Shown here: in pieces, positions 1 to 64,000 of the stretch | Layout: each line of letters opens with the position of its first letter | Position numbering within the stretch: the stretch's first letter is position 1 | Source: Nitrosopumilaceae archaeon | GTDB lineage: Archaea; Thermoproteota; Nitrososphaeria; Nitrososphaerales; Nitrosopumilaceae | Direction of reading: 5' to 3' | DNA: 64,000 nucleotides | NCBI GenBank assembly: GCA_965214835.1 | Contig: CBDCCK010000002.1 | Location: forward strand, 2,400,001-2,464,000 | The notes under the pieces: generated by a model | Seen by the model: the letters and a program-made list of their open reading frames with translations, nothing else | Told to the model about the DNA's origin: nothing | Databases searched by the model: none | Translations under genes and position numbers: made by a program

Positions 1-230
1 ACATAGTGGGCCAGGTTCTGGATTCTGACCCTTACGTCCCTGCTCTTCCAGCTTCCCTCGTTCTCAAACCACGATTCTATCTCCTCCACGTCATAAAATC
101 CGCCATTCCTCAGGATATCTTCGAATACTCCCTTTATCAGCGCGGCCTCGCCCTCATCTAACCTGTCCTTGTTTGAGACCATCATGGTTATTTCGTTGAG
201 CCTGGTTATGACGTCGTTGGCAAGCGGCAA
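1..230 (-). CDS. Conserved thaumarchaeal-type hypothetical protein (runs off window edge)
   Basis: Manually translated from TTG at 230: MPLANDVITRLNEITMMVSNKDRL...EIESWFENEGSW...; open to position 1; divergent from the ORF at 300. Confidence 0.7.
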   Translation of the reverse strand, partial: MPLANDVITRLNEITMMVSNKDRLDEGEAALIKGVFEDILRNGGFYDVEEIESWFENEGSWKSRDVRVRIQNLAHY

Positions 231-299
231 TATTCGTGCTCGGAGAGTTTGATATAACAACTTTGTGAGCTTTTTATTATTCCAAAGACATGCCAGATC

Positions 300-647
300 A
301 TGCAGTATTTTGCCGCCCTGAGAAAGGGACAAAAGCGGGTGGAATCGGCACGCCAGTACCTGAACAAATACATGGATGGGAGGGCGATGCCTGCGCTTGC
401 CTTAAAGTCTGCCAAGGGCAACATATGGACACCCGTGGGCGAGGAAAACCTTTATGCGTTCGTTGACGAGTCAGCAGGGTTTGTTCTGACCGATGACAGC
501 GGATACATTCTGGCCCTGGTGGATGACGAGGGGTACTCAAAGAGCATAGTCCAGGGCGTTACCGGGCAGCAAAAAGAGTTTTTGCTGCAAAGGTTTGCTC
601 TAGATGGCATCCCAGAGTACAAGGGGAAGGTTACGCTTCCCGTATGA
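300..647 (+). CDS. Conserved hypothetical protein
   Basis: 115-aa ORF with protein-like composition, upstream of the TIGR00300 gene. Confidence 0.75.
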   Translation: MQYFAALRKGQKRVESARQYLNKYMDGRAMPALALKSAKGNIWTPVGEENLYAFVDESAGFVLTDDSGYILALVDDEGYSKSIVQGVTGQQKEFLLQRFALDGIPEYKGKVTLPV

Positions 648-689
648 TCCCGAGGCAATGCTTTAGTATGCAGTATTTTTACGATCACC

Positions 690-1916
690 ATGGCTAGATT
701 CACCGAGGAAATCGAGGTAAGGGGCCACCTCATCGACTCGTCAATCCTTACCAAAATCTTTGACGCAATCATGGATCTTGGCGGCGAGTTTGACATACTG
801 GATATCAGCGTGGGCAAAAAGAAGCTTGATCCATCATTTGCAAGACTGTCGATTCATGCAGGGAGCCAAAAACAGCTAGACAGGATAATGGATGCGGCAT
901 ACAGGCAGGGTGCAGTATCGCCGAGGCAAATGGAGGCCAAGCTGCAGGCCGCCCTAAAGGACATGGTCATGCCGGAGAACTTTTACAGCACAACAAACAA
1001 TCGCACCCATGTATTTTACAGGAATAGATGGATCGAGGTTGACAACATGATGATGGACAAGTGCATAGTAGTCCGGGGGGGCCACGCCTCGTGCGTCCCG
1101 ATTCGCGACATAAAAAAGGGTGACAAGATCGTCGTAGGTGATGCCGGCATCAAGGTCACCCCTCCTGAAAGACCACGCGAGGGCGTCAACGTCTTTGAGT
1201 TCATGGGCAGCAGCAGCTCAAGCGAGAGGCCGACCCAGCACATTGCAAAGCAGGTGGCGCTGGACATAGTCAAAACCAAAAAGGAGGGCGGCAAGATCGT
1301 GCTGGTCGGGGGCCCCGCAATCGTTCATACCGGTGCGGCCCCTGCAGTTGCAGAGCTGGTCAGGAAGGGATACATCCACGGAGTCCTGGCAGGCAACGCA
1401 CTGGCGGTGCACGATATCGAATATGCCACACTGGGCACCTCGCTGGGGATGAACGTACATGACGGCACCCTGGCCATTCGCGGCCACAGGAACCACATGG
1501 ACGCGGTAAACTCTGTGTTTCGCGCAGGCTCCATCCCGAAGATGGTAAAATCAGGCAGGCTCAGGAGCGGGATAATGTACGAATGTGTGAAAAACAAGGT
1601 TCCGTTTGTCCTGGCCGCATCCATCCGGGACGACGGCCCGCTTCCAGACGTGATTACCGACATTACAAAGGCCCAGAGGGACTACAAAAAGATCCTCAAG
1701 GGCGCAAAGATGGTTATAATGATATCCACGATGCTGCACTCCATTGCGACCGGAAACATGCTGCCTGCAGACGTCAAGGTGATTGTCGTGGATATCAACC
1801 AGCCGACTGTCACCAAGCTTATGGATAGGGGTACCTGGCAGGCACTGGGAATAGTCTCTGACGTCGGGGCCTTTTTGCCCCTAGTTGTCGAGCAGATCAA
1901 AAAGTCCAAGGGCTAG
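690..1916 (+). CDS. TIGR00300 / LOR-SDH family protein (ornithine cyclodeaminase-like, ArgZ/AgrE C-terminal-like)
   Basis: Motifs GHLIDS, PENFYSTTN, FEFMGSSSSSE, GPAIVHTGA, GNALAVHDIE, SIRDDGPLP, MLHSIATGN. Confidence 0.88.
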   Translation: MARFTEEIEVRGHLIDSSILTKIFDAIMDLGGEFDILDISVGKKKLDPSFARLSIHAGSQKQLDRIMDAAYRQGAVSPRQMEAKLQAALKDMVMPENFYSTTNNRTHVFYRNRWIEVDNMMMDKCIVVRGGHASCVPIRDIKKGDKIVVGDAGIKVTPPERPREGVNVFEFMGSSSSSERPTQHIAKQVALDIVKTKKEGGKIVLVGGPAIVHTGAAPAVAELVRKGYIHGVLAGNALAVHDIEYATLGTSLGMNVHDGTLAIRGHRNHMDAVNSVFRAGSIPKMVKSGRLRSGIMYECVKNKVPFVLAASIRDDGPLPDVITDITKAQRDYKKILKGAKMVIMISTMLHSIATGNMLPADVKVIVVDINQPTVTKLMDRGTWQALGIVSDVGAFLPLVVEQIKKSKG

Positions 1917-3506
1917 GTAACAGGATAGCCCCTGCCTAGAGTTGAAGTCACGACCCCCCCCCGCCGTCTAGGCATGAAAATCACGCCTGCATGCAGATCC
2001 GTACATGATTGCTAGGGGCAGATGACCACGTATCCGGGGTTTTTGGCCAGCGCGTCCATGATCATGTCCGTAACGCTACACCCCCGGAGGCGCCATGTCA
2101 GGATGCACGTCGATATGTTGCCGAACATCTTCTGCCCGCCTGCAGTCCGAACCGTATCTTGCGCGCGATCACGCCGGGCCTCAGCGTGCGCTCTGCCGGG
2201 TTGTTGGTGGGATCCATCCCAGGATGCGTCGTAAACGTGTAGAGAAACTTCGAGGCATTGTCAATCTTTGTGGCACAGCTGTCACATCCTTCCTTCCTGT
2301 ATATGGCGGCAATCTCGCGCGTCCCTGCCACCAGCCTGTTGCGCTGCCGGGCTCCCTCCGGGGGGGCCAGTCCCTTGGCGTGGTGCAACTGCTCCCTGAG
2401 GCGCCTGCCTGCGTCGCAGACCTCCGGGGAGTCCGTTTTCTCGCTTTGGGTATCTGCCTCCCGGATTATGTGGGTCCAGCACCGCTGCCTGTTCCTGCCG
2501 AAGAACTTTTCGTACCCGGGGTATCCGTCGGTCACCCCGACTCTGGGCACGTATGAAAAGTGCTGATCGAGTACGGATGCCCTCCTGCTGTCAGTTGCCA
2601 CCATGTGCGCGCCGACGGCATTGCTGTCCTTGACGCCCACTGCCACCCACATGTAGCCGCTCCTGCCGTCGTATGGCATCCCCGTCTCGTCCATGTGGAC
2701 GTGGTCGCATCCTGCAATGTCTTTTTTGATGTCCTCCACGCACGGATCAAGCTTCTTTGCAACGGTCTTGAGGCAGTTCTGTATCATCGCCTTGCTTACA
2801 TCAATTTCAAAGATCTCCTTTACGATGCGCCTGATCGAGTCGACGGATGCAGGCATGGCGTGCAGGGTGCCGATATAGGAGGCAATGTTGGGTCCAAACT
2901 CGGTGCCCGGAACGACCAGCCCGCCCCCGTTTGTCGTGGTGATGGCGCCGCACTTGCGGCGGGTAAAGTAGTGCTGTGTCGTGACCGGCTCTGGGATCTC
3001 TGGAATGTCAGTAGCCATCCTGGTTCCGGTGGGAACCGGATCTGTCAGGTCTAGCCTGCTGCACGCGCCGCACCTGTCAGGCACGTGGCTCATTTCCCGG
3101 GTCTGATGCCTCTTGTGTGATACGCCCCCGTGTCCGAGTTTTTGGCCCGGCCTTGCCGGCGCCTTGCCCGGTTCCATTGATGCGGCCGTCTTTTTCTGCC
3201 TGGTTGGTATCGAGTTCTGTGATGACAGGCTGTGCGGGTTCTCATAGTATTTGATGCGCTGCTCGAGCTGCCTATTTTGTGCCGTCAGTGTGGCGATCTG
3301 TGCGGTATCATCGGCCTGTTTTATGGCAGATGCTATCCTTTCTGTGTCAAGCTTCTCCTGCGTCTTCTGAAGCCCCGCCCTGACGCAGACCATCTTCTTG
3401 CTCAATGCCTTGAATTCCGAGGCTGTAGACATGTGTTTCCCGGGTAATGATAGTTTATAGATCAGGTGGTCATAAAAAATCAACTAGGCAGGGGCTAACC
3501 TATTAC
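1917..3506 (-). mobile_element. IS66-family element (single-ORF, ISBst12-like), copy 1
   Basis: Terminal inverted repeats (TIRs) GTAACAGGATAGCCCCTGCCTAG at 1917 and CTAGGCAGGGGCTAACCTATTAC ending 3506; no matching target-site duplication (TSD). Confidence 0.9.
2012..3432 (-). pseudogene. IS66 transposase, frameshifted near the 3' end
   Basis: HMDETG, TDGYPGY, QRCWTHIIRE and TNNPAERTLR motifs; a short deletion relative to copy 2 after KIRFGL shifts the frame. Confidence 0.85.
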
Positions 3507-3565
3507 GACTCATCCGTAGAGGCTCATTATTCTTCAAGGATTTATGATCGGCAGTAAGGCAAGCA

Positions 3566-3799
3566 TCATCCAGACGGATCTGTCTTTTTTCTGTAAATCA
3601 TCCATAGTGTGACCAGTGTAGTAGCCACTATGAATACAATAACGGCAAGAACTATCGCAAGCCCATAGAAGGTATTCCATTGTACCATGCAGGTCTCCCA
3701 GTCTGCACTCCACTTCAGAAAGAACGGGCAGTCAATCTTAAACTGTGGCTCCTTGCTGGCAAACGCAAGATCTAAAAAAATAAAAAAAAGAGTGATCAT
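3566..3799 (-). CDS. Small membrane protein, translationally coupled to the upstream secreted-protein gene
   Basis: MITLFFIFLDLAFASKEPQF...FYGLAIVLAVIVFIVATTLVTLWMIYRKK; its ATG overlaps the TGA at 3796 of the reconstructed upstream gene. Confidence 0.6.
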   Translation of the reverse strand: MITLFFIFLDLAFASKEPQFKIDCPFFLKWSADWETCMVQWNTFYGLAIVLAVIVFIVATTLVTLWMIYRKKTDPSG

Positions 3800-3929
3800 C
3801 CTGCCTCCATGTAGATGGTTCCTGGAAGTATCATTATGGCTTGTGCGTGTGCAGTGCTTCTGCCTCTCCATGCTACTTCAGTCTGGTAGCAGTAGAAAGA
3901 GAAAGGTCCCCACTCGTAACATTTGTATT

Positions 3930-5647
3930 AGACCTTATGCGTAAACGAAATTAGCGGCGATGCCCCCGGCGCACGGGCTACAAATGAGGCAAGTCAGGGC
4001 CGGCGCACGCGCGACTGTACCTTACAACGTTGAAAATATTTGATCAAAACCACAACTATTTTCAGACGATTGATTTAGATCCGGGATCCATTCTCGCATA
4101 AGAGTAATGGCAAAGTCCGAGACCGAGCAGATACGACTGCTGAAGAAGAGAATCGAGCAGTACGAGAAGGAGAAGGTACAGGACAGGAAGGAGAAGGCGC
4201 GGGACAAAAAGAAGATCAAGAAGTATGAGAAGAGGATCAAGAGGCACGAGAAGAAGAGCAGGCAGGACAGGAAGGAGAAGGCGCGGGACAGGACGGAGAG
4301 GATGCAGTACAGGAAGGAGATCAGAGAGTACGAGAAGAAGAGCAGGCAGGACGGCAGGAGGCAGGAGCGGGATCAGGAGAGGATAGGGCAGCTGGAACAG
4401 CAGCTGGACGCCGAGCGCCGGATGTGGCCCGCAACCTGGGATGACGACAGGCGCTCCGCGGACAACGCCGCCCTCATGTACAGGCTCGAGGTGCTCGATG
4501 ACATAATCGGTGGCGGGTCCCTGCAGCCCACCACGTCGATGAACCTCCGCCAGTTTGACTACATATATGACCGGTTTACGAAGCTTGCCAAAAAGCACAC
4601 AGAAGGCCCCCTGTTCTCAGAAGACGAGGACAACTTGCCCGGAAACCGGTGCAAGCTGTCCTACCGCCACGCCCTGCTGATGTCGCTGATGCGCAAGTAC
4701 GGAAACCCGACACAGGAGCAGCTTGCGGCATTCTTTGGCATAGACCAGAGCACCGTATGCAGGTACCTCAGGTATTGCGACATGATATTCACCAAGATAC
4801 TGCCCACGCCGGACGCCGTATCGCGAAAGATACGAAACGCCCGCACGATCAAGGAAGTCAAGAAGATCGTCCCGGATCTGACCGTGATTGTAGACGGCAC
4901 GCACATCGACATACAGCGCCCCACAGACAAGGAGCCAAGAAAGGAGGCATACTCTGGCAAGAAGAAGAGCTTTACGCGCAACACCCAGGTGATTGCCGAC
5001 AAGAAGGGACTGGCGATGTATGCAAGCAAGTCGGCGCCCGGAAGCACGCACGACCTCACCATGATAAAGAACAACCCACCGGATCTGGGAATCCTGACTG
5101 CCAGGATGCGCAGCAACAGAAAGCACCCCGAGGACGAGAAGGTAAAGATGTTCTCTGACCTGGGATACATGGGAATCGAGGAGGTGTATCCCGGGGCCAC
5201 ATCCGTGCAGCCCGACAAGAAGCCAAGGAAAGGCAAGCTTACAAAGAAACAGAAAGCGCAGAACAGGAGGATAAGCAGCAAGAGGGTGACAGTAGAGCAC
5301 GCCATAGGACGGATAAAGCAGTACAAGCGGATGCGTGATCCGTACGACGGGACCGCCGAGGAGTTCGACAGGGAGTTCCAGGTGACGGCCGGGCTTGCCA
5401 ACTTTAGGCTGCTGTGGGACAAGCGGAACAAGAAGCTCATGCATGGGTTCTGATACCACGATACGGAGCGCATTGCGGCGCCACACGATGCCGCACTATA
5501 CTGTAGTTTTTACCAGCTGTAATGGCTCGTAGCTGCACTATATACGGACTCTGCCGCCCTCATACACGTCATGTGATGCCGTCAGCCTTGCATGTATGGC
5601 CGGCCACCGTCGGAATATTTCGATCCGGTCGATTACGCATAAGGTCT
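3930..5647 (+). mobile_element. IS5-family (ISL2/PIF-like) element, intact copy
   Basis: TIR AGACCTTATGCGTAA / TTACGCATAAGGTCT; 3-bp TSD ATT at 3927-3929 and 5648-5650. Confidence 0.92.
4107..5453 (+). CDS. IS5-family DDE transposase with a charged coiled-coil N-terminus
   Basis: HTH (QEQLAAFFGIDQSTVCR), IVDGTHIDIQRP, YSGKKK, HD, SDLGYMG, RVTVEHAIGRIK. Confidence 0.92.
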   Translation: MAKSETEQIRLLKKRIEQYEKEKVQDRKEKARDKKKIKKYEKRIKRHEKKSRQDRKEKARDRTERMQYRKEIREYEKKSRQDGRRQERDQERIGQLEQQLDAERRMWPATWDDDRRSADNAALMYRLEVLDDIIGGGSLQPTTSMNLRQFDYIYDRFTKLAKKHTEGPLFSEDEDNLPGNRCKLSYRHALLMSLMRKYGNPTQEQLAAFFGIDQSTVCRYLRYCDMIFTKILPTPDAVSRKIRNARTIKEVKKIVPDLTVIVDGTHIDIQRPTDKEPRKEAYSGKKKSFTRNTQVIADKKGLAMYASKSAPGSTHDLTMIKNNPPDLGILTARMRSNRKHPEDEKVKMFSDLGYMGIEEVYPGATSVQPDKKPRKGKLTKKQKAQNRRISSKRVTVEHAIGRIKQYKRMRDPYDGTAEEFDREFQVTAGLANFRLLWDKRNKKLMHGF

Positions 5648-6241
5648 ATTCTATCTCTGCCTGGACCTTGAGACTTACATCATCAGTGTGAACCTGCACT
5701 ATGTCGTTATTTGCAGGTCGGTATGAGGCGCTTTGGGTCTCACCGTCCCGTAGCCTCTTGATGGCCTCCTGTGCCTTGTTCTGCCAGTACTCCTTGTTTT
5801 GGAGCAGTCTTTCTTCCGTTACGACACCATATTCTCCTAACTCGAAAACGATCGCCCATGCATCCTGTGTCAGCTTGGTAGTATCCTCGCCATTTTTCTC
5901 GGCGGCGGCTATCTGGGCCTTAATTTCGCTAAACTTGTTGAGAATCTCATAAACCTTTATGTTATATGGATCTTGCTTCATCTGTGCCCTTACGCCTTCA
6001 ATGAGCTCCTGCTGTTTTTCGTCATCCATCTGACCGTATGCTTCTTGTGCTTTTATCTCCCTGACGTATGCATTTTCCCCGGTACTGTCACTGTCTGTTT
6101 GTGCTACGGCCGGAGCCCTGCTTGAAAAAGGCACGGCCATTGCCGCAATCAGGAATGCAAACAGTATTGTCTTTGCGTTTTTTGTAGTCACTGCCTGCCC
6201 TATCATTCTTCATTATATAAGCAGGTATATCCTGATCTGGA

Positions 6242-7814
6242 GTGCCTTTTCTGAACGGCCTGCGCATGCGATGGCAGTGCCAGCATCTCCGGCTTGGCAG
6301 CAGTAACGGCAGTTGGATCCGGGTCGGAGGACTCTTCCAAAGGAGGACCGCAAAAAGCCGAATTCGCGCGGCTATAACGTGCGCAAATTCCATGACTTTC
6401 CACACCCTGAAAAGGCGGCCCAAAGGAAAGGCCAGAGACCAAGGCCGTCACCCGCATGTGCACGGCAGACGCCGAGTTCTGCCCCGACTGTGGCAGCGAG
6501 CTCTCCGACTGGTGTGAAAGGTACACAAGGAAATCCAAGGATCTGGTCGGCGACAGGTGGACCGAGACGGAATGGAGTGCCATCAGGCGCTATTGCAGGC
6601 CATGCAAGAAAAAGCGCACTGCCGACGTGCCCGGGGTGCTGCCCGGGAAGGCACTACGGCACGCGCATCATTGGAATAATTGTGTTTCTTTGCTGCATGT
6701 GCCTATCCTTTGAGAGGATCCAGACCATGTTGCACACGCTTCACGGCGCCTACATACCAAGGTCCACCCTGATCCACCTGTGCGATGTGTCAACTACCAG
6801 GATGATGCCTGTATATGACGGCATTCTGGAGGAAATACGGCGCTCGGGATCCGTCGGGGGTGATGAGACGGGCTGGTTTCTCAACGGGACGGGCCACTAG
6901 GTCTGGGTGCTTGTGACCCGATTCTCGGCATTCTACCACATGGCGCCGTCCCGCTCGGGCGACGTCATAGGCTCGCTCATGGCATCCTTTGGAGGAATCG
7001 CGACCTCTGACTCGTACTCGCCGTGGAACCGCATCGGCTGCATGCACCAAAAGTGCCTCCTGCACTACTTTCGGGACATGTACCTGACGCTGGAGAACCC
7101 CGGCGCCAAGTTTGGTACGATGTTTTGCAGGCTACGCGATATCCTAAAGGACGCAATAGAGATGGGCAGGGCCACGCCCGGGGAGGTGCAGTGCCTCAAG
7201 TATTGCATACATGAGCTTGCCTCGGCCGCGTACACGGACGGGGACTGCATCCAATATGCAAAGCGCCTCAGGAGGGAGGGAGGCCACCCGTTTACGTTCC
7301 TAGAGCATCGCGACGTCGAGTATCACAACAACGGCAGCGAGAGGGCGCTGCGCATGATAGCCGTGATACGAAAGATCCTGTACGGAAACAGGTCAGAGAG
7401 GGGGATGAGGATGACTGAGACCATGTGTACCGTATACGCCACCTGCGAGATGCGCGGCGTCAACTTTTGCTCGTTCGTAACGGACTATCTTGACGGCAGG
7501 GTCACGGAGATCCCGATGCCTGCTCAGTGCGTCGGTGCAGTGGCAGCAGCATAACGGGTAGATACATGGCAGGCCATATTGCCGGCACGCCATGAAATCG
7601 ATCCGGATGCATGGGACTGCCGCCATGTGATGGTGATGACATGATGGTGACGGCCGTAAACGGTGTGCGATACACGGATTCGGTTCCAGTCCGGTGCCGC
7701 TGCAATCCGGATCCCCGAAAACATGGTAGATTGTGTCAAAATTCAGCTTCTAGAGCCCGATCAAACAGATTCGTGTCTGGAATCAGGAACAGCTTCCAGA
7801 GCCCGAGCTGTTAC
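6242..7814 (+). mobile_element. Degenerate IS66-family element (second family) with pseudogenised transposase
   Basis: CPDCG zinc motif, GGDETGW followed by in-frame TAG at 6898, SDSYSPW, HQKCLLHYFRD, HNNGSERALR; right TIR GAGCCCGAGCTGTTAC ends at 7814; left boundary approximate. Confidence 0.8.
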
Positions 7815-8265
7815 GCGCGAATTCGGCTTTTTGCGGTTCTCCTTTGGAACGGAACCCCCAGCCAGCCCGGATCCGGCCGGCGCCGCCGTCGGCGGCTGCC
7901 CGAGTAATGCCCTTAGCTGCTCGTTTTCTTTTTGCAGCTGCTGGTATTTGCCTTGCAGCTGCTCGTTTTCTTTTTGCAGCTGCTGGTATTTGCCTTGCAG
8001 CTGCTCGTTTTCTTTTTGCAGCTGCTGGTTGTCTTTTTCAACATTATCCATCCTTGTTTTCATGTGTTCAAACAGGCGGATCACGTCGGGAATTCTCCAG
8101 TTCACGTCCGTAATGTCAGGATCCCCAACCAATACCCGGAAGGCAGATCCTGGGATCTTTATGTGTTGTGATTTTTCCAGATCTTCCTGCTAGCCGGGGT
8201 GCTGCCCAAAGGGGACTCTAAGGTGGCAAGTCTCACGCCTGAACTTCCCGAGCCCGAGCTGTTAC
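7815..8265 (-). mobile_element. Left end and N-terminal transposase fragment of a related IS66 copy in inverted orientation
   Basis: TIR GTAACAGCTCGGGCTCGGGAAG read from 8265 on the minus strand; 42-bp tandem repeats (QQLQKENEQLQGKY); RKKPNSR segment shared with 6340-6370. Confidence 0.75.
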
Positions 8266-8453
8266 CAATTTTTTTGCGCCTAAAATCAGGGCTATGCAGC
8301 AGCTAGTCGGTAAGAGAGTTTACGCCTTCCAGAAAATGCGGCGTGGCAGGCATGGTGGTCGAGGGTTTGGCCGGCAGTGTCATCTAGGGGGTAAACTCAC
8401 GCTCGGGAGGGGCAGAAGAAGCCAAATATACCGCTGGATAAGAAAGAGGTCTC

Positions 8454-9659
8454 ATGAATCCGACGCTGCAGGAGGTGGAGAAGGCAGATCAAATGCGGGG
8501 AAAGGAGATCAGAAAGACCCCGCTGGCGTATTCTCCAATCTTTAGCAAGCTGACGGGATCCGAGGTTTATTTCAAGTCAGAGTTTCAGCAAAAGACGGGC
8601 TCGTTTAAGATTCGTGGGGCTCACCACAAGATTCAGACGCTGACTGACGAGGAAAAGAGAAAGGGGGTGGTGGCAGCATCCGCAGGAAACCACGCGCAGG
8701 GGGTAGCATATGCTGCGTCCACAGAAAACATTCCGTGTACCATCGTCATGCCAAAGACGGCATCCCCTGCCAAGGTGGCGGCCACCCGGGGGTATGGGGC
8801 AACGGTAATCCTGGAGGGCACAAACTACGACGAATCATCTGCAAAGGCCCACCTGATTTCAAAGGATACGGGCGCAGTAATGATACATGCGTTTGATGAT
8901 CCACACGTGATCGCAGCACAGGGAGTAATCGGCTTGGAGATCCTAGAGGAGATGCCGGACGTGGAGGAGATCTACGTTCCAATAGGCGGGGGCGGCCTTG
9001 CAGCAGGGGTCCTCACCGCAGTCAAGACCGGCCACCCGGAGATCAGGGTTGTCGGCGTCCAGTCCTCGTCGTTTCCCGCAATGAAGACGTCAGTTGAGAA
9101 AGGGGAACTCGTCACCGACGGTGGAGAAAAAACAATTGCAGACGGCATCTCGGTTCAGACCCCGGGCCGGGACACATTTGGCGTAATCAGGGAGCTGATT
9201 GACGAGATAGTGCTAGTCGACGACGACGAGATCATCAAGACGATGTTTTTGTTGATGGAGAGAAGCAAGATAGTAGTTGAGCCGGCAGGGGCAGTATGCC
9301 TGGCATACCTGCAGGCAAAAAAGCCGGCTCCCGGAAAAAAAATTGCAGTGGTAATGGGGGGCGGAAATGTCGACATGTATCTGCTCGGACAGATAGTGGA
9401 CAAGGGCCTCGTGGCCATGGGACGGCTGCTAAAGATTGAAATCATGCTCAGAGACAAGCCCGGGGCGCTAAAGCAGGTGGTCGATGAAATCACAGAGGTC
9501 AATGCAAACATCGTGGAGGTCATACATGACAGGGTTAGCCATGACGTGGATGCGGGGTCAGTCAGCGTCACCCTGGGCCTGGAGACGGAGGGGGCAGAAC
9601 ACGCAGACAGGCTAATCCGGCACCTTAAGGACAAAAACATAGAGTTCAAGCTGAAATAA
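8454..9659 (+). CDS. ilvA: Threonine ammonia-lyase (dehydratase) with C-terminal ACT domain
   Basis: KTGSFKIRGA PLP lysine, ASAGNHAQG, PIGGGGL, EPAGA, GGNVD, DKPGAL ACT domain. Confidence 0.93.
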   Translation: MNPTLQEVEKADQMRGKEIRKTPLAYSPIFSKLTGSEVYFKSEFQQKTGSFKIRGAHHKIQTLTDEEKRKGVVAASAGNHAQGVAYAASTENIPCTIVMPKTASPAKVAATRGYGATVILEGTNYDESSAKAHLISKDTGAVMIHAFDDPHVIAAQGVIGLEILEEMPDVEEIYVPIGGGGLAAGVLTAVKTGHPEIRVVGVQSSSFPAMKTSVEKGELVTDGGEKTIADGISVQTPGRDTFGVIRELIDEIVLVDDDEIIKTMFLLMERSKIVVEPAGAVCLAYLQAKKPAPGKKIAVVMGGGNVDMYLLGQIVDKGLVAMGRLLKIEIMLRDKPGALKQVVDEITEVNANIVEVIHDRVSHDVDAGSVSVTLGLETEGAEHADRLIRHLKDKNIEFKLK

Positions 9660-10229
9660 TCAGGCGAACCTCTTTTTGTGGAACTTTACCAAGCCGTGCC
9701 TTTTCATCTCCGCAGACTCTCTTACCACGCCCTCGTGCTGGCACTGCTTGTGGGTTCTGAGCCTTTTTTTCAGACGGGGTGACTCGTTTGCAAGAATCTT
9801 CAGCGCGTAGATTCCGGCATTGCCTGCCTTGTTGATTCCTACCGCGGCCACCGGGGAGCCGCTTGGCATCTCCGAAATTGAAAGCAGCGAGTCCATCCCC
9901 CCAAATGCCGAAAAGTTTGTCTTGGATTTTTTATGCTCCTTGTCATTGTAGACTAGTATCGGTACCCCGATGACCGGAATGGTTGTAAACGAGGCAATCA
10001 TCCCCGGCAGGTGCGCCGCACCTCCCGCGCCTGCGATTATGGCCTTGAGGCCAGCCTTTTCGGCGTGTTCTGCGTATTCCTGCAGCCTGGACGGGGTGCG
10101 GTGGGCAGATACAATCTGATCCTCGTGGGCTACGCCGAACTCGTCAAGAATCTCTGCGGCGCCCTTCATTATCCTGCTGTCGGAGCTGGATCCCATGATG
10201 ATGCCGATCAGGGGACTCTTGGATGCCAT
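9660..10229 (-). CDS. purE: N5-CAIR mutase
   Basis: [27 protein letters not shown]. Confidence 0.95.
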
Positions 10230-10310
10230 GATTAGACAGAGTCCGCGATGCTTTTATCTATAACGAAATTGGAAAGCATGATAAATCCGAGATTCGGAGG
10301 GTAAAACGGA

Positions 10311-11456
10311 ATGGGAAAGGTTCTGGGAATCATAGGCGGGGGGCAGCTTGGAATGATGCTCACCGAGGCCGCACGGCGCCTGCCCGACGAGATATCAGAG
10401 ACAATAGTGCTGGATCCGACGGAAAACTGCCCTGCCTCGCAGGCCGGCGCAAAGCAGATTGTGGCGGATTTCAAGGATCAGGGGGCAATCGAGGAGCTAG
10501 CCGAACGCTCGGACATAATCACGTACGAGATAGAATCAGGAAACAGCGACGTCCTGGGAAATCTGGAAAAAAGTACAACAATCAGCCCCTCGCCGGAGAC
10601 GCTCAGGATCATACAGGACAAGCTTTTGCAAAAGACAGAACTCTCAAGGAATGGCATCGGCGTGGCAGAGTTCCACGCAGTAGAGTCAGTTGGGGGCCTG
10701 AAAAAATCAATAGGCGAGTTTGGCTATCCCGTACTACTAAAGGCCCGCCGCGACGCATATGACGGCAGGGGAAACTACAAGATAGACTCGGAGGGGCAAA
10801 TCCAAGCCGCCTATGACTATTTCAAGGGCCAAAAACTAATGGTAGAAAGGTTCGTCCCGTTCAAAATGGAGGTCTCCGTGATTGCCGCAAGAAGCACAAA
10901 CGGGGAGATTGCGACGTACCCGCTAGTCGAAAACATGCACGAGCAAAACATCCTCAGGATGACCATTGCGCCTGCAAGGGTGGGTGGGGCAGTTGCAGAA
11001 GATGCCCAGAGGCTGGCAGAAAAGACAATGGAGGTGCTGCACGGCGCCGGGGTGTTTGGAATAGAGATGTTCGTCACGCAAGACGACGGGCTGCTGATCA
11101 ACGAGATAGCCCCCCGGGTGCACAATTCCGGACACCACTCGCTGCAGTCAAGCAGGACATCGCAGTTTGAGCAGCACCTGAGGGCAATAATGGGCATGCC
11201 GCTGGGCAGCACCGAGCTGGTCCGCCCCACAGTCATGTACAACATCCTGGGAGAGGCTGGGTTTGAGGGAAGATACGTGGTGGATGACCCGCACGTAGAT
11301 AACACATTCCTGAAGATGTACGGCAAAGAGTCAGCAAGGCCGAAAAGAAAGCTGGGCCACATCAACATAGTGGCAAGGCATGGGGAGGGCCTAGATGAAG
11401 TACTTGAGAGGCTTGAGACGGTAAAGGGTCACCAGATACTGCGCCCCGCAGGCTAG
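10311..11456 (+). CDS. purK: N5-CAIR synthase
   Basis: GIIGGGQLG, YDGRGN, NEIAPRVHNSGH, SQFEQHLRA, YGK...RKLGH. Confidence 0.95.
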   Translation: MGKVLGIIGGGQLGMMLTEAARRLPDEISETIVLDPTENCPASQAGAKQIVADFKDQGAIEELAERSDIITYEIESGNSDVLGNLEKSTTISPSPETLRIIQDKLLQKTELSRNGIGVAEFHAVESVGGLKKSIGEFGYPVLLKARRDAYDGRGNYKIDSEGQIQAAYDYFKGQKLMVERFVPFKMEVSVIAARSTNGEIATYPLVENMHEQNILRMTIAPARVGGAVAEDAQRLAEKTMEVLHGAGVFGIEMFVTQDDGLLINEIAPRVHNSGHHSLQSSRTSQFEQHLRAIMGMPLGSTELVRPTVMYNILGEAGFEGRYVVDDPHVDNTFLKMYGKESARPKRKLGHINIVARHGEGLDEVLERLETVKGHQILRPAG

Positions 11457-11980
11457 AGGATGTCAAGGGTCGCCACCCCGAAATAGTATCCTGCCGCAGT
11501 CAGCCCCATGCTCCAGGCACAGGAGCCGATGAACGTATAGACTGCAAATTTGGCAAGCCTCATGTTGAGCAGGCCCGCAGGTATGGATACCAGGGAGCGA
11601 ATCCCCGGAATCAGCCTTCCAAACAGCACGGACTTGTCGCCGTATTTTTCAAACCACTCCTGTGCGCGGGTTATCCTTTCCTCCTTTATCCGGATCTTGC
11701 GGGAGTACCTGACGATTGCCTCGCGTCCCAGCTTTAGCGCTATAAAGTATATGATAAACGCCCCCGCCGTGGAGCCGGCGCCGCCTGCCATTCCCGCACC
11801 GGCTATGTGAAGGACGCCCATGTCGTTTTGGAGTATCGTGTATCCTGCCAGCGGAAAGACGGCCTCGCTGGGAATCGGCGGAAAGACGGTCTCGATCAGC
11901 GCTGCCAGAAACACGCCCGGATAGAGGTTGCCTGCCACAAGATCAACGACCCACTGTACAAAGGCATGAATCTCGCTCAA
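11453..11980 (-). CDS. DedA family membrane protein
   Basis: ETVFPPIPSE, FEKYG...GRLIPGIRSLVSIPAG; probable TTG start at 11980. Confidence 0.9.
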   Translation of the reverse strand: MSEIHAFVQWVVDLVAGNLYPGVFLAALIETVFPPIPSEAVFPLAGYTILQNDMGVLHIAGAGMAGGAGSTAGAFIIYFIALKLGREAIVRYSRKIRIKEERITRAQEWFEKYGDKSVLFGRLIPGIRSLVSIPAGLLNMRLAKFAVYTFIGSCAWSMGLTAAGYYFGVATLDIL

Positions 11981-12108
11981 CCTCCACCGGGCTCCGTAAG
12001 GTAGTAGTGAAGCTCGGCATAGCACTCTGCACAGTACTCCCGTTCATCGGTATGCTCGCAGTCATACACCTTCCTGACATCCCTGAGGCATTTCTTGCAG
12101 ACCGGCAT
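11977..12108 (-). CDS. 43-aa zinc-finger-like small protein (below the ORF-track cutoff)
   Basis: MPVCKKCLRDVRKVYDCEHTDEREYCAECYAELHYYLTEPGGG*; its stop overlaps the DedA start (TTGA). Confidence 0.7.
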   Translation of the reverse strand: MPVCKKCLRDVRKVYDCEHTDEREYCAECYAELHYYLTEPGGG

Positions 12109-12120
12109 TTGCTCTCACAG

Positions 12121-12510
12121 TCAGGATTTTGCTATTTTGATGCCGCCCAGGGCAAGCTGGATTGCCGCAGGTGCAAACAGCATTGCAGTGGACGCTGCCG
12201 GATCCCTTTCGGGGGCATCGACTGCAGGCGCGGGACTTGCCAGTACGACCATCCCCCCTATGATGATCAGGATGCCCGAGATTACAATTAGGACTCCCAG
12301 TCCCCTTGAGGGCTCTTTACGTGAAATGAAGAATGCGATAATCGGCAGGATCAGCGCCGGGCCCCCCAGTCCCATGCCCCTTTGCATGTGATCAAGCGGC
12401 AGGAACCCGTGATCGCCGCCTGAGGACATTGCAGTTGCCACGTCGGCAGCATAGATCAGCAGCAGTCCTATCGCAATGCCGGTGATGATCAGGGAGGCAG
12501 TCAGGGCCAT
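12121..12510 (-). CDS. Hypothetical membrane protein (about 4 TM)
   Basis: Hydrophobic segments; co-oriented with the zinc-finger and DedA genes. Confidence 0.75.
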   Translation of the reverse strand: MALTASLIITGIAIGLLLIYAADVATAMSSGGDHGFLPLDHMQRGMGLGGPALILPIIAFFISRKEPSRGLGVLIVISGILIIIGGMVVLASPAPAVDAPERDPAASTAMLFAPAAIQLALGGIKIAKS

Positions 12511-12610
12511 GTTTCGGGTCACAGGAGGCCGTTAATAAATTTGATGAGGACGATCGAGGGCCCGGCACCTGACCGATAAGTTTGAATGAGCAGGCAGGCA
12601 GAATCCATCC

Positions 12611-13282
12611 ATGCATGCCGTGGTTCTGGCAGGTGGGTTCGGGAAAAGGCTCAAGCCGATCACAGACTATGTCCCAAAGCCGCTGGTTCCGATTGACAAC
12701 GTCCCAATCATAGAGTGGCAGGTAAGATACCTAAAGGGGTTCGGCGTAAAGGACGTCACAGTTTGCACGGGATACAAGACAGATCAGATTGAAAAATTCC
12801 TCAAATCCAAGTCCGACTTTGGCATAAGGATCAGTGTATCCGTGGAGAAGACGCCGCTGGGGACGGGGGGCGCCATAAGGCGTGCGCGCGATTACATCAA
12901 GGGGAGGAGCTTTCTCGTGCTAAACGGGGACACCATAACGGACATCAGCCTAAAGGCGATGCAAAAGAAGGTCAATACGGTGGCAGGCATAGAGCTGAGA
13001 ACGCAGTTTGGCACGCTGGGCATATCGGGCAGCAGAGTCACGGCGTTTGAGGAGAAAAAGCCAGTAAGCGGCGTCTGGATGAACGCGGGGATTTACCACC
13101 TGTCTGCAGACGTGCTTGGGCAGCTCCCAAGAAGGGGCGACATTGAAAAGACGACGCTTCCCGAGATGTCGAGGCAGGGGAGGCTGTCCGTTACAAAGTT
13201 TTATGATGCAATGTGGCACTCGATTGACTCCCACAAGGACATAGAGGAGTGCTCAAGGGTCGTAGGCTCCATCATAAAATAG
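12611..13282 (+). CDS. Sugar-phosphate nucleotidyltransferase
   Basis: VVLAGGFGKRLKPIT..PKPL, PLGTGGA, LNGD, NAGIY. Confidence 0.9.
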   Translation: MHAVVLAGGFGKRLKPITDYVPKPLVPIDNVPIIEWQVRYLKGFGVKDVTVCTGYKTDQIEKFLKSKSDFGIRISVSVEKTPLGTGGAIRRARDYIKGRSFLVLNGDTITDISLKAMQKKVNTVAGIELRTQFGTLGISGSRVTAFEEKKPVSGVWMNAGIYHLSADVLGQLPRRGDIEKTTLPEMSRQGRLSVTKFYDAMWHSIDSHKDIEECSRVVGSIIK

Positions 13283-13750
13283 GATCGGGCGCCGGTGGAC
13301 GGAGTGTCCGGGGTCATGTCACCCTTGCCGGACATGCGCAAGAACCACAACCGCATGCAGGCCTGTGCACATGGCGCGTACAGCTGAAAGTGGATCTTTT
13401 TTTACCGGTGTATGATGTGTCGATCATGATCCGTTTTTTGGCGTGCGCGCCAGCTGCTTGGGGGCGTTGCCCCGTATGACGGAATCATCGATCCGTTCGG
13501 CAGCCACCACGCGGAGTCCACAATAAAATGGGATCAGGCACCCGCGCGGTGCAGGGTAACCATCATGTATGCCATCTCGCTGACAAAGGCGTCGTCGCAG
13601 GTACTTGAGGCATATTGGTTAGCTCGTTTCCAGAAACCGGCATCCTGCCCGGATTCCGTCTTGACTGCGGCCATGGATGTTACTTGCAGAATCGAGGATA
13701 ACACCGAGCCTCAACGATTTTTAACAAAGTGCTAAAAGTGTGGGTGTGGG

Positions 13751-14560
13751 CTAGATCCGTCTCTTGATCCAGTCGGCCACAATCTTCTTTGCCAGCTCGT
13801 CAGATTCCATGCCCTTGCGCTCTGACTGCTTTTCTAAAAAGCCGGACTGGCGCTTGGATAAGACGATCGGTATCTTTTGCCTTGTCTTGAGCTTTTTTGC
13901 CCTTCTCAGGATTGCGTCATGCCTCATTTTTGGGTTTGCGGCAAGAATCTTGATGTACTGCCTTCGTATCGGAGGGTCGTACCTTCCAATCCTGTTTGCC
14001 ACCAGGACGGCCTTTTTGGTGTTGGGCATTGCGACGTGAAGCCTGGTCGCCTCGTCCCTAGATATTGTCTTTGGAACCAACTCCTTGAGTCTTTCTGGCA
14101 CTCCGGCAAACCCGTGGAGTTTTTTAAACGTCGGCAGGGACATTCCGAGGGTCTTGGCGGCCTTGGACTGGGATTTTAGCTGCTCGGCCAAAAAGACGCA
14201 GGAGCTGGCCAGCTCCCGCTGGCTCATGTTCTTTCTGTGGATGTTCTCGATCACCGATGCGGCCTTTGCATCCTCCAGATCGTACTGCGTTTTCTTTGTG
14301 ATCACCAAGACCGGGACCTTTTTTGCGCGTAGGCGCTTGAGTGCGGCAAGTCTCCTCTGGCCTGCCATCAGCATGTATTGCTTGCCCTCCTTTTGAACAA
14401 GGGGGGGGTTTTGGAGCCCTTCTGCCCTGATCGACTTTGCCAGCTCGGCAATGCCCTCTCGGTCCAGCCTTCGTGCCTGGGCATCCTTCCAGATTTTGAT
14501 CTGTTTTACTGGGATCTCTCTGAGCTTGTAGTCTATTCTGGACTTGAATCTTTTTGCCAA
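13751..14560 (-). CDS. ParB/Spo0J-like protein
   Basis: ELAKSIRAEGLQNPP, AGQRRLAA, ENIHRKNMS, followed by an HTH-like segment. Confidence 0.88.
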   Translation of the reverse strand: MAKRFKSRIDYKLREIPVKQIKIWKDAQARRLDREGIAELAKSIRAEGLQNPPLVQKEGKQYMLMAGQRRLAALKRLRAKKVPVLVITKKTQYDLEDAKAASVIENIHRKNMSQRELASSCVFLAEQLKSQSKAAKTLGMSLPTFKKLHGFAGVPERLKELVPKTISRDEATRLHVAMPNTKKAVLVANRIGRYDPPIRRQYIKILAANPKMRHDAILRRAKKLKTRQKIPIVLSKRQSGFLEKQSERKGMESDELAKKIVADWIKRRI

Positions 14561-14681
14561 GTGTATTGTATGAAGCTTTAATTCTGTTAAACCATGGTGG
14601 TTTGTTTTGTTTAACTAGTGGATATGATATTTTTGCAGGATTTTTGACAAAAGATAAAGTATAGATCGGTTTTAGATCAGC

Positions 14682-15650
14682 ATGAGGCTGTCATTTAGCC
14701 TGGGATCGCTGCTCAGCATACAGGACATCCGGGATTGTCTTAAATACCTGTCAAAAAGCGAGCCTGATGCGATCTGGATTCCAGAAACCTGGGGGATGGA
14801 GGGCTTTTCTATGCTGTCAGCAGTAGCTGCAAGGACGGAATCGGCAAAGATCGGCTCGTCTATCATCAACATATACTCTAGGAGCCCGTCGCTGATCGGG
14901 ATGGGTGCAGTAACGGTTGATACGCTGTCTGGGGGCAGGCTGATTCTGGGGCTGGGCACAAGCAGCCTGCCCATCGTCGAGGACTTTCACGGGAGCCCGT
15001 TTGAGAGGCCGCTGTCCAGGATGAGGGAATACGTGGAAATCCTCCGGCTGGTCACGTCTGGCAAGACGGTCGACTTTGAGGGCCAGTTTTTCAAGCTGAG
15101 GAACTTTGCACTGCTGATCAAGCCGTACAGGGACAAAATCCCGGTCTACCTTGCAGCGGTAAACCGTGGAATGGTGGGACTGGCCCGGGAGCTGGCAGAC
15201 GGGGTGATTTTTTACCTGCGGCCAAAGTCAGAAATGAGGCAGACCATCCGGGCAATGCAGGCAGGCAGGAAGATCGACGTTACCTGCCAGATAATCACGT
15301 CGGTGTCCGAAGACCCGGAGAGCGCCATCGAGCGTGCAAAAAGGACGCTGTCGTTTTATGTGGCAGTCGGAAAGGTTTATCGGGATTTTTTGGCAAGAAA
15401 CGGGTACCTGGAGGAGACCGAGTCGGTGCTAGAGGAGTACAAAAAATCAGGCCTGCAGAACACACACAACTATATCACCGAAAAGATGCTGCGGGACTTG
15501 ACAATCTGCGGGACCCCAGAGGAGTCAAGAAGGCAGCTAGATGAGTTCAGGGCGACGGGCATAGACCTGCCCATCATACAGTTCAACCCGGCAGGGGATG
15601 CAAGGGACTCCTTTGGACTGCTGCAAAAGACGTTTTCTGATGCGCAATGA
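14682..15650 (+). CDS. LLM-class (probably F420-dependent) oxidoreductase
   Basis: WIPETWG, IGSSIINIYSRSP, LSGGRLILGLG, ELADG. Confidence 0.88.
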   Translation: MRLSFSLGSLLSIQDIRDCLKYLSKSEPDAIWIPETWGMEGFSMLSAVAARTESAKIGSSIINIYSRSPSLIGMGAVTVDTLSGGRLILGLGTSSLPIVEDFHGSPFERPLSRMREYVEILRLVTSGKTVDFEGQFFKLRNFALLIKPYRDKIPVYLAAVNRGMVGLARELADGVIFYLRPKSEMRQTIRAMQAGRKIDVTCQIITSVSEDPESAIERAKRTLSFYVAVGKVYRDFLARNGYLEETESVLEEYKKSGLQNTHNYITEKMLRDLTICGTPEESRRQLDEFRATGIDLPIIQFNPAGDARDSFGLLQKTFSDAQ

Positions 15651-16756
15651 GCAAGGTGGGAGTATCTGCATTTGGAGGCACGAGCTTTACAACGGAGGGC
15701 CGGCCGATAGGCGAGATCATGTTTGATGCGGCAAGGTCGCTACTTCAAAGCAATGACAACATAGACAGAAAGGACATCGACACGGTACTGGTATCTACCA
15801 ACGACAACACAAAGTATCTTGGCGCAATAGTCTCCGAGTCCGTCGGCATACGGCCAAGAATCAGCCACAGCGTTGAGAGCATGTGCAGCTCGGGGGCAAA
15901 TGCCATAGTCTCTGCATACTCTTACATCGCATCGGGGCTGGGCAGTGCCGCGCTGGTCGTGGGGGCAGACAGGTTTGACGGGCCCGGACAGATCCTGGAA
16001 TGGGACGAGTCGCGAGGGGAGTTTAGGCATCCGATATTTTGGGCGTCCCTGTTTTCAAAGTCATACAAGAGCCGCCTTGGCGCAGACCCGGAGGATCTGG
16101 CGTCAATACCTGCAAAGAACCACCGCAACGCGCAGGATAACCCAAATGCCATCTCGAGGAAGGCATACAGCATAGAGGAGGTGCTTGGCTCAAGGAAACT
16201 GACGGAGGATCTGAGGCTACTAGAGTGCTCTAGGCCGTCGACGGGGGGATCTGCAGTCCTGCTGACGTCTGAGGTGCTCACAGCGGAGATTACCGACGAA
16301 CCGGTTTGGATTTCAGGCATAGGCCAGAGGACGACATCTGCTGGATTTACGAGAACCGAGGATCTTGCCGGGATGCGCTCGACGCAGGATGCTGCCAGGC
16401 AGGCGTTTGACATGGCAGGGATCGGGCCCGGATGCGTAGATGTCGCAGAGGTCCATGACGCGTTTGCGGTATGCGAGGCCCTGGCAGTCGAGGATACGGG
16501 CATGGCCAAAAAGGGACTCGGCGCGAGGTTCTCAAGGGAGCTGTTTGAGACAGGGAGCAGGATGGTCAATCCAAGGGGCGGGCTGATAGGCTCCGGACAC
16601 CCCCCGGGGGCCACAGGAGTCGCCCAGACAGCTGAGATCGTGCAGCAGCTGCAGGGCAAGGCAGAGAGGAGGCAGGCAGACTCCCCGCAAGTGGGGCTGG
16701 TACACAACATGTCTGCAGCTGCCACCTCGTCTACGGTTCTGGTGATGACCAGATGA
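15647..16756 (+). CDS. Thiolase family protein
   Basis: ESMCSSG, AEVHDAF, VNPRGGLIGSGHPPGATG, VHNM. Confidence 0.9.
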   Translation: MSKVGVSAFGGTSFTTEGRPIGEIMFDAARSLLQSNDNIDRKDIDTVLVSTNDNTKYLGAIVSESVGIRPRISHSVESMCSSGANAIVSAYSYIASGLGSAALVVGADRFDGPGQILEWDESRGEFRHPIFWASLFSKSYKSRLGADPEDLASIPAKNHRNAQDNPNAISRKAYSIEEVLGSRKLTEDLRLLECSRPSTGGSAVLLTSEVLTAEITDEPVWISGIGQRTTSAGFTRTEDLAGMRSTQDAARQAFDMAGIGPGCVDVAEVHDAFAVCEALAVEDTGMAKKGLGARFSRELFETGSRMVNPRGGLIGSGHPPGATGVAQTAEIVQQLQGKAERRQADSPQVGLVHNMSAAATSSTVLVMTR

Positions 16757-17046
16757 GTCCGTTGAGGATCTCAAAGTGCACAGAATGCAGCACGACGGCG
16801 TGGCCTGTTCGGCCCCACTGCAGCAGATGTCTTGGGCAGATGCGGGAGGCAGATGCCTCCGATGAGGGCAGGATCATCGAATGCTCCCAAAAGGACGGGA
16901 GTTACTTTTGCATGGCAGAGTTTGACGGTGTCAGGCTATTGTGCAGGCTGGACTCCAAATCCCCCCCAAGGGCTGGCCAAAAGGCCAGGTTTCTGGGCCA
17001 TGAAAAAGCCGGACAGGCGCATAGCTTTATCATTGAGCCAGTCTAG
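16753..17046 (+). CDS. DUF35-type Zn-ribbon/OB-fold thiolase partner
   Basis: CTEC...WP...CSRC; overlaps the thiolase stop codon. Confidence 0.8.
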   Translation: MSPLRISKCTECSTTAWPVRPHCSRCLGQMREADASDEGRIIECSQKDGSYFCMAEFDGVRLLCRLDSKSPPRAGQKARFLGHEKAGQAHSFIIEPV

Positions 17047-17137
17047 GTTATTGCGGTATAACCAGCTATACTAAATGTGGGGATTTTTTTACAAGAACAT
17101 GGTTAAGGGATCCTTTGGAACGGTCACCGTGGAGAAA

Positions 17138-17647
17138 ATGGGGGCAAAATCAACGCAGAACAAAAAAATCGCAAGAACAAGGCGCCAGAGGGGGTATGCG
17201 TGGGAGGATACGCTGGTCAAGCGGTTTAACGGGACGGAGGCCTGGCAGGGATTTCGTCTGGGCTCGCCTAGCGTGGCGCTGCCGGACATTCTGGCGATCA
17301 GCAACAAAAAGAGCATAATTTACACGATTGAGGCAAAATCCGGAACCGGCACCACGCTGCAGGTGCCCCTTGATCAAATTGTGAGATGCCTCAAATGGGC
17401 CAACACGTTTAAGGTATACAAGACAAGAAGGGTGGTTCTGGCGTTCAAGTTTTTGTCCAAAAAGAGGATAGGGGTGGGCAAGTACGAGAATCGGCAACTG
17501 CGGGAGTTTTTCAAGATGTGGAGTGCAAAAGCCAAGCCGGTTGATTGCGTGTGCACGTATGATGGGGAGACGTATGCGATCAGAGACGGCATGCGTGAAA
17601 AGCTCACACTGAAAGAGTATCAGATGCCCTTCCAAAGACAGCACTAG
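17138..17647 (+). CDS. hjc: Archaeal Holliday junction resolvase-like nuclease
   Basis: RGYAWE...GSPSVALPDILA...IEAKS (PD-ExK); start approximate. Confidence 0.8.
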   Translation: MGAKSTQNKKIARTRRQRGYAWEDTLVKRFNGTEAWQGFRLGSPSVALPDILAISNKKSIIYTIEAKSGTGTTLQVPLDQIVRCLKWANTFKVYKTRRVVLAFKFLSKKRIGVGKYENRQLREFFKMWSAKAKPVDCVCTYDGETYAIRDGMREKLTLKEYQMPFQRQH

Positions 17648-17684
17648 GATTTCTAGCTTGTTGCATGGCCGGTAGACAGAAATG

Positions 17685-17779
17685 GTAGCAGTTCGGGTTC
17701 TGAAGGCCGTTCCTGATTTCGGGCACGAGCATGCGGCCATATCTTCATAGTACACACGGACATGTGCGGATCTGCAGGC
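17685..17779. mobile_element. Degenerate IS66-derived MITE
   Basis: GTAGCAGTTCGGGTTCTGAAGGCCGTTCCTGATT...GAGCTGTTTC resembles the ends at 7814 and 38718. Confidence 0.5.
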
Positions 17780-18259
17780 AGCTTTGCTTGAGCTGTTTCG
17801 AGTTTGAAGCCGTCTTGTGGGGAACTTTTGGGAAAACTGTGATTGCAGAAAAAAATTTAAGCATGCAGGTCATTTTCATGTATGGCAAAAAACATGATCA
17901 AAACAATTCCCATCTCTAAGCTTTTAATCAACCCCAAGAACCCTCGTTTTAGTCCCGTATCAAACCAGGATGAAGCAGTTCAATTAATGCTTGATCGAGA
18001 GGGTTTGGGAATAAAAAACCTGGCAAAAGACATAGCACATCATGGAATTAACCCAACAAAGATTCCTGCGGTTCTATCTAAAAACGGAAAATTTCTCACA
18101 CTTGAAGGAAACAGACGTATGCTCGTGTTAAAACTTCTAGACGATCCAAAAAAGACAAACGACCAAGCAATGAGGGAGTTCTTTTACAACCTGAAAGCAA
18201 AAAATCCCGGGCACATTGTTGATAAGATACCGTGTAGGGTTTTTGAGGATGAGGACGAC

Positions 18260-19931
18260 GTAATAGGTTAGCCCCTGCCTAGAGTTAAAGTCACACCCAC
18301 CGTCTTTTCAGGCATGAAAATCACAACTGCAGGCAGATTAGTGCAGGATTGCTAGGGGCAGACGACCACGTACCCGGGGTTTCTGACCAGCGCGTCCCTG
18401 ATCATGTCCGTAACGTTGCACCCCCGGAGGCGCCATGTCTCGATGCACGTCAACATGTTACCGAACATCTTCTGTCCGTCTTTTGTCCGCAGTCCGAACC
18501 GTATCTTGCGCGCGATCACGCCGGGCCTCAGCGTGCGCTCTGCCAGGTTGTTGGTGGGATCCATCCCAGGACGCGTCGTAAACGTGTAGAGGAACTCCGA
18601 GGCGTTGTCAATCTTTGTGGCACAGCTGTCACATCCTTCCTTCCTGTATATGGCGGCAATCTCGCGTGTTTCTGCCACCCGACTGTCGTGCTGCCTGGCA
18701 GCCTCCTCCGGCGGCCCCGGCCCCTTGGCGCAATGCATCTGCCACTTGAGGCGCTCGCCTGCGGCGCGAACCTCCGGGGAGTCCGTTTTCTCGCTTTGGG
18801 CATCTGCCTCCCGGATTATGTGGGCCCAGCACCGCTGCCTGTTCCTGCCAAAGAACTTGTCGTATCCGGGGTATCCGTCAGTCACCCCGACTCTGGGCAC
18901 GTATGAAAAGTGCTCATCCAGTACGGATGCCCTCCTGCTGTCAGTTGCCACCATGTGCGCACCGACTGCCCTGCCGTCCTTGACTCCCACTGCCACCCAC
19001 ATGTAGCCGCTCTTGCCGTCGTATGGCATCCCCGTCTCGTCCATGTGGACGTGGTCGCATCCTGCAATGTCTTTTTTGATGTCCTCCACGCACGGATCAA
19101 GCTTCTTTGCAACGGCCTTGAGGCAGTTCTGTATCATCGCCTTGCTTACATCAATTTCAAAGATCTCCTTTACGATGCGCCTGATCGAGTCGACGGATGC
19201 CGGCATGGTGTACAGGGTGCCGATATAGGAGGCAATGTTGGGTCCAAACTCGGTGCCCGGAACGACCAGCCCGCCCCCGTTTGTCGTGGTGATGGCGCCG
19301 CACTTGCGGCACTTGCGGCGGGTAAAGTAGTGCTGTGTCGTGACCGGCTCTGGGATCTCTGGAATGTCAGTAGCCATCCTAGTTCCGGCGGGAACCGGAT
19401 CTGTCAGGTCGCGCCCGTTGCACGCGCCGCACATGTCAGGCACGTGGTTCATTTCCCGGGTCGGTGTTCTCCTGTGTGATATGCCCTCGTGTCCGGGCCT
19501 GCGGCCCGGCCTTGTAGGTGCCCTTCCAGATGCCCCTGCCGCGGCTGCTGCCTTTTTCTGCCTGGTCGGAATCGAGTTCTGCGAGGAGGGGCTGTGCGGG
19601 TTCTCATAATATGTGATGCGTTGTTTGAACTGCTTGATTTGTGCTGTCTGCGTCGCGATTTGCGCGGCAGAGACGGCATTGTCAGATTTGCGTCCCGCCT
19701 TCTCAGCGGCAAGCTCCTCCCGTGTCCTCTGATGTTCCTTCTGCTCCTTCTGAAGCTTGCCTTGCGTCCTCTGATGTTCCTTCTGCTCCTTCTGAAGTTC
19801 CGCTTTTTCGCGGGCAAGCTCATTGCATAGTTCCTTGAATTCCGAGGCTGTAGGCATGTATTTCCCGGGTAATGATAGTTTATAGATCAGGTGGTCAGAA
19901 AAAATCAACTAGGCAGGGGCTAACCTATTAC
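18260..19931 (-). mobile_element. IS66-family element, copy 2 (intact)
   Basis: Perfect 23-bp TIR GTAATAGGTTAGCCCCTGCCTAG; 8-bp TSD AGGACGAC at 18252-18259 and 19932-19939. Confidence 0.95.
18352..19857 (-). CDS. IS66 transposase
   Basis: Coiled coil, NPHSPSSQ, CxxC pairs, HMDETG, TDGY, QRCWAH, TNNLAERTLR. Confidence 0.92.
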   Translation of the reverse strand: MPTASEFKELCNELAREKAELQKEQKEHQRTQGKLQKEQKEHQRTREELAAEKAGRKSDNAVSAAQIATQTAQIKQFKQRITYYENPHSPSSQNSIPTRQKKAAAAAGASGRAPTRPGRRPGHEGISHRRTPTREMNHVPDMCGACNGRDLTDPVPAGTRMATDIPEIPEPVTTQHYFTRRKCRKCGAITTTNGGGLVVPGTEFGPNIASYIGTLYTMPASVDSIRRIVKEIFEIDVSKAMIQNCLKAVAKKLDPCVEDIKKDIAGCDHVHMDETGMPYDGKSGYMWVAVGVKDGRAVGAHMVATDSRRASVLDEHFSYVPRVGVTDGYPGYDKFFGRNRQRCWAHIIREADAQSEKTDSPEVRAAGERLKWQMHCAKGPGPPEEAARQHDSRVAETREIAAIYRKEGCDSCATKIDNASEFLYTFTTRPGMDPTNNLAERTLRPGVIARKIRFGLRTKDGQKMFGNMLTCIETWRLRGCNVTDMIRDALVRNPGYVVVCP

Positions 19932-20860
19932 AGGACGACGCATATCACTGGATAGAGTTAGAACACACAGGACAGAACAAGGGAGTCGGGGTAAAGCCGT
20001 GGAGTCCAGAGCAAAAAGACAGGTTTTTGAGAAAGTCATCAAAAAAAATCCAGGTTTTTGAATTTGCCGATTCTCACGGTATTGACAGGGCCAACGTGGA
20101 TCCAAGCAGCCTCGATCGACTGATAAACGATCCGCATGTCAACAACACAATAGGAGTATCGTTTCCAGATGGCAAATTAGAGCTTAAAAAACCCACTCAA
20201 GCGGTTATAAGAAACCTGTCCAAGACGTTGGCCAAAATGTCAAAAAGTGAATTCAGGGTGGGTGACATATACACCAAGGATAGCAGGGCAAAGTGGATTG
20301 ATGACATCATAAAAACCCAAGGTGCAAAAAAAAATCCCACAGAAAAACTGGGTGCCGATGGCGGACAAAAAGGAAAGAAAGCCTTGCCAAAATCCACCAA
20401 CAGAAAGCGACTCATTCCGGACGGCCTTGCCTTGGTAATTAAACAGGCGAAAATCAACAATATTTTCAGGGAACTCAGGGATGATCTGGTATTGGATGGG
20501 AGAAAGGCAACACCTAACGCCGTTGCCGTATTATTCAGGGTGTTTCTGGAATCTAGCCTGCACCACTATCTTGACAGAAACGGCATACCGTCTGCCAAAA
20601 CCACAACGATAACCCAAATGATTGCAAAAGTAACGCAGCACATGAAAGAAAACGGCATAGCCAATGAAAACCAGCTCAAGGCAATCAGAATAACATCCAG
20701 CAAGACCAGCGATATTCTTCACGTAGACAGACTACACGAGTACGTGCATGACGAGCGCATTATGCCAGATTCGGACGGCTTGAAGTCAAGATGGGACAAC
20801 CTGCAGGAATTCTTTGAAATACTGTGGAATGCCCTTGGCAAAAAGAACGGGTAAATCGAC

Positions 20861-21718
20861 GTGATAAACTCCCCTCTCAGATATCCCGGAGGAAAAGGCA
20901 AGCTGGCAAGATTCATCGCAACGCTGTGCGAAAAGAACAATGCAGGTGGTCATTATGTGGAGCCATATGCAGGGGGCGCAGGTGTTGCACTATACCTGCT
21001 GTTCAACGAGTATGTGGGGAAGGCAACCATAAACGACATTGACAGATCCATCTATGCATTCTGGCATTCCATACTCAACAACACCGAAAAGTTCTGCGAT
21101 CGAATCGAGAGAACCGAGATAACCATGGAAAACTGGGATCGGTTCAGAAAAATCCAGGACAACAAGGAAAAATGCCCACTCTTCGATCTTGGATTCTCGA
21201 CGTTTTTCCTCAACAGGACCAACCGCTCTGGCATAATCGACGGCGGAATGATCGGCGGAAGGGCGCAAAAGGGGGAGTATCGCATGGACTGCCGCTTCAA
21301 CAAGGAGGAGTTGATTTGGAGGATAAGACGAATCGCAGGGTACCGTGGCAGGATCCGTCTTTACAACATCGATGCCATGGATCTGGTTCAAAAAATCAAG
21401 CACGAGCAGATCACAGAAGACACGATTTTTTACTTTGATCCGCCATATTATACAAAGGGGCCATCCCTGTACATGAATCACTACCAAAAAGACGACCACA
21501 AAAGGGTTGCAAAGGAGATAGGGAGGATCAAACGGTCCAGATGGATAGTCTCATACGACGACGTCCCGGAGATAAGAGATCTATACCGTGGCTATGATAG
21601 AAAAAAATACCCGCTGGTTCATACTGCATACAACAGACGCAGCTCCGGGGAGGTGCTTTTTTTCAGCCATGGCCTGAAAAACACAAAAGCCGCACCGGTA
21701 TGCGGCAGGCAGTCCTAG
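20861..21718 (+). CDS. DNA adenine methyltransferase (Dam/D12 class)
   Basis: SPLRYPGGK, YVEPYAGGA, INDID, LNRTNRSG, YFDPPY, WIVSYD. Confidence 0.93.
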   Translation: MINSPLRYPGGKGKLARFIATLCEKNNAGGHYVEPYAGGAGVALYLLFNEYVGKATINDIDRSIYAFWHSILNNTEKFCDRIERTEITMENWDRFRKIQDNKEKCPLFDLGFSTFFLNRTNRSGIIDGGMIGGRAQKGEYRMDCRFNKEELIWRIRRIAGYRGRIRLYNIDAMDLVQKIKHEQITEDTIFYFDPPYYTKGPSLYMNHYQKDDHKRVAKEIGRIKRSRWIVSYDDVPEIRDLYRGYDRKKYPLVHTAYNRRSSGEVLFFSHGLKNTKAAPVCGRQS

Positions 21719-21793
21719 CACACACCGGTGATCGGGTCTCCCCAGTGCATCCGGTCCCACGCCTGTCATGCGTTTGTTGCGCGGGTCGGCAAC

Positions 21794-21871
21794 AGACCTT
21801 GCGTATAATCTGCATAGATCAAAAAAATCAGGCAGCTTTTACGCGGTTTTTGGCAAATACGCACAAGGCCT
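21794..21871. mobile_element. 78-bp degenerate MITE of the AGACC-ended IS5 element
   Basis: AGACCTTGCGTATAATC ... ATACGCACAAGGCCT; same length as the copy at 55624. Confidence 0.6.
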
Positions 21872-21914
21872 ACATATGGTTAGCCCGCATGTTAGATGCA
21901 TGCATTGGCCAAGC

Positions 21915-22024
21915 CAGCTAAGTGAAACGTAAGCGAGATTTGCTGTTTTGCCTTGCTGCTGAGGAGTTGCGCCTCATGCCAGTTTTTGTTTTTGCGCGAT
22001 TTCAGGGTACTTTTCACTTAGCTG
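21915..22024. mobile_element. About 110-bp MITE, CAGCYAAGTGAAA family, copy 1
   Basis: 13-bp TIR; 5-bp TSD CAAGC. Confidence 0.85.
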
Positions 22025-22222
22025 CAAGCTTGCCGGAATGCGTTCTACAGGAGGCGTCTTTCCGTTTGTCATCTTTACGGCCTCTAGGCATACCTTGTAG
22101 AAATCCTTGCCCAATGCGACGATCTTCCTGCCCACAATCGCAATCCACTTTTCCATGCATGGCTCGATGTCCTTCAGACTCAGAGACTCTAAAAACCCAC
22201 ATTCCACACTTGGCATTACCAC
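21974..22222 (-). CDS. DUF5678-like small protein whose C-terminus is replaced by a MITE
   Basis: KWIAIVGRKIVALGKDF..V..EA pattern; the empty site would end RIPASLANACI*. Confidence 0.6.
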   Translation of the reverse strand: MVMPSVECGFLESLSLKDIEPCMEKWIAIVGRKIVALGKDFYKVCLEAVKMTNGKTPPVERIPASLQLSEKYPEIAQKQKLA

Positions 22223-22354
22223 CGGTTCTCACTGCATGCAGCATGCAAGTCTGCTATTAAAGACAGTATGGCTGCGGTAAGAGTTTTGCACCCCCAGGCG
22301 GGCATTACCTATCCCGGAGGCACGGCCATAAGGATCCATGCCATATCTTCTGAC

Positions 22355-22466
22355 CAGCCAAGTGAAATGTGCCAAAAAACCGAGTAAAAGCAAAAACCGG
22401 ACAAGAGGTGCAACACCTCGATAGCAAGACAAAAACAACAAATCTCACTTACATTTCACTTGCCTG
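22355..22466. mobile_element. MITE, CAGCYAAGTGAAA family, copy 2
   Basis: Same TIR and internal similarity, opposite orientation; no TSD. Confidence 0.75.
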
Positions 22467-22510
22467 AGGATTTCCAATCATTTTTTAATGAACGGCTACC
22501 AGAATAATGC

Positions 22511-23308
22511 ATGGGGGACGGAGAGAGGAAGGCGCTGGGATTTGTCAATCCCGAAAAAGGCGCCAGGCATTACATCCGCAGGTACCTAAACGAGCCAAAA
22601 TACAGGGACTGGTTCCATAGAAACTATCCCGACTATACAATCCACCAGGGAATCGGAATCTCAGAGGAGGAGTTCAAAAAGATCTCTAATGAGTTGGCGG
22701 GGCACGAGGCTCCTGCAGAGCACGCCGCCAAAGCCCGTGAGACGGCCGTACAAGGCAGTGCGAATGTGGATCAAAATGGGGACGATGGACTGACCCGGCT
22801 AAAGCAGTTGGCCGAGCAAATCAAGCAGGAAGACTCGGACTCGTTTTCAGAGGAGGATGAAAAGAAAATACAGCCCAAGGGGGAGGATCTTGCAAAGACG
22901 GTTTTTGACTCATACTCAGACGAGGGCGGAGGCTATGACAGGCGCACGTTTGAGGAGTTTGTAGACGAGAGAGTCCTGGTAAGCAGGGATCTGTTTGGCA
23001 AAAAAGAGATGAAGATCAAGATTCTGGAGGTCTCCGACGAGATCCAGGAGTCAAAGATCAGGTGGAAGTTCGGGGACCGGGTAAAGGTCAACAAGATTTT
23101 GGTTACAGTAAAGCACCTGGACAGCATGGAGGTGGAGGAAGGCGAGTTTGACATCGAGGCAATCGAGAAGGAGCTCGCCGAGAAGAGGCACTATTCATCG
23201 ACGAACCGCTGGATACCCTCGGGGGACATCAAAAACGGATACGTGGTCAACTCAAAACATACTGCACTGATCAGCGATGCAGTAGCCCTGGACTATATCG
23301 TGTTCTAG
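22511..23308 (+). CDS. Conserved thaumarchaeal-type hypothetical protein
   Basis: 265-aa acidic ORF; N-terminal FVNPEK..HYIRRY..EP.YRDWF..NYP motif. Confidence 0.8.
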   Translation: MGDGERKALGFVNPEKGARHYIRRYLNEPKYRDWFHRNYPDYTIHQGIGISEEEFKKISNELAGHEAPAEHAAKARETAVQGSANVDQNGDDGLTRLKQLAEQIKQEDSDSFSEEDEKKIQPKGEDLAKTVFDSYSDEGGGYDRRTFEEFVDERVLVSRDLFGKKEMKIKILEVSDEIQESKIRWKFGDRVKVNKILVTVKHLDSMEVEEGEFDIEAIEKELAEKRHYSSTNRWIPSGDIKNGYVVNSKHTALISDAVALDYIVF

Positions 23309-23557
23309 ACACGTCAAAAACCTTGAATTCTTTTCGCCCAACATGTATCAATGACTATAGCACGCACGTCAAAAACTGCAGCATAATTTTGACGCATCGT
23401 GCATATTTCGATGAGAAAAGAGCCTTTTCAACCGTGCGCATTATGTCAACCCGATTTTCCGGCTCATTCCAAGGTGCCCGGAACATGTTATCGACAGTTT
23501 GGCACTTGCAGTTGGGATTTGAAATGCAGGCCCTGCCACGGAACTAGGGAGCAAGTC

Positions 23558-23665
23558 CAGCCAAGTGAAATGTAAACGGGATTATTGCTTTTGTCCTGTT
23601 GAGGCATCGTGCCTCCTGTCCAGATTCTGTTTTTACTCGATTTCTTGGTACTTTTCACTTGGCTG
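23558..23665. mobile_element. MITE, CAGCYAAGTGAAA family, copy 3
   Basis: TIR CAGCCAAGTGAAA/TTTCACTTGGCTG; 5-bp TSD AAGTC. Confidence 0.85.
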
Positions 23666-24222
23666 AAGTCAGCACAACTTTCATGTGTGCGCCTTGTAGA
23701 TGCCTCGGTGTCCCAAAAACTTTCCAAGGCGTTCTATCTGCCTGTCTCTTTTTACTTTCCTGATCCATGCAAACGCGGCCTCTGCTATTATCACGACCAT
23801 GCCTCCTGTTTGTCATGGGACTGGGAGACGGTAGGTGAAAGGCCATCACCTAAAGGCACCTGCAGTAGACACGAAGGATCTGAGCCAAGGCCGGGGCAAT
23901 TTGACAGGACCTGAAAATTAGCTTGTCGCATAACCGTGCCTGAACGTGTAAAAACAGGCGGTCTCTTGTGTCAAGTCAGGGCTTGTGTAACAGACTATGG
24001 AAATGGCGCGCTTATTGGATGGCTTTTGTGCATGCAAAACGTGACGGGCAAAGAGAAAAAGAAGGAGAATCAAAGAGGTGGCAGAACGATGCATAAATGA
24101 CAACAAGCTGATCTTCAATGCACTGTCCAAAATACGACGGTACATCTTACCGCCGATGACGTGCCGGGCCTGCACCACGTTGCCAAGAAAACCTTTAAAG
24201 ACCAATATCTAGAAGCTCACTT

Positions 24223-24528
24223 GTGATTACAAAGACGGTTGAGGCAAACGGTGCAAAGTTTAGGATTACGCTCACTGATCAGGTCATAAGCCAGGTAAAC
24301 AGCCTAAAGGATCTGTACAATACGGCGTATGAGGATCCGGAAAGCTTTGAGCAGGTAAGCTCGGAGATATCCTCAACCATACAGGACATTTCCACGGCAG
24401 TAGATCCAGAGCCCTCCGGCAGTGATCTAGACGACCTGATTCAGGAGATAATCAAGGTCGTGGACAACAAGGCCGCAGAAATGCAAAAAGAACTGGAGGA
24501 AAGGCCCGCAAAAAGATCCAAAAAATAA
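24223..24528 (+). CDS. Conserved hypothetical protein
   Basis: 101-aa acidic ORF with a basic tail, after an AT-rich promoter-like region. Confidence 0.75.
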   Translation: MITKTVEANGAKFRITLTDQVISQVNSLKDLYNTAYEDPESFEQVSSEISSTIQDISTAVDPEPSGSDLDDLIQEIIKVVDNKAAEMQKELEERPAKRSKK

Positions 24529-24576
24529 CCTAAATATAGAAAAATTCAAGAACTAGGCCGAGGCAATACAAGGGGG

Positions 24577-24711
24577 ATGAAAATGGTCAATAGCTGCGAG
24601 TGCGGGATATGTGGGCATCACGAGGAGGCAGAATGCCTGAAAAGCGAGTGTCGGTGCTGTCTGAACTTTCACGAGAGATCCGGCCCCCGCATCAGGAATC
24701 AGTCCGCGTAG
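24577..24711 (+). CDS. 44-aa Cys/His-rich small protein (below the ORF-track cutoff)
   Basis: MKMVNSCECGICGHHEEAECLKSECRCCLNFHERSGPRIRNQSA*; 7 Cys, 3 His. Confidence 0.6.
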   Translation: MKMVNSCECGICGHHEEAECLKSECRCCLNFHERSGPRIRNQSA

Positions 24712-24796
24712 CAGCTGCACCTTTTTGCGGCGTGCCTGCCGCAGCCAACCAGCCTGTGATCCCGGCACCCGCACAAGACGCATCTTTTTTCGGCCA

Positions 24797-25171
24797 TCAC
24801 AAGTCCTCCATGATGTGGCGTATTTTGTTAACCAGCCTTCTGTCAACAAAGGACTCTAGGATCTTGAGGCGGATGTTGTGAATCCTGTTTGCATCCTCAG
24901 AGTACAGGGGCGACATCATCCTGATTTCATGCTCAAAGGAGTACGTGTTGATATAGTCTTCGGCAGCAGCTGCCAGCTCCTTGTGGCTGGCCCGGGGGGA
25001 TTTTGAGTCCTCCACCCTGTTGACGATTGCCTGAAACAGTGCCGTGATCCTGGCAATTTCCTTGTTGATTATGGGGAGATCCCCGGGCCTGTCCTCTAGC
25101 TCAGACAGCCTCTGGTGGGAGTCCAAAACCCGGCCCAAGACATCCCTAAAGTACTCGTCATACGTGACCAT
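24797..25171 (-). CDS. Conserved hypothetical protein
   Basis: 124-aa helical ORF, divergent from thrC. Confidence 0.75.
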   Translation of the reverse strand: MVTYDEYFRDVLGRVLDSHQRLSELEDRPGDLPIINKEIARITALFQAIVNRVEDSKSPRASHKELAAAAEDYINTYSFEHEIRMMSPLYSEDANRIHNIRLKILESFVDRRLVNKIRHIMEDL

Positions 25172-25235
25172 GTCTGGTATAGAAAATCCAATAATCTTAA
25201 AGCTTCGTAGCCTCTGGCAGTCTAGTATCTTTAAA

Positions 25236-26594
25236 TTGGAACGCCCACAGTCAGAAGCGTTGCAGTCTGCTTACCTGAAATGCATCGAGCCGGCATGCGG
25301 GCTGGAGTATCCGATAGGGGAGGTCAGGGTCGAGTGCGACAAGGGACACCTCCTGGATGTCATGTACGGGCAAAGGCCAAGCCCGTCCCTGAAGGATGCG
25401 TTTTTGCAGAGGAGAAACCCGGGCGGGAGCATCTTCAACGAAAGCGGGGTATGGCGGTTCAGGGAGCTGCTCAACTTTTGCCAGATCGATACCGAGAACC
25501 TAGACGAGTGCGCAGAAAAACTGGTCTCTCTAGACGGGGCAGAGGGAAGGCAGTCAAAGCCGTACCAGATGTCAAAGCCTGCAGAGTTCACAGGACTGCC
25601 CACAGAAGGCCTGTGGCTGCAGCCAGAGGGGTACAACCCGAGCGGCTCCTTTAAGGACAACGGGATGGCGACCGCGGTGACGCATGCAAAGATGGCAGGG
25701 GCAGAGAAAATCGTATGCGCATCCACGGGAAACACCTCGGCATCTGCAGGGATGTTTGCCGCAAACGAGGGGATCAGCTGTGACGTCTACATCCCTGCAG
25801 GCCAGATTGCGCCGGGCAAGCTGAGCCAGGCATACCAGTTTGGGGCGCAGATAGTCCAGGTCGATGGAAACTTTGATGATGCACTGAGGCAGTCGCTGGA
25901 CGAGGCAAAGAACCACGGCGGATACACGGTCAACTCGATCAATCCGTTCAGGATAGAGGGACAAAAGACGATCCCCTTTAGGGCCCTGGAGTATCTGGAC
26001 TGGGAGGCCCCCGACTGGATCGTCTACCCCGGCGGGGCACTTGGAAACACGTCTAGCTGCGGAAAGGCGCTGATGGAGCTGTACGAGTGGGGCTGGATAA
26101 AAAAAATCCCAAGAATTGCGGTAATCAATGCAGAGGGCGCAAGCACGCTTTCGGACCTGTACAACGGGGGGTTCGAGGGCGAGAGGCTGCGCTGGAACCG
26201 GGGGAGGCCAAACACGGGGTTGATTGCAAGATACTATGATCACCTTGACAGGGAGGGCATACGCCCCAAAACAAAGGCAACTGCAATCCAGATCGGCAGG
26301 CCCGCAAACATCCTCAAGGGCCTGCGCGCACTGGAGTTTACCGACGGCGTTGTGACTACGGTAACCGATGCGGAAATGCTTGACGGCATGTCCGTAGTGG
26401 GGCTGAACGGGTTTGACTGCGAGATGGCATCAGGCGCATCGCCTGCAGGGATCAGAAAGCTGATCGGCGAGGAGATCATCAAAAGAGACGATGTCGTGGT
26501 GGGAATCCTGACGGGGAGGCAAAAAGACGCGATGCTACCCGTGGACTATCACAACAACCCGCAAAACAGGTTTGCAGTACCCCCGAGAAACTAG
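25236..26594 (+). CDS. thrC: Threonine synthase
   Basis: GVWRFRELL, NPSGSFKDNG, CASTGNTSAS, NSINPFRIEGQKT, ATAIQIGRP; start approximate. Confidence 0.92.
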   Translation: MERPQSEALQSAYLKCIEPACGLEYPIGEVRVECDKGHLLDVMYGQRPSPSLKDAFLQRRNPGGSIFNESGVWRFRELLNFCQIDTENLDECAEKLVSLDGAEGRQSKPYQMSKPAEFTGLPTEGLWLQPEGYNPSGSFKDNGMATAVTHAKMAGAEKIVCASTGNTSASAGMFAANEGISCDVYIPAGQIAPGKLSQAYQFGAQIVQVDGNFDDALRQSLDEAKNHGGYTVNSINPFRIEGQKTIPFRALEYLDWEAPDWIVYPGGALGNTSSCGKALMELYEWGWIKKIPRIAVINAEGASTLSDLYNGGFEGERLRWNRGRPNTGLIARYYDHLDREGIRPKTKATAIQIGRPANILKGLRALEFTDGVVTTVTDAEMLDGMSVVGLNGFDCEMASGASPAGIRKLIGEEIIKRDDVVVGILTGRQKDAMLPVDYHNNPQNRFAVPPRN

Positions 26595-26598
26595 GCCC

Positions 26599-26707
26599 CG
26601 CACCCGTGGGATGCAGACAGGCCCGCATCATGAGCGAACCATGGAAGATGCGTTGAACGCAAAACAGAGGGCGCACCCGTGGGATGCAGACAGGCCCGCA
26701 TCATGAG
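26599..26707. repeat. 36-bp exact direct repeat x2 around a 37-bp unique spacer
   Basis: CGCACCCGTGGGATGCAGACAGGCCCGCATCATGAG at 26599-26634 and 26672-26707. Confidence 0.95.
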
Positions 26708-26966
26708 GCTTCCACTGTCAGGCCCCCCATGCAGGGGCGCAACGGATCCGATCTTGGGGGCCTGGGTTGTGCGATTGCGTTCCCGTACCGGCCATGCACG
26801 AGAAGCCACGTGCATGTGTGGGGGCCGATCCGTCATGCTGGCTGCGACGGGGGCTTTAGCACAGTGAAAGCCTGTGCCTAATGGGTCGGGACAGGCTGCC
26901 GTGTGCCGGCCGTGCGGTCTAAAACTTAAAGCAGACCGTGTCCTACCGGTTTCATTGGAGAGGATC

Positions 26967-28703
26967 ATGATACTTGTGCTGGCGGCACTGGCGGCACTTG
27001 TCCCCGTATCCACGGCGCATGCAGATGCCGGCCAGGATCCGGCGCGGGCCCAGATCACGGCCGCCATGGAGCTGTACGGCGAGTCCGGGCTTGAGGCCAT
27101 AACAATGCACAGCGACAGGGAGCACTATCCGTTTGTGCTTGACAGGGGCGGCAATGTGCTGGCACACGGGGCAAACCCATCCCTTGTGGGGACGTACGCC
27201 ATGGACAGCATACGTCCTGACAAGACGCTGGAGCAGATAAACGCAGAGCTTGACGCCGACGGGGAGGCTAGGATATACTATGAGTTCCTGAATCCTGCTA
27301 GTGGCCGAGACGAGCTCAAGCACACGCTGCTGGTTCTGCATGACGGGTACATCTTTGGCAGTGGAACATATGCTGTCAGGCATGACCCGCCTGCAATGCA
27401 GTACCGGGACGGGGTATTTCTCTCTGCCATAAAGTGCAACGCGCCAAGGGAGCCGTTTCTGATGGACTCTGAGACGCCAGTATGCCTGAGGCCCACCTCG
27501 TACGAAAGGCTCTCAGAGCGCGGACATGATCTGATCGCGTACGGATCCATACCGGACTCGGATTGGGCGATGCACACAGTTACGGTCGGTATACTTGCAC
27601 CCGTCAGCGGCGGTGCTGCCGGGTACGGCCAGGACATAGCGGAGGCGGCAAAGATGGCCGCAGGTGACTTTAACGCGGTGCTAGAGGAGGGCGGCCACCC
27701 GTGGCGCCTTGATGCCACAGTATATGATACGGGTACCGACGGCAGCAGGGAGCTGGAGGGCATAAAGGCGCTAAGGGAGCAAGGAGTCCGGCTGGTCGTC
27801 GGCCCCTCAATTGACATCTTTGAGAGGGATGTGATAGACTATGCCGATGACGGCGGCATGCTGCTTTTTAGCTGCTGCTCGGTCGTGACCGGCTATGCCA
27901 CTGCAGGAGACTCGCTGATGCGCATGATATCTGATCACCGCGGCCACGGCGAGGCGCTTGCCCGGCTTATTGCAGTCGAGGGAATAAAGGTCGTGGTTCC
28001 CGCAGGCAGGGACGGCATATGGGTAACCGATCTCATGGACAGCACGAATGAGGTGTTCATCGAGGCAGGCGGCTCACAACCAGAATCCGGCGAGGGCTAC
28101 GGGGCTGATGGATTTGAGGGGGGCCTGTTCTTGGAGCCAATACTATATGACGCATCCGGACGGTTTGAGCAGCGACACCTTGAGATGCTCTCAGAGGCCG
28201 TGTCCGGTCAGCTTGACACCTACGGTAAAGACAGGGTTGCAGTCATGTTCGTAGGCTTTGAGGAGACATATGACTTTTTAGAGGAGGCCTCAAAGTACGA
28301 GGTCTTGGCCGACGTCAGGTGGTTTGGCGCCGATGCCAACACGGTACCGGCTGGCAGCGCAGAGGCGCTAGGGTTTGCAGAGGCCGTCCAGTTTACCTCC
28401 GTCCAGCCCACTGTTCCGTACGGCGACGTGACCGAGGACGTGGATGCACGTATGGCCGAGATCCTCGGCAGGCAGCCAAGCGTGTATGCCTTCTTTGCGT
28501 ATGACGCCATGCGCCTGATCGGAGAGGCAGTCCTTGACGGTCAGACCAGCTCCGCCCCCGATGTCGCAGACGGGATCGTCCAGGCGGCCTCAGAGTACGA
28601 GGGCGCAAGCGGAGGCAGTATAGAGTTTAACGAGGCAGGAGACCGAATGGAGACTGCCTATGCCGTATGGCAGATCCAGGACGGCGCGTGGGTACGGCCC
28701 TGA
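26967..28703 (+). CDS. Secreted Cache-domain + type I periplasmic-binding-protein fusion
   Basis: Signal peptide; Cache (YPFVLD..G.VLAHG.NP..YEFLNPASG..K..HDGYIFGSG); small Cys domain; branched-chain amino acid PBP fold (VGILAPVSG, YDT, VVGP, AYDA, G.IEFNEAGDR). Confidence 0.85.
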   Translation: MILVLAALAALVPVSTAHADAGQDPARAQITAAMELYGESGLEAITMHSDREHYPFVLDRGGNVLAHGANPSLVGTYAMDSIRPDKTLEQINAELDADGEARIYYEFLNPASGRDELKHTLLVLHDGYIFGSGTYAVRHDPPAMQYRDGVFLSAIKCNAPREPFLMDSETPVCLRPTSYERLSERGHDLIAYGSIPDSDWAMHTVTVGILAPVSGGAAGYGQDIAEAAKMAAGDFNAVLEEGGHPWRLDATVYDTGTDGSRELEGIKALREQGVRLVVGPSIDIFERDVIDYADDGGMLLFSCCSVVTGYATAGDSLMRMISDHRGHGEALARLIAVEGIKVVVPAGRDGIWVTDLMDSTNEVFIEAGGSQPESGEGYGADGFEGGLFLEPILYDASGRFEQRHLEMLSEAVSGQLDTYGKDRVAVMFVGFEETYDFLEEASKYEVLADVRWFGADANTVPAGSAEALGFAEAVQFTSVQPTVPYGDVTEDVDARMAEILGRQPSVYAFFAYDAMRLIGEAVLDGQTSSAPDVADGIVQAASEYEGASGGSIEFNEAGDRMETAYAVWQIQDGAWVRP

Positions 28704-29008
28704 CAGGCGGCGAGTCTGGAACATGCGTCCCGGCACGAGCAGCGATACGGGTTCATCCCCAAACAACGGGGCACAGGTTTGCACCTGGGCGCACCGGAAC
28801 CGGGAGGCCTCAGGTGCGATCAGGAAAGGCGACCCAAAATGGACGTAGGATGCCGGCGATGGTGCGACATAATTTTCATATAATACACAAGACACAGAGC
28901 ATGTCAATCCTTAAAAGCGGGTTTTTCCAACCATCAATGCCAAACATGGTGGTATCAAAATCATAATGGGTAACCGTTGTAGTTATTCTAGCAGACTAGG
29001 GGGATCAG

Positions 29009-30259
29009 ATGGCTGATCTGTGGGTAGAGGCATCTGCGCTTGCCGTCTTGATCGGACTGTCCGGCTTTTTTAGCGGCCTGGAGGTGGCCTTGGTTGGAAC
29101 CAGGATCTCAAAGGTCACCCAGCTGGTAAACGAGGGCAGAAAGGGCGCCAAGGCGCTTCACAGGCTAAAGTCCAATCCGGGCTGGATGATGGCAAGCGTA
29201 AACCTTGGAAACAACCTGGTAAACGTGGGGGCATCGGCGCTGGCTACAAGCGTGGCAATCCGAATGTTTGGAGATGACGGCCTGGGAATCGCGGTGGGGA
29301 TCATGACGTTTCTGATCCTCGTGTTCGGGGAGATTACGCCAAAGACATACTGCAATGCCAACGCCACAAAGATTGCACTAAGGTTTGCCCCCGTCCTGCT
29401 GGCGTTCAGCTATGCACTATACCCAATAGTCAAGCTGTTTGAGTACATCACGCGGGGGGTGGTAAGGATGACTGGTAGCAGCTATGTTCCCCCCCCGATT
29501 ACCGAAGAGGAGATCAAGGGGGTAATTGATCAGGGCCTGGCCGAGAAGGCGCTGGAAAAGGACGAACGGGAGCTCGTACACGGGGCGCTGGAGTTTGACG
29601 ATACCGTAATCCGCAGCGTCATGACCCCTAGGATAAAGATGTTCACGCTCCATGCCAAGATGTTTCTGTTTGAGGCACTGCCACTGATAAACCAAAACGG
29701 CCACTCCAGGATTCCGATATACAAGGAAACAAGGGATGACATAATCGGCTTTATCCATGTCCGAGACGTGCTAAAGGAGATGGAAAGGGACAAGAAGATG
29801 GTAACGCTGGATCAGATTGCAAGGGAGCCGGTTTTCGTATCACAGGAAAAGCTTGTAAGCGGACTGCTAAAGGAGATGAAGGGGCGCAAGACGCACATTG
29901 CAATCGTAATTGACGAGCACGGGGGAGTCGAGGGCCTGGTCACACTAGAGGATCTGTTAGAGGAGATAGTCGGCGAGATCGAAGACGAGAGTGACAAGGC
30001 CAGACCCAAGGGATACAGGACAATTGATCAGGATACCATAATTGCAAACGGCGATATTGAGATTGACGAGATCAACAGGATCTTCAATACGAGCGTTCCG
30101 GAGGGGGACGACTATGCAACGCTGAACGGGCTGCTGCACGAGAGGCTGCAGGACATCCCCCAGGAGGGCGACAAGGTGGAGATAGACTCGCTTCGGATCA
30201 TAGTAGAGAAGGTATCAAAAAACAGGCCCGAGGAGGTCAGGATAGAGAAGACCGGCTAG
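29009..30259 (+). CDS. CNNM/CorC (hemolysin-family) Mg/Co transport protein
   Basis: SGFFSGLEVAL, GNNLVN, FGEITPK, VMTPR, HSRIP, IDEHGGVEGLVTLEDLLEEIVGEI. Confidence 0.92.
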   Translation: MADLWVEASALAVLIGLSGFFSGLEVALVGTRISKVTQLVNEGRKGAKALHRLKSNPGWMMASVNLGNNLVNVGASALATSVAIRMFGDDGLGIAVGIMTFLILVFGEITPKTYCNANATKIALRFAPVLLAFSYALYPIVKLFEYITRGVVRMTGSSYVPPPITEEEIKGVIDQGLAEKALEKDERELVHGALEFDDTVIRSVMTPRIKMFTLHAKMFLFEALPLINQNGHSRIPIYKETRDDIIGFIHVRDVLKEMERDKKMVTLDQIAREPVFVSQEKLVSGLLKEMKGRKTHIAIVIDEHGGVEGLVTLEDLLEEIVGEIEDESDKARPKGYRTIDQDTIIANGDIEIDEINRIFNTSVPEGDDYATLNGLLHERLQDIPQEGDKVEIDSLRIIVEKVSKNRPEEVRIEKTG

Positions 30260-31304
30260 GTCTTGCAAAGTGCTCCTGAAGCCTCTGCTTTTTTTCCTTC
30301 ATGTGAAACACCGACTCGGTGTGCGCAAACGCATCCTCGTACGGGCGGCCAAAGAGCATGGCCTGCATCAGCATGTGGTTCTCGGGGATCACAATCCCCG
30401 TCTGATCATCGGAGTACATCATCTGTACCGTGTCGCCCACTGCGGCCGTCATGTTTGCGTGTATGTGAACCATGTTCGTATCCCTGAAGCTAAACCCCAT
30501 GGCGTCTGCATAGTCGCGCACGTCCCTTGTCCCCCTCGCAGTCCACAGGATTGCCACGCCGAACTCGTCCCGAAAGACCTCGTGAATCTCAGAGGGCCTC
30601 GGCGCCGTGTCGCCGAACCTGATATCCAGGATGTGCAGGTGCATCTGCCTTGTCGGCACCTTGACGGCCCTGACAAACAGCGGCGAGTCCTCCCCGAGGT
30701 AGGTCCTGACGTCATCGCCGTGGTGGGGGCTCTGGGTCATCTCGATTGTGTCGGTCAGCTCCTTGTCGGTCTGTTCGATGTCTGCCCAGCGGCGGATCAG
30801 GGTGACGTCAAAGCGGGCCAGCCGGTCGCCGAATCTGTCCCTGAGGGGCTTGAGAATCCTGCCCATTCCGGTGACGTTGCAGCTGCCCTGCATGACGTGA
30901 CTCCTGCCTGAGGCCTTGTCATAGTTTGCACGTGAGTTAAACAGCAGGTCAGATACGGCCTCATCCCCGGAGACGGACTCTCCCCCCTGGTAGATTGCCT
31001 TGAGGCCTCGGGGCTCATACAGGCTCTTCTTGTTGGCATGTCCCCGGCCTCCGGGGGAGGCGTCAATTACCAGGTCACAGCCGTCCAGCGCAGACTCGAT
31101 TGTGCCTGCAATCTGGAAGTCTGCAAACCTGCCAAGACTCTTTTCTGGGACGTATACTGCCAGGCCCCGGGAGATGGCATCAGAGACCCCCCCGTCGGGG
31201 GAGTACTTGCCTACTCCGATGATCTCGATCTCCGGATCATCGCAGATAAAGGATGCAATCCTGCTTCCGATGGAGCCATAGCCGTTGACAAAGACCTTTT
31301 TCAT
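30237..31304 (-). CDS. gap: Archaeal type II glyceraldehyde-3-phosphate dehydrogenase
   Basis: VNGYGSIG, YQGGE, SCNVTG, SPHHGDDV, VIPEN. Confidence 0.9.
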   Translation of the reverse strand: MKKVFVNGYGSIGSRIASFICDDPEIEIIGVGKYSPDGGVSDAISRGLAVYVPEKSLGRFADFQIAGTIESALDGCDLVIDASPGGRGHANKKSLYEPRGLKAIYQGGESVSGDEAVSDLLFNSRANYDKASGRSHVMQGSCNVTGMGRILKPLRDRFGDRLARFDVTLIRRWADIEQTDKELTDTIEMTQSPHHGDDVRTYLGEDSPLFVRAVKVPTRQMHLHILDIRFGDTAPRPSEIHEVFRDEFGVAILWTARGTRDVRDYADAMGFSFRDTNMVHIHANMTAAVGDTVQMMYSDDQTGIVIPENHMLMQAMLFGRPYEDAFAHTESVFHMKEKKQRLQEHFARPSRSSLS

Positions 31305-31716
31305 GCCAAGTCAGCCAAGCCGCCTTGGGAATATTAACCAACCCTGGCAGGATCCGGCCGGTCTTAATTGACGGCCCGTGGGGCATGCGGTTCGTCCCGG
31401 GAATCCCGCAATGCGTCAAGGGGCATCTGATGCCTACAGGTGCGGGGTGGTTTTTGCATCCCCCGCGCCAGGAAGCACCTTGCCGCAGCCGTCATGCAGG
31501 CTCCCGGCATCGACGAGTTTTGGATTCTGCCAAGATCATTTTTGAACATGGTGCCAAGTACGAGTGATGCAGGTACCTGCAGCCGTTGTTTTTTGCCGTG
31601 TGTACAGCATGCCTTTGATCGAAGCGTGCCCTGCGACTGTCCGACAGAGAATCCTGCATGCGTACAGGAGGAAAGAACCGGGGGAGGTGCGCCAGTGCAT
31701 CCGTGTCCGATGCCGC

Positions 31717-32961
31717 CTACGGCGACCTTGTCCCTGCCGCCCCGTCACGGTTCACCAAAAAGCTCTTGAGACCCCAGGCGATCAGCTGGAATACGGCGGG
31801 CGGCAGGTGCGGATTCCCTTCATAGGCATCATAGTTGAAGTCGACTAGGGCAGCCTCCAGTATTTCGCGGTTTTTTGCGATTACAAAGTCCTCGCGTTCT
31901 GATCGCGAGGCCCCCTCGGCCTCCATTTTTTTCAGTCCGGCCCGAATCTCATCTGCCAAGGCAAGAATCCTGCGGCGGGTTGGGTCAAGATGTCCTTTCG
32001 GGTTGATTTTGAAGGCAATGTCGGTGTCCCTGATCACGACCCGGAGGTTTTCGGGCTGCAGATCGTACGGGGGGTCGGATCCTTGCCTGCCAATCCCCTC
32101 CCCTGCACGCGGTTCCTTGTGCTTCTCTAGGCGGTTTAACAGATCAGATCTCATCCTGCCGGCATGTGCTCCCATGTGTCCAAAGTCAGATCCTACTGTA
32201 CCAGCATCCCTTTCCATTCCCTCAAAACCAGCTCCTATCAGGGCGACGTTCTTTTTTAATTTCTCAAACTCGGATCTTACCTTGTCAGCACCCCTTTCTA
32301 TCCCCTCCAAGTCATATTCTATTGTGCCAAAATGAGTTGGTTTTTTGGTGATTTTATGTGGCGTCTTTCCAGATTCCTCGAGCATGGATTGCATCATGTC
32401 GACCTCCTCTACTATTTTCATGAAGATGGATCGTGCCTTGTCAATCCACCCTGCCATTTTCATATACTTTATTCCTGACTCCGCGTAGTCAAATCTTAGC
32501 AGGGTGACTTCTGCCTCTATTCCCTCAAACTCGGATCTTACCTTGTCAGCATCCTTTATCACTTCCCCAAATCTGGATCTCATCAATCCGACAATCTCCG
32601 CCAATTCCCCAAATCTGGATCTTTCTGTATCTGTCTTCTTTTTTAACTCATCAGTCTGGGATCTTACCAGGCCCGCATTCCTCCCCGTTTCCTCAAAACC
32701 AATACTTGCCATGTTAATATGCATCATCATCTCCTCAAAGTCAAATCCTCCAATGCGGTCGTTTCCTCTCATTTTCCTGATCTTGGCTAGTGCCAGACCT
32801 GCCTCCACTTCCATTTTCCTGAGTCCTACTTCCATTTTCTTGAGGCCGGATCTTGCCATGCCTGTCTGCCTCTCCACCTCCTCAATGACTGATTTTATTC
32901 TGTAAGACTTTTTTTCTATTTCCGTTATGAATCCCAGGTCTGATTTCTTGCTTTTTGGCAT
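31717..32961 (-). CDS. Hypothetical coiled-coil protein with 14-residue periodicity
   Basis: 414-aa ORF; repeats such as LEGIERGADKVRSE/FEKLKKNVALIGAG/FEGMERDAGTVGSD. Confidence 0.7.
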   Translation of the reverse strand: MPKSKKSDLGFITEIEKKSYRIKSVIEEVERQTGMARSGLKKMEVGLRKMEVEAGLALAKIRKMRGNDRIGGFDFEEMMMHINMASIGFEETGRNAGLVRSQTDELKKKTDTERSRFGELAEIVGLMRSRFGEVIKDADKVRSEFEGIEAEVTLLRFDYAESGIKYMKMAGWIDKARSIFMKIVEEVDMMQSMLEESGKTPHKITKKPTHFGTIEYDLEGIERGADKVRSEFEKLKKNVALIGAGFEGMERDAGTVGSDFGHMGAHAGRMRSDLLNRLEKHKEPRAGEGIGRQGSDPPYDLQPENLRVVIRDTDIAFKINPKGHLDPTRRRILALADEIRAGLKKMEAEGASRSEREDFVIAKNREILEAALVDFNYDAYEGNPHLPPAVFQLIAWGLKSFLVNRDGAAGTRSP

Positions 32962-33032
32962 GTAAAATAGTTGTGGGTATTCAGATTAAAAACTAGCGAA
33001 TGTGGTTTAGACTGTTGAATAACTCCGACTAG

Positions 33033-33838
33033 AGCCCTATCCAATCTGCCCGGATCATGGCCGGTGCAAGGTTCCTACTCGGCAGCTGCCTACTCTGCGA
33101 TCCACTTGCTGTACAGTTACATCCCCTCCATCTTTACCTCCTACACCATGTTGGGCCACTTGCCGTCACGTCCTCGCCGAACATGCGCTTTATGGCCGAT
33201 ATCGCGATCTCGACGAGCCACCTCCTGCCGCAGCCGATCGTGCTCTTCGGGTACCGCAGGTTCTCCTGCCTTTCCTCCTCTGAAAGATCATCTGCCGGTA
33301 CCTTGGAACCTCCGAACTGGTTTCGCACAAGCATGCCCCACTCATCGCCGATGCCCCTGTTCCTTGCAGTACATCTTGTCAAAGCCGTATGAGTGGCTTT
33401 ATGCCGCACTTGTGGCACGGTGCCGTTCCTCCATGAGGTGTATCTGCCGTCTGTAAGCAGTATCTTGCCCGGCACGCTCCGATCCTTGCCGGTGTTCGGG
33501 GCAGCGGCAGGTTCCACCTGCAAGCATGTCGAGGATCTTGATTATATCCGTGCTACCGGAGCCGTCCTGCCACGCATCCTCCTTGATGCCCCCGGCTGTC
33601 ACGTCAAGCAGTGTCCTCAGCTGTGTGCTGTAGCCGATTACCTCGTCGTATAAAGTCGCGTCCCCCTGCTGGCAGGCACGAAAGCCATAGTTATGTATGC
33701 TAATTCGTACCTGGTCGATGGGGGCAGGTGATCCCGCATCGTGTTTTGATTGGTACGGCCTAAAACAATCAACTGCGCCTGATCTTAGGCGGAACTAATT
33801 TTCATGCGATACGGGAAGGCCGATGACGGGCAAGGGCT
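33033..33838 (-). mobile_element. Degenerate IS5-family remnant
   Basis: GRRWLVEIAISAIKRMFG motif; imperfect AGCCCT../..AGGGCT ends. Confidence 0.65.
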
Positions 33839-33865
33839 AAATTTAGCCCAAGGACATCCAAACTA

Positions 33866-34567
33866 TTGATTCATGGCCCGTCGCTGGGACTGGGCGCAGG
33901 CGTTGCAGCCGCCGCAATGATTGCGTCATTCCTGGCCTTCAACTCAGCAGGTGTGGAGCAGGAGCTGGTCTTTGAGCCTGCGCCCACGGCAGGCCAGGCA
34001 GGGTCCGCGATGTCCATATCAGCACTCCTTGAGAACGGCTCCCCGGCACTGGGGGATCCCGACGCGCCAATCACATTGGTGGAGTTTGGGGACTATCAGT
34101 GTCATTTTTGCAACGTGTTCTTCCACGAAACAGAGCATGAAATCGTGGAGAACTATATCCAGACGGGCAAGGTAAGGCTGATCTTCAAGGACTTTACGAT
34201 AATCGGACCCGACTCGGTCAACGCATCGCATGCAGCACACTGCGCAGGTGATCAAGAGATGTTCTGGCAGTATCATGACACGCTGTACAACAACTGGACG
34301 GGCGAGAACAACGGATGGGCAGGCTCCCAGAATCTCCTGAGGTTTGCCCAGGAGGTCGGACTTGATATGGATGAGTTCACAGACTGCATGTCCGAGACGC
34401 GCCACGCAGATACCATAGAGCAGAGCAACTCGGATGCCAGGGCCCTGGATCTGACTGGAACGCCGGGATTTTTTGTGATCGGGCCTAGCGGTGACGTTAC
34501 AAGGATCGGCGGTGCGCAGCCATACGGCGTGTTTGAAAGAATTTTTGATTCCGAGCTGGAAAAGTAG
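33866..34567 (+). CDS. DsbA/thioredoxin-fold protein
   Basis: GDPDAPITLVEFGDYQCHFC, GTPGFF, GAQPY. Confidence 0.92.
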   Translation: MIHGPSLGLGAGVAAAAMIASFLAFNSAGVEQELVFEPAPTAGQAGSAMSISALLENGSPALGDPDAPITLVEFGDYQCHFCNVFFHETEHEIVENYIQTGKVRLIFKDFTIIGPDSVNASHAAHCAGDQEMFWQYHDTLYNNWTGENNGWAGSQNLLRFAQEVGLDMDEFTDCMSETRHADTIEQSNSDARALDLTGTPGFFVIGPSGDVTRIGGAQPYGVFERIFDSELEK

Positions 34568-34676
34568 AATTCTTACACCAAACTCTGCGAAAATAGAACC
34601 AGGGGATGCCGATCTTGGCCAAATGGCAAGATACTGTTAGCTCGATATCCTTTTATCCTAACTAGCGGAGGCTAGC

Positions 34677-36070
34677 TTGATGGCAGCTGGAATCGACGAC
34701 ATTGCATTGTACGTGCCAAAGCTGTACGTAGATGCAACGGATTTTGCGCAGGCACGTGGACTGGATCCGGAAAAGCTGCAAAAGGGCCTGGGGGTCTCTC
34801 AGATGGCAATCGCGGATACAAACCAGGATCCGGCATGCCTTGCTGCCAACGCCTGCCTGAAGATCATGCAGAAAAACAGGCTCTCCCCGGAGGATATAGG
34901 AAGGCTGTACGTCTCGACAGAGTCGTCATTTGACGAGTCAAAGGCAATGAACTCCTTTGTGGTTGGGATGCTAGAGCAGGTCTACGGCCAGGGCGCATTT
35001 GAGCACTGCGGGGGGGTCGAGACAAAATTTGCATGTGTAAGCGGCTCTTATGCACTTTATGATAACGTCAACTGGATCAGGGCAGGAGAGGCCGAGGGAA
35101 AGGCGGCCCTAGTCGTGGTGTCCGATATCGCAAAGTACGACATTGGCTCTAGCGGCGAGATGACCCAAGGTGCAGGGGCGCTTGCAATGCTGCTAAACGA
35201 CGAGCCAAGGCTACTGGCGTTTGATCCCAAGGTCACATCCACGTCGATCAGTGACGAGTATGACTTTTACAGGCCGTTTGGAAAGGAGACTCCGATCGTA
35301 CACGGTCAGTACTCCAACCTGCTTTACCTGATCCAGGTAAGAAAGGCGCTAGACGCATACAAGAAAAGGGCAATATCAAATAACCTCGTTGAGCTAAAAG
35401 ACGGGGAGTCGATTCTGGATCATATCGATTACATCAACATGCACCTGCCATACAGCAACATGGGCAAAAAGGCGCTGGCATACCTGGTAAGGCATGAATG
35501 GAGGACGCTTCCGAGGTGGAAGAAGATAGTCGAAAAGATCGGAATGGAGGAGCCGATCCCAAAGGACTCGAGGGGCACCGTCGAGTCGGTACTGGGCGAT
35601 GCGGAATTCATGGCAAGGGATCACGAGTTTACGAGGCTGTTTACGCACACAGAGGAGTATCAGGAGGTCTACGAGTCAAAGCTGGCAAGCTCCCTGATTG
35701 CGTCGAAGATGATCGGCAACCTGTATACCGCATCACTGTACCTGGGATTCAGAAGCAGCCTGGAGTTTGAGTACCGAAAGGGCGCGGATCTGGCAGGCAG
35801 GAGGATAGGATTCGGATCATACGGTAGCGGGAGCAGTGCAATGGTCTTCAGCGGCGTAGTCCAGGAAAAATACAGGGAGATCGTACGGGAGATGGACTTT
35901 GAGAGGGAGCTTGGCCCGCGAAAGAGGCTCAGCCTGGAGGAGTATGAGGACCTGCACGAGAACAGGCGCAGTCCGGAACAGTCGATCCTAAACACCAGCC
36001 ACGAGTTTGTCCTGATAGACGTAAAGACGGCCCCCGACTCGCGGGGGGAGAGAAGATACCGCTTCAATGA

Positions 36071-36074
<4 letters not shown>
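34677..36074 (+). CDS. Hydroxymethylglutaryl-CoA synthase
   Basis: GIDDIALYVP, KFACVSG, EMTQGAGA, DFYRP, HLPY, GNLYTASL, SYGSG. Confidence 0.92.
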
Positions 36075-37311
<1,237 letters not shown>

Positions 37312-37375
37312 CTAGCATGATGGCAAATCGCTGATTAACCTACCGCTTGGTTATTAAGAAAAGAGGCGGCAGGGA

Positions 37376-38695
37376 ATGTCGTTGGCATCAAGCTCCATAT
37401 GGCATCCAAACACCCAGATGAGGGAATGGCCGGGTTTTGACAAAATTGTCCGGGGGGAGGGGGTATGGCTCGTCGACTCAAAGGGCCATAAAATGATTGA
37501 CGGGGTGGCCTCGATGTGGTGCAATGTCTGGGGGCACTCTGACAAGGACATGATCAGGGCAATCTGCAGGCAGGCTTCAAGGCTGCAGCACTCGCCGATG
37601 TTCAACCTTACAAACGAGCCAGCAGAGGTCCTGGCCAAGAGGCTGGCAGGGATGTCGCCCGGAATGCGCAGGGTGTTTTTCTCAGACAACGGATCATCTG
37701 CAATGGAGATTGCGTTTAAAATGGCTCTGCAGTACTGGAAAAACGGCGGGGAGCCAGGGAAGACCAAGATTGCCACGCTTGAAAACGGATACCACGGGGA
37801 TACGTTTGGCGCAATGTCGGTGGGATACGTGCCTGAGTTCTTTGGGAAGTTCAAGGCGCAGCTGTTCGACACGCTGCAGTTTCCCGCGCCAAACCCACAC
37901 CGCGCCAGGGGGGCAGGCTCAAGGGATCTTGAAGACGCATGTCTGGAGAGGATAGAAAAGTCATTTTCAAATGACGACAGGATTGCAGCCTTTGTCATGG
38001 AGAGCGGCGCACAGATGGCAGGGGGGGCAGTAATCTTTCCAAAGGGATTCCAGTCAAGGATTCAAAGACTGTGCAAAAGGCACGGCGTGCTGTTCGTACT
38101 AGACGAGGTCGCAACAGGACTGGGCAGGCTGGGCTCCATGGTACAGTACATCGAGCAGAAAAGCAGCCCCGACATTGTGGCATACGGCAAGATGCTTACC
38201 GGGGGATACCTGACAATGGCTGCAACCCTTGCGACCAAGAGGATATATGACTCGTTTCTGGGCAGATTCGACGACAGGGTCCACCTGTTCCACGGCCACA
38301 CATACACGGGAAACCCCATTGCGGCAGCAGCCGCCGTCGAGAACCTGAGACTGTACGAAAGGCGCAGGCTGATTCAAAGGATATCTAGGACGTCAAGGGT
38401 ATTTGCCGGATATGCGCAGGAGATCTCCGAGCTGGGTGCGGTGGGTGATGTCAGGCACAAGGGGATGCTCATGGGGATCGAGCTGGTATCAGACAAGCCC
38501 GGGAGGACGCCCGTAAGGCATCCAAGATCCGTCAACAGGACGTTCTTTGAGAAGGCAAGGCAGAACGGGGTCTATCTTAGGACACTGGGAAACGTAGTCA
38601 TGCTGGTGCCCCCGCTTGCAATCTCAGAGGAGGAGCTTGCAATGCTAATTGAGAGGACAATCAAGACAATCAGGGACGTGGAGGGGACTAGATGA
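37376..38695 (+). CDS. bioA: Adenosylmethionine-8-amino-7-oxononanoate aminotransferase
   Basis: IWHPNTQM, DNGSSAMEIAFKMALQY, YHGDT, DEVATG, GKMLTGG, HGHTYTGNP. Confidence 0.95.
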   Translation: MSLASSSIWHPNTQMREWPGFDKIVRGEGVWLVDSKGHKMIDGVASMWCNVWGHSDKDMIRAICRQASRLQHSPMFNLTNEPAEVLAKRLAGMSPGMRRVFFSDNGSSAMEIAFKMALQYWKNGGEPGKTKIATLENGYHGDTFGAMSVGYVPEFFGKFKAQLFDTLQFPAPNPHRARGAGSRDLEDACLERIEKSFSNDDRIAAFVMESGAQMAGGAVIFPKGFQSRIQRLCKRHGVLFVLDEVATGLGRLGSMVQYIEQKSSPDIVAYGKMLTGGYLTMAATLATKRIYDSFLGRFDDRVHLFHGHTYTGNPIAAAAAVENLRLYERRRLIQRISRTSRVFAGYAQEISELGAVGDVRHKGMLMGIELVSDKPGRTPVRHPRSVNRTFFEKARQNGVYLRTLGNVVMLVPPLAISEEELAMLIERTIKTIRDVEGTR

Positions 38696-38717
38696 CCCCT
38701 CGCTGAGGCGGGGTTAA

Positions 38718-38828
38718 GTAACAGGTCGGGCTCTGGAAGCTCAGGCGTGAGTTTTATCACCTCGGAGGTCTCTCCTAGACAGATTCGTGCCTGAGATCAG
38801 GAGCAGCTTCCAGAGCCCGACCTGTTAC
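38718..38828. mobile_element. 111-bp IS66-derived MITE between bioA and bioB
   Basis: Perfect TIR GTAACAGGTCGGGCTCTGGAAGCT; 8-bp TSD GGGGTTAA. Confidence 0.92.
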
Positions 38829-38874
38829 GGGGTTAACAATTAAGTACTCCCGCACAGGATCAGGCATCAAACAC

Positions 38875-39852
38875 ATGGATGAAAGAGAGTTTGTTTTAAA
38901 GTGCAAGGAAAACGTCCTCTCCGGCGCAGGGGTGTCTGCAAAAGACATCGGGTTGCTGATCAACGTATCTGATGAAAACCTGAAAACGCTTGCCGAGTCG
39001 GCAAACCAAATCACCCGGAAGTTCAACGGCCCAAGAGTAGACGTCGAGCAGCTCAACAACATCAAAAAGAACTCATGTAGCGAGGACTGTGCATTCTGCG
39101 GCCAGTCTGCATTCTTTGATACCAAAGTCCAGACATACCAGCTGCCCCCCGCAGAGGAAATTGTCGGTGCGGCAAGGCTCGCGAGGGAGCAGGGGGCCGG
39201 ATCCTACTGCCTGGTGGCAGCATGGAGGGAGCCGTCACAAAAGGACTTTGAGGCAGTATGTAGCATCATTGATCAGGTGAACAGAGACGTGGGGATCCCA
39301 GTCGAGTGCAGCCTGGGATTCCTGACCGGGGAGCAGGCAAGGCGCCTCAAGTCGCTGGGGGTCAGAAGATACAACCACAACTTGGAGACGGCAAGATCAA
39401 AATTCCCCGAAATCTGCACCACCCACACGTATCAGGACAGGATCGACACGCTGATGACCGCAAGGGATGCGGGACTGGAGCTGTGTACGGGCGGGATTAT
39501 CGGGATGGGCGAGACGCGGGATCAGAGGCAGGAGCTGGCACTGGAGCTTGCGGCGCTGGGACCGGAGGAGGTCACAATCAACATACTGGTGCCGGTTCCT
39601 GGAACGCCGCTGGAGCTGCAGACGCCGCTGCCAAACCAGGAGCTGGTCAGGATGTTTGCGGTGGTGCGGTTTGCGCTGCCAGAGTCGATCATCAAGATTT
39701 CCGGTGGACGCGAGGCAAACACGGAGGACTCGGGGGAGGAGCTTTTGCAAAGCGGTGCAAACGGCATCATAACTGCAGGATACCTGACAATGGGTGGAAA
39801 CGAGGCGCAGGAGGATCGCAGGCTCATCGAGAAGATAGGCCTTGAAGCCTAG
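38875..39852 (+). CDS. bioB: Biotin synthase
   Basis: CSEDCAFCGQS radical SAM motif, YNHNLET, CTGGIIGMGE, SGGRE. Confidence 0.95.
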   Translation: MDEREFVLKCKENVLSGAGVSAKDIGLLINVSDENLKTLAESANQITRKFNGPRVDVEQLNNIKKNSCSEDCAFCGQSAFFDTKVQTYQLPPAEEIVGAARLAREQGAGSYCLVAAWREPSQKDFEAVCSIIDQVNRDVGIPVECSLGFLTGEQARRLKSLGVRRYNHNLETARSKFPEICTTHTYQDRIDTLMTARDAGLELCTGGIIGMGETRDQRQELALELAALGPEEVTINILVPVPGTPLELQTPLPNQELVRMFAVVRFALPESIIKISGGREANTEDSGEELLQSGANGIITAGYLTMGGNEAQEDRRLIEKIGLEA

Positions 39853-40972
39853 ACTGTCGTACCTGGGCGCAGAGCTGGCCCGGATAAAGGGGGACAATCT
39901 CCGCCGTAGCCTCAGGTATGGAACGATCTCAGGCCCATACATTACCATCCGCGGCAAAAGGCTGCTCAACCTGTGCTCAAATGACTATCTTGGCATTCCG
40001 GCCACGAGGCTAGGCCGGGCACAGGTGCAGTCGAGCTCAAGGCTGGTCTCAGGCAACGACGACTCGTATCTGGAGCTGGAAAAGAGCCTTGCAAGGCACA
40101 AGTCACAGCACAGCGCGCTGGTATATCCGACCGGATACATGGCAAACCTGGGCACAATAGCTGCAGTAGCAGGAAGGGGGGACGTGATCTTCAGCGACGA
40201 GCTAAACCATGCAAGCATAATTGAGGCGTGCAGTCTGTCAGGGGCATCGACTGTAATCTACGGGCACAACGACACGGAGGATCTTGCCAGAAAGATCTCA
40301 AAGGTGGGGGGAAGGAGGTTCATCGTTACAGAAGGGGTATTTAGCATGGACGGGGATCTTGCAAGGCTGGATGAGATCGTAGAGATAGCGCAGAAAAACG
40401 ACGCGATTACCGTGCTGGATGACGCGCACGGTGATTTCGTAATGGGCAGGGACGGCAGGGGCACGCCGGATCGCTTCAGGGTCTCAAGGGAGATTGACAT
40501 CTACACGAGCAGCCTGAGCAAGGGGTTGGGATCCTTTGGGGGGTATGTTGCATCCGAGAAGAGCGTGACGGACTATTGCATAAACCGGTCAAGGCCGTTT
40601 ATCTACACGTCTGCGCTCCCAAGTGTCTTTGTAAACCACGCGCTAGCAAGGCTGAAATCAGACCGCAAACCGCGCAGAAAAAGACTGGCCGCAAACACGC
40701 AGGCCATGACATCGGGGCTCAGAAAAATCGGATACGACATAACGTTTGAGAGTCAGATCATCCCCATAATCATCGGGGACGAAAAGACTGCCATGAGCTT
40801 TGGAAGGTACCTGGTCTCGCAGGGCATCTTTGCGCAGCCAATCAGGTACCCTACTGTTGCTAGGGGCAGTGCAAGGGTGCGCATCTCGATTACCGCCTGG
40901 ATTACAAGGCCGCAGGTGCAAGTGGCGCTGGATGCCTTTGAGAAGGCAGGAAAAAAATTCGGCATAATCTAG
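39842..40972 (+). CDS. bioF: 8-amino-7-oxononanoate synthase
   Basis: SNDYLG, SRLVSG, GYMAN, DELNHAS, FSMDGD, DDAHG, SLSKG, IRYPTV. Confidence 0.95.
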   Translation: MKPRLSYLGAELARIKGDNLRRSLRYGTISGPYITIRGKRLLNLCSNDYLGIPATRLGRAQVQSSSRLVSGNDDSYLELEKSLARHKSQHSALVYPTGYMANLGTIAAVAGRGDVIFSDELNHASIIEACSLSGASTVIYGHNDTEDLARKISKVGGRRFIVTEGVFSMDGDLARLDEIVEIAQKNDAITVLDDAHGDFVMGRDGRGTPDRFRVSREIDIYTSSLSKGLGSFGGYVASEKSVTDYCINRSRPFIYTSALPSVFVNHALARLKSDRKPRRKRLAANTQAMTSGLRKIGYDITFESQIIPIIIGDEKTAMSFGRYLVSQGIFAQPIRYPTVARGSARVRISITAWITRPQVQVALDAFEKAGKKFGII

Positions 40973-41073
40973 CGATACATGTCAATCCCTTCAAACATGG
41001 GCGAGCCCATGAAGAATGCAAATGTTACAATTGCTGCCAGTATCACTCCCACAATGACGTAGCGCCTGTTCAT
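40969..41073 (-). CDS. 34-aa single-TM small protein
   Basis: MNRRYVIVGVILAAIVTFAFFMGSPMFEGIDMYR*. Confidence 0.5.
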   Translation of the reverse strand: MNRRYVIVGVILAAIVTFAFFMGSPMFEGIDMYR

Positions 41074-41220
41074 GACTGGCCTGCGAGCAGCCCAGATAAA
41101 AAGTAACCTAGCCTGCCCAGTCTTCCCAGTAGCTCAGTGAGGCACCAGTAGAGGTGGGCTCGGGCATCATCCGATGGTCTTACAGTGTCTGAGCGTGTTC
41201 TTGAATCACTGCCGGTACGG

Positions 41221-41301
41221 GGTCACCTACCCTCATCAGCTAGGCACGAATCAGCATGCATGATTGTGATTTTTGTGCCTAGATGGCAGGGGGACGTGAC
41301 C
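41221..41301. repeat. About 80-bp dispersed hairpin repeat (best-preserved copy)
   Basis: GGTCAC..CTAGGCAC...GTGCCTAG..GTGACC; related copies near 1946, 13312, 18289, 33654 and 53851. Confidence 0.7.
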
Positions 41302-41925
41302 ACATACAAATCTGCTGCGTCCCGGTGGCCAGATTTTTATCATATACACATATACGGGCATCATTAATGGCAACATCAAAAATACGACCCTTATCAACAT
41401 AATAATTGCCGCTGATAAAAAATGAGGTGGGTGCGCTGGAAGTACTGCCAGAGGCTCTAGCATGATCCTGCAATCCGAATTCGGGATAGGCCATGCCAAA
41501 GTCGTCTATGAATTTTTGGCTAAACTTGGGCGTGTATACATAGTCTGAAACAGACTCGCCGTTTTCAACTATATACCTTAGAAATTCAGCAAGTCCGGGC
41601 CAAGTTCGCTCTTCCATATACACGTCCACCTCCGGCTCGGAGCGGGCCGTTTGTGTGACGGGTTTGGTCTCAGGTACATGCTCTACGTCTTTGCTGTAAT
41701 AGCGATCATACCGAAGAAGATCATCGTCAATAGGGAACCAAGTTCCATTCACAACTATCCCTTCAGATGCCCAAACCACAGTGGCAAGATGCGCGTCTAT
41801 ATCATATTCGCTGATCAGATCCGAGACAGGCACAAGGTTCACACCCTCGTCGGTCTGCTGGAGTTGAAAATTATAAACGCCCGCATCAGAGGCATACCAA
41901 AAGAGGTCGCGGTCATGATACATGT

Positions 41926-43341
41926 CAGTAGTTCCTCGATGTACTTTTGCAGGCACGATAATTACGCAATTTGCCGAGATTTTTTGACCATCATACTATA
42001 GATCAGGCGGTGTGCCAACCATCATCATGTCAGTAACACAAAACGACGTGTTTGCACACCAGTTTGACATAACATCGAGACAGTTTAAAACATTGCGACG
42101 GCGGTTTCCCAAGCTCGGGCTGGCCGTCTCAAAGAGTCGCAACGCAGTGTATGACCACATCGACGCACTGCGCGTTCTATATTTCATGTCTGAGAGGAGG
42201 ATGTTTGCAGAATCTGCCGTGACGCACCTTCGCAGGCGGGCCTCAAAATGCAGCAGGCAGCAGCATGACGACGGGGCTGCCTCCAAGGGCGGCGCGTATA
42301 GTTGCCGTACGCCTAGTCCGGACTGGATCCTAAAGGCGATCCGGGGCGTCAGCCTGGATGATGCGCAAAAGTGGTGCAGCTCCATGCTGCAGCATACGGT
42401 AAGGTGCGCCCGCAGGTCAGGCATGCTGCACAACACGGACGTCGTGGCAGTGGACGTTACCGACGTGGAATACTATGGCAAGGGCCTGGAGGATATCGCC
42501 AGAAAGTCAAAGCCCAAGAACGGCACGTCGACGTTTCTCTCGCACATTACCATGCACGGAATAGGATCAGATGACGGGTCTGACCTCGTGCTTTCCTCGC
42601 TGCAGCTTCCAAAAGAGGCAAAACTGGCCGATTTCGTGCCTAAAATGATCCGCAAGGCGTCCAGATCAGGGATGAGGATCAAGACGTTCCTGTATGACCG
42701 CGGGTTCTTTAACGTGGACTGCATGAGGGCTGCAGAAACAAGCACGGGCAGCTACATCATGCCTGCCGTCAAGAACAGGAGGATAGTGGCGGCAATAGAG
42801 GAGCATGACCGCGGAGAACGCGGTGCGGTATCAAAATATACAATGACCAACAAGGACGGCAAGAGCGCCACATTCAGGCTAGTCATTGTGGAAAAGGACG
42901 AGGTAGAAAAGGACGGCACGGCAGCAGCAAAGAAGGACAAGGCAGAAGAGACCATAGCCGACAGGTATCTGGTCTTTGCCACCAACATGTCTGCTAAAAG
43001 TGCAGAGGCAGTCATTGAGCAGATACCGGAGGAGTACCGCAGTCGGTGGGGAATCGAGACCGGGTTCAGGGTGATCAAGGGGATAATGGGCAAGACGTGC
43101 AGCAATTCCCCGGTCGTCAGGCTGCTGCTGTTCTATATGTCTGTCATACTGTACAACCTGTGGAGGACTGCCGTGTTCATAGACGTGGAATCCAAGTGGG
43201 ACGGATTTGCAGGAGGGAAGGGGTTTACCATGATGCTGTTTGTCGCGTGCATTGTCGATGCGGCCGACTCGTTTGTAAACGATCGCGGAAAGTAGCGGAG
43301 GTGCCGTGTCGGGTCTGCAAAAGTACATCTAGGAAGTACTG
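41926..43341 (+). mobile_element. ISH3-family (IS4 superfamily) element
   Basis: 27-bp TIR CAGTA(G/C)TTCCT(C/A)GATGTACTTTTGCAG; 4-bp TSD ATGT. Confidence 0.9.
42012..43295 (+). CDS. ISH3-type DDE transposase
   Basis: VAVDVTDVEYYG, YDRGFF, FATN, YRSRWGIETGFR, LYNLW. Confidence 0.9.
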   Translation: MPTIIMSVTQNDVFAHQFDITSRQFKTLRRRFPKLGLAVSKSRNAVYDHIDALRVLYFMSERRMFAESAVTHLRRRASKCSRQQHDDGAASKGGAYSCRTPSPDWILKAIRGVSLDDAQKWCSSMLQHTVRCARRSGMLHNTDVVAVDVTDVEYYGKGLEDIARKSKPKNGTSTFLSHITMHGIGSDDGSDLVLSSLQLPKEAKLADFVPKMIRKASRSGMRIKTFLYDRGFFNVDCMRAAETSTGSYIMPAVKNRRIVAAIEEHDRGERGAVSKYTMTNKDGKSATFRLVIVEKDEVEKDGTAAAKKDKAEETIADRYLVFATNMSAKSAEAVIEQIPEEYRSRWGIETGFRVIKGIMGKTCSNSPVVRLLLFYMSVILYNLWRTAVFIDVESKWDGFAGGKGFTMMLFVACIVDAADSFVNDRGK

Positions 43342-44038
43342 ATGTGCCTATCCAGCCTGAGATCAATGCTGCCAGAGACTGTATCCTCAGAACAGCGCAC
43401 CCCAATCCAGTACGTCGTTCCAGAATGAGGGGCATAAAAGTCACCCAACCTGAGAAGAAACACCTTGTCCTCGTTTAAAACGGTAAACTCTTCGGGAACA
43501 AAGATACGTATGTGGGTAAGTATGTTATCCGTACCATAGGTGCCAAGCTCACTGTGTGTGGCAGTACCGTTTGGGTGATACCAGGATACCGTGTACGGTA
43601 TTGAAACCGTCTGGCCTACCGAGATCGAGCCGGGAAACTCGACGGTACTCAGAACCGGATAATGCTTTTCAATGCCGTGTGCCTTGGATTCTCCAATGCC
43701 AGAATAGCTGTATTTTTCAGGCAGTACGTATGCATTAGAATTCGAAACCACGATTCTGCCCAACCCCCTTTGTTCCAGTTTTTTGGCAGTCTCCTTGCTT
43801 ACGCAGGCAGGCGTCCCTCCAGTCATCTCCATCAGAATCTTTGAGTCCCTGCACTGTACCTGTTCCAGTGGCACCCCATGTGCGTGCTGTACCATTGGCG
43901 GTTCAATCTCTGCAAACGCTTCCGTTGCTCCCAATCCGACTGCCAACGCCGCCAGCATCACCACCACTTTTGCGTTCTTGTAAGTCATTGCATATCTGCA
44001 CGTCACTCTGCTATGTGATCCCACGAGTACATAAGACC

Positions 44039-45377
44039 TGGTGAGGACCCCGCTAGAATAGGAACGCTTTTTTTCGCACACTTTTTGAGTCAGGAGGTCG
44101 AATCACAAATATGACCAAGAAAACATGGAGTACGCAGGACAAGATAGGGATAGTCATGGAGCACATCAACACCAACATCGAGACGGCAGAGCTGTGCCGC
44201 CGCCACAACTGGCCCCTAGGACGTTTTACCAGTGGAGGGAGCGCTTTTTGCAGGCCGGACGCGCCTCACTGTCAGGCAGGGGCCACAAGTCAACAGAGGA
44301 GCGGCAGCAAAAGGAGATCGAGTCGCTCAAGAAAATAGTCGGAGAGTACGCCGTGGCCAATGCGGTATTAAAAAAAACCTTGGAGGCAGGCAAAAGGTGA
44401 TGGCCGCAACCGAGCTGAAGAGCAAGGGATGGAGCACACGCACATCACTGCAGTACAGCGGGGCAACCAGGACTGCACTGTACTACGAGAAGACGCCCAG
44501 AAAGGTGTTGCCTGACAGGCAGACTGTCATGCATGTGGAACGGATTGGTAAGCAGAGGCCTACATACGGCACGCGCCGCATGGTAGCCCAGATAAGACGC
44601 CAGACCGGCGTGCCGACAAACCGCAAAAGGATACAGCAGATATACCGCAAAATAGGCTGGATCACGCCTAAAAAGACCAAAAACGACATAATCCGGGCCG
44701 GTAAAAGGGGCAGGTTCAAGCCCACAGGACCAAACCAACTGTGGGAGACTGACATCACGTACGTCTGGTGTGGCGTTGACGGGTGGTGCTACTGCTTTAA
44801 CGTAATCGATACGTTCACCCGGAAGTGGATAACATACGTATTTGACACGCAGGCCACCGCACAGGTAGCAGTCGAATCGCTGACAAAGGCAGTCTCCACG
44901 ATTTCGGCAGACGAGGCGCGCGGCCTGCTGGTCAGAAGTGACAACGGCGTCCAGTATACGAGCCGCGAATTCAAGGAAAGCATGAAGGCGCTTGGGGTAA
45001 GGTGTGAGTACATCTGGCACAACACGCCCGAGCAGAACGGACATGTCGAGTCATTTCACAAGACTTGTGGTCAGGGCAGCCCCCGGCAAGAGTGGTGGAT
45101 CGAGCAGAACGGACATGTCGAGTCATTTCACAAGACCCTCAAAAAGGAGTACGTCTGGCCGCACGACTTTGCCAGGTTCCAGGATGCAGAAGCCGTCCTG
45201 GCAGAGGCGTTTGCGGACTACAACCAGGACAGGATCCACTCGGCGCTGGGATACCTGACACCAGACGAGTTTGTCCGAAAAACCCAGAAAAGACAGGAGG
45301 AGGTGCCTCAAAAATGAGCGATCAATGTGTGCATAAAATGTTGCCAAAATCGTTCCTACTCATAGGGGTCCACTCCA
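44039..45377 (+). mobile_element. IS3-family element (orfA frameshifted; orfB with a 72-bp in-frame insertion)
   Basis: TG...CA imperfect TIRs; orfA from 44111; A8 slippery site near 44370; orfB WETDITY, SDNGVQY, NGHVESFH, YN..RIHSALGY. Confidence 0.9.
45029..45136. repeat. 36-bp exact duplication around a 36-bp foreign insert inside IS3 orfB
   Basis: CGAGCAGAACGGACATGTCGAGTCATTTCACAAGAC at 45029-45064 and 45101-45136. Confidence 0.95.
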
Positions 45378-45871
45378 CGGATACGGCATATTTGACAACG
45401 CGACTACAGAAAACGCCCTCAAGGTGCTTGACGGGGCCATGCAGAAGCACGGCAGGCCCGCCTCCATAATGACGGACCACGGAAGCCAGTTTTACGCAAA
45501 CGAAAAACAGGGTGCAAAGAGGGGGCACAGCGAGTTCGAGGAGAGCCTAGAGGCCCTAGGCATACGGCAGGTCCTTGCCGGGGTGCGCCACCCGCAGACA
45601 AACGGCAAGGTCGAGAGGCTGCACGGCGAGATACAGCGCAAGCTGCACGAGTTTGAGGATATCATGATGAGAACAAGCGATCCCATGGATCTGTTCATGA
45701 AATGGTACAACTACGACAGGCCCCACATGTCCCTTGACTGGGATAACCAGGAGACGCCGGCGCAGGCATATGAGCGCAAGATGCCCCCTGCGGGCGAAAC
45801 GGTCATAGATGGGCAGACCGGGGAGGAATATCATGTCAGATAGGGGGGTGAACTACTTTTCGGATCCCACA
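45378..45871 (+). mobile_element. IS481-family 3' remnant
   Basis: TDHGSQF, HPQTNGKVERLH, YNYDRPHMSL; end GGGGTGAACTACTTTTCGGATCCCACA. Confidence 0.8.
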
Positions 45872-45922
45872 CACAGAACCACTACGCACAATCTTTTTTT
45901 ATAGGCCAGTGGAACAACAAGC

Positions 45923-46060
45923 ATGTCTGGAACAAAGCAACTAGAATCCCCGCCATTGTCTGACGAGGAGATACGGGACATCAAAGAGTTTTACGCCCAT
46001 CCCGAAGGACACAAAAAAGGAACCCTTCAAGATCTGCTTGATGAACTGCACAGAGTATAG
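45923..46060 (+). CDS. Probable 45-aa antitoxin (below the ORF-track cutoff)
   Basis: MSGTKQLESPPLSDEEIRDIKEFY...TLQDLLDELHRV*; acidic; ends 2 bp before the RelE-like gene. Confidence 0.7.
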   Translation: MSGTKQLESPPLSDEEIRDIKEFYAHPEGHKKGTLQDLLDELHRV

Positions 46061-46062
46061 GA

Positions 46063-46326
46063 ATGTGGGAGTTAATCTGGTCTGAAAGATTCATCAAGCA
46101 GTACAAAAAACTGGACAGTAAAATAAGACAGAGTGTAGATGATGCAATTATCGTCCTTGCAACATCTGATAGTCCGTCTGCCCTTGGCACATACAAATCC
46201 GGAATGAGAACGTTTTCCTATGAGTTGGGCCGCAAACATAGAATCATATACTTTATCCAATATCAAGCTGGAGCAATAGAACTGCTACGAGTGTGTGACC
46301 ACAAGTCAGCATACGGTAAGGACTGA
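46063..46326 (+). CDS. RelE/ParE-superfamily toxin
   Basis: MWELIWSERFIKQYKKL...RIIY...LLRVCDHKSAY. Confidence 0.8.
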   Translation: MWELIWSERFIKQYKKLDSKIRQSVDDAIIVLATSDSPSALGTYKSGMRTFSYELGRKHRIIYFIQYQAGAIELLRVCDHKSAYGKD

Positions 46327-46544
46327 CTCCATCTCACACCGGAGACGATCCCATCCGGACTCGCATCATACCGTGACCTGCCCCGTATGGCAACTGGACC
46401 TTATGCGCAATCGACCGCGATTAAAAATTCCGCATGGTTTTCCAAACACAGGTGCGTTGATCAGATCAAACCACTGCATGCTAATGTGGATCCATGACTG
46501 CGCGATCCGCGACCCCTGCCTCCATACACGCTATCCAATACCCT

Positions 46545-48173
46545 AGACCTTATGCGTAATCGACCGGATCGAAATATTCCGACGGTGGCCGGCCACACAT
46601 GCAAGGCTGACGGCATCACATGACGTGTATGAGGACGGCACAGTCCGTATATAGTGCAGCTACGAACCGTTCCAGCTGGTAAAAACTACAATGTCGTGCG
46701 GCATCGTGTGGCGCCGCAATGCGCTCCGTATCGTGATATCAGAACCCACGCATGAGCTTCTTGTTCCGCTTGTCCCACAGCAGCCTAAAGTTGGCAAGCC
46801 CGGCCGTCACCTGGAACTCCCTGTCGAACTCCTCGGCGGTCCCGTCGTACGGATCACGCATCCGCTTGTACTGCTTTATCCGTCCTATGGCGTGCTCTAT
46901 CGTCACCCTCTTGCTGCTTATCCTCCTGTTCTGCGCTTTCTGTTTCTTTGTAAGCTTGCCCACTTGGCTTCTTGTCGGGCTGCACGGATCTGGCCCCTGG
47001 ATACACCTCCTCGATTCCCATGTATGCCAGGTCAGAGAACATCTTTACCTTCTCGTCCTCGGGGTGCTTTCTGTTGCTGCGCATCCTGGCAGTCAGGATT
47101 CCCAGATCCGGTGGGTTGTTCTTTATCATGGTGAGGTCGTGCACGCTTCCGGGCGCCGACTTGCATATATCGACAGTCCCTTCTTGCTGGCAATCACCTG
47201 GGTGTTGCGCGTAAAGCTCTTCTTCTTGCCCGAGTATGCCCCCCTTTCTTGGCTCCTTGTTTGTGGGGCGCTGTATGTCGATGTGCGTGCCGTCTACAAT
47301 CACGGTCAGATCCGGGACGATCTCCCTGAGCCCCTCGATCGTGCGGGCGTTTCGTATCTTTCGTGATACGGCGTCCGGCGTGGGCAGTATCTTGAGAAAT
47401 ATCATGTCGCAATACCTGAGGTACCTGCATACCGTGCTCTGGTCTATGCCAAAGAACGCCGCAAGCTGCTCCTGTGTCGGGTTTCCGTACTTGCGCATCA
47501 GCGACATCAGCAGGGCGTGGCGGTAGGACAGCTTGCACCGGTTTCCAGGCAAGTTGTCCTCGTCTTCTGAGAACAGGGGGCCTTCTGTGTGCTTTTTGGC
47601 AAGCTTCGTAAACCGGTCGGATGTATGGTCAAGCTGGCGGCGGTCCATCGACGTGGTGGGCTGCAGGAACCCGCCGCCGATTATGTCCTCGAGCACCTCG
47701 AGCCTGTGCATGAACGCGGCGTTGTTTACGGTACGCCTGTCGTCATCTCAGGTTGCGGGCCACATCTGGCGCTCAGCGTCCAGCCGCCGCTCCAGCTGCC
47801 CTATCCTCCCCTGATCCCGCTCGTGCCTCCTGCCGTCCTGCCTGCTCTTCTTCTCGTACTCTCTGATCTTCTTCCTGTACTGCATCCTCTCCTTCCTGCC
47901 CCGCGCCTTCTCCCTCCTGTACTGCACATTCTCTTTCTCGTACTGCTCGATTCTCTTCCTCAGCAGTCGTATCAACTCGGTCTCGGACTTTGCCATTACT
48001 CTTGTGCGGGAATGGATCCCGGATCTAAATCAACCGGATGAAAATACCTGCAGGTTTGATCAAATATTTTCCACATAATGAGGCGCCGTCGCGCGTGCGC
48101 CGGCCCTGACTCGCCCCATTTGTAGCCCGTGCGCCGGGGGCATCGCCGCTAATTTCGTTTACGCATAAGGTCT
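46545..48173 (-). mobile_element. IS5-family element, degenerate inverted copy of 3930-5647
   Basis: Same TIRs; transposase broken by a stop codon and frameshifts. Confidence 0.9.
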
Positions 48174-48263
48174 ATAGATGGTTACAGTGCGCAGCTGTCC
48201 AAAAAGATACTTTGAAGCAAACCTACAGCTTGTATCGTACCTGCTAAGAAACGAGGATTTTTG

Positions 48264-48372
48264 GTAGCAGCTCGGGCTCGAAGCTCAGGCGTGAGTTCTG
48301 CAACCTCGGAGGGCACTCCCGGGCATATTCGTGCCTGAAATTAGGAATGGCTTCTAGGGCCCGAGCTGTCAC
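48264..48372. mobile_element. IS66-derived MITE (diverged)
   Basis: GTAGCAGCTCGGGCTCGAAGCTCAGGCGTGAG...GCCCGAGCTGTCAC, similar to 38718. Confidence 0.75.
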
Positions 48373-48374
48373 CG

Positions 48375-48762
48375 TTAGTGTTTTAGATTTGTTTTTACTT
48401 TGTCAAGAATTCTTTCTGCCCACTTTATGGTATTTTCTGCCTGGCTGTCACTCATCAAATCCGGTTGATACTCATGCATTTTTCAGACCAAGCAGTGAGC
48501 CAAACTGTCTTTCCATCTCTTTGAATTCCGGGCCAGAAAGGATGCCTTTTACCAGCAACAATACATCGGCATGTGATCCTGAGGCACGTTTGCTTAGATG
48601 AAAGATTGTAAGTGCATCCAATGCGTTAATTGCACTGTGTATACAATTCATCACAGTGCTGTCATATGCATGTCGTTCTAGTGCAATTTTTGCTAGTTGC
48701 ATCGAGTTTTCTGCTTTTGTGGTGTGATTTGCATATTTTTGAGAATCTACGTCTCTAGTCAC
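48375..48762 (-). pseudogene. HEPN-domain toxin frameshifted in its catalytic motif
   Basis: HSAINALDALT..HAD..LKNA* then, in a shifted frame, EYQPDLMSDSQAENTIKWAERILDKV. Confidence 0.8.
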
Positions 48763-49376
48763 CGCATCATACTCTCCAAGCCCTTGCCACAAATCATGAC
48801 ATGGTCTGCAACGATTGAACGGATCAAGTCGCTTTCCTTTTTGGATTGGAGTTCTTTTTGCGAGAGCGTCATTGGTGCAAGCTGGGCATGAAACACTTCT
48901 GCCACTTCTACCAGTGCGTTTGAAATTATTTGGCTTGCGGCGTCAAAATCGTTTGATATGACAAGTATGTCGACGTCGCTATCTGGCTTCTCCTTACCCT
49001 TTGCGACACTTCCAAACAGCGCAGCAGAGACGATGACTTTCTTTCTGTCAAGATTTTTTTTCAGAACTTTGAGCAGCTCCTCCAAAGCATCTTCTTCGGT
49101 TTTGAAGACAGGTTCGATTACCTTGTTGAGGATGTAGTTTTTCCTGTTCAGGGATAGCTGGTGCGACCTGCCAACGGGCTGAACCGTGACGATGCCAAGA
49201 TCCTCAAGATCACGAATCGTGAGGGCCGCCTCGTTGACAGAGACATTTGCCGTTCTGGCAAGGCCTCTTTTGGTAAAGATCTTGGCCGGATACCGGACCA
49301 TTGTTCTAAGTACGCGTATGGCTGCCTTGCTGCCCAAGACTTGCTCAAGACAGTCGTGGAATTGCATCACCATCAT
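48759..49376 (-). CDS. wHTH + minimal nucleotidyltransferase (MNT antitoxin)
   Basis: N-terminal HTH; LFGSVAKG...SDVDILVI. Confidence 0.88.
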   Translation of the reverse strand: MMVMQFHDCLEQVLGSKAAIRVLRTMVRYPAKIFTKRGLARTANVSVNEAALTIRDLEDLGIVTVQPVGRSHQLSLNRKNYILNKVIEPVFKTEEDALEELLKVLKKNLDRKKVIVSAALFGSVAKGKEKPDSDVDILVISNDFDAASQIISNALVEVAEVFHAQLAPMTLSQKELQSKKESDLIRSIVADHVMICGKGLESMMR

Positions 49377-49414
49377 GTCCCATATTTAAGACATATGTCC
49401 CATATTTAAGACAT
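49375..49414 (-). promoter_or_regulatory. Tandem 20-bp palindromic operator/promoter of the MNT-HEPN operon
   Basis: ATGTCCCATATTTAAGACAT x2; ATGTC..GACAT arms enclose a TTAAATA box on the minus strand. Confidence 0.6.
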
Positions 49415-49600
49415 AATCTGTGATAAAATGATTGCCGCACGGCAAGGTTTTCTTCCATGGTGCTTTGTGTCTGAGAGATTTCGCATAGACGCGATACGGA
49501 CAATAAATCACTCTGCTTTCTTTTTGACGGATTTTGTTTTTTATTTTATTACCTCGTGTGTTTCAGAGCAAGAAAAGGCAGTCTGGTTTAGAGTCATGGG

Positions 49601-50145
49601 TCTACAATCCAAAAAGTAGTTCACCCCTTCTCCGAGGGTCAAGTCGGTAAGGATCAGATGCACGGGCCTCATGCATGCCACTGGAAACAGGGGTGTGTGG
49701 GTCTGGCGCAAAAGGGCCTAGTAAATACGTCAGTCTTGCACGCCCCAACAACATGAATCTAAACAAGTCCGGCGTACGGTGGATAGTACGCCAAAAGCAA
49801 AAGGGGGACATGACAAACGCCCCAGATAGCCCAGTCCATGAACGTCTCGGTCCGCCGGGTACAGAAACCGTGGGCCCGGCACAGGTCAGGCACCGTACAG
49901 GACATATCTCACCCCGCACGGATGGGAAGGCCCCAGAACGGCATGCCCGGGCGCAGGGAGCACTCGGCAGTCCTCTCGGTGCGGCCCTCCGAGCGCCTGG
50001 GTGCGGCACCACTGCAGGATCTCACAAGGGAGAATACCGGGATTAATATCCTGCGACATACACTGCACGGCGTGCTAAAGGACGAGGAGGTGGCCAGAGA
50101 CGAGCCCAACGGGCGCAGAAAACGCAGGTGGCTGCCCCCGGAGGC
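49601..50145 (+). mobile_element. IS481-family 5' remnant
   Basis: ATCCAAAAAGTAGTTCACCCC is the inverted match of the 45845-45871 end; degraded HTH reading frames. Confidence 0.65.
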
Positions 50146-50203
50146 CGGAGTTCTGGGTGAGATCTGGAAGAACGCTTTAAAAGAGAAACTGCAGCAGTGA
50201 GCC

Positions 50204-50935
50204 ATGGCAGAGGTCGGAATCGCAGTGGCGGTTTTGGCAGGGATCGGCTCCTTTGTTGCGCCGTGCATCCTGCCGATGATTCCGGCATTTCTTGCGTATA
50301 TCTCGGGAACGACGGTCTCGGAGATGAGCCAGAACAGGTCAAGCACGCTGGTCGTAAACAGGGCAAACATCGTCCTCAACGCCGTATTTTTCGTACTGGG
50401 GTTTTCGGTGGTGTTCTCAATACTGGGGGCAGTCATCAACGGGGTTCTTGCAAGCTCTGCAGGCGAGCTTGTGACTGGATTCAACCAGGCAGGCGGAATC
50501 ATAATTGTCGGCTTTGGGGCGTTTTTGCTGCTATCGACCAGGATTGCAAGGTTAAACGTCGAGAAAAAGTTCTTTCCAAAGCGTGACCGGGCAAGCTATC
50601 CGATGTCCTTTGTCTTTGGCCTGGCCTTTGCGGCGGGGTGGACCCCGTGTGTCGGGCCGGTTCTGGGTACCATACTCACGCTGGCAGCCACCACGCCGGC
50701 AATTGCGTTTAACCTGCTTTTGGCATATTCGCTGGGGCTTGGAATCCCGTTTGTGCTGATGGCGGTGTTTTTCTCAAGGGCAAACAGGCTAATCCGCGCA
50801 ATGAGCAGGCATCTGAAGTACTATTCTGCAGTGCTTGGCGCCTTTATCATGGTGCTGGGAGTGCTGGTGTTTTTCAACCAGCTGGCATACATTGCAAACT
50901 TTCCCCTGCTAAACGAGCTGCTCCTACTTGGGTGA
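50204..50935 (+). CDS. ccdA: Cytochrome c biogenesis / disulfide reducer CcdA
   Basis: SFVAPCILP, GWTPCVGP, YSLGLGIPF. Confidence 0.9.
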   Translation: MAEVGIAVAVLAGIGSFVAPCILPMIPAFLAYISGTTVSEMSQNRSSTLVVNRANIVLNAVFFVLGFSVVFSILGAVINGVLASSAGELVTGFNQAGGIIIVGFGAFLLLSTRIARLNVEKKFFPKRDRASYPMSFVFGLAFAAGWTPCVGPVLGTILTLAATTPAIAFNLLLAYSLGLGIPFVLMAVFFSRANRLIRAMSRHLKYYSAVLGAFIMVLGVLVFFNQLAYIANFPLLNELLLLG

Positions 50936-50936
50936 T

Positions 50937-52052
50937 ATGATGAGATCCGAGTACAAGACAGCAGTTGTGATGGTGGCCATAGTCGGGGGAATTGTGGGGA
51001 TAGCAAGCCTGGTCCTAGGGCAGTATGAGACCGACTCGTTCCAATCAGGCACGATACAGACAGATGACGGGATGAGGCTGGCAGACATTGACAAGTCCGG
51101 CCTGAAGAGATCACCGGGAATCGTAGGCATTGAGCAGTACGTCAACACCACCCCAGAGGAGCTGGAGGAGCTGACAAGGGACAGGGTGGTCCTTTATGAC
51201 ATATGGACGTACAGCTGCATCAACTGCGTCCGGACCCTGCCGTATATCACGGCCTGGGATGAAAAGTACTCAGATGAGGGCCTGGTAATAATCGGTGTCC
51301 ACACGCCGGAGTTTGAATTCGAAAAGGAGCTACACAACGTAGAGCTTGCAGTATCAAAGCACGGAATCAAGTATCCCGTCGTGCTGGACAACGACTGGGA
51401 GACGTGGAAGGCCTTTGAGAACAGGTACTGGCCTAGAAAGTACATTGCAGACCACGAGGGGTACATCAGGTACGATCATATCGGCGAGGGCGGATACGCA
51501 GAGACTGAAAGGGTGATCCAGCAGCTGCTCGAGGAGAGGGCAGTCTCGCTGGGGCTCAATGTGGCCTCCGCATCATCCCTGGTGGATCTGCAGGAGTTTG
51601 AGCACACAAGGTACAGGACCCCGGAGCTATACTTTGGATACGAGCTGGCGTTTGGCAGAAGCCAGCTGGGAAATCCCGAGGGGTTCAGGCCCCACGAGCA
51701 GGTGGCGTACACCGTCGCCGGGCCGATGGAGCAGCACAGGTTCTACATGGAGGGAACATGGGAGAACAATCCCGATCACATGAGGCTGGTCTCAGGCGAG
51801 GGTGCAGTCCACCTGCCATATGTTGCAAAGCAGGTAAACATAGTGGCCGCAGGACAGGGCAAGCTGCAGGTGCTGCTAGACGGGGAGCCCGTCCCAGAAG
51901 AGATCGCAGGCAGCGACATCAGGGATGGAATGCTGGTGCTAGACGGCCCTGCCCTGTACAACCTGGTTGAGGGGGAGGCCTCCGAGGAGCACGTCATCCA
52001 GATCGTGGTGGGGGAGGCGGGCTTTGAGATGTACACGTTTACCTTCGGATAG
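50937..52052 (+). CDS. DipZ-like redoxin
   Basis: WTYSCINC, GVHTPEF, NRYWP, TPELYFG, C-terminal YTFTFG. Confidence 0.9.
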   Translation: MMRSEYKTAVVMVAIVGGIVGIASLVLGQYETDSFQSGTIQTDDGMRLADIDKSGLKRSPGIVGIEQYVNTTPEELEELTRDRVVLYDIWTYSCINCVRTLPYITAWDEKYSDEGLVIIGVHTPEFEFEKELHNVELAVSKHGIKYPVVLDNDWETWKAFENRYWPRKYIADHEGYIRYDHIGEGGYAETERVIQQLLEERAVSLGLNVASASSLVDLQEFEHTRYRTPELYFGYELAFGRSQLGNPEGFRPHEQVAYTVAGPMEQHRFYMEGTWENNPDHMRLVSGEGAVHLPYVAKQVNIVAAGQGKLQVLLDGEPVPEEIAGSDIRDGMLVLDGPALYNLVEGEASEEHVIQIVVGEAGFEMYTFTFG

Positions 52053-52142
52053 TGTAACCGGACACCCCTGTAACCGCAGTGACAAAAAACGCAGTTACAA
52101 ATCGGTTTAAAGACCGGATTTTCACCAAGTGTGGGGAAAGGC

Positions 52143-52787
52143 GTGATATCTGACGGATGGAGCAAGCGTGGGGGGGCAAGCATCTCAAGCAGGGTCCTAG
52201 GCGCAGTAAAGCAGGAGGTTCCGTTAAAGAACAAGATCGAGCTTGCACAGAGAAAGCTGTCGGTCCAGATCACAAAGCTGGACTCTATCCAGTCAAAGCT
52301 GCAGAAAAAGCACGACATGATATTTGAGCGGATCGTGACTGCCCAGAGGAGCCACAGCAGCTCCTATGCCAAGGCATACGCCGCAGAACTCTCCCAAGTC
52401 AGGAAGATGAAGACCATGGTGGATGGTGCAAAGCTGTCCATGGAGCAGATACAGCTCAGGCTCAACACGGTATCGGAGCTAGGAGACGTAGTCGTGACGC
52501 TTAGCCCGTGCATGTCCATCATCAGGGGGCTGAGCTCGTCAATCGGCGGAATCATGCCGGAGGCCAACGCATCAATGCAGGATCTCTCATCTGTACTCGG
52601 GGACGTGATGAACAACTCCTCTGTGGGCAGCGTGGAGGTGGGAATCAGCGAGCAGTCCAGTAGCGAGGCAAACTCGATACTTGCAGAGGCGCAGTCAATA
52701 CTGGAAAGCCAGACAAAGTCAAGCATTCCGGACGTCCCATCCGAGCTGCGGGCCGGTGCCAGGCAAAGATCCCAGACCCTGATTTAG
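52143..52787 (+). CDS. Snf7/CdvB-like ESCRT-III protein
   Basis: YAAELSQVRKM, EQIQLRLNTVSELGD, IMPEA, ILAEA. Confidence 0.88.
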   Translation: MISDGWSKRGGASISSRVLGAVKQEVPLKNKIELAQRKLSVQITKLDSIQSKLQKKHDMIFERIVTAQRSHSSSYAKAYAAELSQVRKMKTMVDGAKLSMEQIQLRLNTVSELGDVVVTLSPCMSIIRGLSSSIGGIMPEANASMQDLSSVLGDVMNNSSVGSVEVGISEQSSSEANSILAEAQSILESQTKSSIPDVPSELRAGARQRSQTLI

Positions 52788-53602
52788 GCGCCAAGCTTTT
52801 GGTTGATTACATGAACGAATGACTCAAACGGCTTTGCCCCGCTTACGAGCTCGTATCCCGTCTCGTCGTTGCCTATGAAAAACGCGGGGGTTCCGGTTGC
52901 GCCATACTGGCTCCCCTGGGCCTTGTCTGCGCTGATCTCTGCGTTTATTACGGGGTTCTCCAGGCACGACGCAAAGGCATCAACGTCCAGCGACAGGGCG
53001 CCCGCATAGGTGACCATCTGGCCTGCAAGCTCCTCTGGGCCGAGCCTGTTCCACTCGGACTGCCCTTCAAACAGCATGTCGTGGTAGGGCCAGAACATGC
53101 CCTGCTCGTCTGCGCACTCTGAGGCAATGTGGGCCATCCTTGCATTGGGGTGGATCCTGTCGATCGGAAAGTCCCTGTACACTATGTTTACCGCGCCGGT
53201 CTCGACATAGTTTTGCATTATCAGCGGCAGGGTGTCCTGATGGAACCTGGCGCAGAACGGGCACTCAAAGTCTGAAAACTCTACGATGGTGACCGGCGCA
53301 TTCGGGCTTCCGATCATTGGATCGTCATCCGGGGATACGATCAGCTTTTGCGGGGCGGCAGGGCCTGCGGCAGCCGGCTGCATCCCCGACAGCAGATCCT
53401 GCAGTTGTGACCTTGTGACGTATTCGGGGGCATTTGCGGTGTGTGCCACGAAATACCCAGCAAAGAAGGTGCCTACTGCAATGCCTACAATGGCCGTAAT
53501 CACCAGTCCATAGTATGCGGATTTTTTCATGGTTATATCGGAATGGGGCATTGCAGGCCTTGGAGCCTCCCCAGGGCCGTCATTGTGGGTGTCATCGGAC
53601 AT
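52784..53602 (-). CDS. DsbA/thioredoxin-fold membrane protein
   Basis: DDPMIGSPNAPVTIVEFSDFECPFC, HPNA, GTPAFF, GAKPF. Confidence 0.92.
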   Translation of the reverse strand: MSDDTHNDGPGEAPRPAMPHSDITMKKSAYYGLVITAIVGIAVGTFFAGYFVAHTANAPEYVTRSQLQDLLSGMQPAAAGPAAPQKLIVSPDDDPMIGSPNAPVTIVEFSDFECPFCARFHQDTLPLIMQNYVETGAVNIVYRDFPIDRIHPNARMAHIASECADEQGMFWPYHDMLFEGQSEWNRLGPEELAGQMVTYAGALSLDVDAFASCLENPVINAEISADKAQGSQYGATGTPAFFIGNDETGYELVSGAKPFESFVHVINQKLGA

Positions 53603-53981
53603 GCTAGACTAGGCCTGCTAGCACCGGCTCAAATATTTAGGTATACACGGCAGGGCAGAAGCCGTCCGTCAGGCCAAGCACGCCGCCTGAAAGGCCGCAA
53701 AAACGGCAAAACCATACTTTTTTTTAGGCCCTAATTTACAGGATAATCCTGGCTCCCGTCCCCGTCCACCGTCGGGGGCTGGACGGGTCGCAGTCATTGT
53801 GGCGGGGGCCGTTTTTATCTAAACTAGCAAGCAGCTGTCCCCGGATATGGGGCCGCCTCCCCTTGCCGGCCAGGCATGAAAATCACAGATGCATGCGCAC
53901 TCATGCTTGGCTGCCAGGATGAGGTGGCCTCGTACGTCCCCGGCTCTGCAAAGGCCGGGATCGTCAAGATATGCTACTCCC

Positions 53982-54088
53982 GTGGCAGGGGCGGGGATTC
54001 CGGATGTTTTTGGAAGTCTTTCTTGCATCTCGGGCCTTGGGCGCCTGCGTCATGTGGCAGGGGCGGGGATTCCGGATGTTTTTGGAAG
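53982..54088. repeat. 35-bp exact direct repeat x2 around a 37-bp spacer (36+36 if one terminal mismatch is allowed)
   Basis: GTGGCAGGGGCGGGGATTCCGGATGTTTTTGGAAG at 53982-54016 and 54054-54088. Confidence 0.95.
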
Positions 54089-54233
54089 GGCGGCAGCGGG
54101 GCACGGGATGTATCACCGGAGAGCAGAGCAGGTCATCTCATCATGTACAGCGCGCCTAAAATCCCCGCACAAATCGAGCTGAGGATGACCACGACTGCGG
54201 AAAACCTCCTGTTTTGGGATATCCAGGAGCCCG

Positions 54234-54845
54234 TCATGGTACTTGGAACCTGTTCTCAAAGACTACCTCGTCTAAGGACAGCTGCCCCCCGCGGGGTGCT
54301 GCAGGCTCTAGCGCCCTGCCGACGGCAATCATCATGACAATAACGTGATCATCGGGCAGCTCGATGATTCTTGCAAGATCATCGTACTCAAATCCCACCA
54401 TCGGACAGGTATCTAGCCCCATCTGCCTAGCTGCCAGCATAATCGTCTGGGCCGCAAAGCCGCAGGAGCGCATCGCCTCATCGCGCATGCTCCGGGGGCT
54501 GTCCTGGTACTTTAGCCTCAGTTTCTGGGCGACCATCTCCTGCTTTTCCTCGGAGTGGTTCCTCCAGTATCGTTTGGGTTCCTGGTTCCACGCGTTAAGA
54601 TTTCCGCACAGGATGACGGCTAGGGAGCAGTCCGTTGGCTGCGGCTGTCCGCGCGCGGCCACGCTGATTCTCTCCTTTACGTCCTGGTCAGTTACAGTGA
54701 CGAACCTCCAGTTCTGCTGGTTGTAGCTGGTAGGAGACAGTATGGCCAGCTCCATCAGGGTCCTGACCTCGCCGGGTGTCATCTTGTGGCCGGGATCAAA
54801 CCTCTTTACCGCACGTCTGGTTCTGATTGCCTCAAAGGTATCCAT
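54234..54845 (-). CDS. Nitroreductase family protein
   Basis: AIRTRRAVKRF, SPTSYNQQNWRF, GLDTCPMVGF. Confidence 0.9.
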   Translation of the reverse strand: MDTFEAIRTRRAVKRFDPGHKMTPGEVRTLMELAILSPTSYNQQNWRFVTVTDQDVKERISVAARGQPQPTDCSLAVILCGNLNAWNQEPKRYWRNHSEEKQEMVAQKLRLKYQDSPRSMRDEAMRSCGFAAQTIMLAARQMGLDTCPMVGFEYDDLARIIELPDDHVIVMMIAVGRALEPAAPRGGQLSLDEVVFENRFQVP

Positions 54846-54908
54846 ATCCAGATACGCCGCCCGTTGCAATTTAACTGATACTCGACAAGATGATCCGGTG
54901 GGAGGGGT

Positions 54909-55038
54909 GGGGTTGTTTCCTAATTCCACCTGCCTGACTCGATCTGTATGTTTTTCTGAATTTTCGCCCTTTTGCACGACTGATCCACGTGGCATCTCAA
55001 CGGTTTTCAGGAATCCTGTCGAATTAGGAAACAACCCC
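54909..55038. mobile_element. 130-bp MITE-like element
   Basis: Perfect 18-bp TIR GGGGTTGTTTCCTAATTC; flanked by GGT (GGTGGGAGG is also duplicated nearby). Confidence 0.7.
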
Positions 55039-55623
55039 GGTGGGAGGATGCCCTGCACCGCTTGCCGTGACTAGGGGAGCATTTTTGGGGCAGATCTTGC
55101 AAATCAAAACTGCCAGTACTGCCACGCTAACTGTAAGCAGGGCCAATGCGGTTGGATCCTGTAAAACACATGACGGACCAAAGTACACAGAGTCTAGATG
55201 GATTTGGTGTGCCAGAGACGGCGAGCCCGCTCCGGCCAACACCAACCCGCAAAAGCCAAGTGTCAGACAAGGATAAAAAACGTGCCAGTATGTGATGCCG
55301 CACACCGTATTCGAAATCCGCCTCTACGCCATACCAGATTGTGCCCCCATGAGGATTGTCAAATGCATGGCTGCCTCTTCGATCACCATGACCGCCCAAA
55401 AGTACGGTTTCGGTTCCGTGTCTAACCTCGCCCTGCCGGAATTCATGGGGGGTAAGACACCAATGCATGTAAAACGGGCTTGATAAGGGCGGCAAGGATG
55501 GGCAAATGGCTGACGCAGATGCTGCGCCAGTCCTGCACGCCCCAATAGTACGAGGCTAAAGAAATCAAGCGTACAGTGTGTAACAGGCTATGGAATGTTT
55601 GTTTTTAAAAATGAAAAATTATT

Positions 55624-55701
55624 AGACCTTATGCGTAATCGGCCTGAATGAGATGAATTTGTTCGTAGTAATCCTGGTTCTGAACCGATTACGCAAAGTC
55701 T
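55624..55701. mobile_element. 78-bp MITE of the AGACC-ended IS5 element
   Basis: AGACCTTATGCGTAATCGG...CCGATTACGCAAAGTCT; TSD ATT, as for the full IS. Confidence 0.85.
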
Positions 55702-55827
55702 ATTGCAACAAAATCTGGTAATTACCTTGAGACCTTTAACAACTTGATGAGTTGGAGAAAAAACCAGTTTCCAGAGGCGTTCCACATCAAGTAGGTTTAA
55801 GTGAACCATGTCAGTTTAGGAATCAGA

Positions 55828-56310
55828 TTGAACAAGAAAATCGCCCTACCTGTGGGAGCCGGCATTGCCGTGTTATCATTTGCGCTTTTAGTTTGGACTG
55901 GGGTTTCTTATTCTCCTAACGGCGTCCTGGGTGATGCCCGAGATTACGAGGTAAAGTCAGTTGTTCGAGACACCATTAGCATGTATGATTCTGATAAGGA
56001 AAACGCGTTTGAAAGTATTAATTCTGGGGCCGGTCTTAGAATAGATTCAAAATACCCCTTTGTCTTGGATCCTATCACTGCCACAATTGTTGCACATGGC
56101 TCTAATCCCGGCATTGTGGGAAACCCTTCCAAAAGCCTTACTGATGGCGACAGACCACTGAATGAAATTTTGACTGATTTGGAAAATAACGACGGCACTT
56201 GGGTGGAATACACATTTGAAAATCCTGAAACCGGTCAGGAACAACTCAAGCGTTCATGGCTGTACCTGCACGACGGCCATATTTTCGGTTCTGGCTATTA
56301 TCTGCCCTGA
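55828..56310 (+). CDS. Membrane-anchored stand-alone Cache-domain protein
   Basis: N-terminal TM; YPFVLD..IVAHGSNP..WVEYTFENPETG..KRSW..HDGHIFGSGYY. Confidence 0.85.
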   Translation: MNKKIALPVGAGIAVLSFALLVWTGVSYSPNGVLGDARDYEVKSVVRDTISMYDSDKENAFESINSGAGLRIDSKYPFVLDPITATIVAHGSNPGIVGNPSKSLTDGDRPLNEILTDLENNDGTWVEYTFENPETGQEQLKRSWLYLHDGHIFGSGYYLP

Positions 56311-56528
56311 CTGTGTTTTATTGTTTGGTAATATAGCAACGAGAAGTCTTTGAGTCAAGAGAAGCCCCAGCTCCTAGATATGGGCGGCATGGTAGTACTT
56401 GTACTCTTTGCGCCCCTTGTGTTTGGTCATTGGAGAGCCTACACCCGTTCTGATCAATACGGGGGAGAATTTAGAAAATTAGGATAATTACCGAATCAGG
56501 AAACGGTGTCCCATCCAGACGGCGCCTC

Positions 56529-56897
56529 ATGGTTTTCAGGAATTTTGATGAATCAGGCGACAACCCCGTTACAAGGTTAATTATAGAAGGAATGGCAGCC
56601 TGTGTCATGGGCGACGGAATAGGCGGTCCGGTGATCTCCTGTCTTTCAGGCAACTCCTTTGAGATGTCGGTAACGCACTATCGAAAGGACAACCGGGAGC
56701 AGTATGACAGGGTTGAGAAGATCGTAATTGCCAAGGTCGATAATCCCGACAGCCCCCAGTACAGGGAGACCTCGCCGGAGGAGCTGCAGAGGGCGCTGAA
56801 GGGGAGGTTTGTCACCTGCAACGTGCAGTACAGGGATGAAGGAACCGATGCCCTGGTATGCAACGTCTTCGTACAGAATCCCCCGGAGGGGTTCTAG
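56529..56897 (+). CDS. Hypothetical protein
   Basis: 122-aa ORF with protein-like composition; no recognised motif. Confidence 0.5.
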   Translation: MVFRNFDESGDNPVTRLIIEGMAACVMGDGIGGPVISCLSGNSFEMSVTHYRKDNREQYDRVEKIVIAKVDNPDSPQYRETSPEELQRALKGRFVTCNVQYRDEGTDALVCNVFVQNPPEGF

Positions 56898-56910
56898 GCG
56901 GCAGGCCGGA

Positions 56911-57639
56911 TCATTGCGGTATGCAGACTGGTGACGCAGGGCTTGCAAAGCCATGATGTACATGCAAACCACTGATCGCGGCCGCCTGTGGCACTCCTAC
57001 TGAGGCATCAAGCAGTCTCAGTACTGCCCTGTCGTATATGGGAACAGTGTTGCATGTTCCGTATAAGGCAGTCTTGAGAATCAGGTGGTTTCCTACCTTT
57101 CTTTCGGTTGTCTTGTCGTATATTCGAAACAGGGCAAATGCGTACGGCTCCTGATCCCACCTGACCATGCTGTATGGACCGCCTCCCACAACGGGGTTCC
57201 TGCTCCGTCCACAGCATGTGAGATTTGCCTCCTCCATCAGGCGCCTCATTGCAAGCAGTTTTTGTTCGTGTGATTCGTCCGTATTGAGGACGACTCTGCC
57301 CAGTGCGCGCGACTCGTATTCGTTATAATCCATGCTCATGCGCGCTTCCCTGAGACTTCTTCCAATGTCCTTAGAATCAATCTCCTCGTCCTCTGACAGG
57401 GTGTAGCTTTCCTTCCCCACCATCCTGGTTATGTCACTGATCTTGGTTTCCAGCTTTCCAAGGAGGCTCAGGAACGCCTCCAGATCGATGTCCGGTGCAA
57501 TGTTGAAGACAGACGTGCGGTCTGTGCTGCCTATCCTGTCCACCCTACCTACCCTTTGAACCAGCCGCATCGGGTTCCATGGAAGGTCGTAGTTGACTAT
57601 GACTGAGCAGTCCTGCAGGTTGACGCCTTCCGCAGTCAA
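56911..57639 (-). pseudogene. SNF2-type helicase C-terminal fragment
   Basis: EGVNLQ..VNYDLPWNPMRLVQRVGRVDRIG; N-terminal motifs absent. Confidence 0.82.
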
Positions 57640-57909
57640 CTCATAAAAAAAACGGATTGTTTTGACGGTTGTTTTTGGCCCAAAGATCTAAGATCAGGCA
57701 GACCATACGCACATGCACTGGAAAACAGACAGAATTCGTAGCATCAAAGGGTAAATTCCTGTCATGCAAAGCATCCACACCTCCGCAAGGCGTACAGGGA
57801 GAACCCACAAGGGAGAACGCGACAGGCTGCTGCGGTCAATTCGGGCATGTGGAGTTTGATATACTGCCGCGCAAGACCCGACAGTGCAGGACACGACAGG
57901 CTGCTGCGG

Positions 57910-58147
57910 TCAGCCCGTCAGGTATTGGAACAGCTTTATCGGAAGGAGCTCGCGCCTGGCAAGCAGCTTCCGCACTGACCGCTCCATGTCATCAAGCGTC
58001 TTGAACATCCTGGCAGACAGCCTCCGCTTTATCTCCCTGTACCGTATCTCGACGGGGTTGAGCTCCGGCGTGTACGGAAGCAGATATTCCAGCATTATCT
58101 GGCCGTCGTACTTTTCCAGCGTCTCCTTTACGCCACCGGACTTGTGG
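57910..58147 (-). pseudogene. IS630 transposase C-terminal fragment
   Basis: YLLPYTPELNPVE; cut by the IS630 element at 58148. Confidence 0.75.
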
Positions 58148-58149
58148 TA

Positions 58150-59254
58150 TAGCAACGAGTAGAAGTCTTTGAGCCAAAACAGGGTTCATTCGAAGAGTGC
58201 AATGATCGCATAACCGGCAAGTGGGCATGGCAAAAGAAACAGACAGCCTGTCAGAGGCCATGCGCAAAGAAAAGGATGTCAAAGTCTACAAAAAGATCAT
58301 GGCGTTGATGTTTGTGCTAGAAGACGATGTGGGCGTGCCCGAGACCGCAAGAAGGGTTCCGGTGCAGTGAGAATTCCGTGCGCAACTGGCTGGCGAGGTT
58401 CTCGGAGGACGGCATAGACGGCCTCCGGGATCTTCCCCGTTCCGGATGCAGGCCAAGGGTGGACAGAAAAAAAATTGCCGCCATAATGGACTTGTCCATT
58501 GAATACAACAGTACCGACGTCATGACGGTGCGTGATGACATAAGGGATGCCACCGGGATAGAATACAGCATAGAACATGTCCGAAGACTGATGCGCCAGT
58601 ACGGCCTGTCGCGTCGCAAGGTGCAAAACGTACATGTCAACCATGCCGCCCCAAGCTCGGTATACGCATGGCAGTGGTATCTTGAAGACGTGCGTATTCC
58701 GTGCCTGAAAAGAGAGGGTTTTACGCTGGTGTCATCTGATGAGGCGTTCTTCGTGCAGGGCGCATACGACAGATACGTATGGGGTTCGGTCGGCACCAGA
58801 AGCGTGGCCTCGTATTCGGGGGATCGCACAAGGGTGGCCGTGTTTGGAGGCATCGCAGAGGACGGCAGGAAGCTGTTCAGGACGTTTACGGGATCGTTTA
58901 CGTCGGTGCAGTTCATACAATGTCTGGAGGCGCTGCGCAAAGTCTGGCAAGGTTGCAGTCTTTTGCGACAGGTGGAGCGTGCACAGATCTGCTGCCGTCG
59001 CAGAATATCTGGCGGGCTATCCCGACGTCAGGCTGATAATGCTCCCAAAGGGATCGCCGTACCTCAATGTCGTGGAAGAGTGCTGGAACCTGGGCAAGCC
59101 TGTCGTTTTCAGGGGGATAGTGTACAGAAGGATCAGCAAGCTGCGGCATGCCATATCCGAATATTACAGGACGGTGTCGTTTGCCCACCTTTGCATGTAC
59201 AAGTACATCTACAGATCGCCGGTCAAGGCCCTCAATTACTTGTGACCGTTGCTA
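58150..59254 (+). mobile_element. IS630-family element with a frameshifted transposase
   Basis: TA|TAGCAACG...CGTTGCTA|TA ends; GLRDLPRSG, SSDEAFF, LPKGSPYLNVVEECW; orphan left end also at 56332. Confidence 0.85.
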
Positions 59255-59256
59255 TA

Positions 59257-59409
59257 CAAGAGTTTCTGCTTGGCCAAAACGTCCCTGGGTTTTTTGTCAG
59301 TTTGTCAATCAAACACATGACTCGTACTGGGTCTTGCCCAGTATTTTGATCCGTCAGGTACGGATTTGCGCGCAAACGGGTCAAAACCTGCCGATTAAGA
59401 ATCGCTTCT
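59257..59409 (-). mobile_element. Left-end remnant of the IS5 family seen at 60652
   Basis: About 120 bp similar to 61624-61742. Confidence 0.75.
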
Positions 59410-59539
59410 CTGCATGGTGGCGGCTAGGCTCGTGAACACACGTGGGCATGGATTATGCAGCAAGGCGCCTTTTGGAGATCAAAGACCATCAGTCGTCACC
59501 ATACCGCCCCCGCTTGAGCGAGCCACAGGCGCCGCCGCA

Positions 59540-60426
59540 CTACCGAAAGTTCTTCCAGGGAAGCCTGCAGTCCAGGATCCTCTCCGTCTCAGACACGTCG
59601 TCCCGGAGAAAGTCCTGCAGTCGGCACCTGTCTGACGGGCTCATCTGCGGTTTTGGCCTTCTTTGTCCTAGGATTCTTTCGGCAGCAAACGTCCTGATGG
59701 GGGACGGGATGCGCGTCCGGGCTGATGGCGGTATGAGATCTATGGCTTTGACCAGTGCATGAAAGCGGTGGACATGAAAGCTGTTGTGGGCCCTGAGAAC
59801 GAACGAGTCAGTGTCGGCAGTACACCCCCCCCCACAAAGTCCAGCAGGCCGGCCACCGTGTCCCTCGGGTTTTCGACCAGATCCTCGAGGAGCATCACCT
59901 TGACGTTCTGTCTCCCAAATACCGAAATCCACATGGACAGGGGTTCAGAGTAATAATACTTGTTTGACTTTCTGAGATCCAGCAGATCGCGGTCGTTGTC
60001 GATGTCGTTGCGGCATATGTCGCCATAGTCGTCGTCAATGAAACGGTCAACCGTTTGGGTAAAAGTGATGGCAGTCCTTTTCCATGTCAGGGCCTCAAAC
60101 AGGAACCGTGAAAACAGCCGCTCGACGGGATCTCGCAGGGTGATCAGGATTTTTGCGTCAGGCCTGACTTCGCGGATCCGCCGGCACGCGGTACTGTTAA
60201 AGTAATATTGCGAGGGGTCAACAACCACCCTCTCGTCTCTGACGCCCCTGTAATACGAAAGGTACTGCCTCTTGGTGATGTGGCGCGTAAAGTAGCTCGT
60301 AACCTTCACGGAAGGAACGTACATTCCACGGATCCCCCTCAGAATGTGGTACATCGTAGTTGTCCCTGTTTTTTCTGGGCCGACATAGAAGAGATTGGGC
60401 CACCTCACGGCGTCAGTCTTGTGCAT
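59540..60426 (-). pseudogene. Sulfotransferase frameshifted at a G9 tract
   Basis: PAPS motifs VGPEKTGTT and LRDPVERLFS; C-terminus (DRCRLQDFLRDDVSETERILDCRLPW) lies in another frame beyond G9 (59825-59833). Confidence 0.85.
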
Positions 60427-60651
60427 CAGATAGCCTCTTGATCAGTCAAGTAAAATATGTGTTGGTTGGGACAAAATCCCGGATCTATTGTACAGAAATT
60501 AGGTCGCACTGATTTGAGGAGGATTGCAAGGGATGCTTTGGGCTTTACCGATCAAGACCGATGGTTGCAAGGCTCAATGCACGACAGATCAGATACGCAG
60601 CAACGCAGTGTGCCGGGAGACGAAGGCCCTTTGAGGTGGTCCCGAAGACAG

Positions 60652-61742
60652 AGAAGCAATCCGTAATTAAATTACGAGTGGCAGGTTGCAGTTGTTTTCT
60701 GCCGTGTTTTTCAGGCCACAGCGGCTATCCGTTCCAGTATCCTCAGGTTGACCAGCCCGCACACGATACTGTTGGCCAGATCGTACTTTCTGAGCCTGTT
60801 TCTGTACTTGTAGCTCATTATCTTGAATGTCTTGACCCTGCGTATGCCATTCTCCACGTACACCCGTATCTTTGAGTGTGTTCTGTTGTACTCTTTTTCA
60901 TCGTCGGTCAGCTTGCCGCCAGGACTCTTCTTGATTGGAAGTATAACCTTCGTCCCTGCATCGATGTGCTGCGCACCCTGGTATCCGCGATCCATATAGT
61001 GCCGCAGCTCCTCGCCGTCCTCCTCACCGCTCCAGAACGTGGGATGCTTCATCTGGTATATCTTGACGTCGTTTACGCGCCCCGGCGAGTGCGGGGTCTT
61101 GTGCACTATGGCACCGTGTATGTTGACCGTATACTGGACCTTGGCCGTGTGCGTGCCTGCCTTGCCCGAATAGTGCGACTTTTCCATGTCCTTTCTCTTG
61201 GGCCTGTTTGTGGGCTGCTCGGAGGCGTCAGTCAGGCACACCATCCCCGGGAAGATCTCGGCCAGCTCCTCGACTGAGGAGATCCTCTTGGAGTCCTTGT
61301 AAATCTTCTCGGGGATCGGCAGGCATTGTTTTAGCAGGGGCTCAGTCAGGCTTATGGAGCGCGAGACCGACGCCTGTCCTATACCGAACATGGCGCCAGC
61401 CACCTGGGAGACGTACGTCCTGTAGTAGAACAAGACCAGCAGTACGCGGTTCCTCAGATCCAGGTAGCAAGACCAAAGGGCTCTGCCTGCGCCTATATCC
61501 CGCACACGGTCGGGCCTTGAGAGCCTCTTCTTCTCGGTATCTGGAAATTTCTTTTGCACCTCGGTACACAGCTGGTCAAACTCTGCCTCGGTCATCCCTG
61601 CAAACATCCGGAACGTCCGTGGGTTTTTTGTCAGTCTATCGATCAAACACATGATTTGTACATGGTTTTACAGGTATTTTGATCCGTCAGGCATAGATTA
61701 GTGCCCAAGTGGGTCAAAATCTGCTAATTAAGAATCGCTTCT
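60652..61742 (-). mobile_element. IS5-family (ISL2-like) element inserted in an ISH3 remnant
   Basis: TIR AGAAGC(A/G)AT(C/T)C(G/T)TAATTA; TSD CAG; flank encodes RNPVLRVLLFYMSLAVCNIW. Confidence 0.88.
60711..61652 (-). CDS. IS5-family transposase
   Basis: TDASEQPTNRP, HYSGK, MDRGYQG, RVYVENGIRRVK. Confidence 0.88.
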   Translation of the reverse strand: MCLIDRLTKNPRTFRMFAGMTEAEFDQLCTEVQKKFPDTEKKRLSRPDRVRDIGAGRALWSCYLDLRNRVLLVLFYYRTYVSQVAGAMFGIGQASVSRSISLTEPLLKQCLPIPEKIYKDSKRISSVEELAEIFPGMVCLTDASEQPTNRPKRKDMEKSHYSGKAGTHTAKVQYTVNIHGAIVHKTPHSPGRVNDVKIYQMKHPTFWSGEEDGEELRHYMDRGYQGAQHIDAGTKVILPIKKSPGGKLTDDEKEYNRTHSKIRVYVENGIRRVKTFKIMSYKYRNRLRKYDLANSIVCGLVNLRILERIAAVA

Positions 61743-61971
61743 CAGGAATCCTGTCCTGCGTGTGCTTTTGTTTTACATGTCGCTTGCAGTATGCAACATA
61801 TGGCTGACAATGAGGGACTCGGGAGACCCAAAGACCCGCGTCATGGCGCTGCTGACTCTGATGTATGCCGTGGTCCTGTATTCGTGCTGCCTCCGTGCGC
61901 CGGATGCCGACAGGATCGGGGTGGGGCGACGGCGGCATGATCCCGGCTAGACGGATTTATGGGGTACATTT

Positions 61972-62373
61972 TCAACTACTGGATACGTTCTCCCCGGATG
62001 TCAGCAGCGCCGATGCGGCGTTCCTGTACTGCCCAAACATGCCTGCCACGTCCGCCCAGCTGTCATCGAACATGGGCGACAGCGGCGGTATCTCGATGTC
62101 TGACATGCTTCCCCCACGCTTTAGGAAGTGGATGTTTTCCTCAAGGCGGTCGAGGGCCTCGAAGACTGCCGCATCCTCTGCCGTGCAGTGAAACAGCACG
62201 CGGTTCAGCTCGTTTTGCACCTCGCTTGTAAGAAGCCTGTTTTTTCCCGCAACGTTTACGGTGTTTCCGGTCAGAACCGTCTGTGACTCAAAGTACATTA
62301 TTACCAGGAAGCTCGCTATGATCAGGATGACCTAGAGAAAAACCACGACTGCAATCTTGTGTACCAGCTCCAT
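61972..62373 (-). pseudogene. Sensor-protein remnant with a PilJ/NarX-like periplasmic domain
   Basis: TM segment with an in-frame TAG (MELVHKIAVVVFL*VILIIASF), then VNVAGKNRLLT; truncated, no kinase domain. Confidence 0.6.
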
Positions 62374-62518
62374 CCCGTTTCGTAACACGTTCTGGGAAAT
62401 AAGGCTTCTTTGCTTTATCCTGCGTGGGCAGATCCCGGATCCTTGCTCGTTTCGTGCGCAAAAGGCATACCGCAAGCCGATATCAATTGCTATATAACAA
62501 AGGCGCGTAGGGCATACA

Positions 62519-63286
62519 ATGACTGCAAAAAATACAAAGGCATTTTTGTTTTCCTCATTTGTTGCCGCGCTTATGATCAAATCGCTAAACGATGTTGGAT
62601 TTGCATATGTAGGTGAGGAAGCTGAAAAATACGAGCCTGTGGAGGTATCCGAGGCAATACAGCGCATAACACCATATGTAATACTAGATGAGACCGGGTT
62701 GGTGAAATTCACTGTGGAAAAGAAGGACATCCCACTACATCCGCATGCAATACTTGTTGCGTCTGACTATATCGACATGCAGAACTCCTACCGTAGCCAA
62801 ACCCAAGAAAATCCGAATGAAAAACCAGAGATAGATGATGAACTCAAAGAAAAGTTCTCGAAATTCATAGGAGACATACAAGAAAAAAAATCAAGATCCA
62901 GTGATCCTGGCAATAATGCGCGATCACTAGATCTCATTTTGCCGCAAGCCTTTGCTGTGGGCGAAGTGTGTGGCGGCGCCCCTTGGAATCCCCAGCCAGA
63001 ACCTCCGGTCACTTCCAAATATGCAAGTTCGGGGGCCGTGAATCATCTCCTGAACAACGGATACCACCAGGTTCCGTTTTATGCATCGGGAAACTATGGT
63101 GACGATTATGCAAAAAACACGTCGGCATTTGGATGTAATAACGGTGAGCTCCGCACGCAGGGGCTAGTCACATCTGCTAACTACTATAACCACCAAAGCC
63201 CGGAACCAAACCCCGAGATCCTGTCTTATACTGCGCCGGTTTGGTGGTGGGATGGTTACGTACTTGTGTGGCACGTTGACAACTAA
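62519..63286 (+). CDS. Secreted pre-pro-like protein with a Cys/Trp-rich C-terminal domain
   Basis: Signal MTAKNTKAFLFSSFVAALM; charged linker; LILPQAFA|VGEVCGG...EPNPEILSYTAPVWWWDGYVLVWH. Confidence 0.8.
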   Translation: MTAKNTKAFLFSSFVAALMIKSLNDVGFAYVGEEAEKYEPVEVSEAIQRITPYVILDETGLVKFTVEKKDIPLHPHAILVASDYIDMQNSYRSQTQENPNEKPEIDDELKEKFSKFIGDIQEKKSRSSDPGNNARSLDLILPQAFAVGEVCGGAPWNPQPEPPVTSKYASSGAVNHLLNNGYHQVPFYASGNYGDDYAKNTSAFGCNNGELRTQGLVTSANYYNHQSPEPNPEILSYTAPVWWWDGYVLVWHVDN

Positions 63287-63578
63287 CCCCTCTTTTTTAT
63301 CCAAATTTATAACAGTCATAAACGGGCTGGCTGTAGGAGCTTTTCTATATGTTGTCATCATTGGCAGCATTATGGGATTTGTTTTAGATCCTGTGGATCC
63401 TGCGGATCTGCTGCAAAACTTTTACAACCCCGTTATCTTGGTCTCAAGTGCGTTCTTGCTACTTAGCGTTGTTATTTTTCCATTTGTCATCCCGCTATGG
63501 AAGAGCAAGATCAACAGGATATTGTCCTGGTGTACGACAGGCGGCTTTTTGATATGGATGTCTCTTTTTTTGTTTTAG
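63276..63578 (+). CDS. 3-TM small membrane protein overlapping the upstream gene
   Basis: TTG start overlaps the upstream 3' end; three hydrophobic segments. Confidence 0.7.
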   Translation: MTTNPSFLSKFITVINGLAVGAFLYVVIIGSIMGFVLDPVDPADLLQNFYNPVILVSSAFLLLSVVIFPFVIPLWKSKINRILSWCTTGGFLIWMSLFLF

Positions 63579-63579
63579 A

Positions 63580-64000
63580 CGCCCAGTCTTCCTCCTTGTC
63601 CGTCCGCTTGAAATCCATGACGCCGGTCACCACGAACCTGGACGGCCTCGTGCTGCACTGCGGCAAGACTGCCGACGGAAACGTCAACGACAAGGGCATG
63701 ATGAACGCGGGAGGCGGCCCTGACTTTGGAAGGCACACCAGGGCAATGAAGAACGCAGCAAACGCAGCCGACCCGCAAAAGGCGTTTGTGATTTACAGCG
63801 ACCTGGGCTTTGAGGGCATCCAGAAGACGCTCCCGGACGCCATACACAGGCAGCCTCCCAAGAAGCCCAGAGACGGGGAGCTGACCGCGATGCAGGAGAG
63901 GCGCCGCAAGCAGATCAGCAGGGTCCGCGTCAAGGTGGAGCACCACATAGGGAAGCTCAAGAAATATGCCATCCTGACCACGCCGTTTGGCGGAACCGCC
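63580..64000 (+). mobile_element. IS5-family transposase fragment (runs off window edge)
   Basis: YSDLGFEGI, PPKKPR..ELT, RVKVEHHIGKLK. Confidence 0.8.

Follow-up and report, generated by a model that had tools for sequence, protein, structure and literature searches.

The DNA analysed here, referred to below as the window, is a stretch of 64,000 nucleotides from the chromosome of an archaeon of the Nitrosopumilaceae (C2:2400001-2464000, contig CBDCCK010000002.1 of assembly GCA_965214835.1); coordinates of its units are given in window numbering. Three stretches in it, of 36, 36 and 35 bp, are exactly duplicated on either side of an unrelated insert of 36-37 bp. When the three units are compared with each other, both the duplicated sequences and the inserts prove to be unrelated. 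The window also contains a protospacer, i.e. the source of an insert found in a unit elsewhere in the genome. The features are:

26599 to 26634, no strand assigned: unit 1 duplication, copy 1 (identical 36-mer, period 73)
26635 to 26671, no strand assigned: unit 1 insert (spacer), 37 nt
26672 to 26707, no strand assigned: unit 1 duplication, copy 2 (identical to copy 1)
31929 to 31964, minus strand: protospacer of the insert of the isolated unit at C2:3161274 (32/36 nt identical, TTC immediately 5')
45029 to 45064, plus strand: unit 2 duplication, copy 1 (identical 36-mer, period 72)
45065 to 45100, plus strand: unit 2 insert, 36 nt, self-derived
45101 to 45136, plus strand: unit 2 duplication, copy 2 (identical to copy 1)
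53982 to 54016, plus strand: unit 3 duplication, copy 1 (35 nt exact, or 35/36 including base 53981; period 72)
54017 to 54053, plus strand: unit 3 insert, 37 nt, self-derived
54054 to 54088, plus strand: unit 3 duplication, copy 2; this unit is polymorphic

The initial annotation of the window had singled out these loci for their repeat-spacer-repeat geometry, with lengths of 36/37, 36/36 and 35/37, and all three are found where it placed them. It proposed that a Cas1-type integrase, encoded elsewhere in the genome, had inserted short fragments into non-CRISPR sites.

Unit 1 begins 5 nt 3' of the stop codon of a gene for a PLP-dependent enzyme (25044-26594, plus strand). Its insert has no second match within the genome and, as the sole insert searched there, no exact match in viral_contigs or metagenome_contigs. 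Unit 2 sits within the open reading frame of an rve-type DDE transposase (44232-45317), as a 24-codon insertion between two domain matches, rve (up to residue 259) and rve_3 (from residue 291); the frame remains open and grows from 341 to 365 codons. The unit 2 insert is 35/36 identical to C2:902180-902215 on the minus strand, with TTG immediately 5', in the gene for the PolD small subunit next to orc1/cdc6. The unit 3 insert shares 36 identical nt with the minus strand at C2:257419-257454, and TTC directly precedes this source on its 5' side.

The whole 3.22-Mb genome was scanned for direct-repeat pairs matching at 33 or more of 36 positions, at periods from 40 to 200 and with the two CRISPR arrays excluded. 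The initial annotation had named a broad length distribution as grounds for rejecting its proposal; the distribution is sharply peaked, with 17, 10, 4 and 7 pairs at periods 72, 73, 74 and 75. Almost all remaining periods yield 0-2 pairs, the exceptions being coding-repeat periods (48, 84, 126, 153, 156, 159 and 168). The peak at 72-75 bp is far beyond chance, and decayed pairs form a tail at the same periods. Outside the arrays there are 41 unique isolated units, with periods of 72 (16 units), 73 (9), 74 (3), 75 (6), 76 (2), 71 (2) and 69 (3). Subtracting 36 gives insert lengths of 36 (16), 37 (9), 39 (6), 38 (3), 40 (2), 35 (2) and 33 (3), so that inserts span 33-40 nt; they are mutually unrelated. 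The duplication is exact over at least 36 nt in 31 of 42 candidates and matches at 35/36 in a further 6, and duplications of 37-39 would be chance border matches added to 36. What is duplicated is ordinary DNA, whether coding, IS or intergenic, in a genome that is rich in IS elements and consists of 28.7% repeated DNA. One unit lies within a duplicated segment and is kept in both copies (1921439 and 1966990). About a third of the units (14/41) fall within ~330 kb, or 10% of the chromosome, beside the cas locus, a region that is also the GC-skew minimum.

That locus begins 16 kb past the end of the window, the cas4/1 gene starting at C2:2480012; the window itself contains no cas gene, as had been said of it. 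Cas2, Cas3g, Csb1/Cas7g and Csb2/Cas5-6g adjoin the canonical array, which assigns the locus to type I-G. The Cas4g/Cas1g model NF049935 matches over positions 2-546 of 546 (E = 4.5e-227), which indicates a full-length fusion, and this is the sole Cas1-family match in the genome. Profile scores are 754.8 bits for NF049935 (cut-off 560), 630.3 for TIGR02621 (400), 140.7 for TIGR02570 (38), 210.7 for TIGR02165 (45) and 32.1 for the Cas2 model TIGR01573 (24.5). The Cas8g (Csx17) model TIGR04113 has no match in the genome, nor in the control genomes, and with cas8g not found the interference state of the locus is uncertain; no Pfam model matches the 271-aa ORF located between cas3g and cas7g. The canonical array consists of 148 identical copies of a 36-nt repeat, with spacers mostly of 37 nt (54) and 36 nt (45), followed by 38 (18), 39 (16), 35 (7) and 40 (4). 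The array therefore has the dimensions of the isolated units: the duplication equals the resident repeat in length and the inserts track the resident spacer-length distribution, as expected of off-target products of Cas1-Cas2.

The sources of the inserts point the same way. Eleven of the 41 inserts (27%) match elsewhere in the chromosome; the other 30 have no traceable source. Most of the traced ones carry a PAM: TTN occupies positions -3 to -1 in 7/11 self protospacers (5 TTC and 2 TTG; P = 7e-5 at a chance of 0.12 each) and is shifted by one base in 2 others. PAM-flanked protospacers are again what off-target Cas1-Cas2 products would have, and 7 of the 11 traced inserts show them. Three of the 11 protospacers lie 1.7-5.9 kb from the global maximum of cumulative GC skew at 900,498 (simulation P = 8e-4), that of unit 2 being the one at 1.7 kb. 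This maximum is adjoined by orc1/cdc6 and PolD, and is probably the replication origin. The array differs in this respect: its 147 spacers include none with a match to the chromosome, against 11/41 for the isolated units (Fisher P = 1.6e-8). The lone array spacer with any match targets contig C1, with TTC on the same side as for the unit inserts.

Empty sites can be recognized in paralogous DNA and, for one unit, in other assemblies. In 24 of 44 candidates, the left flank, one copy and the right flank align across the junction to paralogous copies. Gap-free paralogous empty sites with 97-99% identity are found for 717492, 2201735, 2950434, 2445029 (unit 2 of the window) and 1804843; for unit 2 they are IS copies, e.g. 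C2:1191615-1191950 (97.0% over 336 nt). Contigs of two independent runs of one study, X1 and X2, join 53981 directly to 54054, skipping 72 letters, with 35 letters fitting either side. This join is the empty-site allele of unit 3, the one unit for which such an allele was seen, in assembled contigs, and at least one unit is thus polymorphic between the sampled populations. In both runs a contig also joins the left flank of unit 2 straight to one lone copy; this contig is not assignable to a locus. Contigs of runs X3 and X4 from another study, with 0 differences from the reference, end at 54011, where an assembly graph with k=31 would branch on meeting the duplicated 35-mer. An empty one-copy site, a further mark of an off-target Cas1-Cas2 product, therefore exists.

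Target sites show a weak, roughly symmetric preference. Counting the first duplicated base at both junctions (n = 30) gives G 16, C 11, A 2 and T 1 (P = 1.4e-5), GG before and G after the junction occurs in 11/31 units against 1.6 +/- 1.2 at random sites, and the junction motif has a log-likelihood of 153.7 against 94.0 +/- 8.4. The left junction between CC and CG noted in the initial annotation holds for all three window units and is not a genome-wide feature; the preference that does exist is for a duplication opening with G or C and for a (C)AGG flank. This flank resembles the ends of CRISPR leaders: ...acggg for the canonical array here, ...tcagg in G004 and ...gcagg in G055. For unit 2, the flank motif and the PAM-side orientation are in conflict, which counts against off-target integration. 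Likeness to the canonical repeat is marginal (mean best identity 12.3/36 against 11.2 +/- 0.39), so that it explains little of what attracts the integrase.

Similar units occur in related genomes. G066, of the same family, has a type I-G locus with an array period of 71/72, and a 386-kb sample of it contains isolated units at periods 70-72 with duplications of 36-38 nt, among them two three-copy units. In G004, the type I-G locus and its surroundings, sampled over 400 kb, contain a single candidate unit, so owning the system is not sufficient.

Taken together, geometry, a resident integrase, empty sites and the TTN PAM make it very probable that the units arose by off-target spacer integration, at non-CRISPR sites, by the genome's own type I-G Cas4/Cas1 and Cas2, in essence the initial proposal, here extended to the whole genome. 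The remaining grounds on which that proposal was to be rejected also fail: the junctions are biased, the genome encodes Cas1, and contigs of independent runs make an assembly chimera improbable. Geometry, empty sites, PAM, integrase gene and polymorphism are observed; that this enzyme made the units is an inference. By analogy with type I-G enzymes, Cas4/Cas1-Cas2 would capture a prespacer of about 36-37 bp, with the Cas4 domain trimming the PAM end. Two staggered strand-transfer attacks would then be made 36 bp apart, at a distance set by a ruler spanning the 36-bp repeat, and gap repair would copy the intervening 36 bp to leave target copy, spacer and target copy. The leader, ending in ...GGG, and the repeat would normally steer integration to the array; chromosomal sites with weak mimicry of the leader-repeat junction would have been used repeatedly instead. 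Lacking a CRISPR repeat, the units are unlikely to be processed into guide RNA, which would account for self inserts being tolerated in the units and absent from the array. Such units would be immunologically silent. As to the suggested mutational or recording system, nothing shows purposeful recording; most simply, the process is a side effect of adaptation, with insertional mutagenesis as its consequence.

It is unlikely that the units are instead functional neo-CRISPR loci, or a recording or regulatory system kept by use. Work in E. coli, cited in PMC6698737 and bioRxiv 10.1101/148544, did propose that off-target integration can seed new arrays, and the three-copy units of G066 imply that one new site was used for insertion twice. 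In the source genome, however, every one of the 41 units holds a single insert, and each has its own duplicated sequence rather than a repeat of the resident processing family, so that processing of this ordinary DNA by Csb2 is improbable; moreover, a quarter of the inserts target the host chromosome. In-frame periods are over-represented (25/41 units against 62/147 in the array, P = 0.035), but the same excess would result if insertions in ORFs were under purifying selection.

Still less probable is another integrase or tiny mobile element, casposase-like or an unknown MITE, with a 36-bp target duplication. A target-site duplication around an insert is a general signature of transposition, and the abundance of IS elements and repeated DNA would suit such an element. 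The inserts, however, are all different and lack terminal inverted repeats, which rules them out as copies of a single element; their lengths follow those of spacers, their sources are flanked by TTN, and the only Cas1-family match is the type I-G fusion. Casposons are kilobase-sized elements that bring genes of their own, are bounded by terminal inverted repeats and make duplications of about 14-15 bp. They share with the units a Cas1-family enzyme and a staggered target duplication, and differ in that the inserts here are 33-40 nt long and mutually unrelated and the duplication is 36 bp, dimensions that also set the units apart from IS elements and MITEs. An artefact of assembly or gap closing, with contig ends duplicated around junk, has a negligible probability: the near-universal perfection of the duplications and the coincidence of 36 bp with a historical read length would fit it, but independent contigs contain a clean empty allele or stop at the expected branch point, one unit is present in both copies of a duplicated segment, traceable inserts have a specific PAM, decayed pairs keep the same periods, the geometry is that of the resident array, and G066 has units at the period of its own array.

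Off-target integration by Cas1-Cas2 has precedents. In 2018, Nivala, Shipman and Church reportedly observed that spacers integrated off-target by the type I-E system of E. coli give rise to neo-CRISPR loci. As far as the accessible account goes, a spacer-length fragment likewise enters a non-CRISPR site with a repeat-length target duplication, and the sites also weakly resemble the leader-repeat junction. Those were rare events in a laboratory strain with an over-expressed integrase and supplied oligonucleotides, unlike the 41 fixed events in a wild archaeon described here, with their 36-bp ruler and PAM-carrying self spacers. A preprint that cites this work (bioRxiv 10.1101/148544) calls the natural evidence, from two other species, only 'circumstantial'.

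The closest enzymes are the type I-G (formerly I-U) Cas4/Cas1-Cas2 modules of Geobacter sulfurreducens and Methanosarcina barkeri (PMC6547450, PMC10504553). In the accessible portions of these papers, the PAM is TTN by experiment and the predominant spacer is 36 bp (PMC6547450), and the Geobacter module over-samples oriC in E. coli; fused Cas4/Cas1, TTN, 36-bp spacers and sampling near the origin are all shared with our genome. The PAM end on the spacer side abuts the leader-proximal repeat in these modules, and the array spacer A1_40 agrees. Integration is described there into a supplied array, at its leader-repeat junction, and the term 'off-target' has 0 occurrences in the accessible text of PMC10504553. 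The Cas4/Cas1 found here falls in the same NCBIfam family, its activity being a predicted one. For Pyrococcus furiosus, the available sections of PMC6698737 describe Cas1-Cas2 attacking non-CRISPR plasmid sites in vitro at repeat-length spacing, where the attacked nucleotide is by strong preference G, with C second, the same order as in our units; the spacing there is 30 bp, and the sites share clearer repeat features than the targets here. The isolated or orphan mini-arrays of Shmakov et al., as far as the accessible text describes them, are short, lie far from cas genes, have repeats that differ from cas-adjacent ones and are partly attributed to off-target acquisition.

Experiments in E. 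coli have already revealed the mechanism; what appears to be new is its scale in nature, its setting in an archaeal type I-G system and an unselected record of self spacers. A full-text literature search, with Nivala 2018, Shmakov 2020 and supplements outside its scope, returned no such units at this density. Until now, off-target integration has been known chiefly from laboratory work with over-expressed E. coli Cas1-Cas2, and about forty events in a wild, uncultivated ammonia-oxidising archaeon bear on its natural relevance. More tentatively, the adaptation complex may be a significant endogenous insertional mutator in this lineage, its scars a selection-free log of spacer capture (about a quarter self, PAM-selected and concentrated at the origin), with integration biased near the cas locus and the units serving as raw material for new arrays. 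If so, the integrase would act preferentially near its own gene or the replication terminus. The inserts would offer a direct view, otherwise hard to obtain, of type I-G capture at a stage when interference has yet to remove self-targeting spacers (27% self, TTN-selected and close to the origin), and the junctions a natural set of targets for learning what the integrase recognizes beyond the leader. For annotation, single repeat-spacer-repeat units are not necessarily degenerate arrays. The units would also show how costly an adaptation module is in terms of mutation, with in-frame insertions of 24 residues in coding genes as part of that cost; where they fall in frame, proteins are lengthened by segments of 24-25 residues.

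Three isolated units lie in the window, each consisting of a target copy, a spacer-length insert and a second target copy outside CRISPR arrays, and each named by its start. The initial annotation had reported them as duplications, and their positions, lengths and periods are all confirmed:

Unit 26599: 36-mers at 26599 and 26672, period 73
Unit 45029: 36-mers at 45029 and 45101, period 72
Unit 53982: 35-mers at 53982 and 54054, period 72 (35/36 if one base is added leftward)

Neither the duplicated sequences nor the inserts are related from one window unit to another. Unit 26599 begins 5 nt past the stop codon of a PLP-enzyme gene, and unit 53982 lies within a 153-aa ORF without a family, with a nitroreductase gene upstream. 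Unit 45029 sits in a DDE transposase, where it inserts 24 codons between the matches to rve and rve_3; the frame stays open and lengthens from 341 to 365 codons. In the closest genome (G002), compared for an empty site, the gene upstream of unit 26599 has 90% identity and alignability ends directly after the stop codon. The insert of this unit has no exact match in viral_contigs or metagenome_contigs, a result of little weight given that only exact matching was used.

Isolated units are demonstrated to have arisen by insertion plus target duplication. For 24 of 44 candidates, a one-copy, insert-free site aligns across the junction to chromosomal paralogues, with no gaps for units 717492 (99.4%), 2201735 and 2950434 (99.1%) and window unit 45029 (97.0%). 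In addition, contigs from independent public sequencing runs were compared over window positions 34600-54500. In runs X1 and X2 (one study), whose sequence differs from the window by some SNPs, a contig runs directly from 53981 into 54054; it lacks the intervening 72 bp, and 35 letters at the join fit either side. This is the empty allele of unit 53982, of the kind that the initial annotation had suggested looking for in relatives, and it is contig-level evidence for one unit. Contigs of runs X3 and X4 (another study) have no differences to the window and end at 54011, probably the point at which a graph with k=31, the presumed build value of these run contigs, would fork as it reaches the duplicated 35-mer. 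Separately, 1420 bp (window 41922-43341) are skipped in contigs of X1, X2 and X3, in which 41921 is followed directly by 43342 and 4 letters fit either side; here the sampled populations are polymorphic for an IS insertion. The skip was not seen in X4; this and similar gaps were treated as uncovered and not counted as evidence.

The genome has 3.22 Mb in two contigs (the main chromosome contig, C2, and the 13-kb contig C1) at 52.6% GC, and the window corresponds to C2:2400001-2464000. It encodes an archaeal amoA, and archaeal ribosomal proteins adjoin the cas locus. All exact direct repeats were scanned for their length distribution, a check proposed in the initial annotation, and it peaks sharply at lengths of 36-37 and periods of 72-75. 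Once the two CRISPR arrays are excluded, pairs matching at 33/36 or more number 17, 10, 4 and 7 at periods 72, 73, 74 and 75, respectively; in the same scan, nearly every other period from 40 to 200 has 0-2 pairs, save a few coding-repeat periods. Curation led from 51 exact pairs to 44 with periods 69-76 and on to 42 candidates, which represent 41 unique events because one unit sits in both copies of a duplicated segment. Among the 42 candidates, 31 have exact duplications of 36 nt or more, 6 agree at 35/36 positions and 5 at 32-34/36; the weak units 2037185 (33/36) and 2209451 (32/36) were kept among the 41. Four tandem-like pairs were dropped from the candidate list, as were seven pairs with periods 66 or 79, C2:35551, which belongs to a local palindromic repeat field, and C2:1736693, a repeat-insert-repeat inherited within an IS family, together with its four 79-bp-period copies. 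Decayed pairs occur as well at periods 73 and 74, which are not multiples of three (5 at 31-34/36 and 5 at 27-30/36), against 0-1 per identity class at most neighbouring periods. Because of this tail at the unit periods, the process is not only a recent one.

A search for a Cas1-family gene and a canonical array, as the initial annotation had recommended, found both, and the locus is type I-G. A 566-aa Cas4/Cas1 fusion (C2:2480012-2481712; 754.8 bits against NF049935, cut-off 560) starts 16 kb past the window end and is followed by Cas2, a 171-nt leader and the main array (C2:2482178-2492954). The array has 148 identical 36-nt repeats, each ending ATTGAAGC, and its spacers are mostly 37 nt (54) or 36 nt (45) long, with others of 38 (18), 39 (16) and 35 nt (7). 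In both repeat length and range of spacer lengths, the isolated units therefore agree with the resident array. Beyond the array lie an IS630 transposase, Cas3g, a 271-aa ORF, Csb1/Cas7g and Csb2. A TIGR04113 search for the large subunit cas8g (csx17) matched nothing, and the control genomes likewise had no match. The 271-aa ORF (L003:3760-4575, C2:2496659-2497474), between cas3g and cas7g, is without a Pfam match and sits at the expected position of the type I-G large subunit. In the main array, the spacer nearest the leader is just 26 nt (C2:2482214-2482239), and the first spacer in G004, another genome with a type I-G locus, is also short (~22 nt, C1 ~1716689 of that genome).

A chromosomal source elsewhere can be assigned to 11 of the 41 inserts, while the other 30 are untraced. 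Three of the sources involve the window or its units:

C2:902180-902215: source of the insert of unit 45029, with TTG
C2:257419-257454: source of the insert of unit 53982, with TTC
Window 31929-31964: source of the insert at C2:3161274

The initial annotation had advised tracing the inserts and looking for a PAM, and TTN lies directly 5' on one strand in 7 of the 11 traced inserts (5 TTC, 2 TTG); it is shifted by one base in a further two, and the last two are partial matches. With a chance of 0.12 for TTN on either side, 7/11 corresponds to P = 7e-5. For the Geobacter type I-U/I-G Cas4/1-Cas2 module, one study gives a TTN PAM and a predominant spacer length of 36 bp (PMC6547450). In these respects the inserts behave like type I-G spacers. 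Three self protospacers, at 902,180, 904,372 and 906,373, are 1.7-5.9 kb off the global cumulative GC-skew maximum at 900,498, which is inside orc1/cdc6 with the PolD small subunit alongside and is the probable replication origin. Their proximity to it has a simulation P of 8e-4, on small numbers; a similar over-sampling of oriC is described for the Geobacter type I-G module in E. coli (PMC6547450).

Chromosomal matches were found for none of the 147 array spacers versus 11 of the 41 isolated inserts (Fisher P = 1.6e-8). Presumably, the functional array is purged of self-targeting spacers, and self-derived inserts would be harmless where no CRISPR repeat permits processing. The sole array spacer with a match is spacer 41 (index 40), which agrees with C1:6366-6401 at 36/37 positions; this protospacer, whose TTC is on the side towards the repeat nearest the leader, is inside a large glycosyltransferase gene of C1. 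Spacer 41 could be self-targeting, or C1 could come from another strain or element. The genes of C1 include an IS66 transposase, glycosyltransferases, a methyltransferase and a laminin-G protein, a content that does not show it to be a plasmid or a virus.

For target-site preference, both junctions were written flank|duplication, and bases were counted in the 15 units with exactly 36-nt duplications (30 junctions). At the first position of the duplication, G predominates (16), followed by C (11) and then A (2) and T (1) (P = 1.4e-5). In the flanks, the favoured bases are C at -4 (15), A at -3 (16), G at -2 (16) and, at -1, again G (13). GG|G is found in 11 of 31 units versus 1.6 +/- 1.2 at random sites. 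The CC|CG junction and purine-A-(G/C) ends that the initial annotation had seen in the window units do not generalize over the 41. A two-orientation EM motif model scores 153.7, compared to 94.0 +/- 8.4 for random sites, and since the motif, although significant, is nearly symmetric, units cannot be oriented by it; PAM-based orientation is obtainable for 9 units only. The flank consensus resembles some leader ends (...acggg| here, ...tcagg| in G004 and ...gcagg| in another compared genome, G055), while three other leaders end differently. The same G-then-C preference is described for P. furiosus Cas1-Cas2 at off-target sites in vitro (PMC6698737). The duplicated 36-mers have marginal similarity to the canonical repeat (12.3 identities against 11.2 +/- 0.39).

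The units may be unevenly distributed: 14 of the 41 fall within C2:2150000-2470000, which is 10% of the chromosome and includes the entire window (binomial P = 2.5e-5, on small numbers and for a region chosen post hoc). This region is directly upstream of the cas locus (2.48 Mb), around the GC-skew minimum (2,358,514), and its repeat content is ordinary. Repeated DNA (at least 300 bp, at least 80% identity) makes up 28.7% of the C2 chromosome and contains 12 of the 41 units, so there is no enrichment; the paralogue figure of 24/44 is higher because that search was more permissive. The genome, at 3.2 Mb, compares with 1.1-1.8 Mb in most sampled relatives of the family, and its size and repeated DNA indicate massive IS-driven expansion.

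The open frames around restored sites tend to be shorter than those at random positions (median 178 versus 320 codons), and frames of 150 codons or more hold 65% of the restored sites versus 80% of random positions. There is an excess of periods that are multiples of three (25/41 units versus 62/147 in the array, P = 0.035), and many such insertions preserve the open frame.

Of 61 sampled genomes in the family, 7 have a Cas4g/Cas1g match above cut-off. Around the type I-G locus of G004, 400 kb were sampled; they contain a canonical array with 36-nt repeats and a single candidate unit, versus ~5.1 expected at the mean density of the present genome (P = 0.037). In G066, a type I-G genome of the same family as the present one, a 386-kb sample contains giant arrays of period 71/72 and isolated units at 2788178, 3036054 and 3100620 with periods of 70-71 and duplications of 36-38, plus a shorter unit at 2987326. 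These periods are close to that of the G066 arrays, so the period of isolated units tracks the local array. G066 also has three-copy units, with two inserts at one new site, at 2939634/2939704 and 2989807/2989887 (its C1:2939634-2939850 and C1:2989807-2990000). The duplicated sequence of the first opens with the last 11 nt of the G066 repeat as printed and is ~1.4 kb from a canonical array; three-copy units may represent arrays in the making or integration out of register at the end of an array.

The likely mechanism, off-target spacer integration, is the one reportedly described in E. coli by Nivala et al. in 2018. Texts citing that work call such events rare and seen under over-expression, with 'circumstantial evidence' in two other species, and off-target acquisition is named as one proposed origin of isolated arrays (citing Shmakov 2020). 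Full-text literature searches, which did not extend to Nivala 2018, Shmakov 2020 or supplements, turned up no account of isolated units this dense, nor of any in ammonia-oxidising archaea or in type I-G systems; the 'ectopic spacer' literature found deals with positions inside arrays. Since the mechanism is known in E. coli and no such density was encountered in those searches, the isolated units would seem to be a new, unusually rich natural instance of it.

Other repeats in the genome are of different kinds. A 39-42-nt direct repeat with a period of 74-79 is in the ~200-bp terminal inverted region of a ~1.4-kb IS-like element (window 57800-57912), with further loci at C2:1308256, 1624026, 2343414, 2692095, 1736693, 922211, 1007590, 2257291 and 2939935. 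It is common to ~20 copies at 70-95% identity, insert included, and travels with the element rather than being an independent event; it could represent sites bound by the transposase, or a single old integration event that later spread. Coding repeats of 21-bp periodicity, rich in AGG, GAG and AAG, are found at window 4144-4395, 7915-8040, 19711-19794 and 47825-47937; an 84-bp-period version is identical at 14 or more genome loci and is therefore part of the ORF of a multicopy element. Finally, the second array (C2:135821-136367) is degenerate and in the opposite orientation, with 8 repeats of two variants and a spacer that occurs twice. A ~30-nt block is common to its leader and the main one, genes resembling VirB4 and VirD4 are within a few kb, and the array may belong to an integrated conjugative element.

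Follow-up and report, generated by a model that had tools for sequence, protein, structure and literature searches.

Non-canonical spacer integration giving rise to 'neo-CRISPR' units was reportedly described in the type I-E system of E. coli by Nivala, Shipman and Church in 2018 (Nat Microbiol). Related chemistry is known from casposases, which are Cas1 homologues that make staggered cuts and generate target-site duplications, and from the casposons, kilobase elements with terminal inverted repeats (TIRs) and short duplications. Off-target integration has been documented mainly with over-produced E. coli Cas1-Cas2. A citing paper, in its accessible text, presents the E. coli off-target integrations as rare events under over-production of Cas1-Cas2 with oligonucleotides supplied (PMC7054753); a preprint, in its accessible part, calls the natural evidence, from two other species, circumstantial (10.1101/148544), and the neo-CRISPR work is also cited in the available text of a further paper (PMC9456107). 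For systems of type I-U/I-G, the available sections on the Cas4/1-Cas2 of Geobacter sulfurreducens give a TTN PAM and new spacers that are predominantly 36 bp long (PMC6547450), and type I-G adaptation has also been studied, according to the portion at hand, in Methanosarcina barkeri (PMC10274657). Off-target sites used in vitro by Pyrococcus furiosus Cas1-Cas2 are described, in the accessible part of that study, as paired at repeat length with a preference for G and then C (PMC6698737). Our search, which covered the main text of openly available papers, found no report of natural, genome-wide off-target units in a type I-G system or in an archaeon; supplements may list natural cases. The kind of event is already known from E. 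coli, and the unit described here is a clean natural case from an archaeon.

The unit lies in an insertion sequence (IS) within the window, the 64,000-nucleotide stretch of DNA that was analysed (G000:C2:2400001-2464000). Coordinates given without a contig are window positions, and the features of the IS and of the unit are as follows.

44100..45330, + strand: IS3-family element copy, minimum shared extent, set by other copies on C2 at 82-97% identity over query 1-965 and 1002-1231
44125..44400, + strand: probable orfA, in a different frame from orfB and overlapping it; resembles the N-terminal part of NF033516 weakly (26.1 bits, below cut-off)
44232..45317, + strand: IS3-family transposase orfB, 361 aa; matches to NF033516, rve, rve_3 and HTH_21
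45029..45064, + strand: target duplication copy 1, the IS3 orfB codons for EQNGHVESFHKT, present once in four other aligned IS copies
45065..45100, + strand: insert of 36 bp, very probably an off-target CRISPR spacer from the host gene for the PolD small subunit (C2:902180-902215, minus strand)
45101..45136, + strand: target duplication copy 2, with 36/36 identity to 45029-45064

The direct-repeat comparison grouped the two 36/36 identical copies as family D17, with a start-to-start distance of 72 bp, and around the unit there are two copies only, with no third. An exact 36-bp direct repeat at 72-bp spacing cannot have arisen by chance in 3.2 Mb. A further member assigned to the same family, at 11620-11655 and with 67% identity, was rejected as a chance match. 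The duplicated 36-mer begins on the third base of a codon, and the whole 108-bp unit is in frame within the open reading frame at 44232-45317 (+), whose product reads ...PEQNGHVESFHKT-CGQGSPRQEWWI-EQNGHVESFHKT-LKKE.... A sequence-only reading of the window had described an IS3 motif doubled around a 12-codon insert, and in this it was right: both copies are identical, the unit keeps the frame, and the insert sequence that it gave agrees with ours (TTGTGGTCAGGGCAGCCCCCGGCAAGAGTGGTGGAT).

The assignment of the element to the IS3 family draws on the presence of both a family-model match and an upstream overlapping ORF. The model NF033516 (IS3 family) matches orfB in two stretches at 215.4 bits (cut-off 160), and the name orfA for 44125..44400 is suggested by this two-ORF layout. 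Matches to the integrase core are split around residues 259-291 of orfB, with rve ending at 259 and rve_3 starting at 291, and the protein carries 24 extra in-frame codons at residues about 279-302, inside the integrase-core (rve) region, with the frame open throughout. We take the extra codons to duplicate the conserved glutamate motif (NG..E) of DDE transposases and probably to inactivate this copy of the IS.

Other copies of the element preserve the state before the event. A sequence search with 44100-45330 gave 63 matches in the genome, and every other full IS copy was matched by query 1-965 and 1002-1231 in two pieces with 36 nt of subject sequence in common (C2:2654972-2655937 and 2655902-2656128 are one such pair), so the other copies contain the 36-mer once and lack the insert. 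The alignment of further IS copies that the sequence-only reading had proposed as a check (alignment A1) bears this out, with exactly 72 columns missing from all four of the other copies, three of them from this genome and one from a relative (G002). Since these empty alleles exist, the event went into the IS, as had been claimed. Matches to the IS stretch occurred in 7 of the 31 genomes searched (this one included), and no place outside the window in that search covered the insert. None of the 30 other genomes carries it; all are different species, so their lack of the insert does not date the event. The repeat copies are identical, which makes a recent, if undated, event plausible.

In the search with 44100-45330, the insert by itself matched the genome at one other place only, C2:902180-902215 on the minus strand, with 35/36 identity. 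The gene there encodes the small subunit of DNA polymerase II/D (PolD; NF003118, 508.9 bits, cut-off 445) and is adjoined by an orc1/cdc6 gene (TIGR02928, 352 bits, cut-off 181). The cumulative GC skew of the chromosome reaches its maximum at 900,499, and an identical pair of ORB-like repeats of 24 nt is found at 899,828 and 899,890; from the skew maximum, the ORB-like repeats and the orc1/cdc6 gene we infer that the source lies about 2 kb from a probable replication origin. The match to host polD is 35/36 and the distance between source and target is 1.54 Mb. The insert is thus not foreign DNA, as the sequence-only reading had called it, and neither is it a templated copy of adjacent DNA, the outcome that the same reading had named as fatal to its proposal. 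Read in the orientation of the insert, the source is flanked by ...CAGTTTG on its 5' side and by ATATTG... on its 3' side. The search for a source and its PAM that had been suggested at the outset thus arrived at a polD segment with a 5'-TTG flank, which is within the published TTN PAM of I-U/I-G systems. The single difference between insert and source (A/G, 1/36) could be a later mutation or could reflect DNA of a near-identical strain; genomes of the same genus are too divergent to tell which, with a match in one of four and a best identity of 76%. In the contig comparison described next, no difference is listed at this position, though partial contig matches may not be scored there.

Parts of the stretch are contained in seven sequencing runs from two studies, and contigs from four of them (X1, X2, X4 and X6) were compared with it. 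Spanning reads, a check that the sequence-only reading had also named, are represented by a 102-nt contig of X1 that lies on 45035-45136 with 0 differences and comprises 30 nt of copy 1 together with all of the insert and all of copy 2. Confirmation of the filled allele stands to that extent; its independence does not, as X1 may be the sample from which the assembly came. No contig in X2, X4 or X6 extends over the filled junctions, which has no bearing on this locus. In all four runs, contig loose ends at 45065 and 45100 run into the polD flanks, so the source locus is present in all four. One contig of X4 skips from 45028 to 45101; it could derive from any other copy of the IS and does not bear on this locus either.

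The genome encodes a single Cas1 homologue, at C2:2480012-2481712, about 35 kb beyond the insert site. It is a Cas4g/Cas1g fusion of full length (model positions 2-546 of 546; NF049935, 754.8 bits, cut-off 560) and is followed by Cas2 (32.1 bits, cut-off 24.5), the CRISPR array, a DDE_3 transposase gene, Cas3g, Cas8g2, Cas7g and Csb2. Among the effector genes, Cas3g (TIGR02621, 630.3 bits, cut-off 400) carries a C-terminal HD domain at residues 674-842, Cas7g (GSU0053) scores 140.7 bits against a cut-off of 38 and Csb2 (GSU0054) 210.7 bits against a cut-off of 45; the match of Cas8g2 is weak, at 100.8 bits and below its cut-off of 125. By its Cas4-Cas1 fusion and the HD domain of its Cas3 the CRISPR-Cas locus is type I-G, and its adaptation module, Cas4g/Cas1g with Cas2, appears intact and to be the only one in the genome. 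The main array holds 148 identical repeats of exactly 36 bp each and 147 spacers, of 35 (7), 36 (45), 37 (54), 38 (18), 39 (16) and 40 nt (4), with three of odd length; a second array at C2:135.8 kb has 8 copies of the same repeat. Since the repeat measures 36 bp and most spacers 36-37 bp, the duplication in the IS is exactly one repeat long and the insert has a modal spacer length. The ruler-based integrase postulated in the sequence-only reading accordingly has a candidate in the resident Cas4g/Cas1g-Cas2, with its 36-bp repeat and with spacers peaking at 36-37 bp. At the leader, the native junction with the repeat reads ...ACGGG|ATTTCC. On chromosome C2, matches to the 147 array spacers never exceed 17 nt. 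Native spacer 41 matches a 13-kb contig, C1, at 36/36 positions; clear viral or plasmid-like annotation was absent from C1, on which we saw glycosyltransferases, transposases and a LamG surface protein.

The IS3 unit belongs to a larger set. Chromosome C2 was scanned for direct repeats that are exact, isolated and present in two copies at a distance of 30-159 bp, and 144 cases were kept. Their repeat lengths peak at 36 (19 cases) and 37 (12), with 4 cases at 38, 3 at 39, 2, 4 and 3 at 33, 34 and 35 and none at 40 or 41. Extension with tolerance for mismatches yielded 47 candidates whose repeats measure 33-42 bp and whose inserts measure 30-45 bp; 8 were removed by eye to leave 39 units. Four of those removed represent one 42+37 unit carried by a repeated element; the others were C2:1736693, whose insert is common to C2:2257330, C2:2212075, in a Gly-Pro-rich coding repeat, C2:1966990, a duplicate of C2:1921439 within a duplicated region, and C2:558201, whose repeat is internally repetitive and which could be a real event.

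Among the 39 units, periods range from 69 to 76, with 72 in 14 units and 73 in 10, and the repeat copies are identical in 34. No unit has a third repeat copy, as growth to two spacers would give (0/39). When a 36-bp duplication is assumed, the median insert length is 37 both in the units and in the array (Mann-Whitney p = 0.47). Most duplications that measure 37-39 are 36-bp ones lengthened by chance matches at the boundaries, and units with unambiguous boundaries (the one in the IS and C2:1625426) are 36+36. In a few units, comparison with the source gives a real duplication of 34-35 or 38-39 bp, so the ruler slips at times. Two more units lie in the window, at 26599 and 53982. Selection for reading frame was not detectable, the period being divisible by three in 20/39 units compared with 42% of native units (p = 0.16, not significant).

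Among the 39 inserts, thirteen have a match elsewhere on the chromosome, with at least 96% identity across 28 nt or more, and one further insert matches at 33/38, bringing the total to 14/39 as against 0/147 array spacers on C2 (Fisher p = 4e-11). This contrast would be expected if the spacers of the array are expressed, with loss of those that target self, while stray units, which lack a CRISPR repeat, stay silent. Four of the 13 sources fall within 900,193-906,409, a segment of about 6.2 kb beside the putative origin (post hoc binomial p = 1e-8). At one flank, TT occupies positions -3/-2 in 8 of the 14 sources, compared with 12% in the background (p = 7e-5), as TTC in five, TTG in two and TTT in one; TTN is missing at the other 6 of the 14 known sources.

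Target sites, too, are non-random. In 14 units with an exact and unambiguous 36-bp duplication, which provide 28 half-sites, the first base inside the junction (+1) is G or C in 25/28, and G is enriched outside it (15/28 at -2 and 13/28 at -1). GG stands directly outside at least one end in 9 of the 14 units, compared with a background of 13.6% (p = 2e-5). As a set, the sites resemble the native leader end and repeat slightly more than random sites do, with a mean of 14.6 of 42 positions against 12.1 (p = 2e-4); the target of the IS3 unit itself, at 11 or 13 of 42, is about at the background of 12.1, and only the set as a whole is shifted. When orientation is set by the TTG, the 'GG|G' half-site of the IS3 unit falls on the spacer side rather than the leader side, and inspection by eye of eight TTN events revealed no consistent link between the PAM side and the side of the 'GG|G' motif. 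The sites are also clustered, 14 of the 39 lying in C2:2.159-2.467 Mb, about 310 kb or 9.6% of the chromosome (post hoc p = 8e-6). The cas locus marks the end of this segment, the GC-skew minimum at 2,358,515 falls inside it, and either feature could matter.

We read the observed geometry, the empty alleles, the identified source, the resident system, the lengths of its repeats and spacers and the pattern across the genome as an off-target (non-canonical) CRISPR spacer integration by the resident type I-G Cas4/1-Cas2, with a probability of about 0.92. We infer catalysis by Cas4/1-Cas2 from the geometry and from the co-occurrence of the units with the system. In the mechanism that we propose, the Cas4/Cas1 fusion together with Cas2 would have captured a 36-bp fragment of polD beside a 5'-TTG PAM, near the probable origin, and inserted it in the IS3 transposase gene rather than at the CRISPR repeat next to the leader. 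Each 3'-OH end of the prespacer would attack one target strand, at points 36 bp apart, as on the 36-bp repeat. Provided that the TTG is the PAM, the opposite 3' end (...GGTGGAT) would join the + strand at 45028|45029 and the PAM-side 3' end the - strand at the original ...CAAGAC|CCTCAA junction; gap repair would then double the 36 bp, leaving a copy on either side of the insert. A unit without a CRISPR repeat should not give rise to a crRNA, which would explain how a spacer against an essential host gene can be tolerated.

Four other explanations were weighed against this one, and we regard all of them as improbable. The one we would concede most to, while still holding it very unlikely, is an undescribed non-CRISPR insertion process that adds about 72 nt each time, as a short self copy with a compensating target duplication. 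It accommodates an insert made of self DNA, the predominance of the 72-nt period (the commonest, in 14/39) and one unit that, judged against its source, pairs a 38-39-bp duplication with a 34-35-bp insert. The period nevertheless varies from 69 to 76 with a spread like that of the native array units, the trade-off between repeat and insert is mostly a boundary ambiguity of 1-3 nt that vanishes in the unambiguous 36+36 units, the duplication length equals the resident repeat length, and the enrichment of TTN is not predicted by such a process; enrichment for a PAM points to Cas4. Less probable again is a replication error, in which 36 bp of polD reached the IS by template switching or slippage and the adjoining 36 bp were doubled in the process. 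The source adjoins the probable origin (skew maximum at 900,499), where there is much replication activity, yet source and target are 1.54 Mb apart, the source flanks share no microhomology with the target junctions, and slippage predicts none of the fixed 36-bp duplication, the 36-37-nt insert, the 39 like cases and the TTN flank.

The last two explanations we judge barely credible. An assembly or sequencing artefact might be suspected in a multicopy IS with 63 matches, all the more as no single contig spans the whole 801-bp stretch, but the 102-nt contig of X1, which has 0 differences on 45035-45136, speaks against it. Nor would one expect an artefact to reproduce polD sequence between exact 36-bp duplications, or the same geometry to recur at 38 other loci of unique sequence. 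The layout of repeat, insert and repeat might equally suggest the relic of a mini-CRISPR array, or a very small mobile element whose target-site duplication is long. The sequence-only reading had dismissed both, holding that the repeat is IS3 transposase coding DNA and not a relic CRISPR repeat and that the insert is not a MITE, and our results sustain it on both counts. The 36-mer is conserved transposase coding sequence found once in the other, empty copies, resembles the native CRISPR repeat at 8/36 and 10/36 positions, and lacks the third copy that a canonical array of three or more would need. The insert has no terminal inverted repeat (one match between its first and last 12 nt) and occurs elsewhere only within polD.

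The genome-wide set is of more interest than the single IS3 unit. We think it reasonably likely that the 39 units form a natural and largely unselected log of archaeal type I-G adaptation, in which unexpressed self-derived spacers survive and show the real sources of prespacers, the selection of TTN and the places where the integrase strays. Off-target integration would then be a frequent and continuing mutagenic cost of adaptation, a steady supply of repeat pairs from which arrays could form and an occasional inactivator of IS elements. One genome here combines an integrase, an array that sets the 36-bp ruler, an empty allele, a PAM-flanked source and 38 sister events. Questions that now become testable are the in vivo fidelity of the Cas4/1-Cas2 integrase, the origin of unselected prespacers, including self DNA and the origin-proximal hotspot, and whether units of this kind give rise to new CRISPR arrays or put genes and mobile elements out of action. 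In annotation, repeat-insert-repeat units with the lengths of the resident CRISPR should be read as integrase scars rather than as degenerate arrays or MITEs.

Compared with known systems, the unit shares with casposon integration a Cas1-family integrase, staggered cuts and a target-site duplication; unlike casposons, the insert is 36 bp long and without TIRs, and the only Cas1 homologue of the genome is that of the CRISPR system. As in the E. coli neo-CRISPR units, going by the accessible accounts of them, a spacer-sized insert sits in non-CRISPR DNA between duplications of repeat length, in the presence of a resident Cas1-Cas2 and with some target bias. Unlike those units as there described, the present ones are natural and archaeal, involve a type I-G Cas4/1 fusion and a 36-bp duplication, have a self source identified together with its TTN flank, and number 39 in one chromosome. 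The Cas4g/Cas1g architecture, the TTN PAM and the predominant 36-bp spacer are shared with the type I-G systems of G. sulfurreducens and M. barkeri; those studies, in their available sections, score integration into leader-repeat substrates and report no off-target chromosomal events. Spacers acquired by the G. sulfurreducens system in E. coli were mostly plasmid-derived, according to the accessible text (PMC6547450), whereas a third of the stray spacers here are chromosomal. In target choice there is a correspondence with P. furiosus Cas1-Cas2, for which the available part of the study likewise gives sites paired at repeat length, G/C at the site and a weak likeness to repeat borders (PMC6698737); the reactions described there took place in vitro, on plasmids and at 30-bp spacing, whereas the products reported here are fixed in a genome at a spacing of 36 bp.

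A scan of the chromosome for two-copy repeats recovered two further stray integrations in the window, that is, short target duplications around spacer-sized inserts outside the CRISPR array, in addition to the one within the IS3 transposase gene:

window 26599-26707 (C2:2426599 on the main chromosome contig), second unit, an exact 36-bp duplication with a 37-bp insert
window 53982-54088 (C2:2453982), third unit, an exact 35-bp duplication with a 37-bp insert

The second unit overlaps the start of a minus-strand ORF of 169 aa, and a genome search for the origin of its 37-bp insert returned no source. The insert of the third unit shares 36 identical nt with C2:257419-257454, a source flanked by 5'-TTC. 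The window also contributes a source of its own: positions 31929-31960, which lie within a minus-strand ORF of 414 aa and are likewise flanked by 5'-TTC, match the stray spacer integrated at C2:3161274 at 32 of 32 nt (35/36 overall).

Outside the window, a single 6.2-kb stretch, C2:900193-906409, is the origin of four of the 13 stray spacers whose source was located (at least 96% identity over at least 28 nt) and is a prespacer hotspot. It begins in orc1/cdc6 and adjoins two ORB-like 24-mers (899,828 and 899,890) and the GC-skew maximum (900,499).

By a post hoc test, the sites of integration are themselves clustered, with 14 of the 39 units counted on the chromosome falling in the 9.6% of its length at C2:2.159-2.467 Mb. 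This segment includes the window and lies between the region of the GC-skew minimum (2,358,515) and the cas locus (2.480 Mb). Elsewhere, two independent units whose duplicated sequences differ are located 200 bp apart, at C2:1301320 and C2:1301520. A 37-bp insert flanked by a 42-bp duplication was present in four identical copies (C2:1308256, 1624026, 2343414 and 2692095), all of them within a repeated element; it may go back to an old stray event whose product was then carried to new places by its host element, or it may be an unrelated internal repeat.

Transposase-related sequences other than the IS3 copy were found both beside that copy and within the cas locus:

window 45424-45843, immediately after the IS3 copy, a second integrase-core (rve-like) ORF fragment with a ...HPQTNGKVERLHGEIQRKL... 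motif
C2:2492980-2494000, minus strand, a gene for a DDE_3 transposase, located in the interval that separates cas3g from the end of the CRISPR array

The rve-like fragment is probably the remnant of another IS, and the DDE_3 gene divides the adaptation genes and the array from the effector genes.

Within the native array, spacer 41 is a 36/36 match to positions 6366-6401 of C1, a separate 13-kb contig of the same genome, where the matching sequence lies within a multi-glycosyltransferase gene of 1270 aa and is directly preceded by ...GTTC. Also annotated on the contig are transposase genes of the IS66 and IS110 types, a methyltransferase and a LamG surface protein, but nothing clearly viral. 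C1 may be an unplaced piece or a variable island that is targeted by the host's own array.
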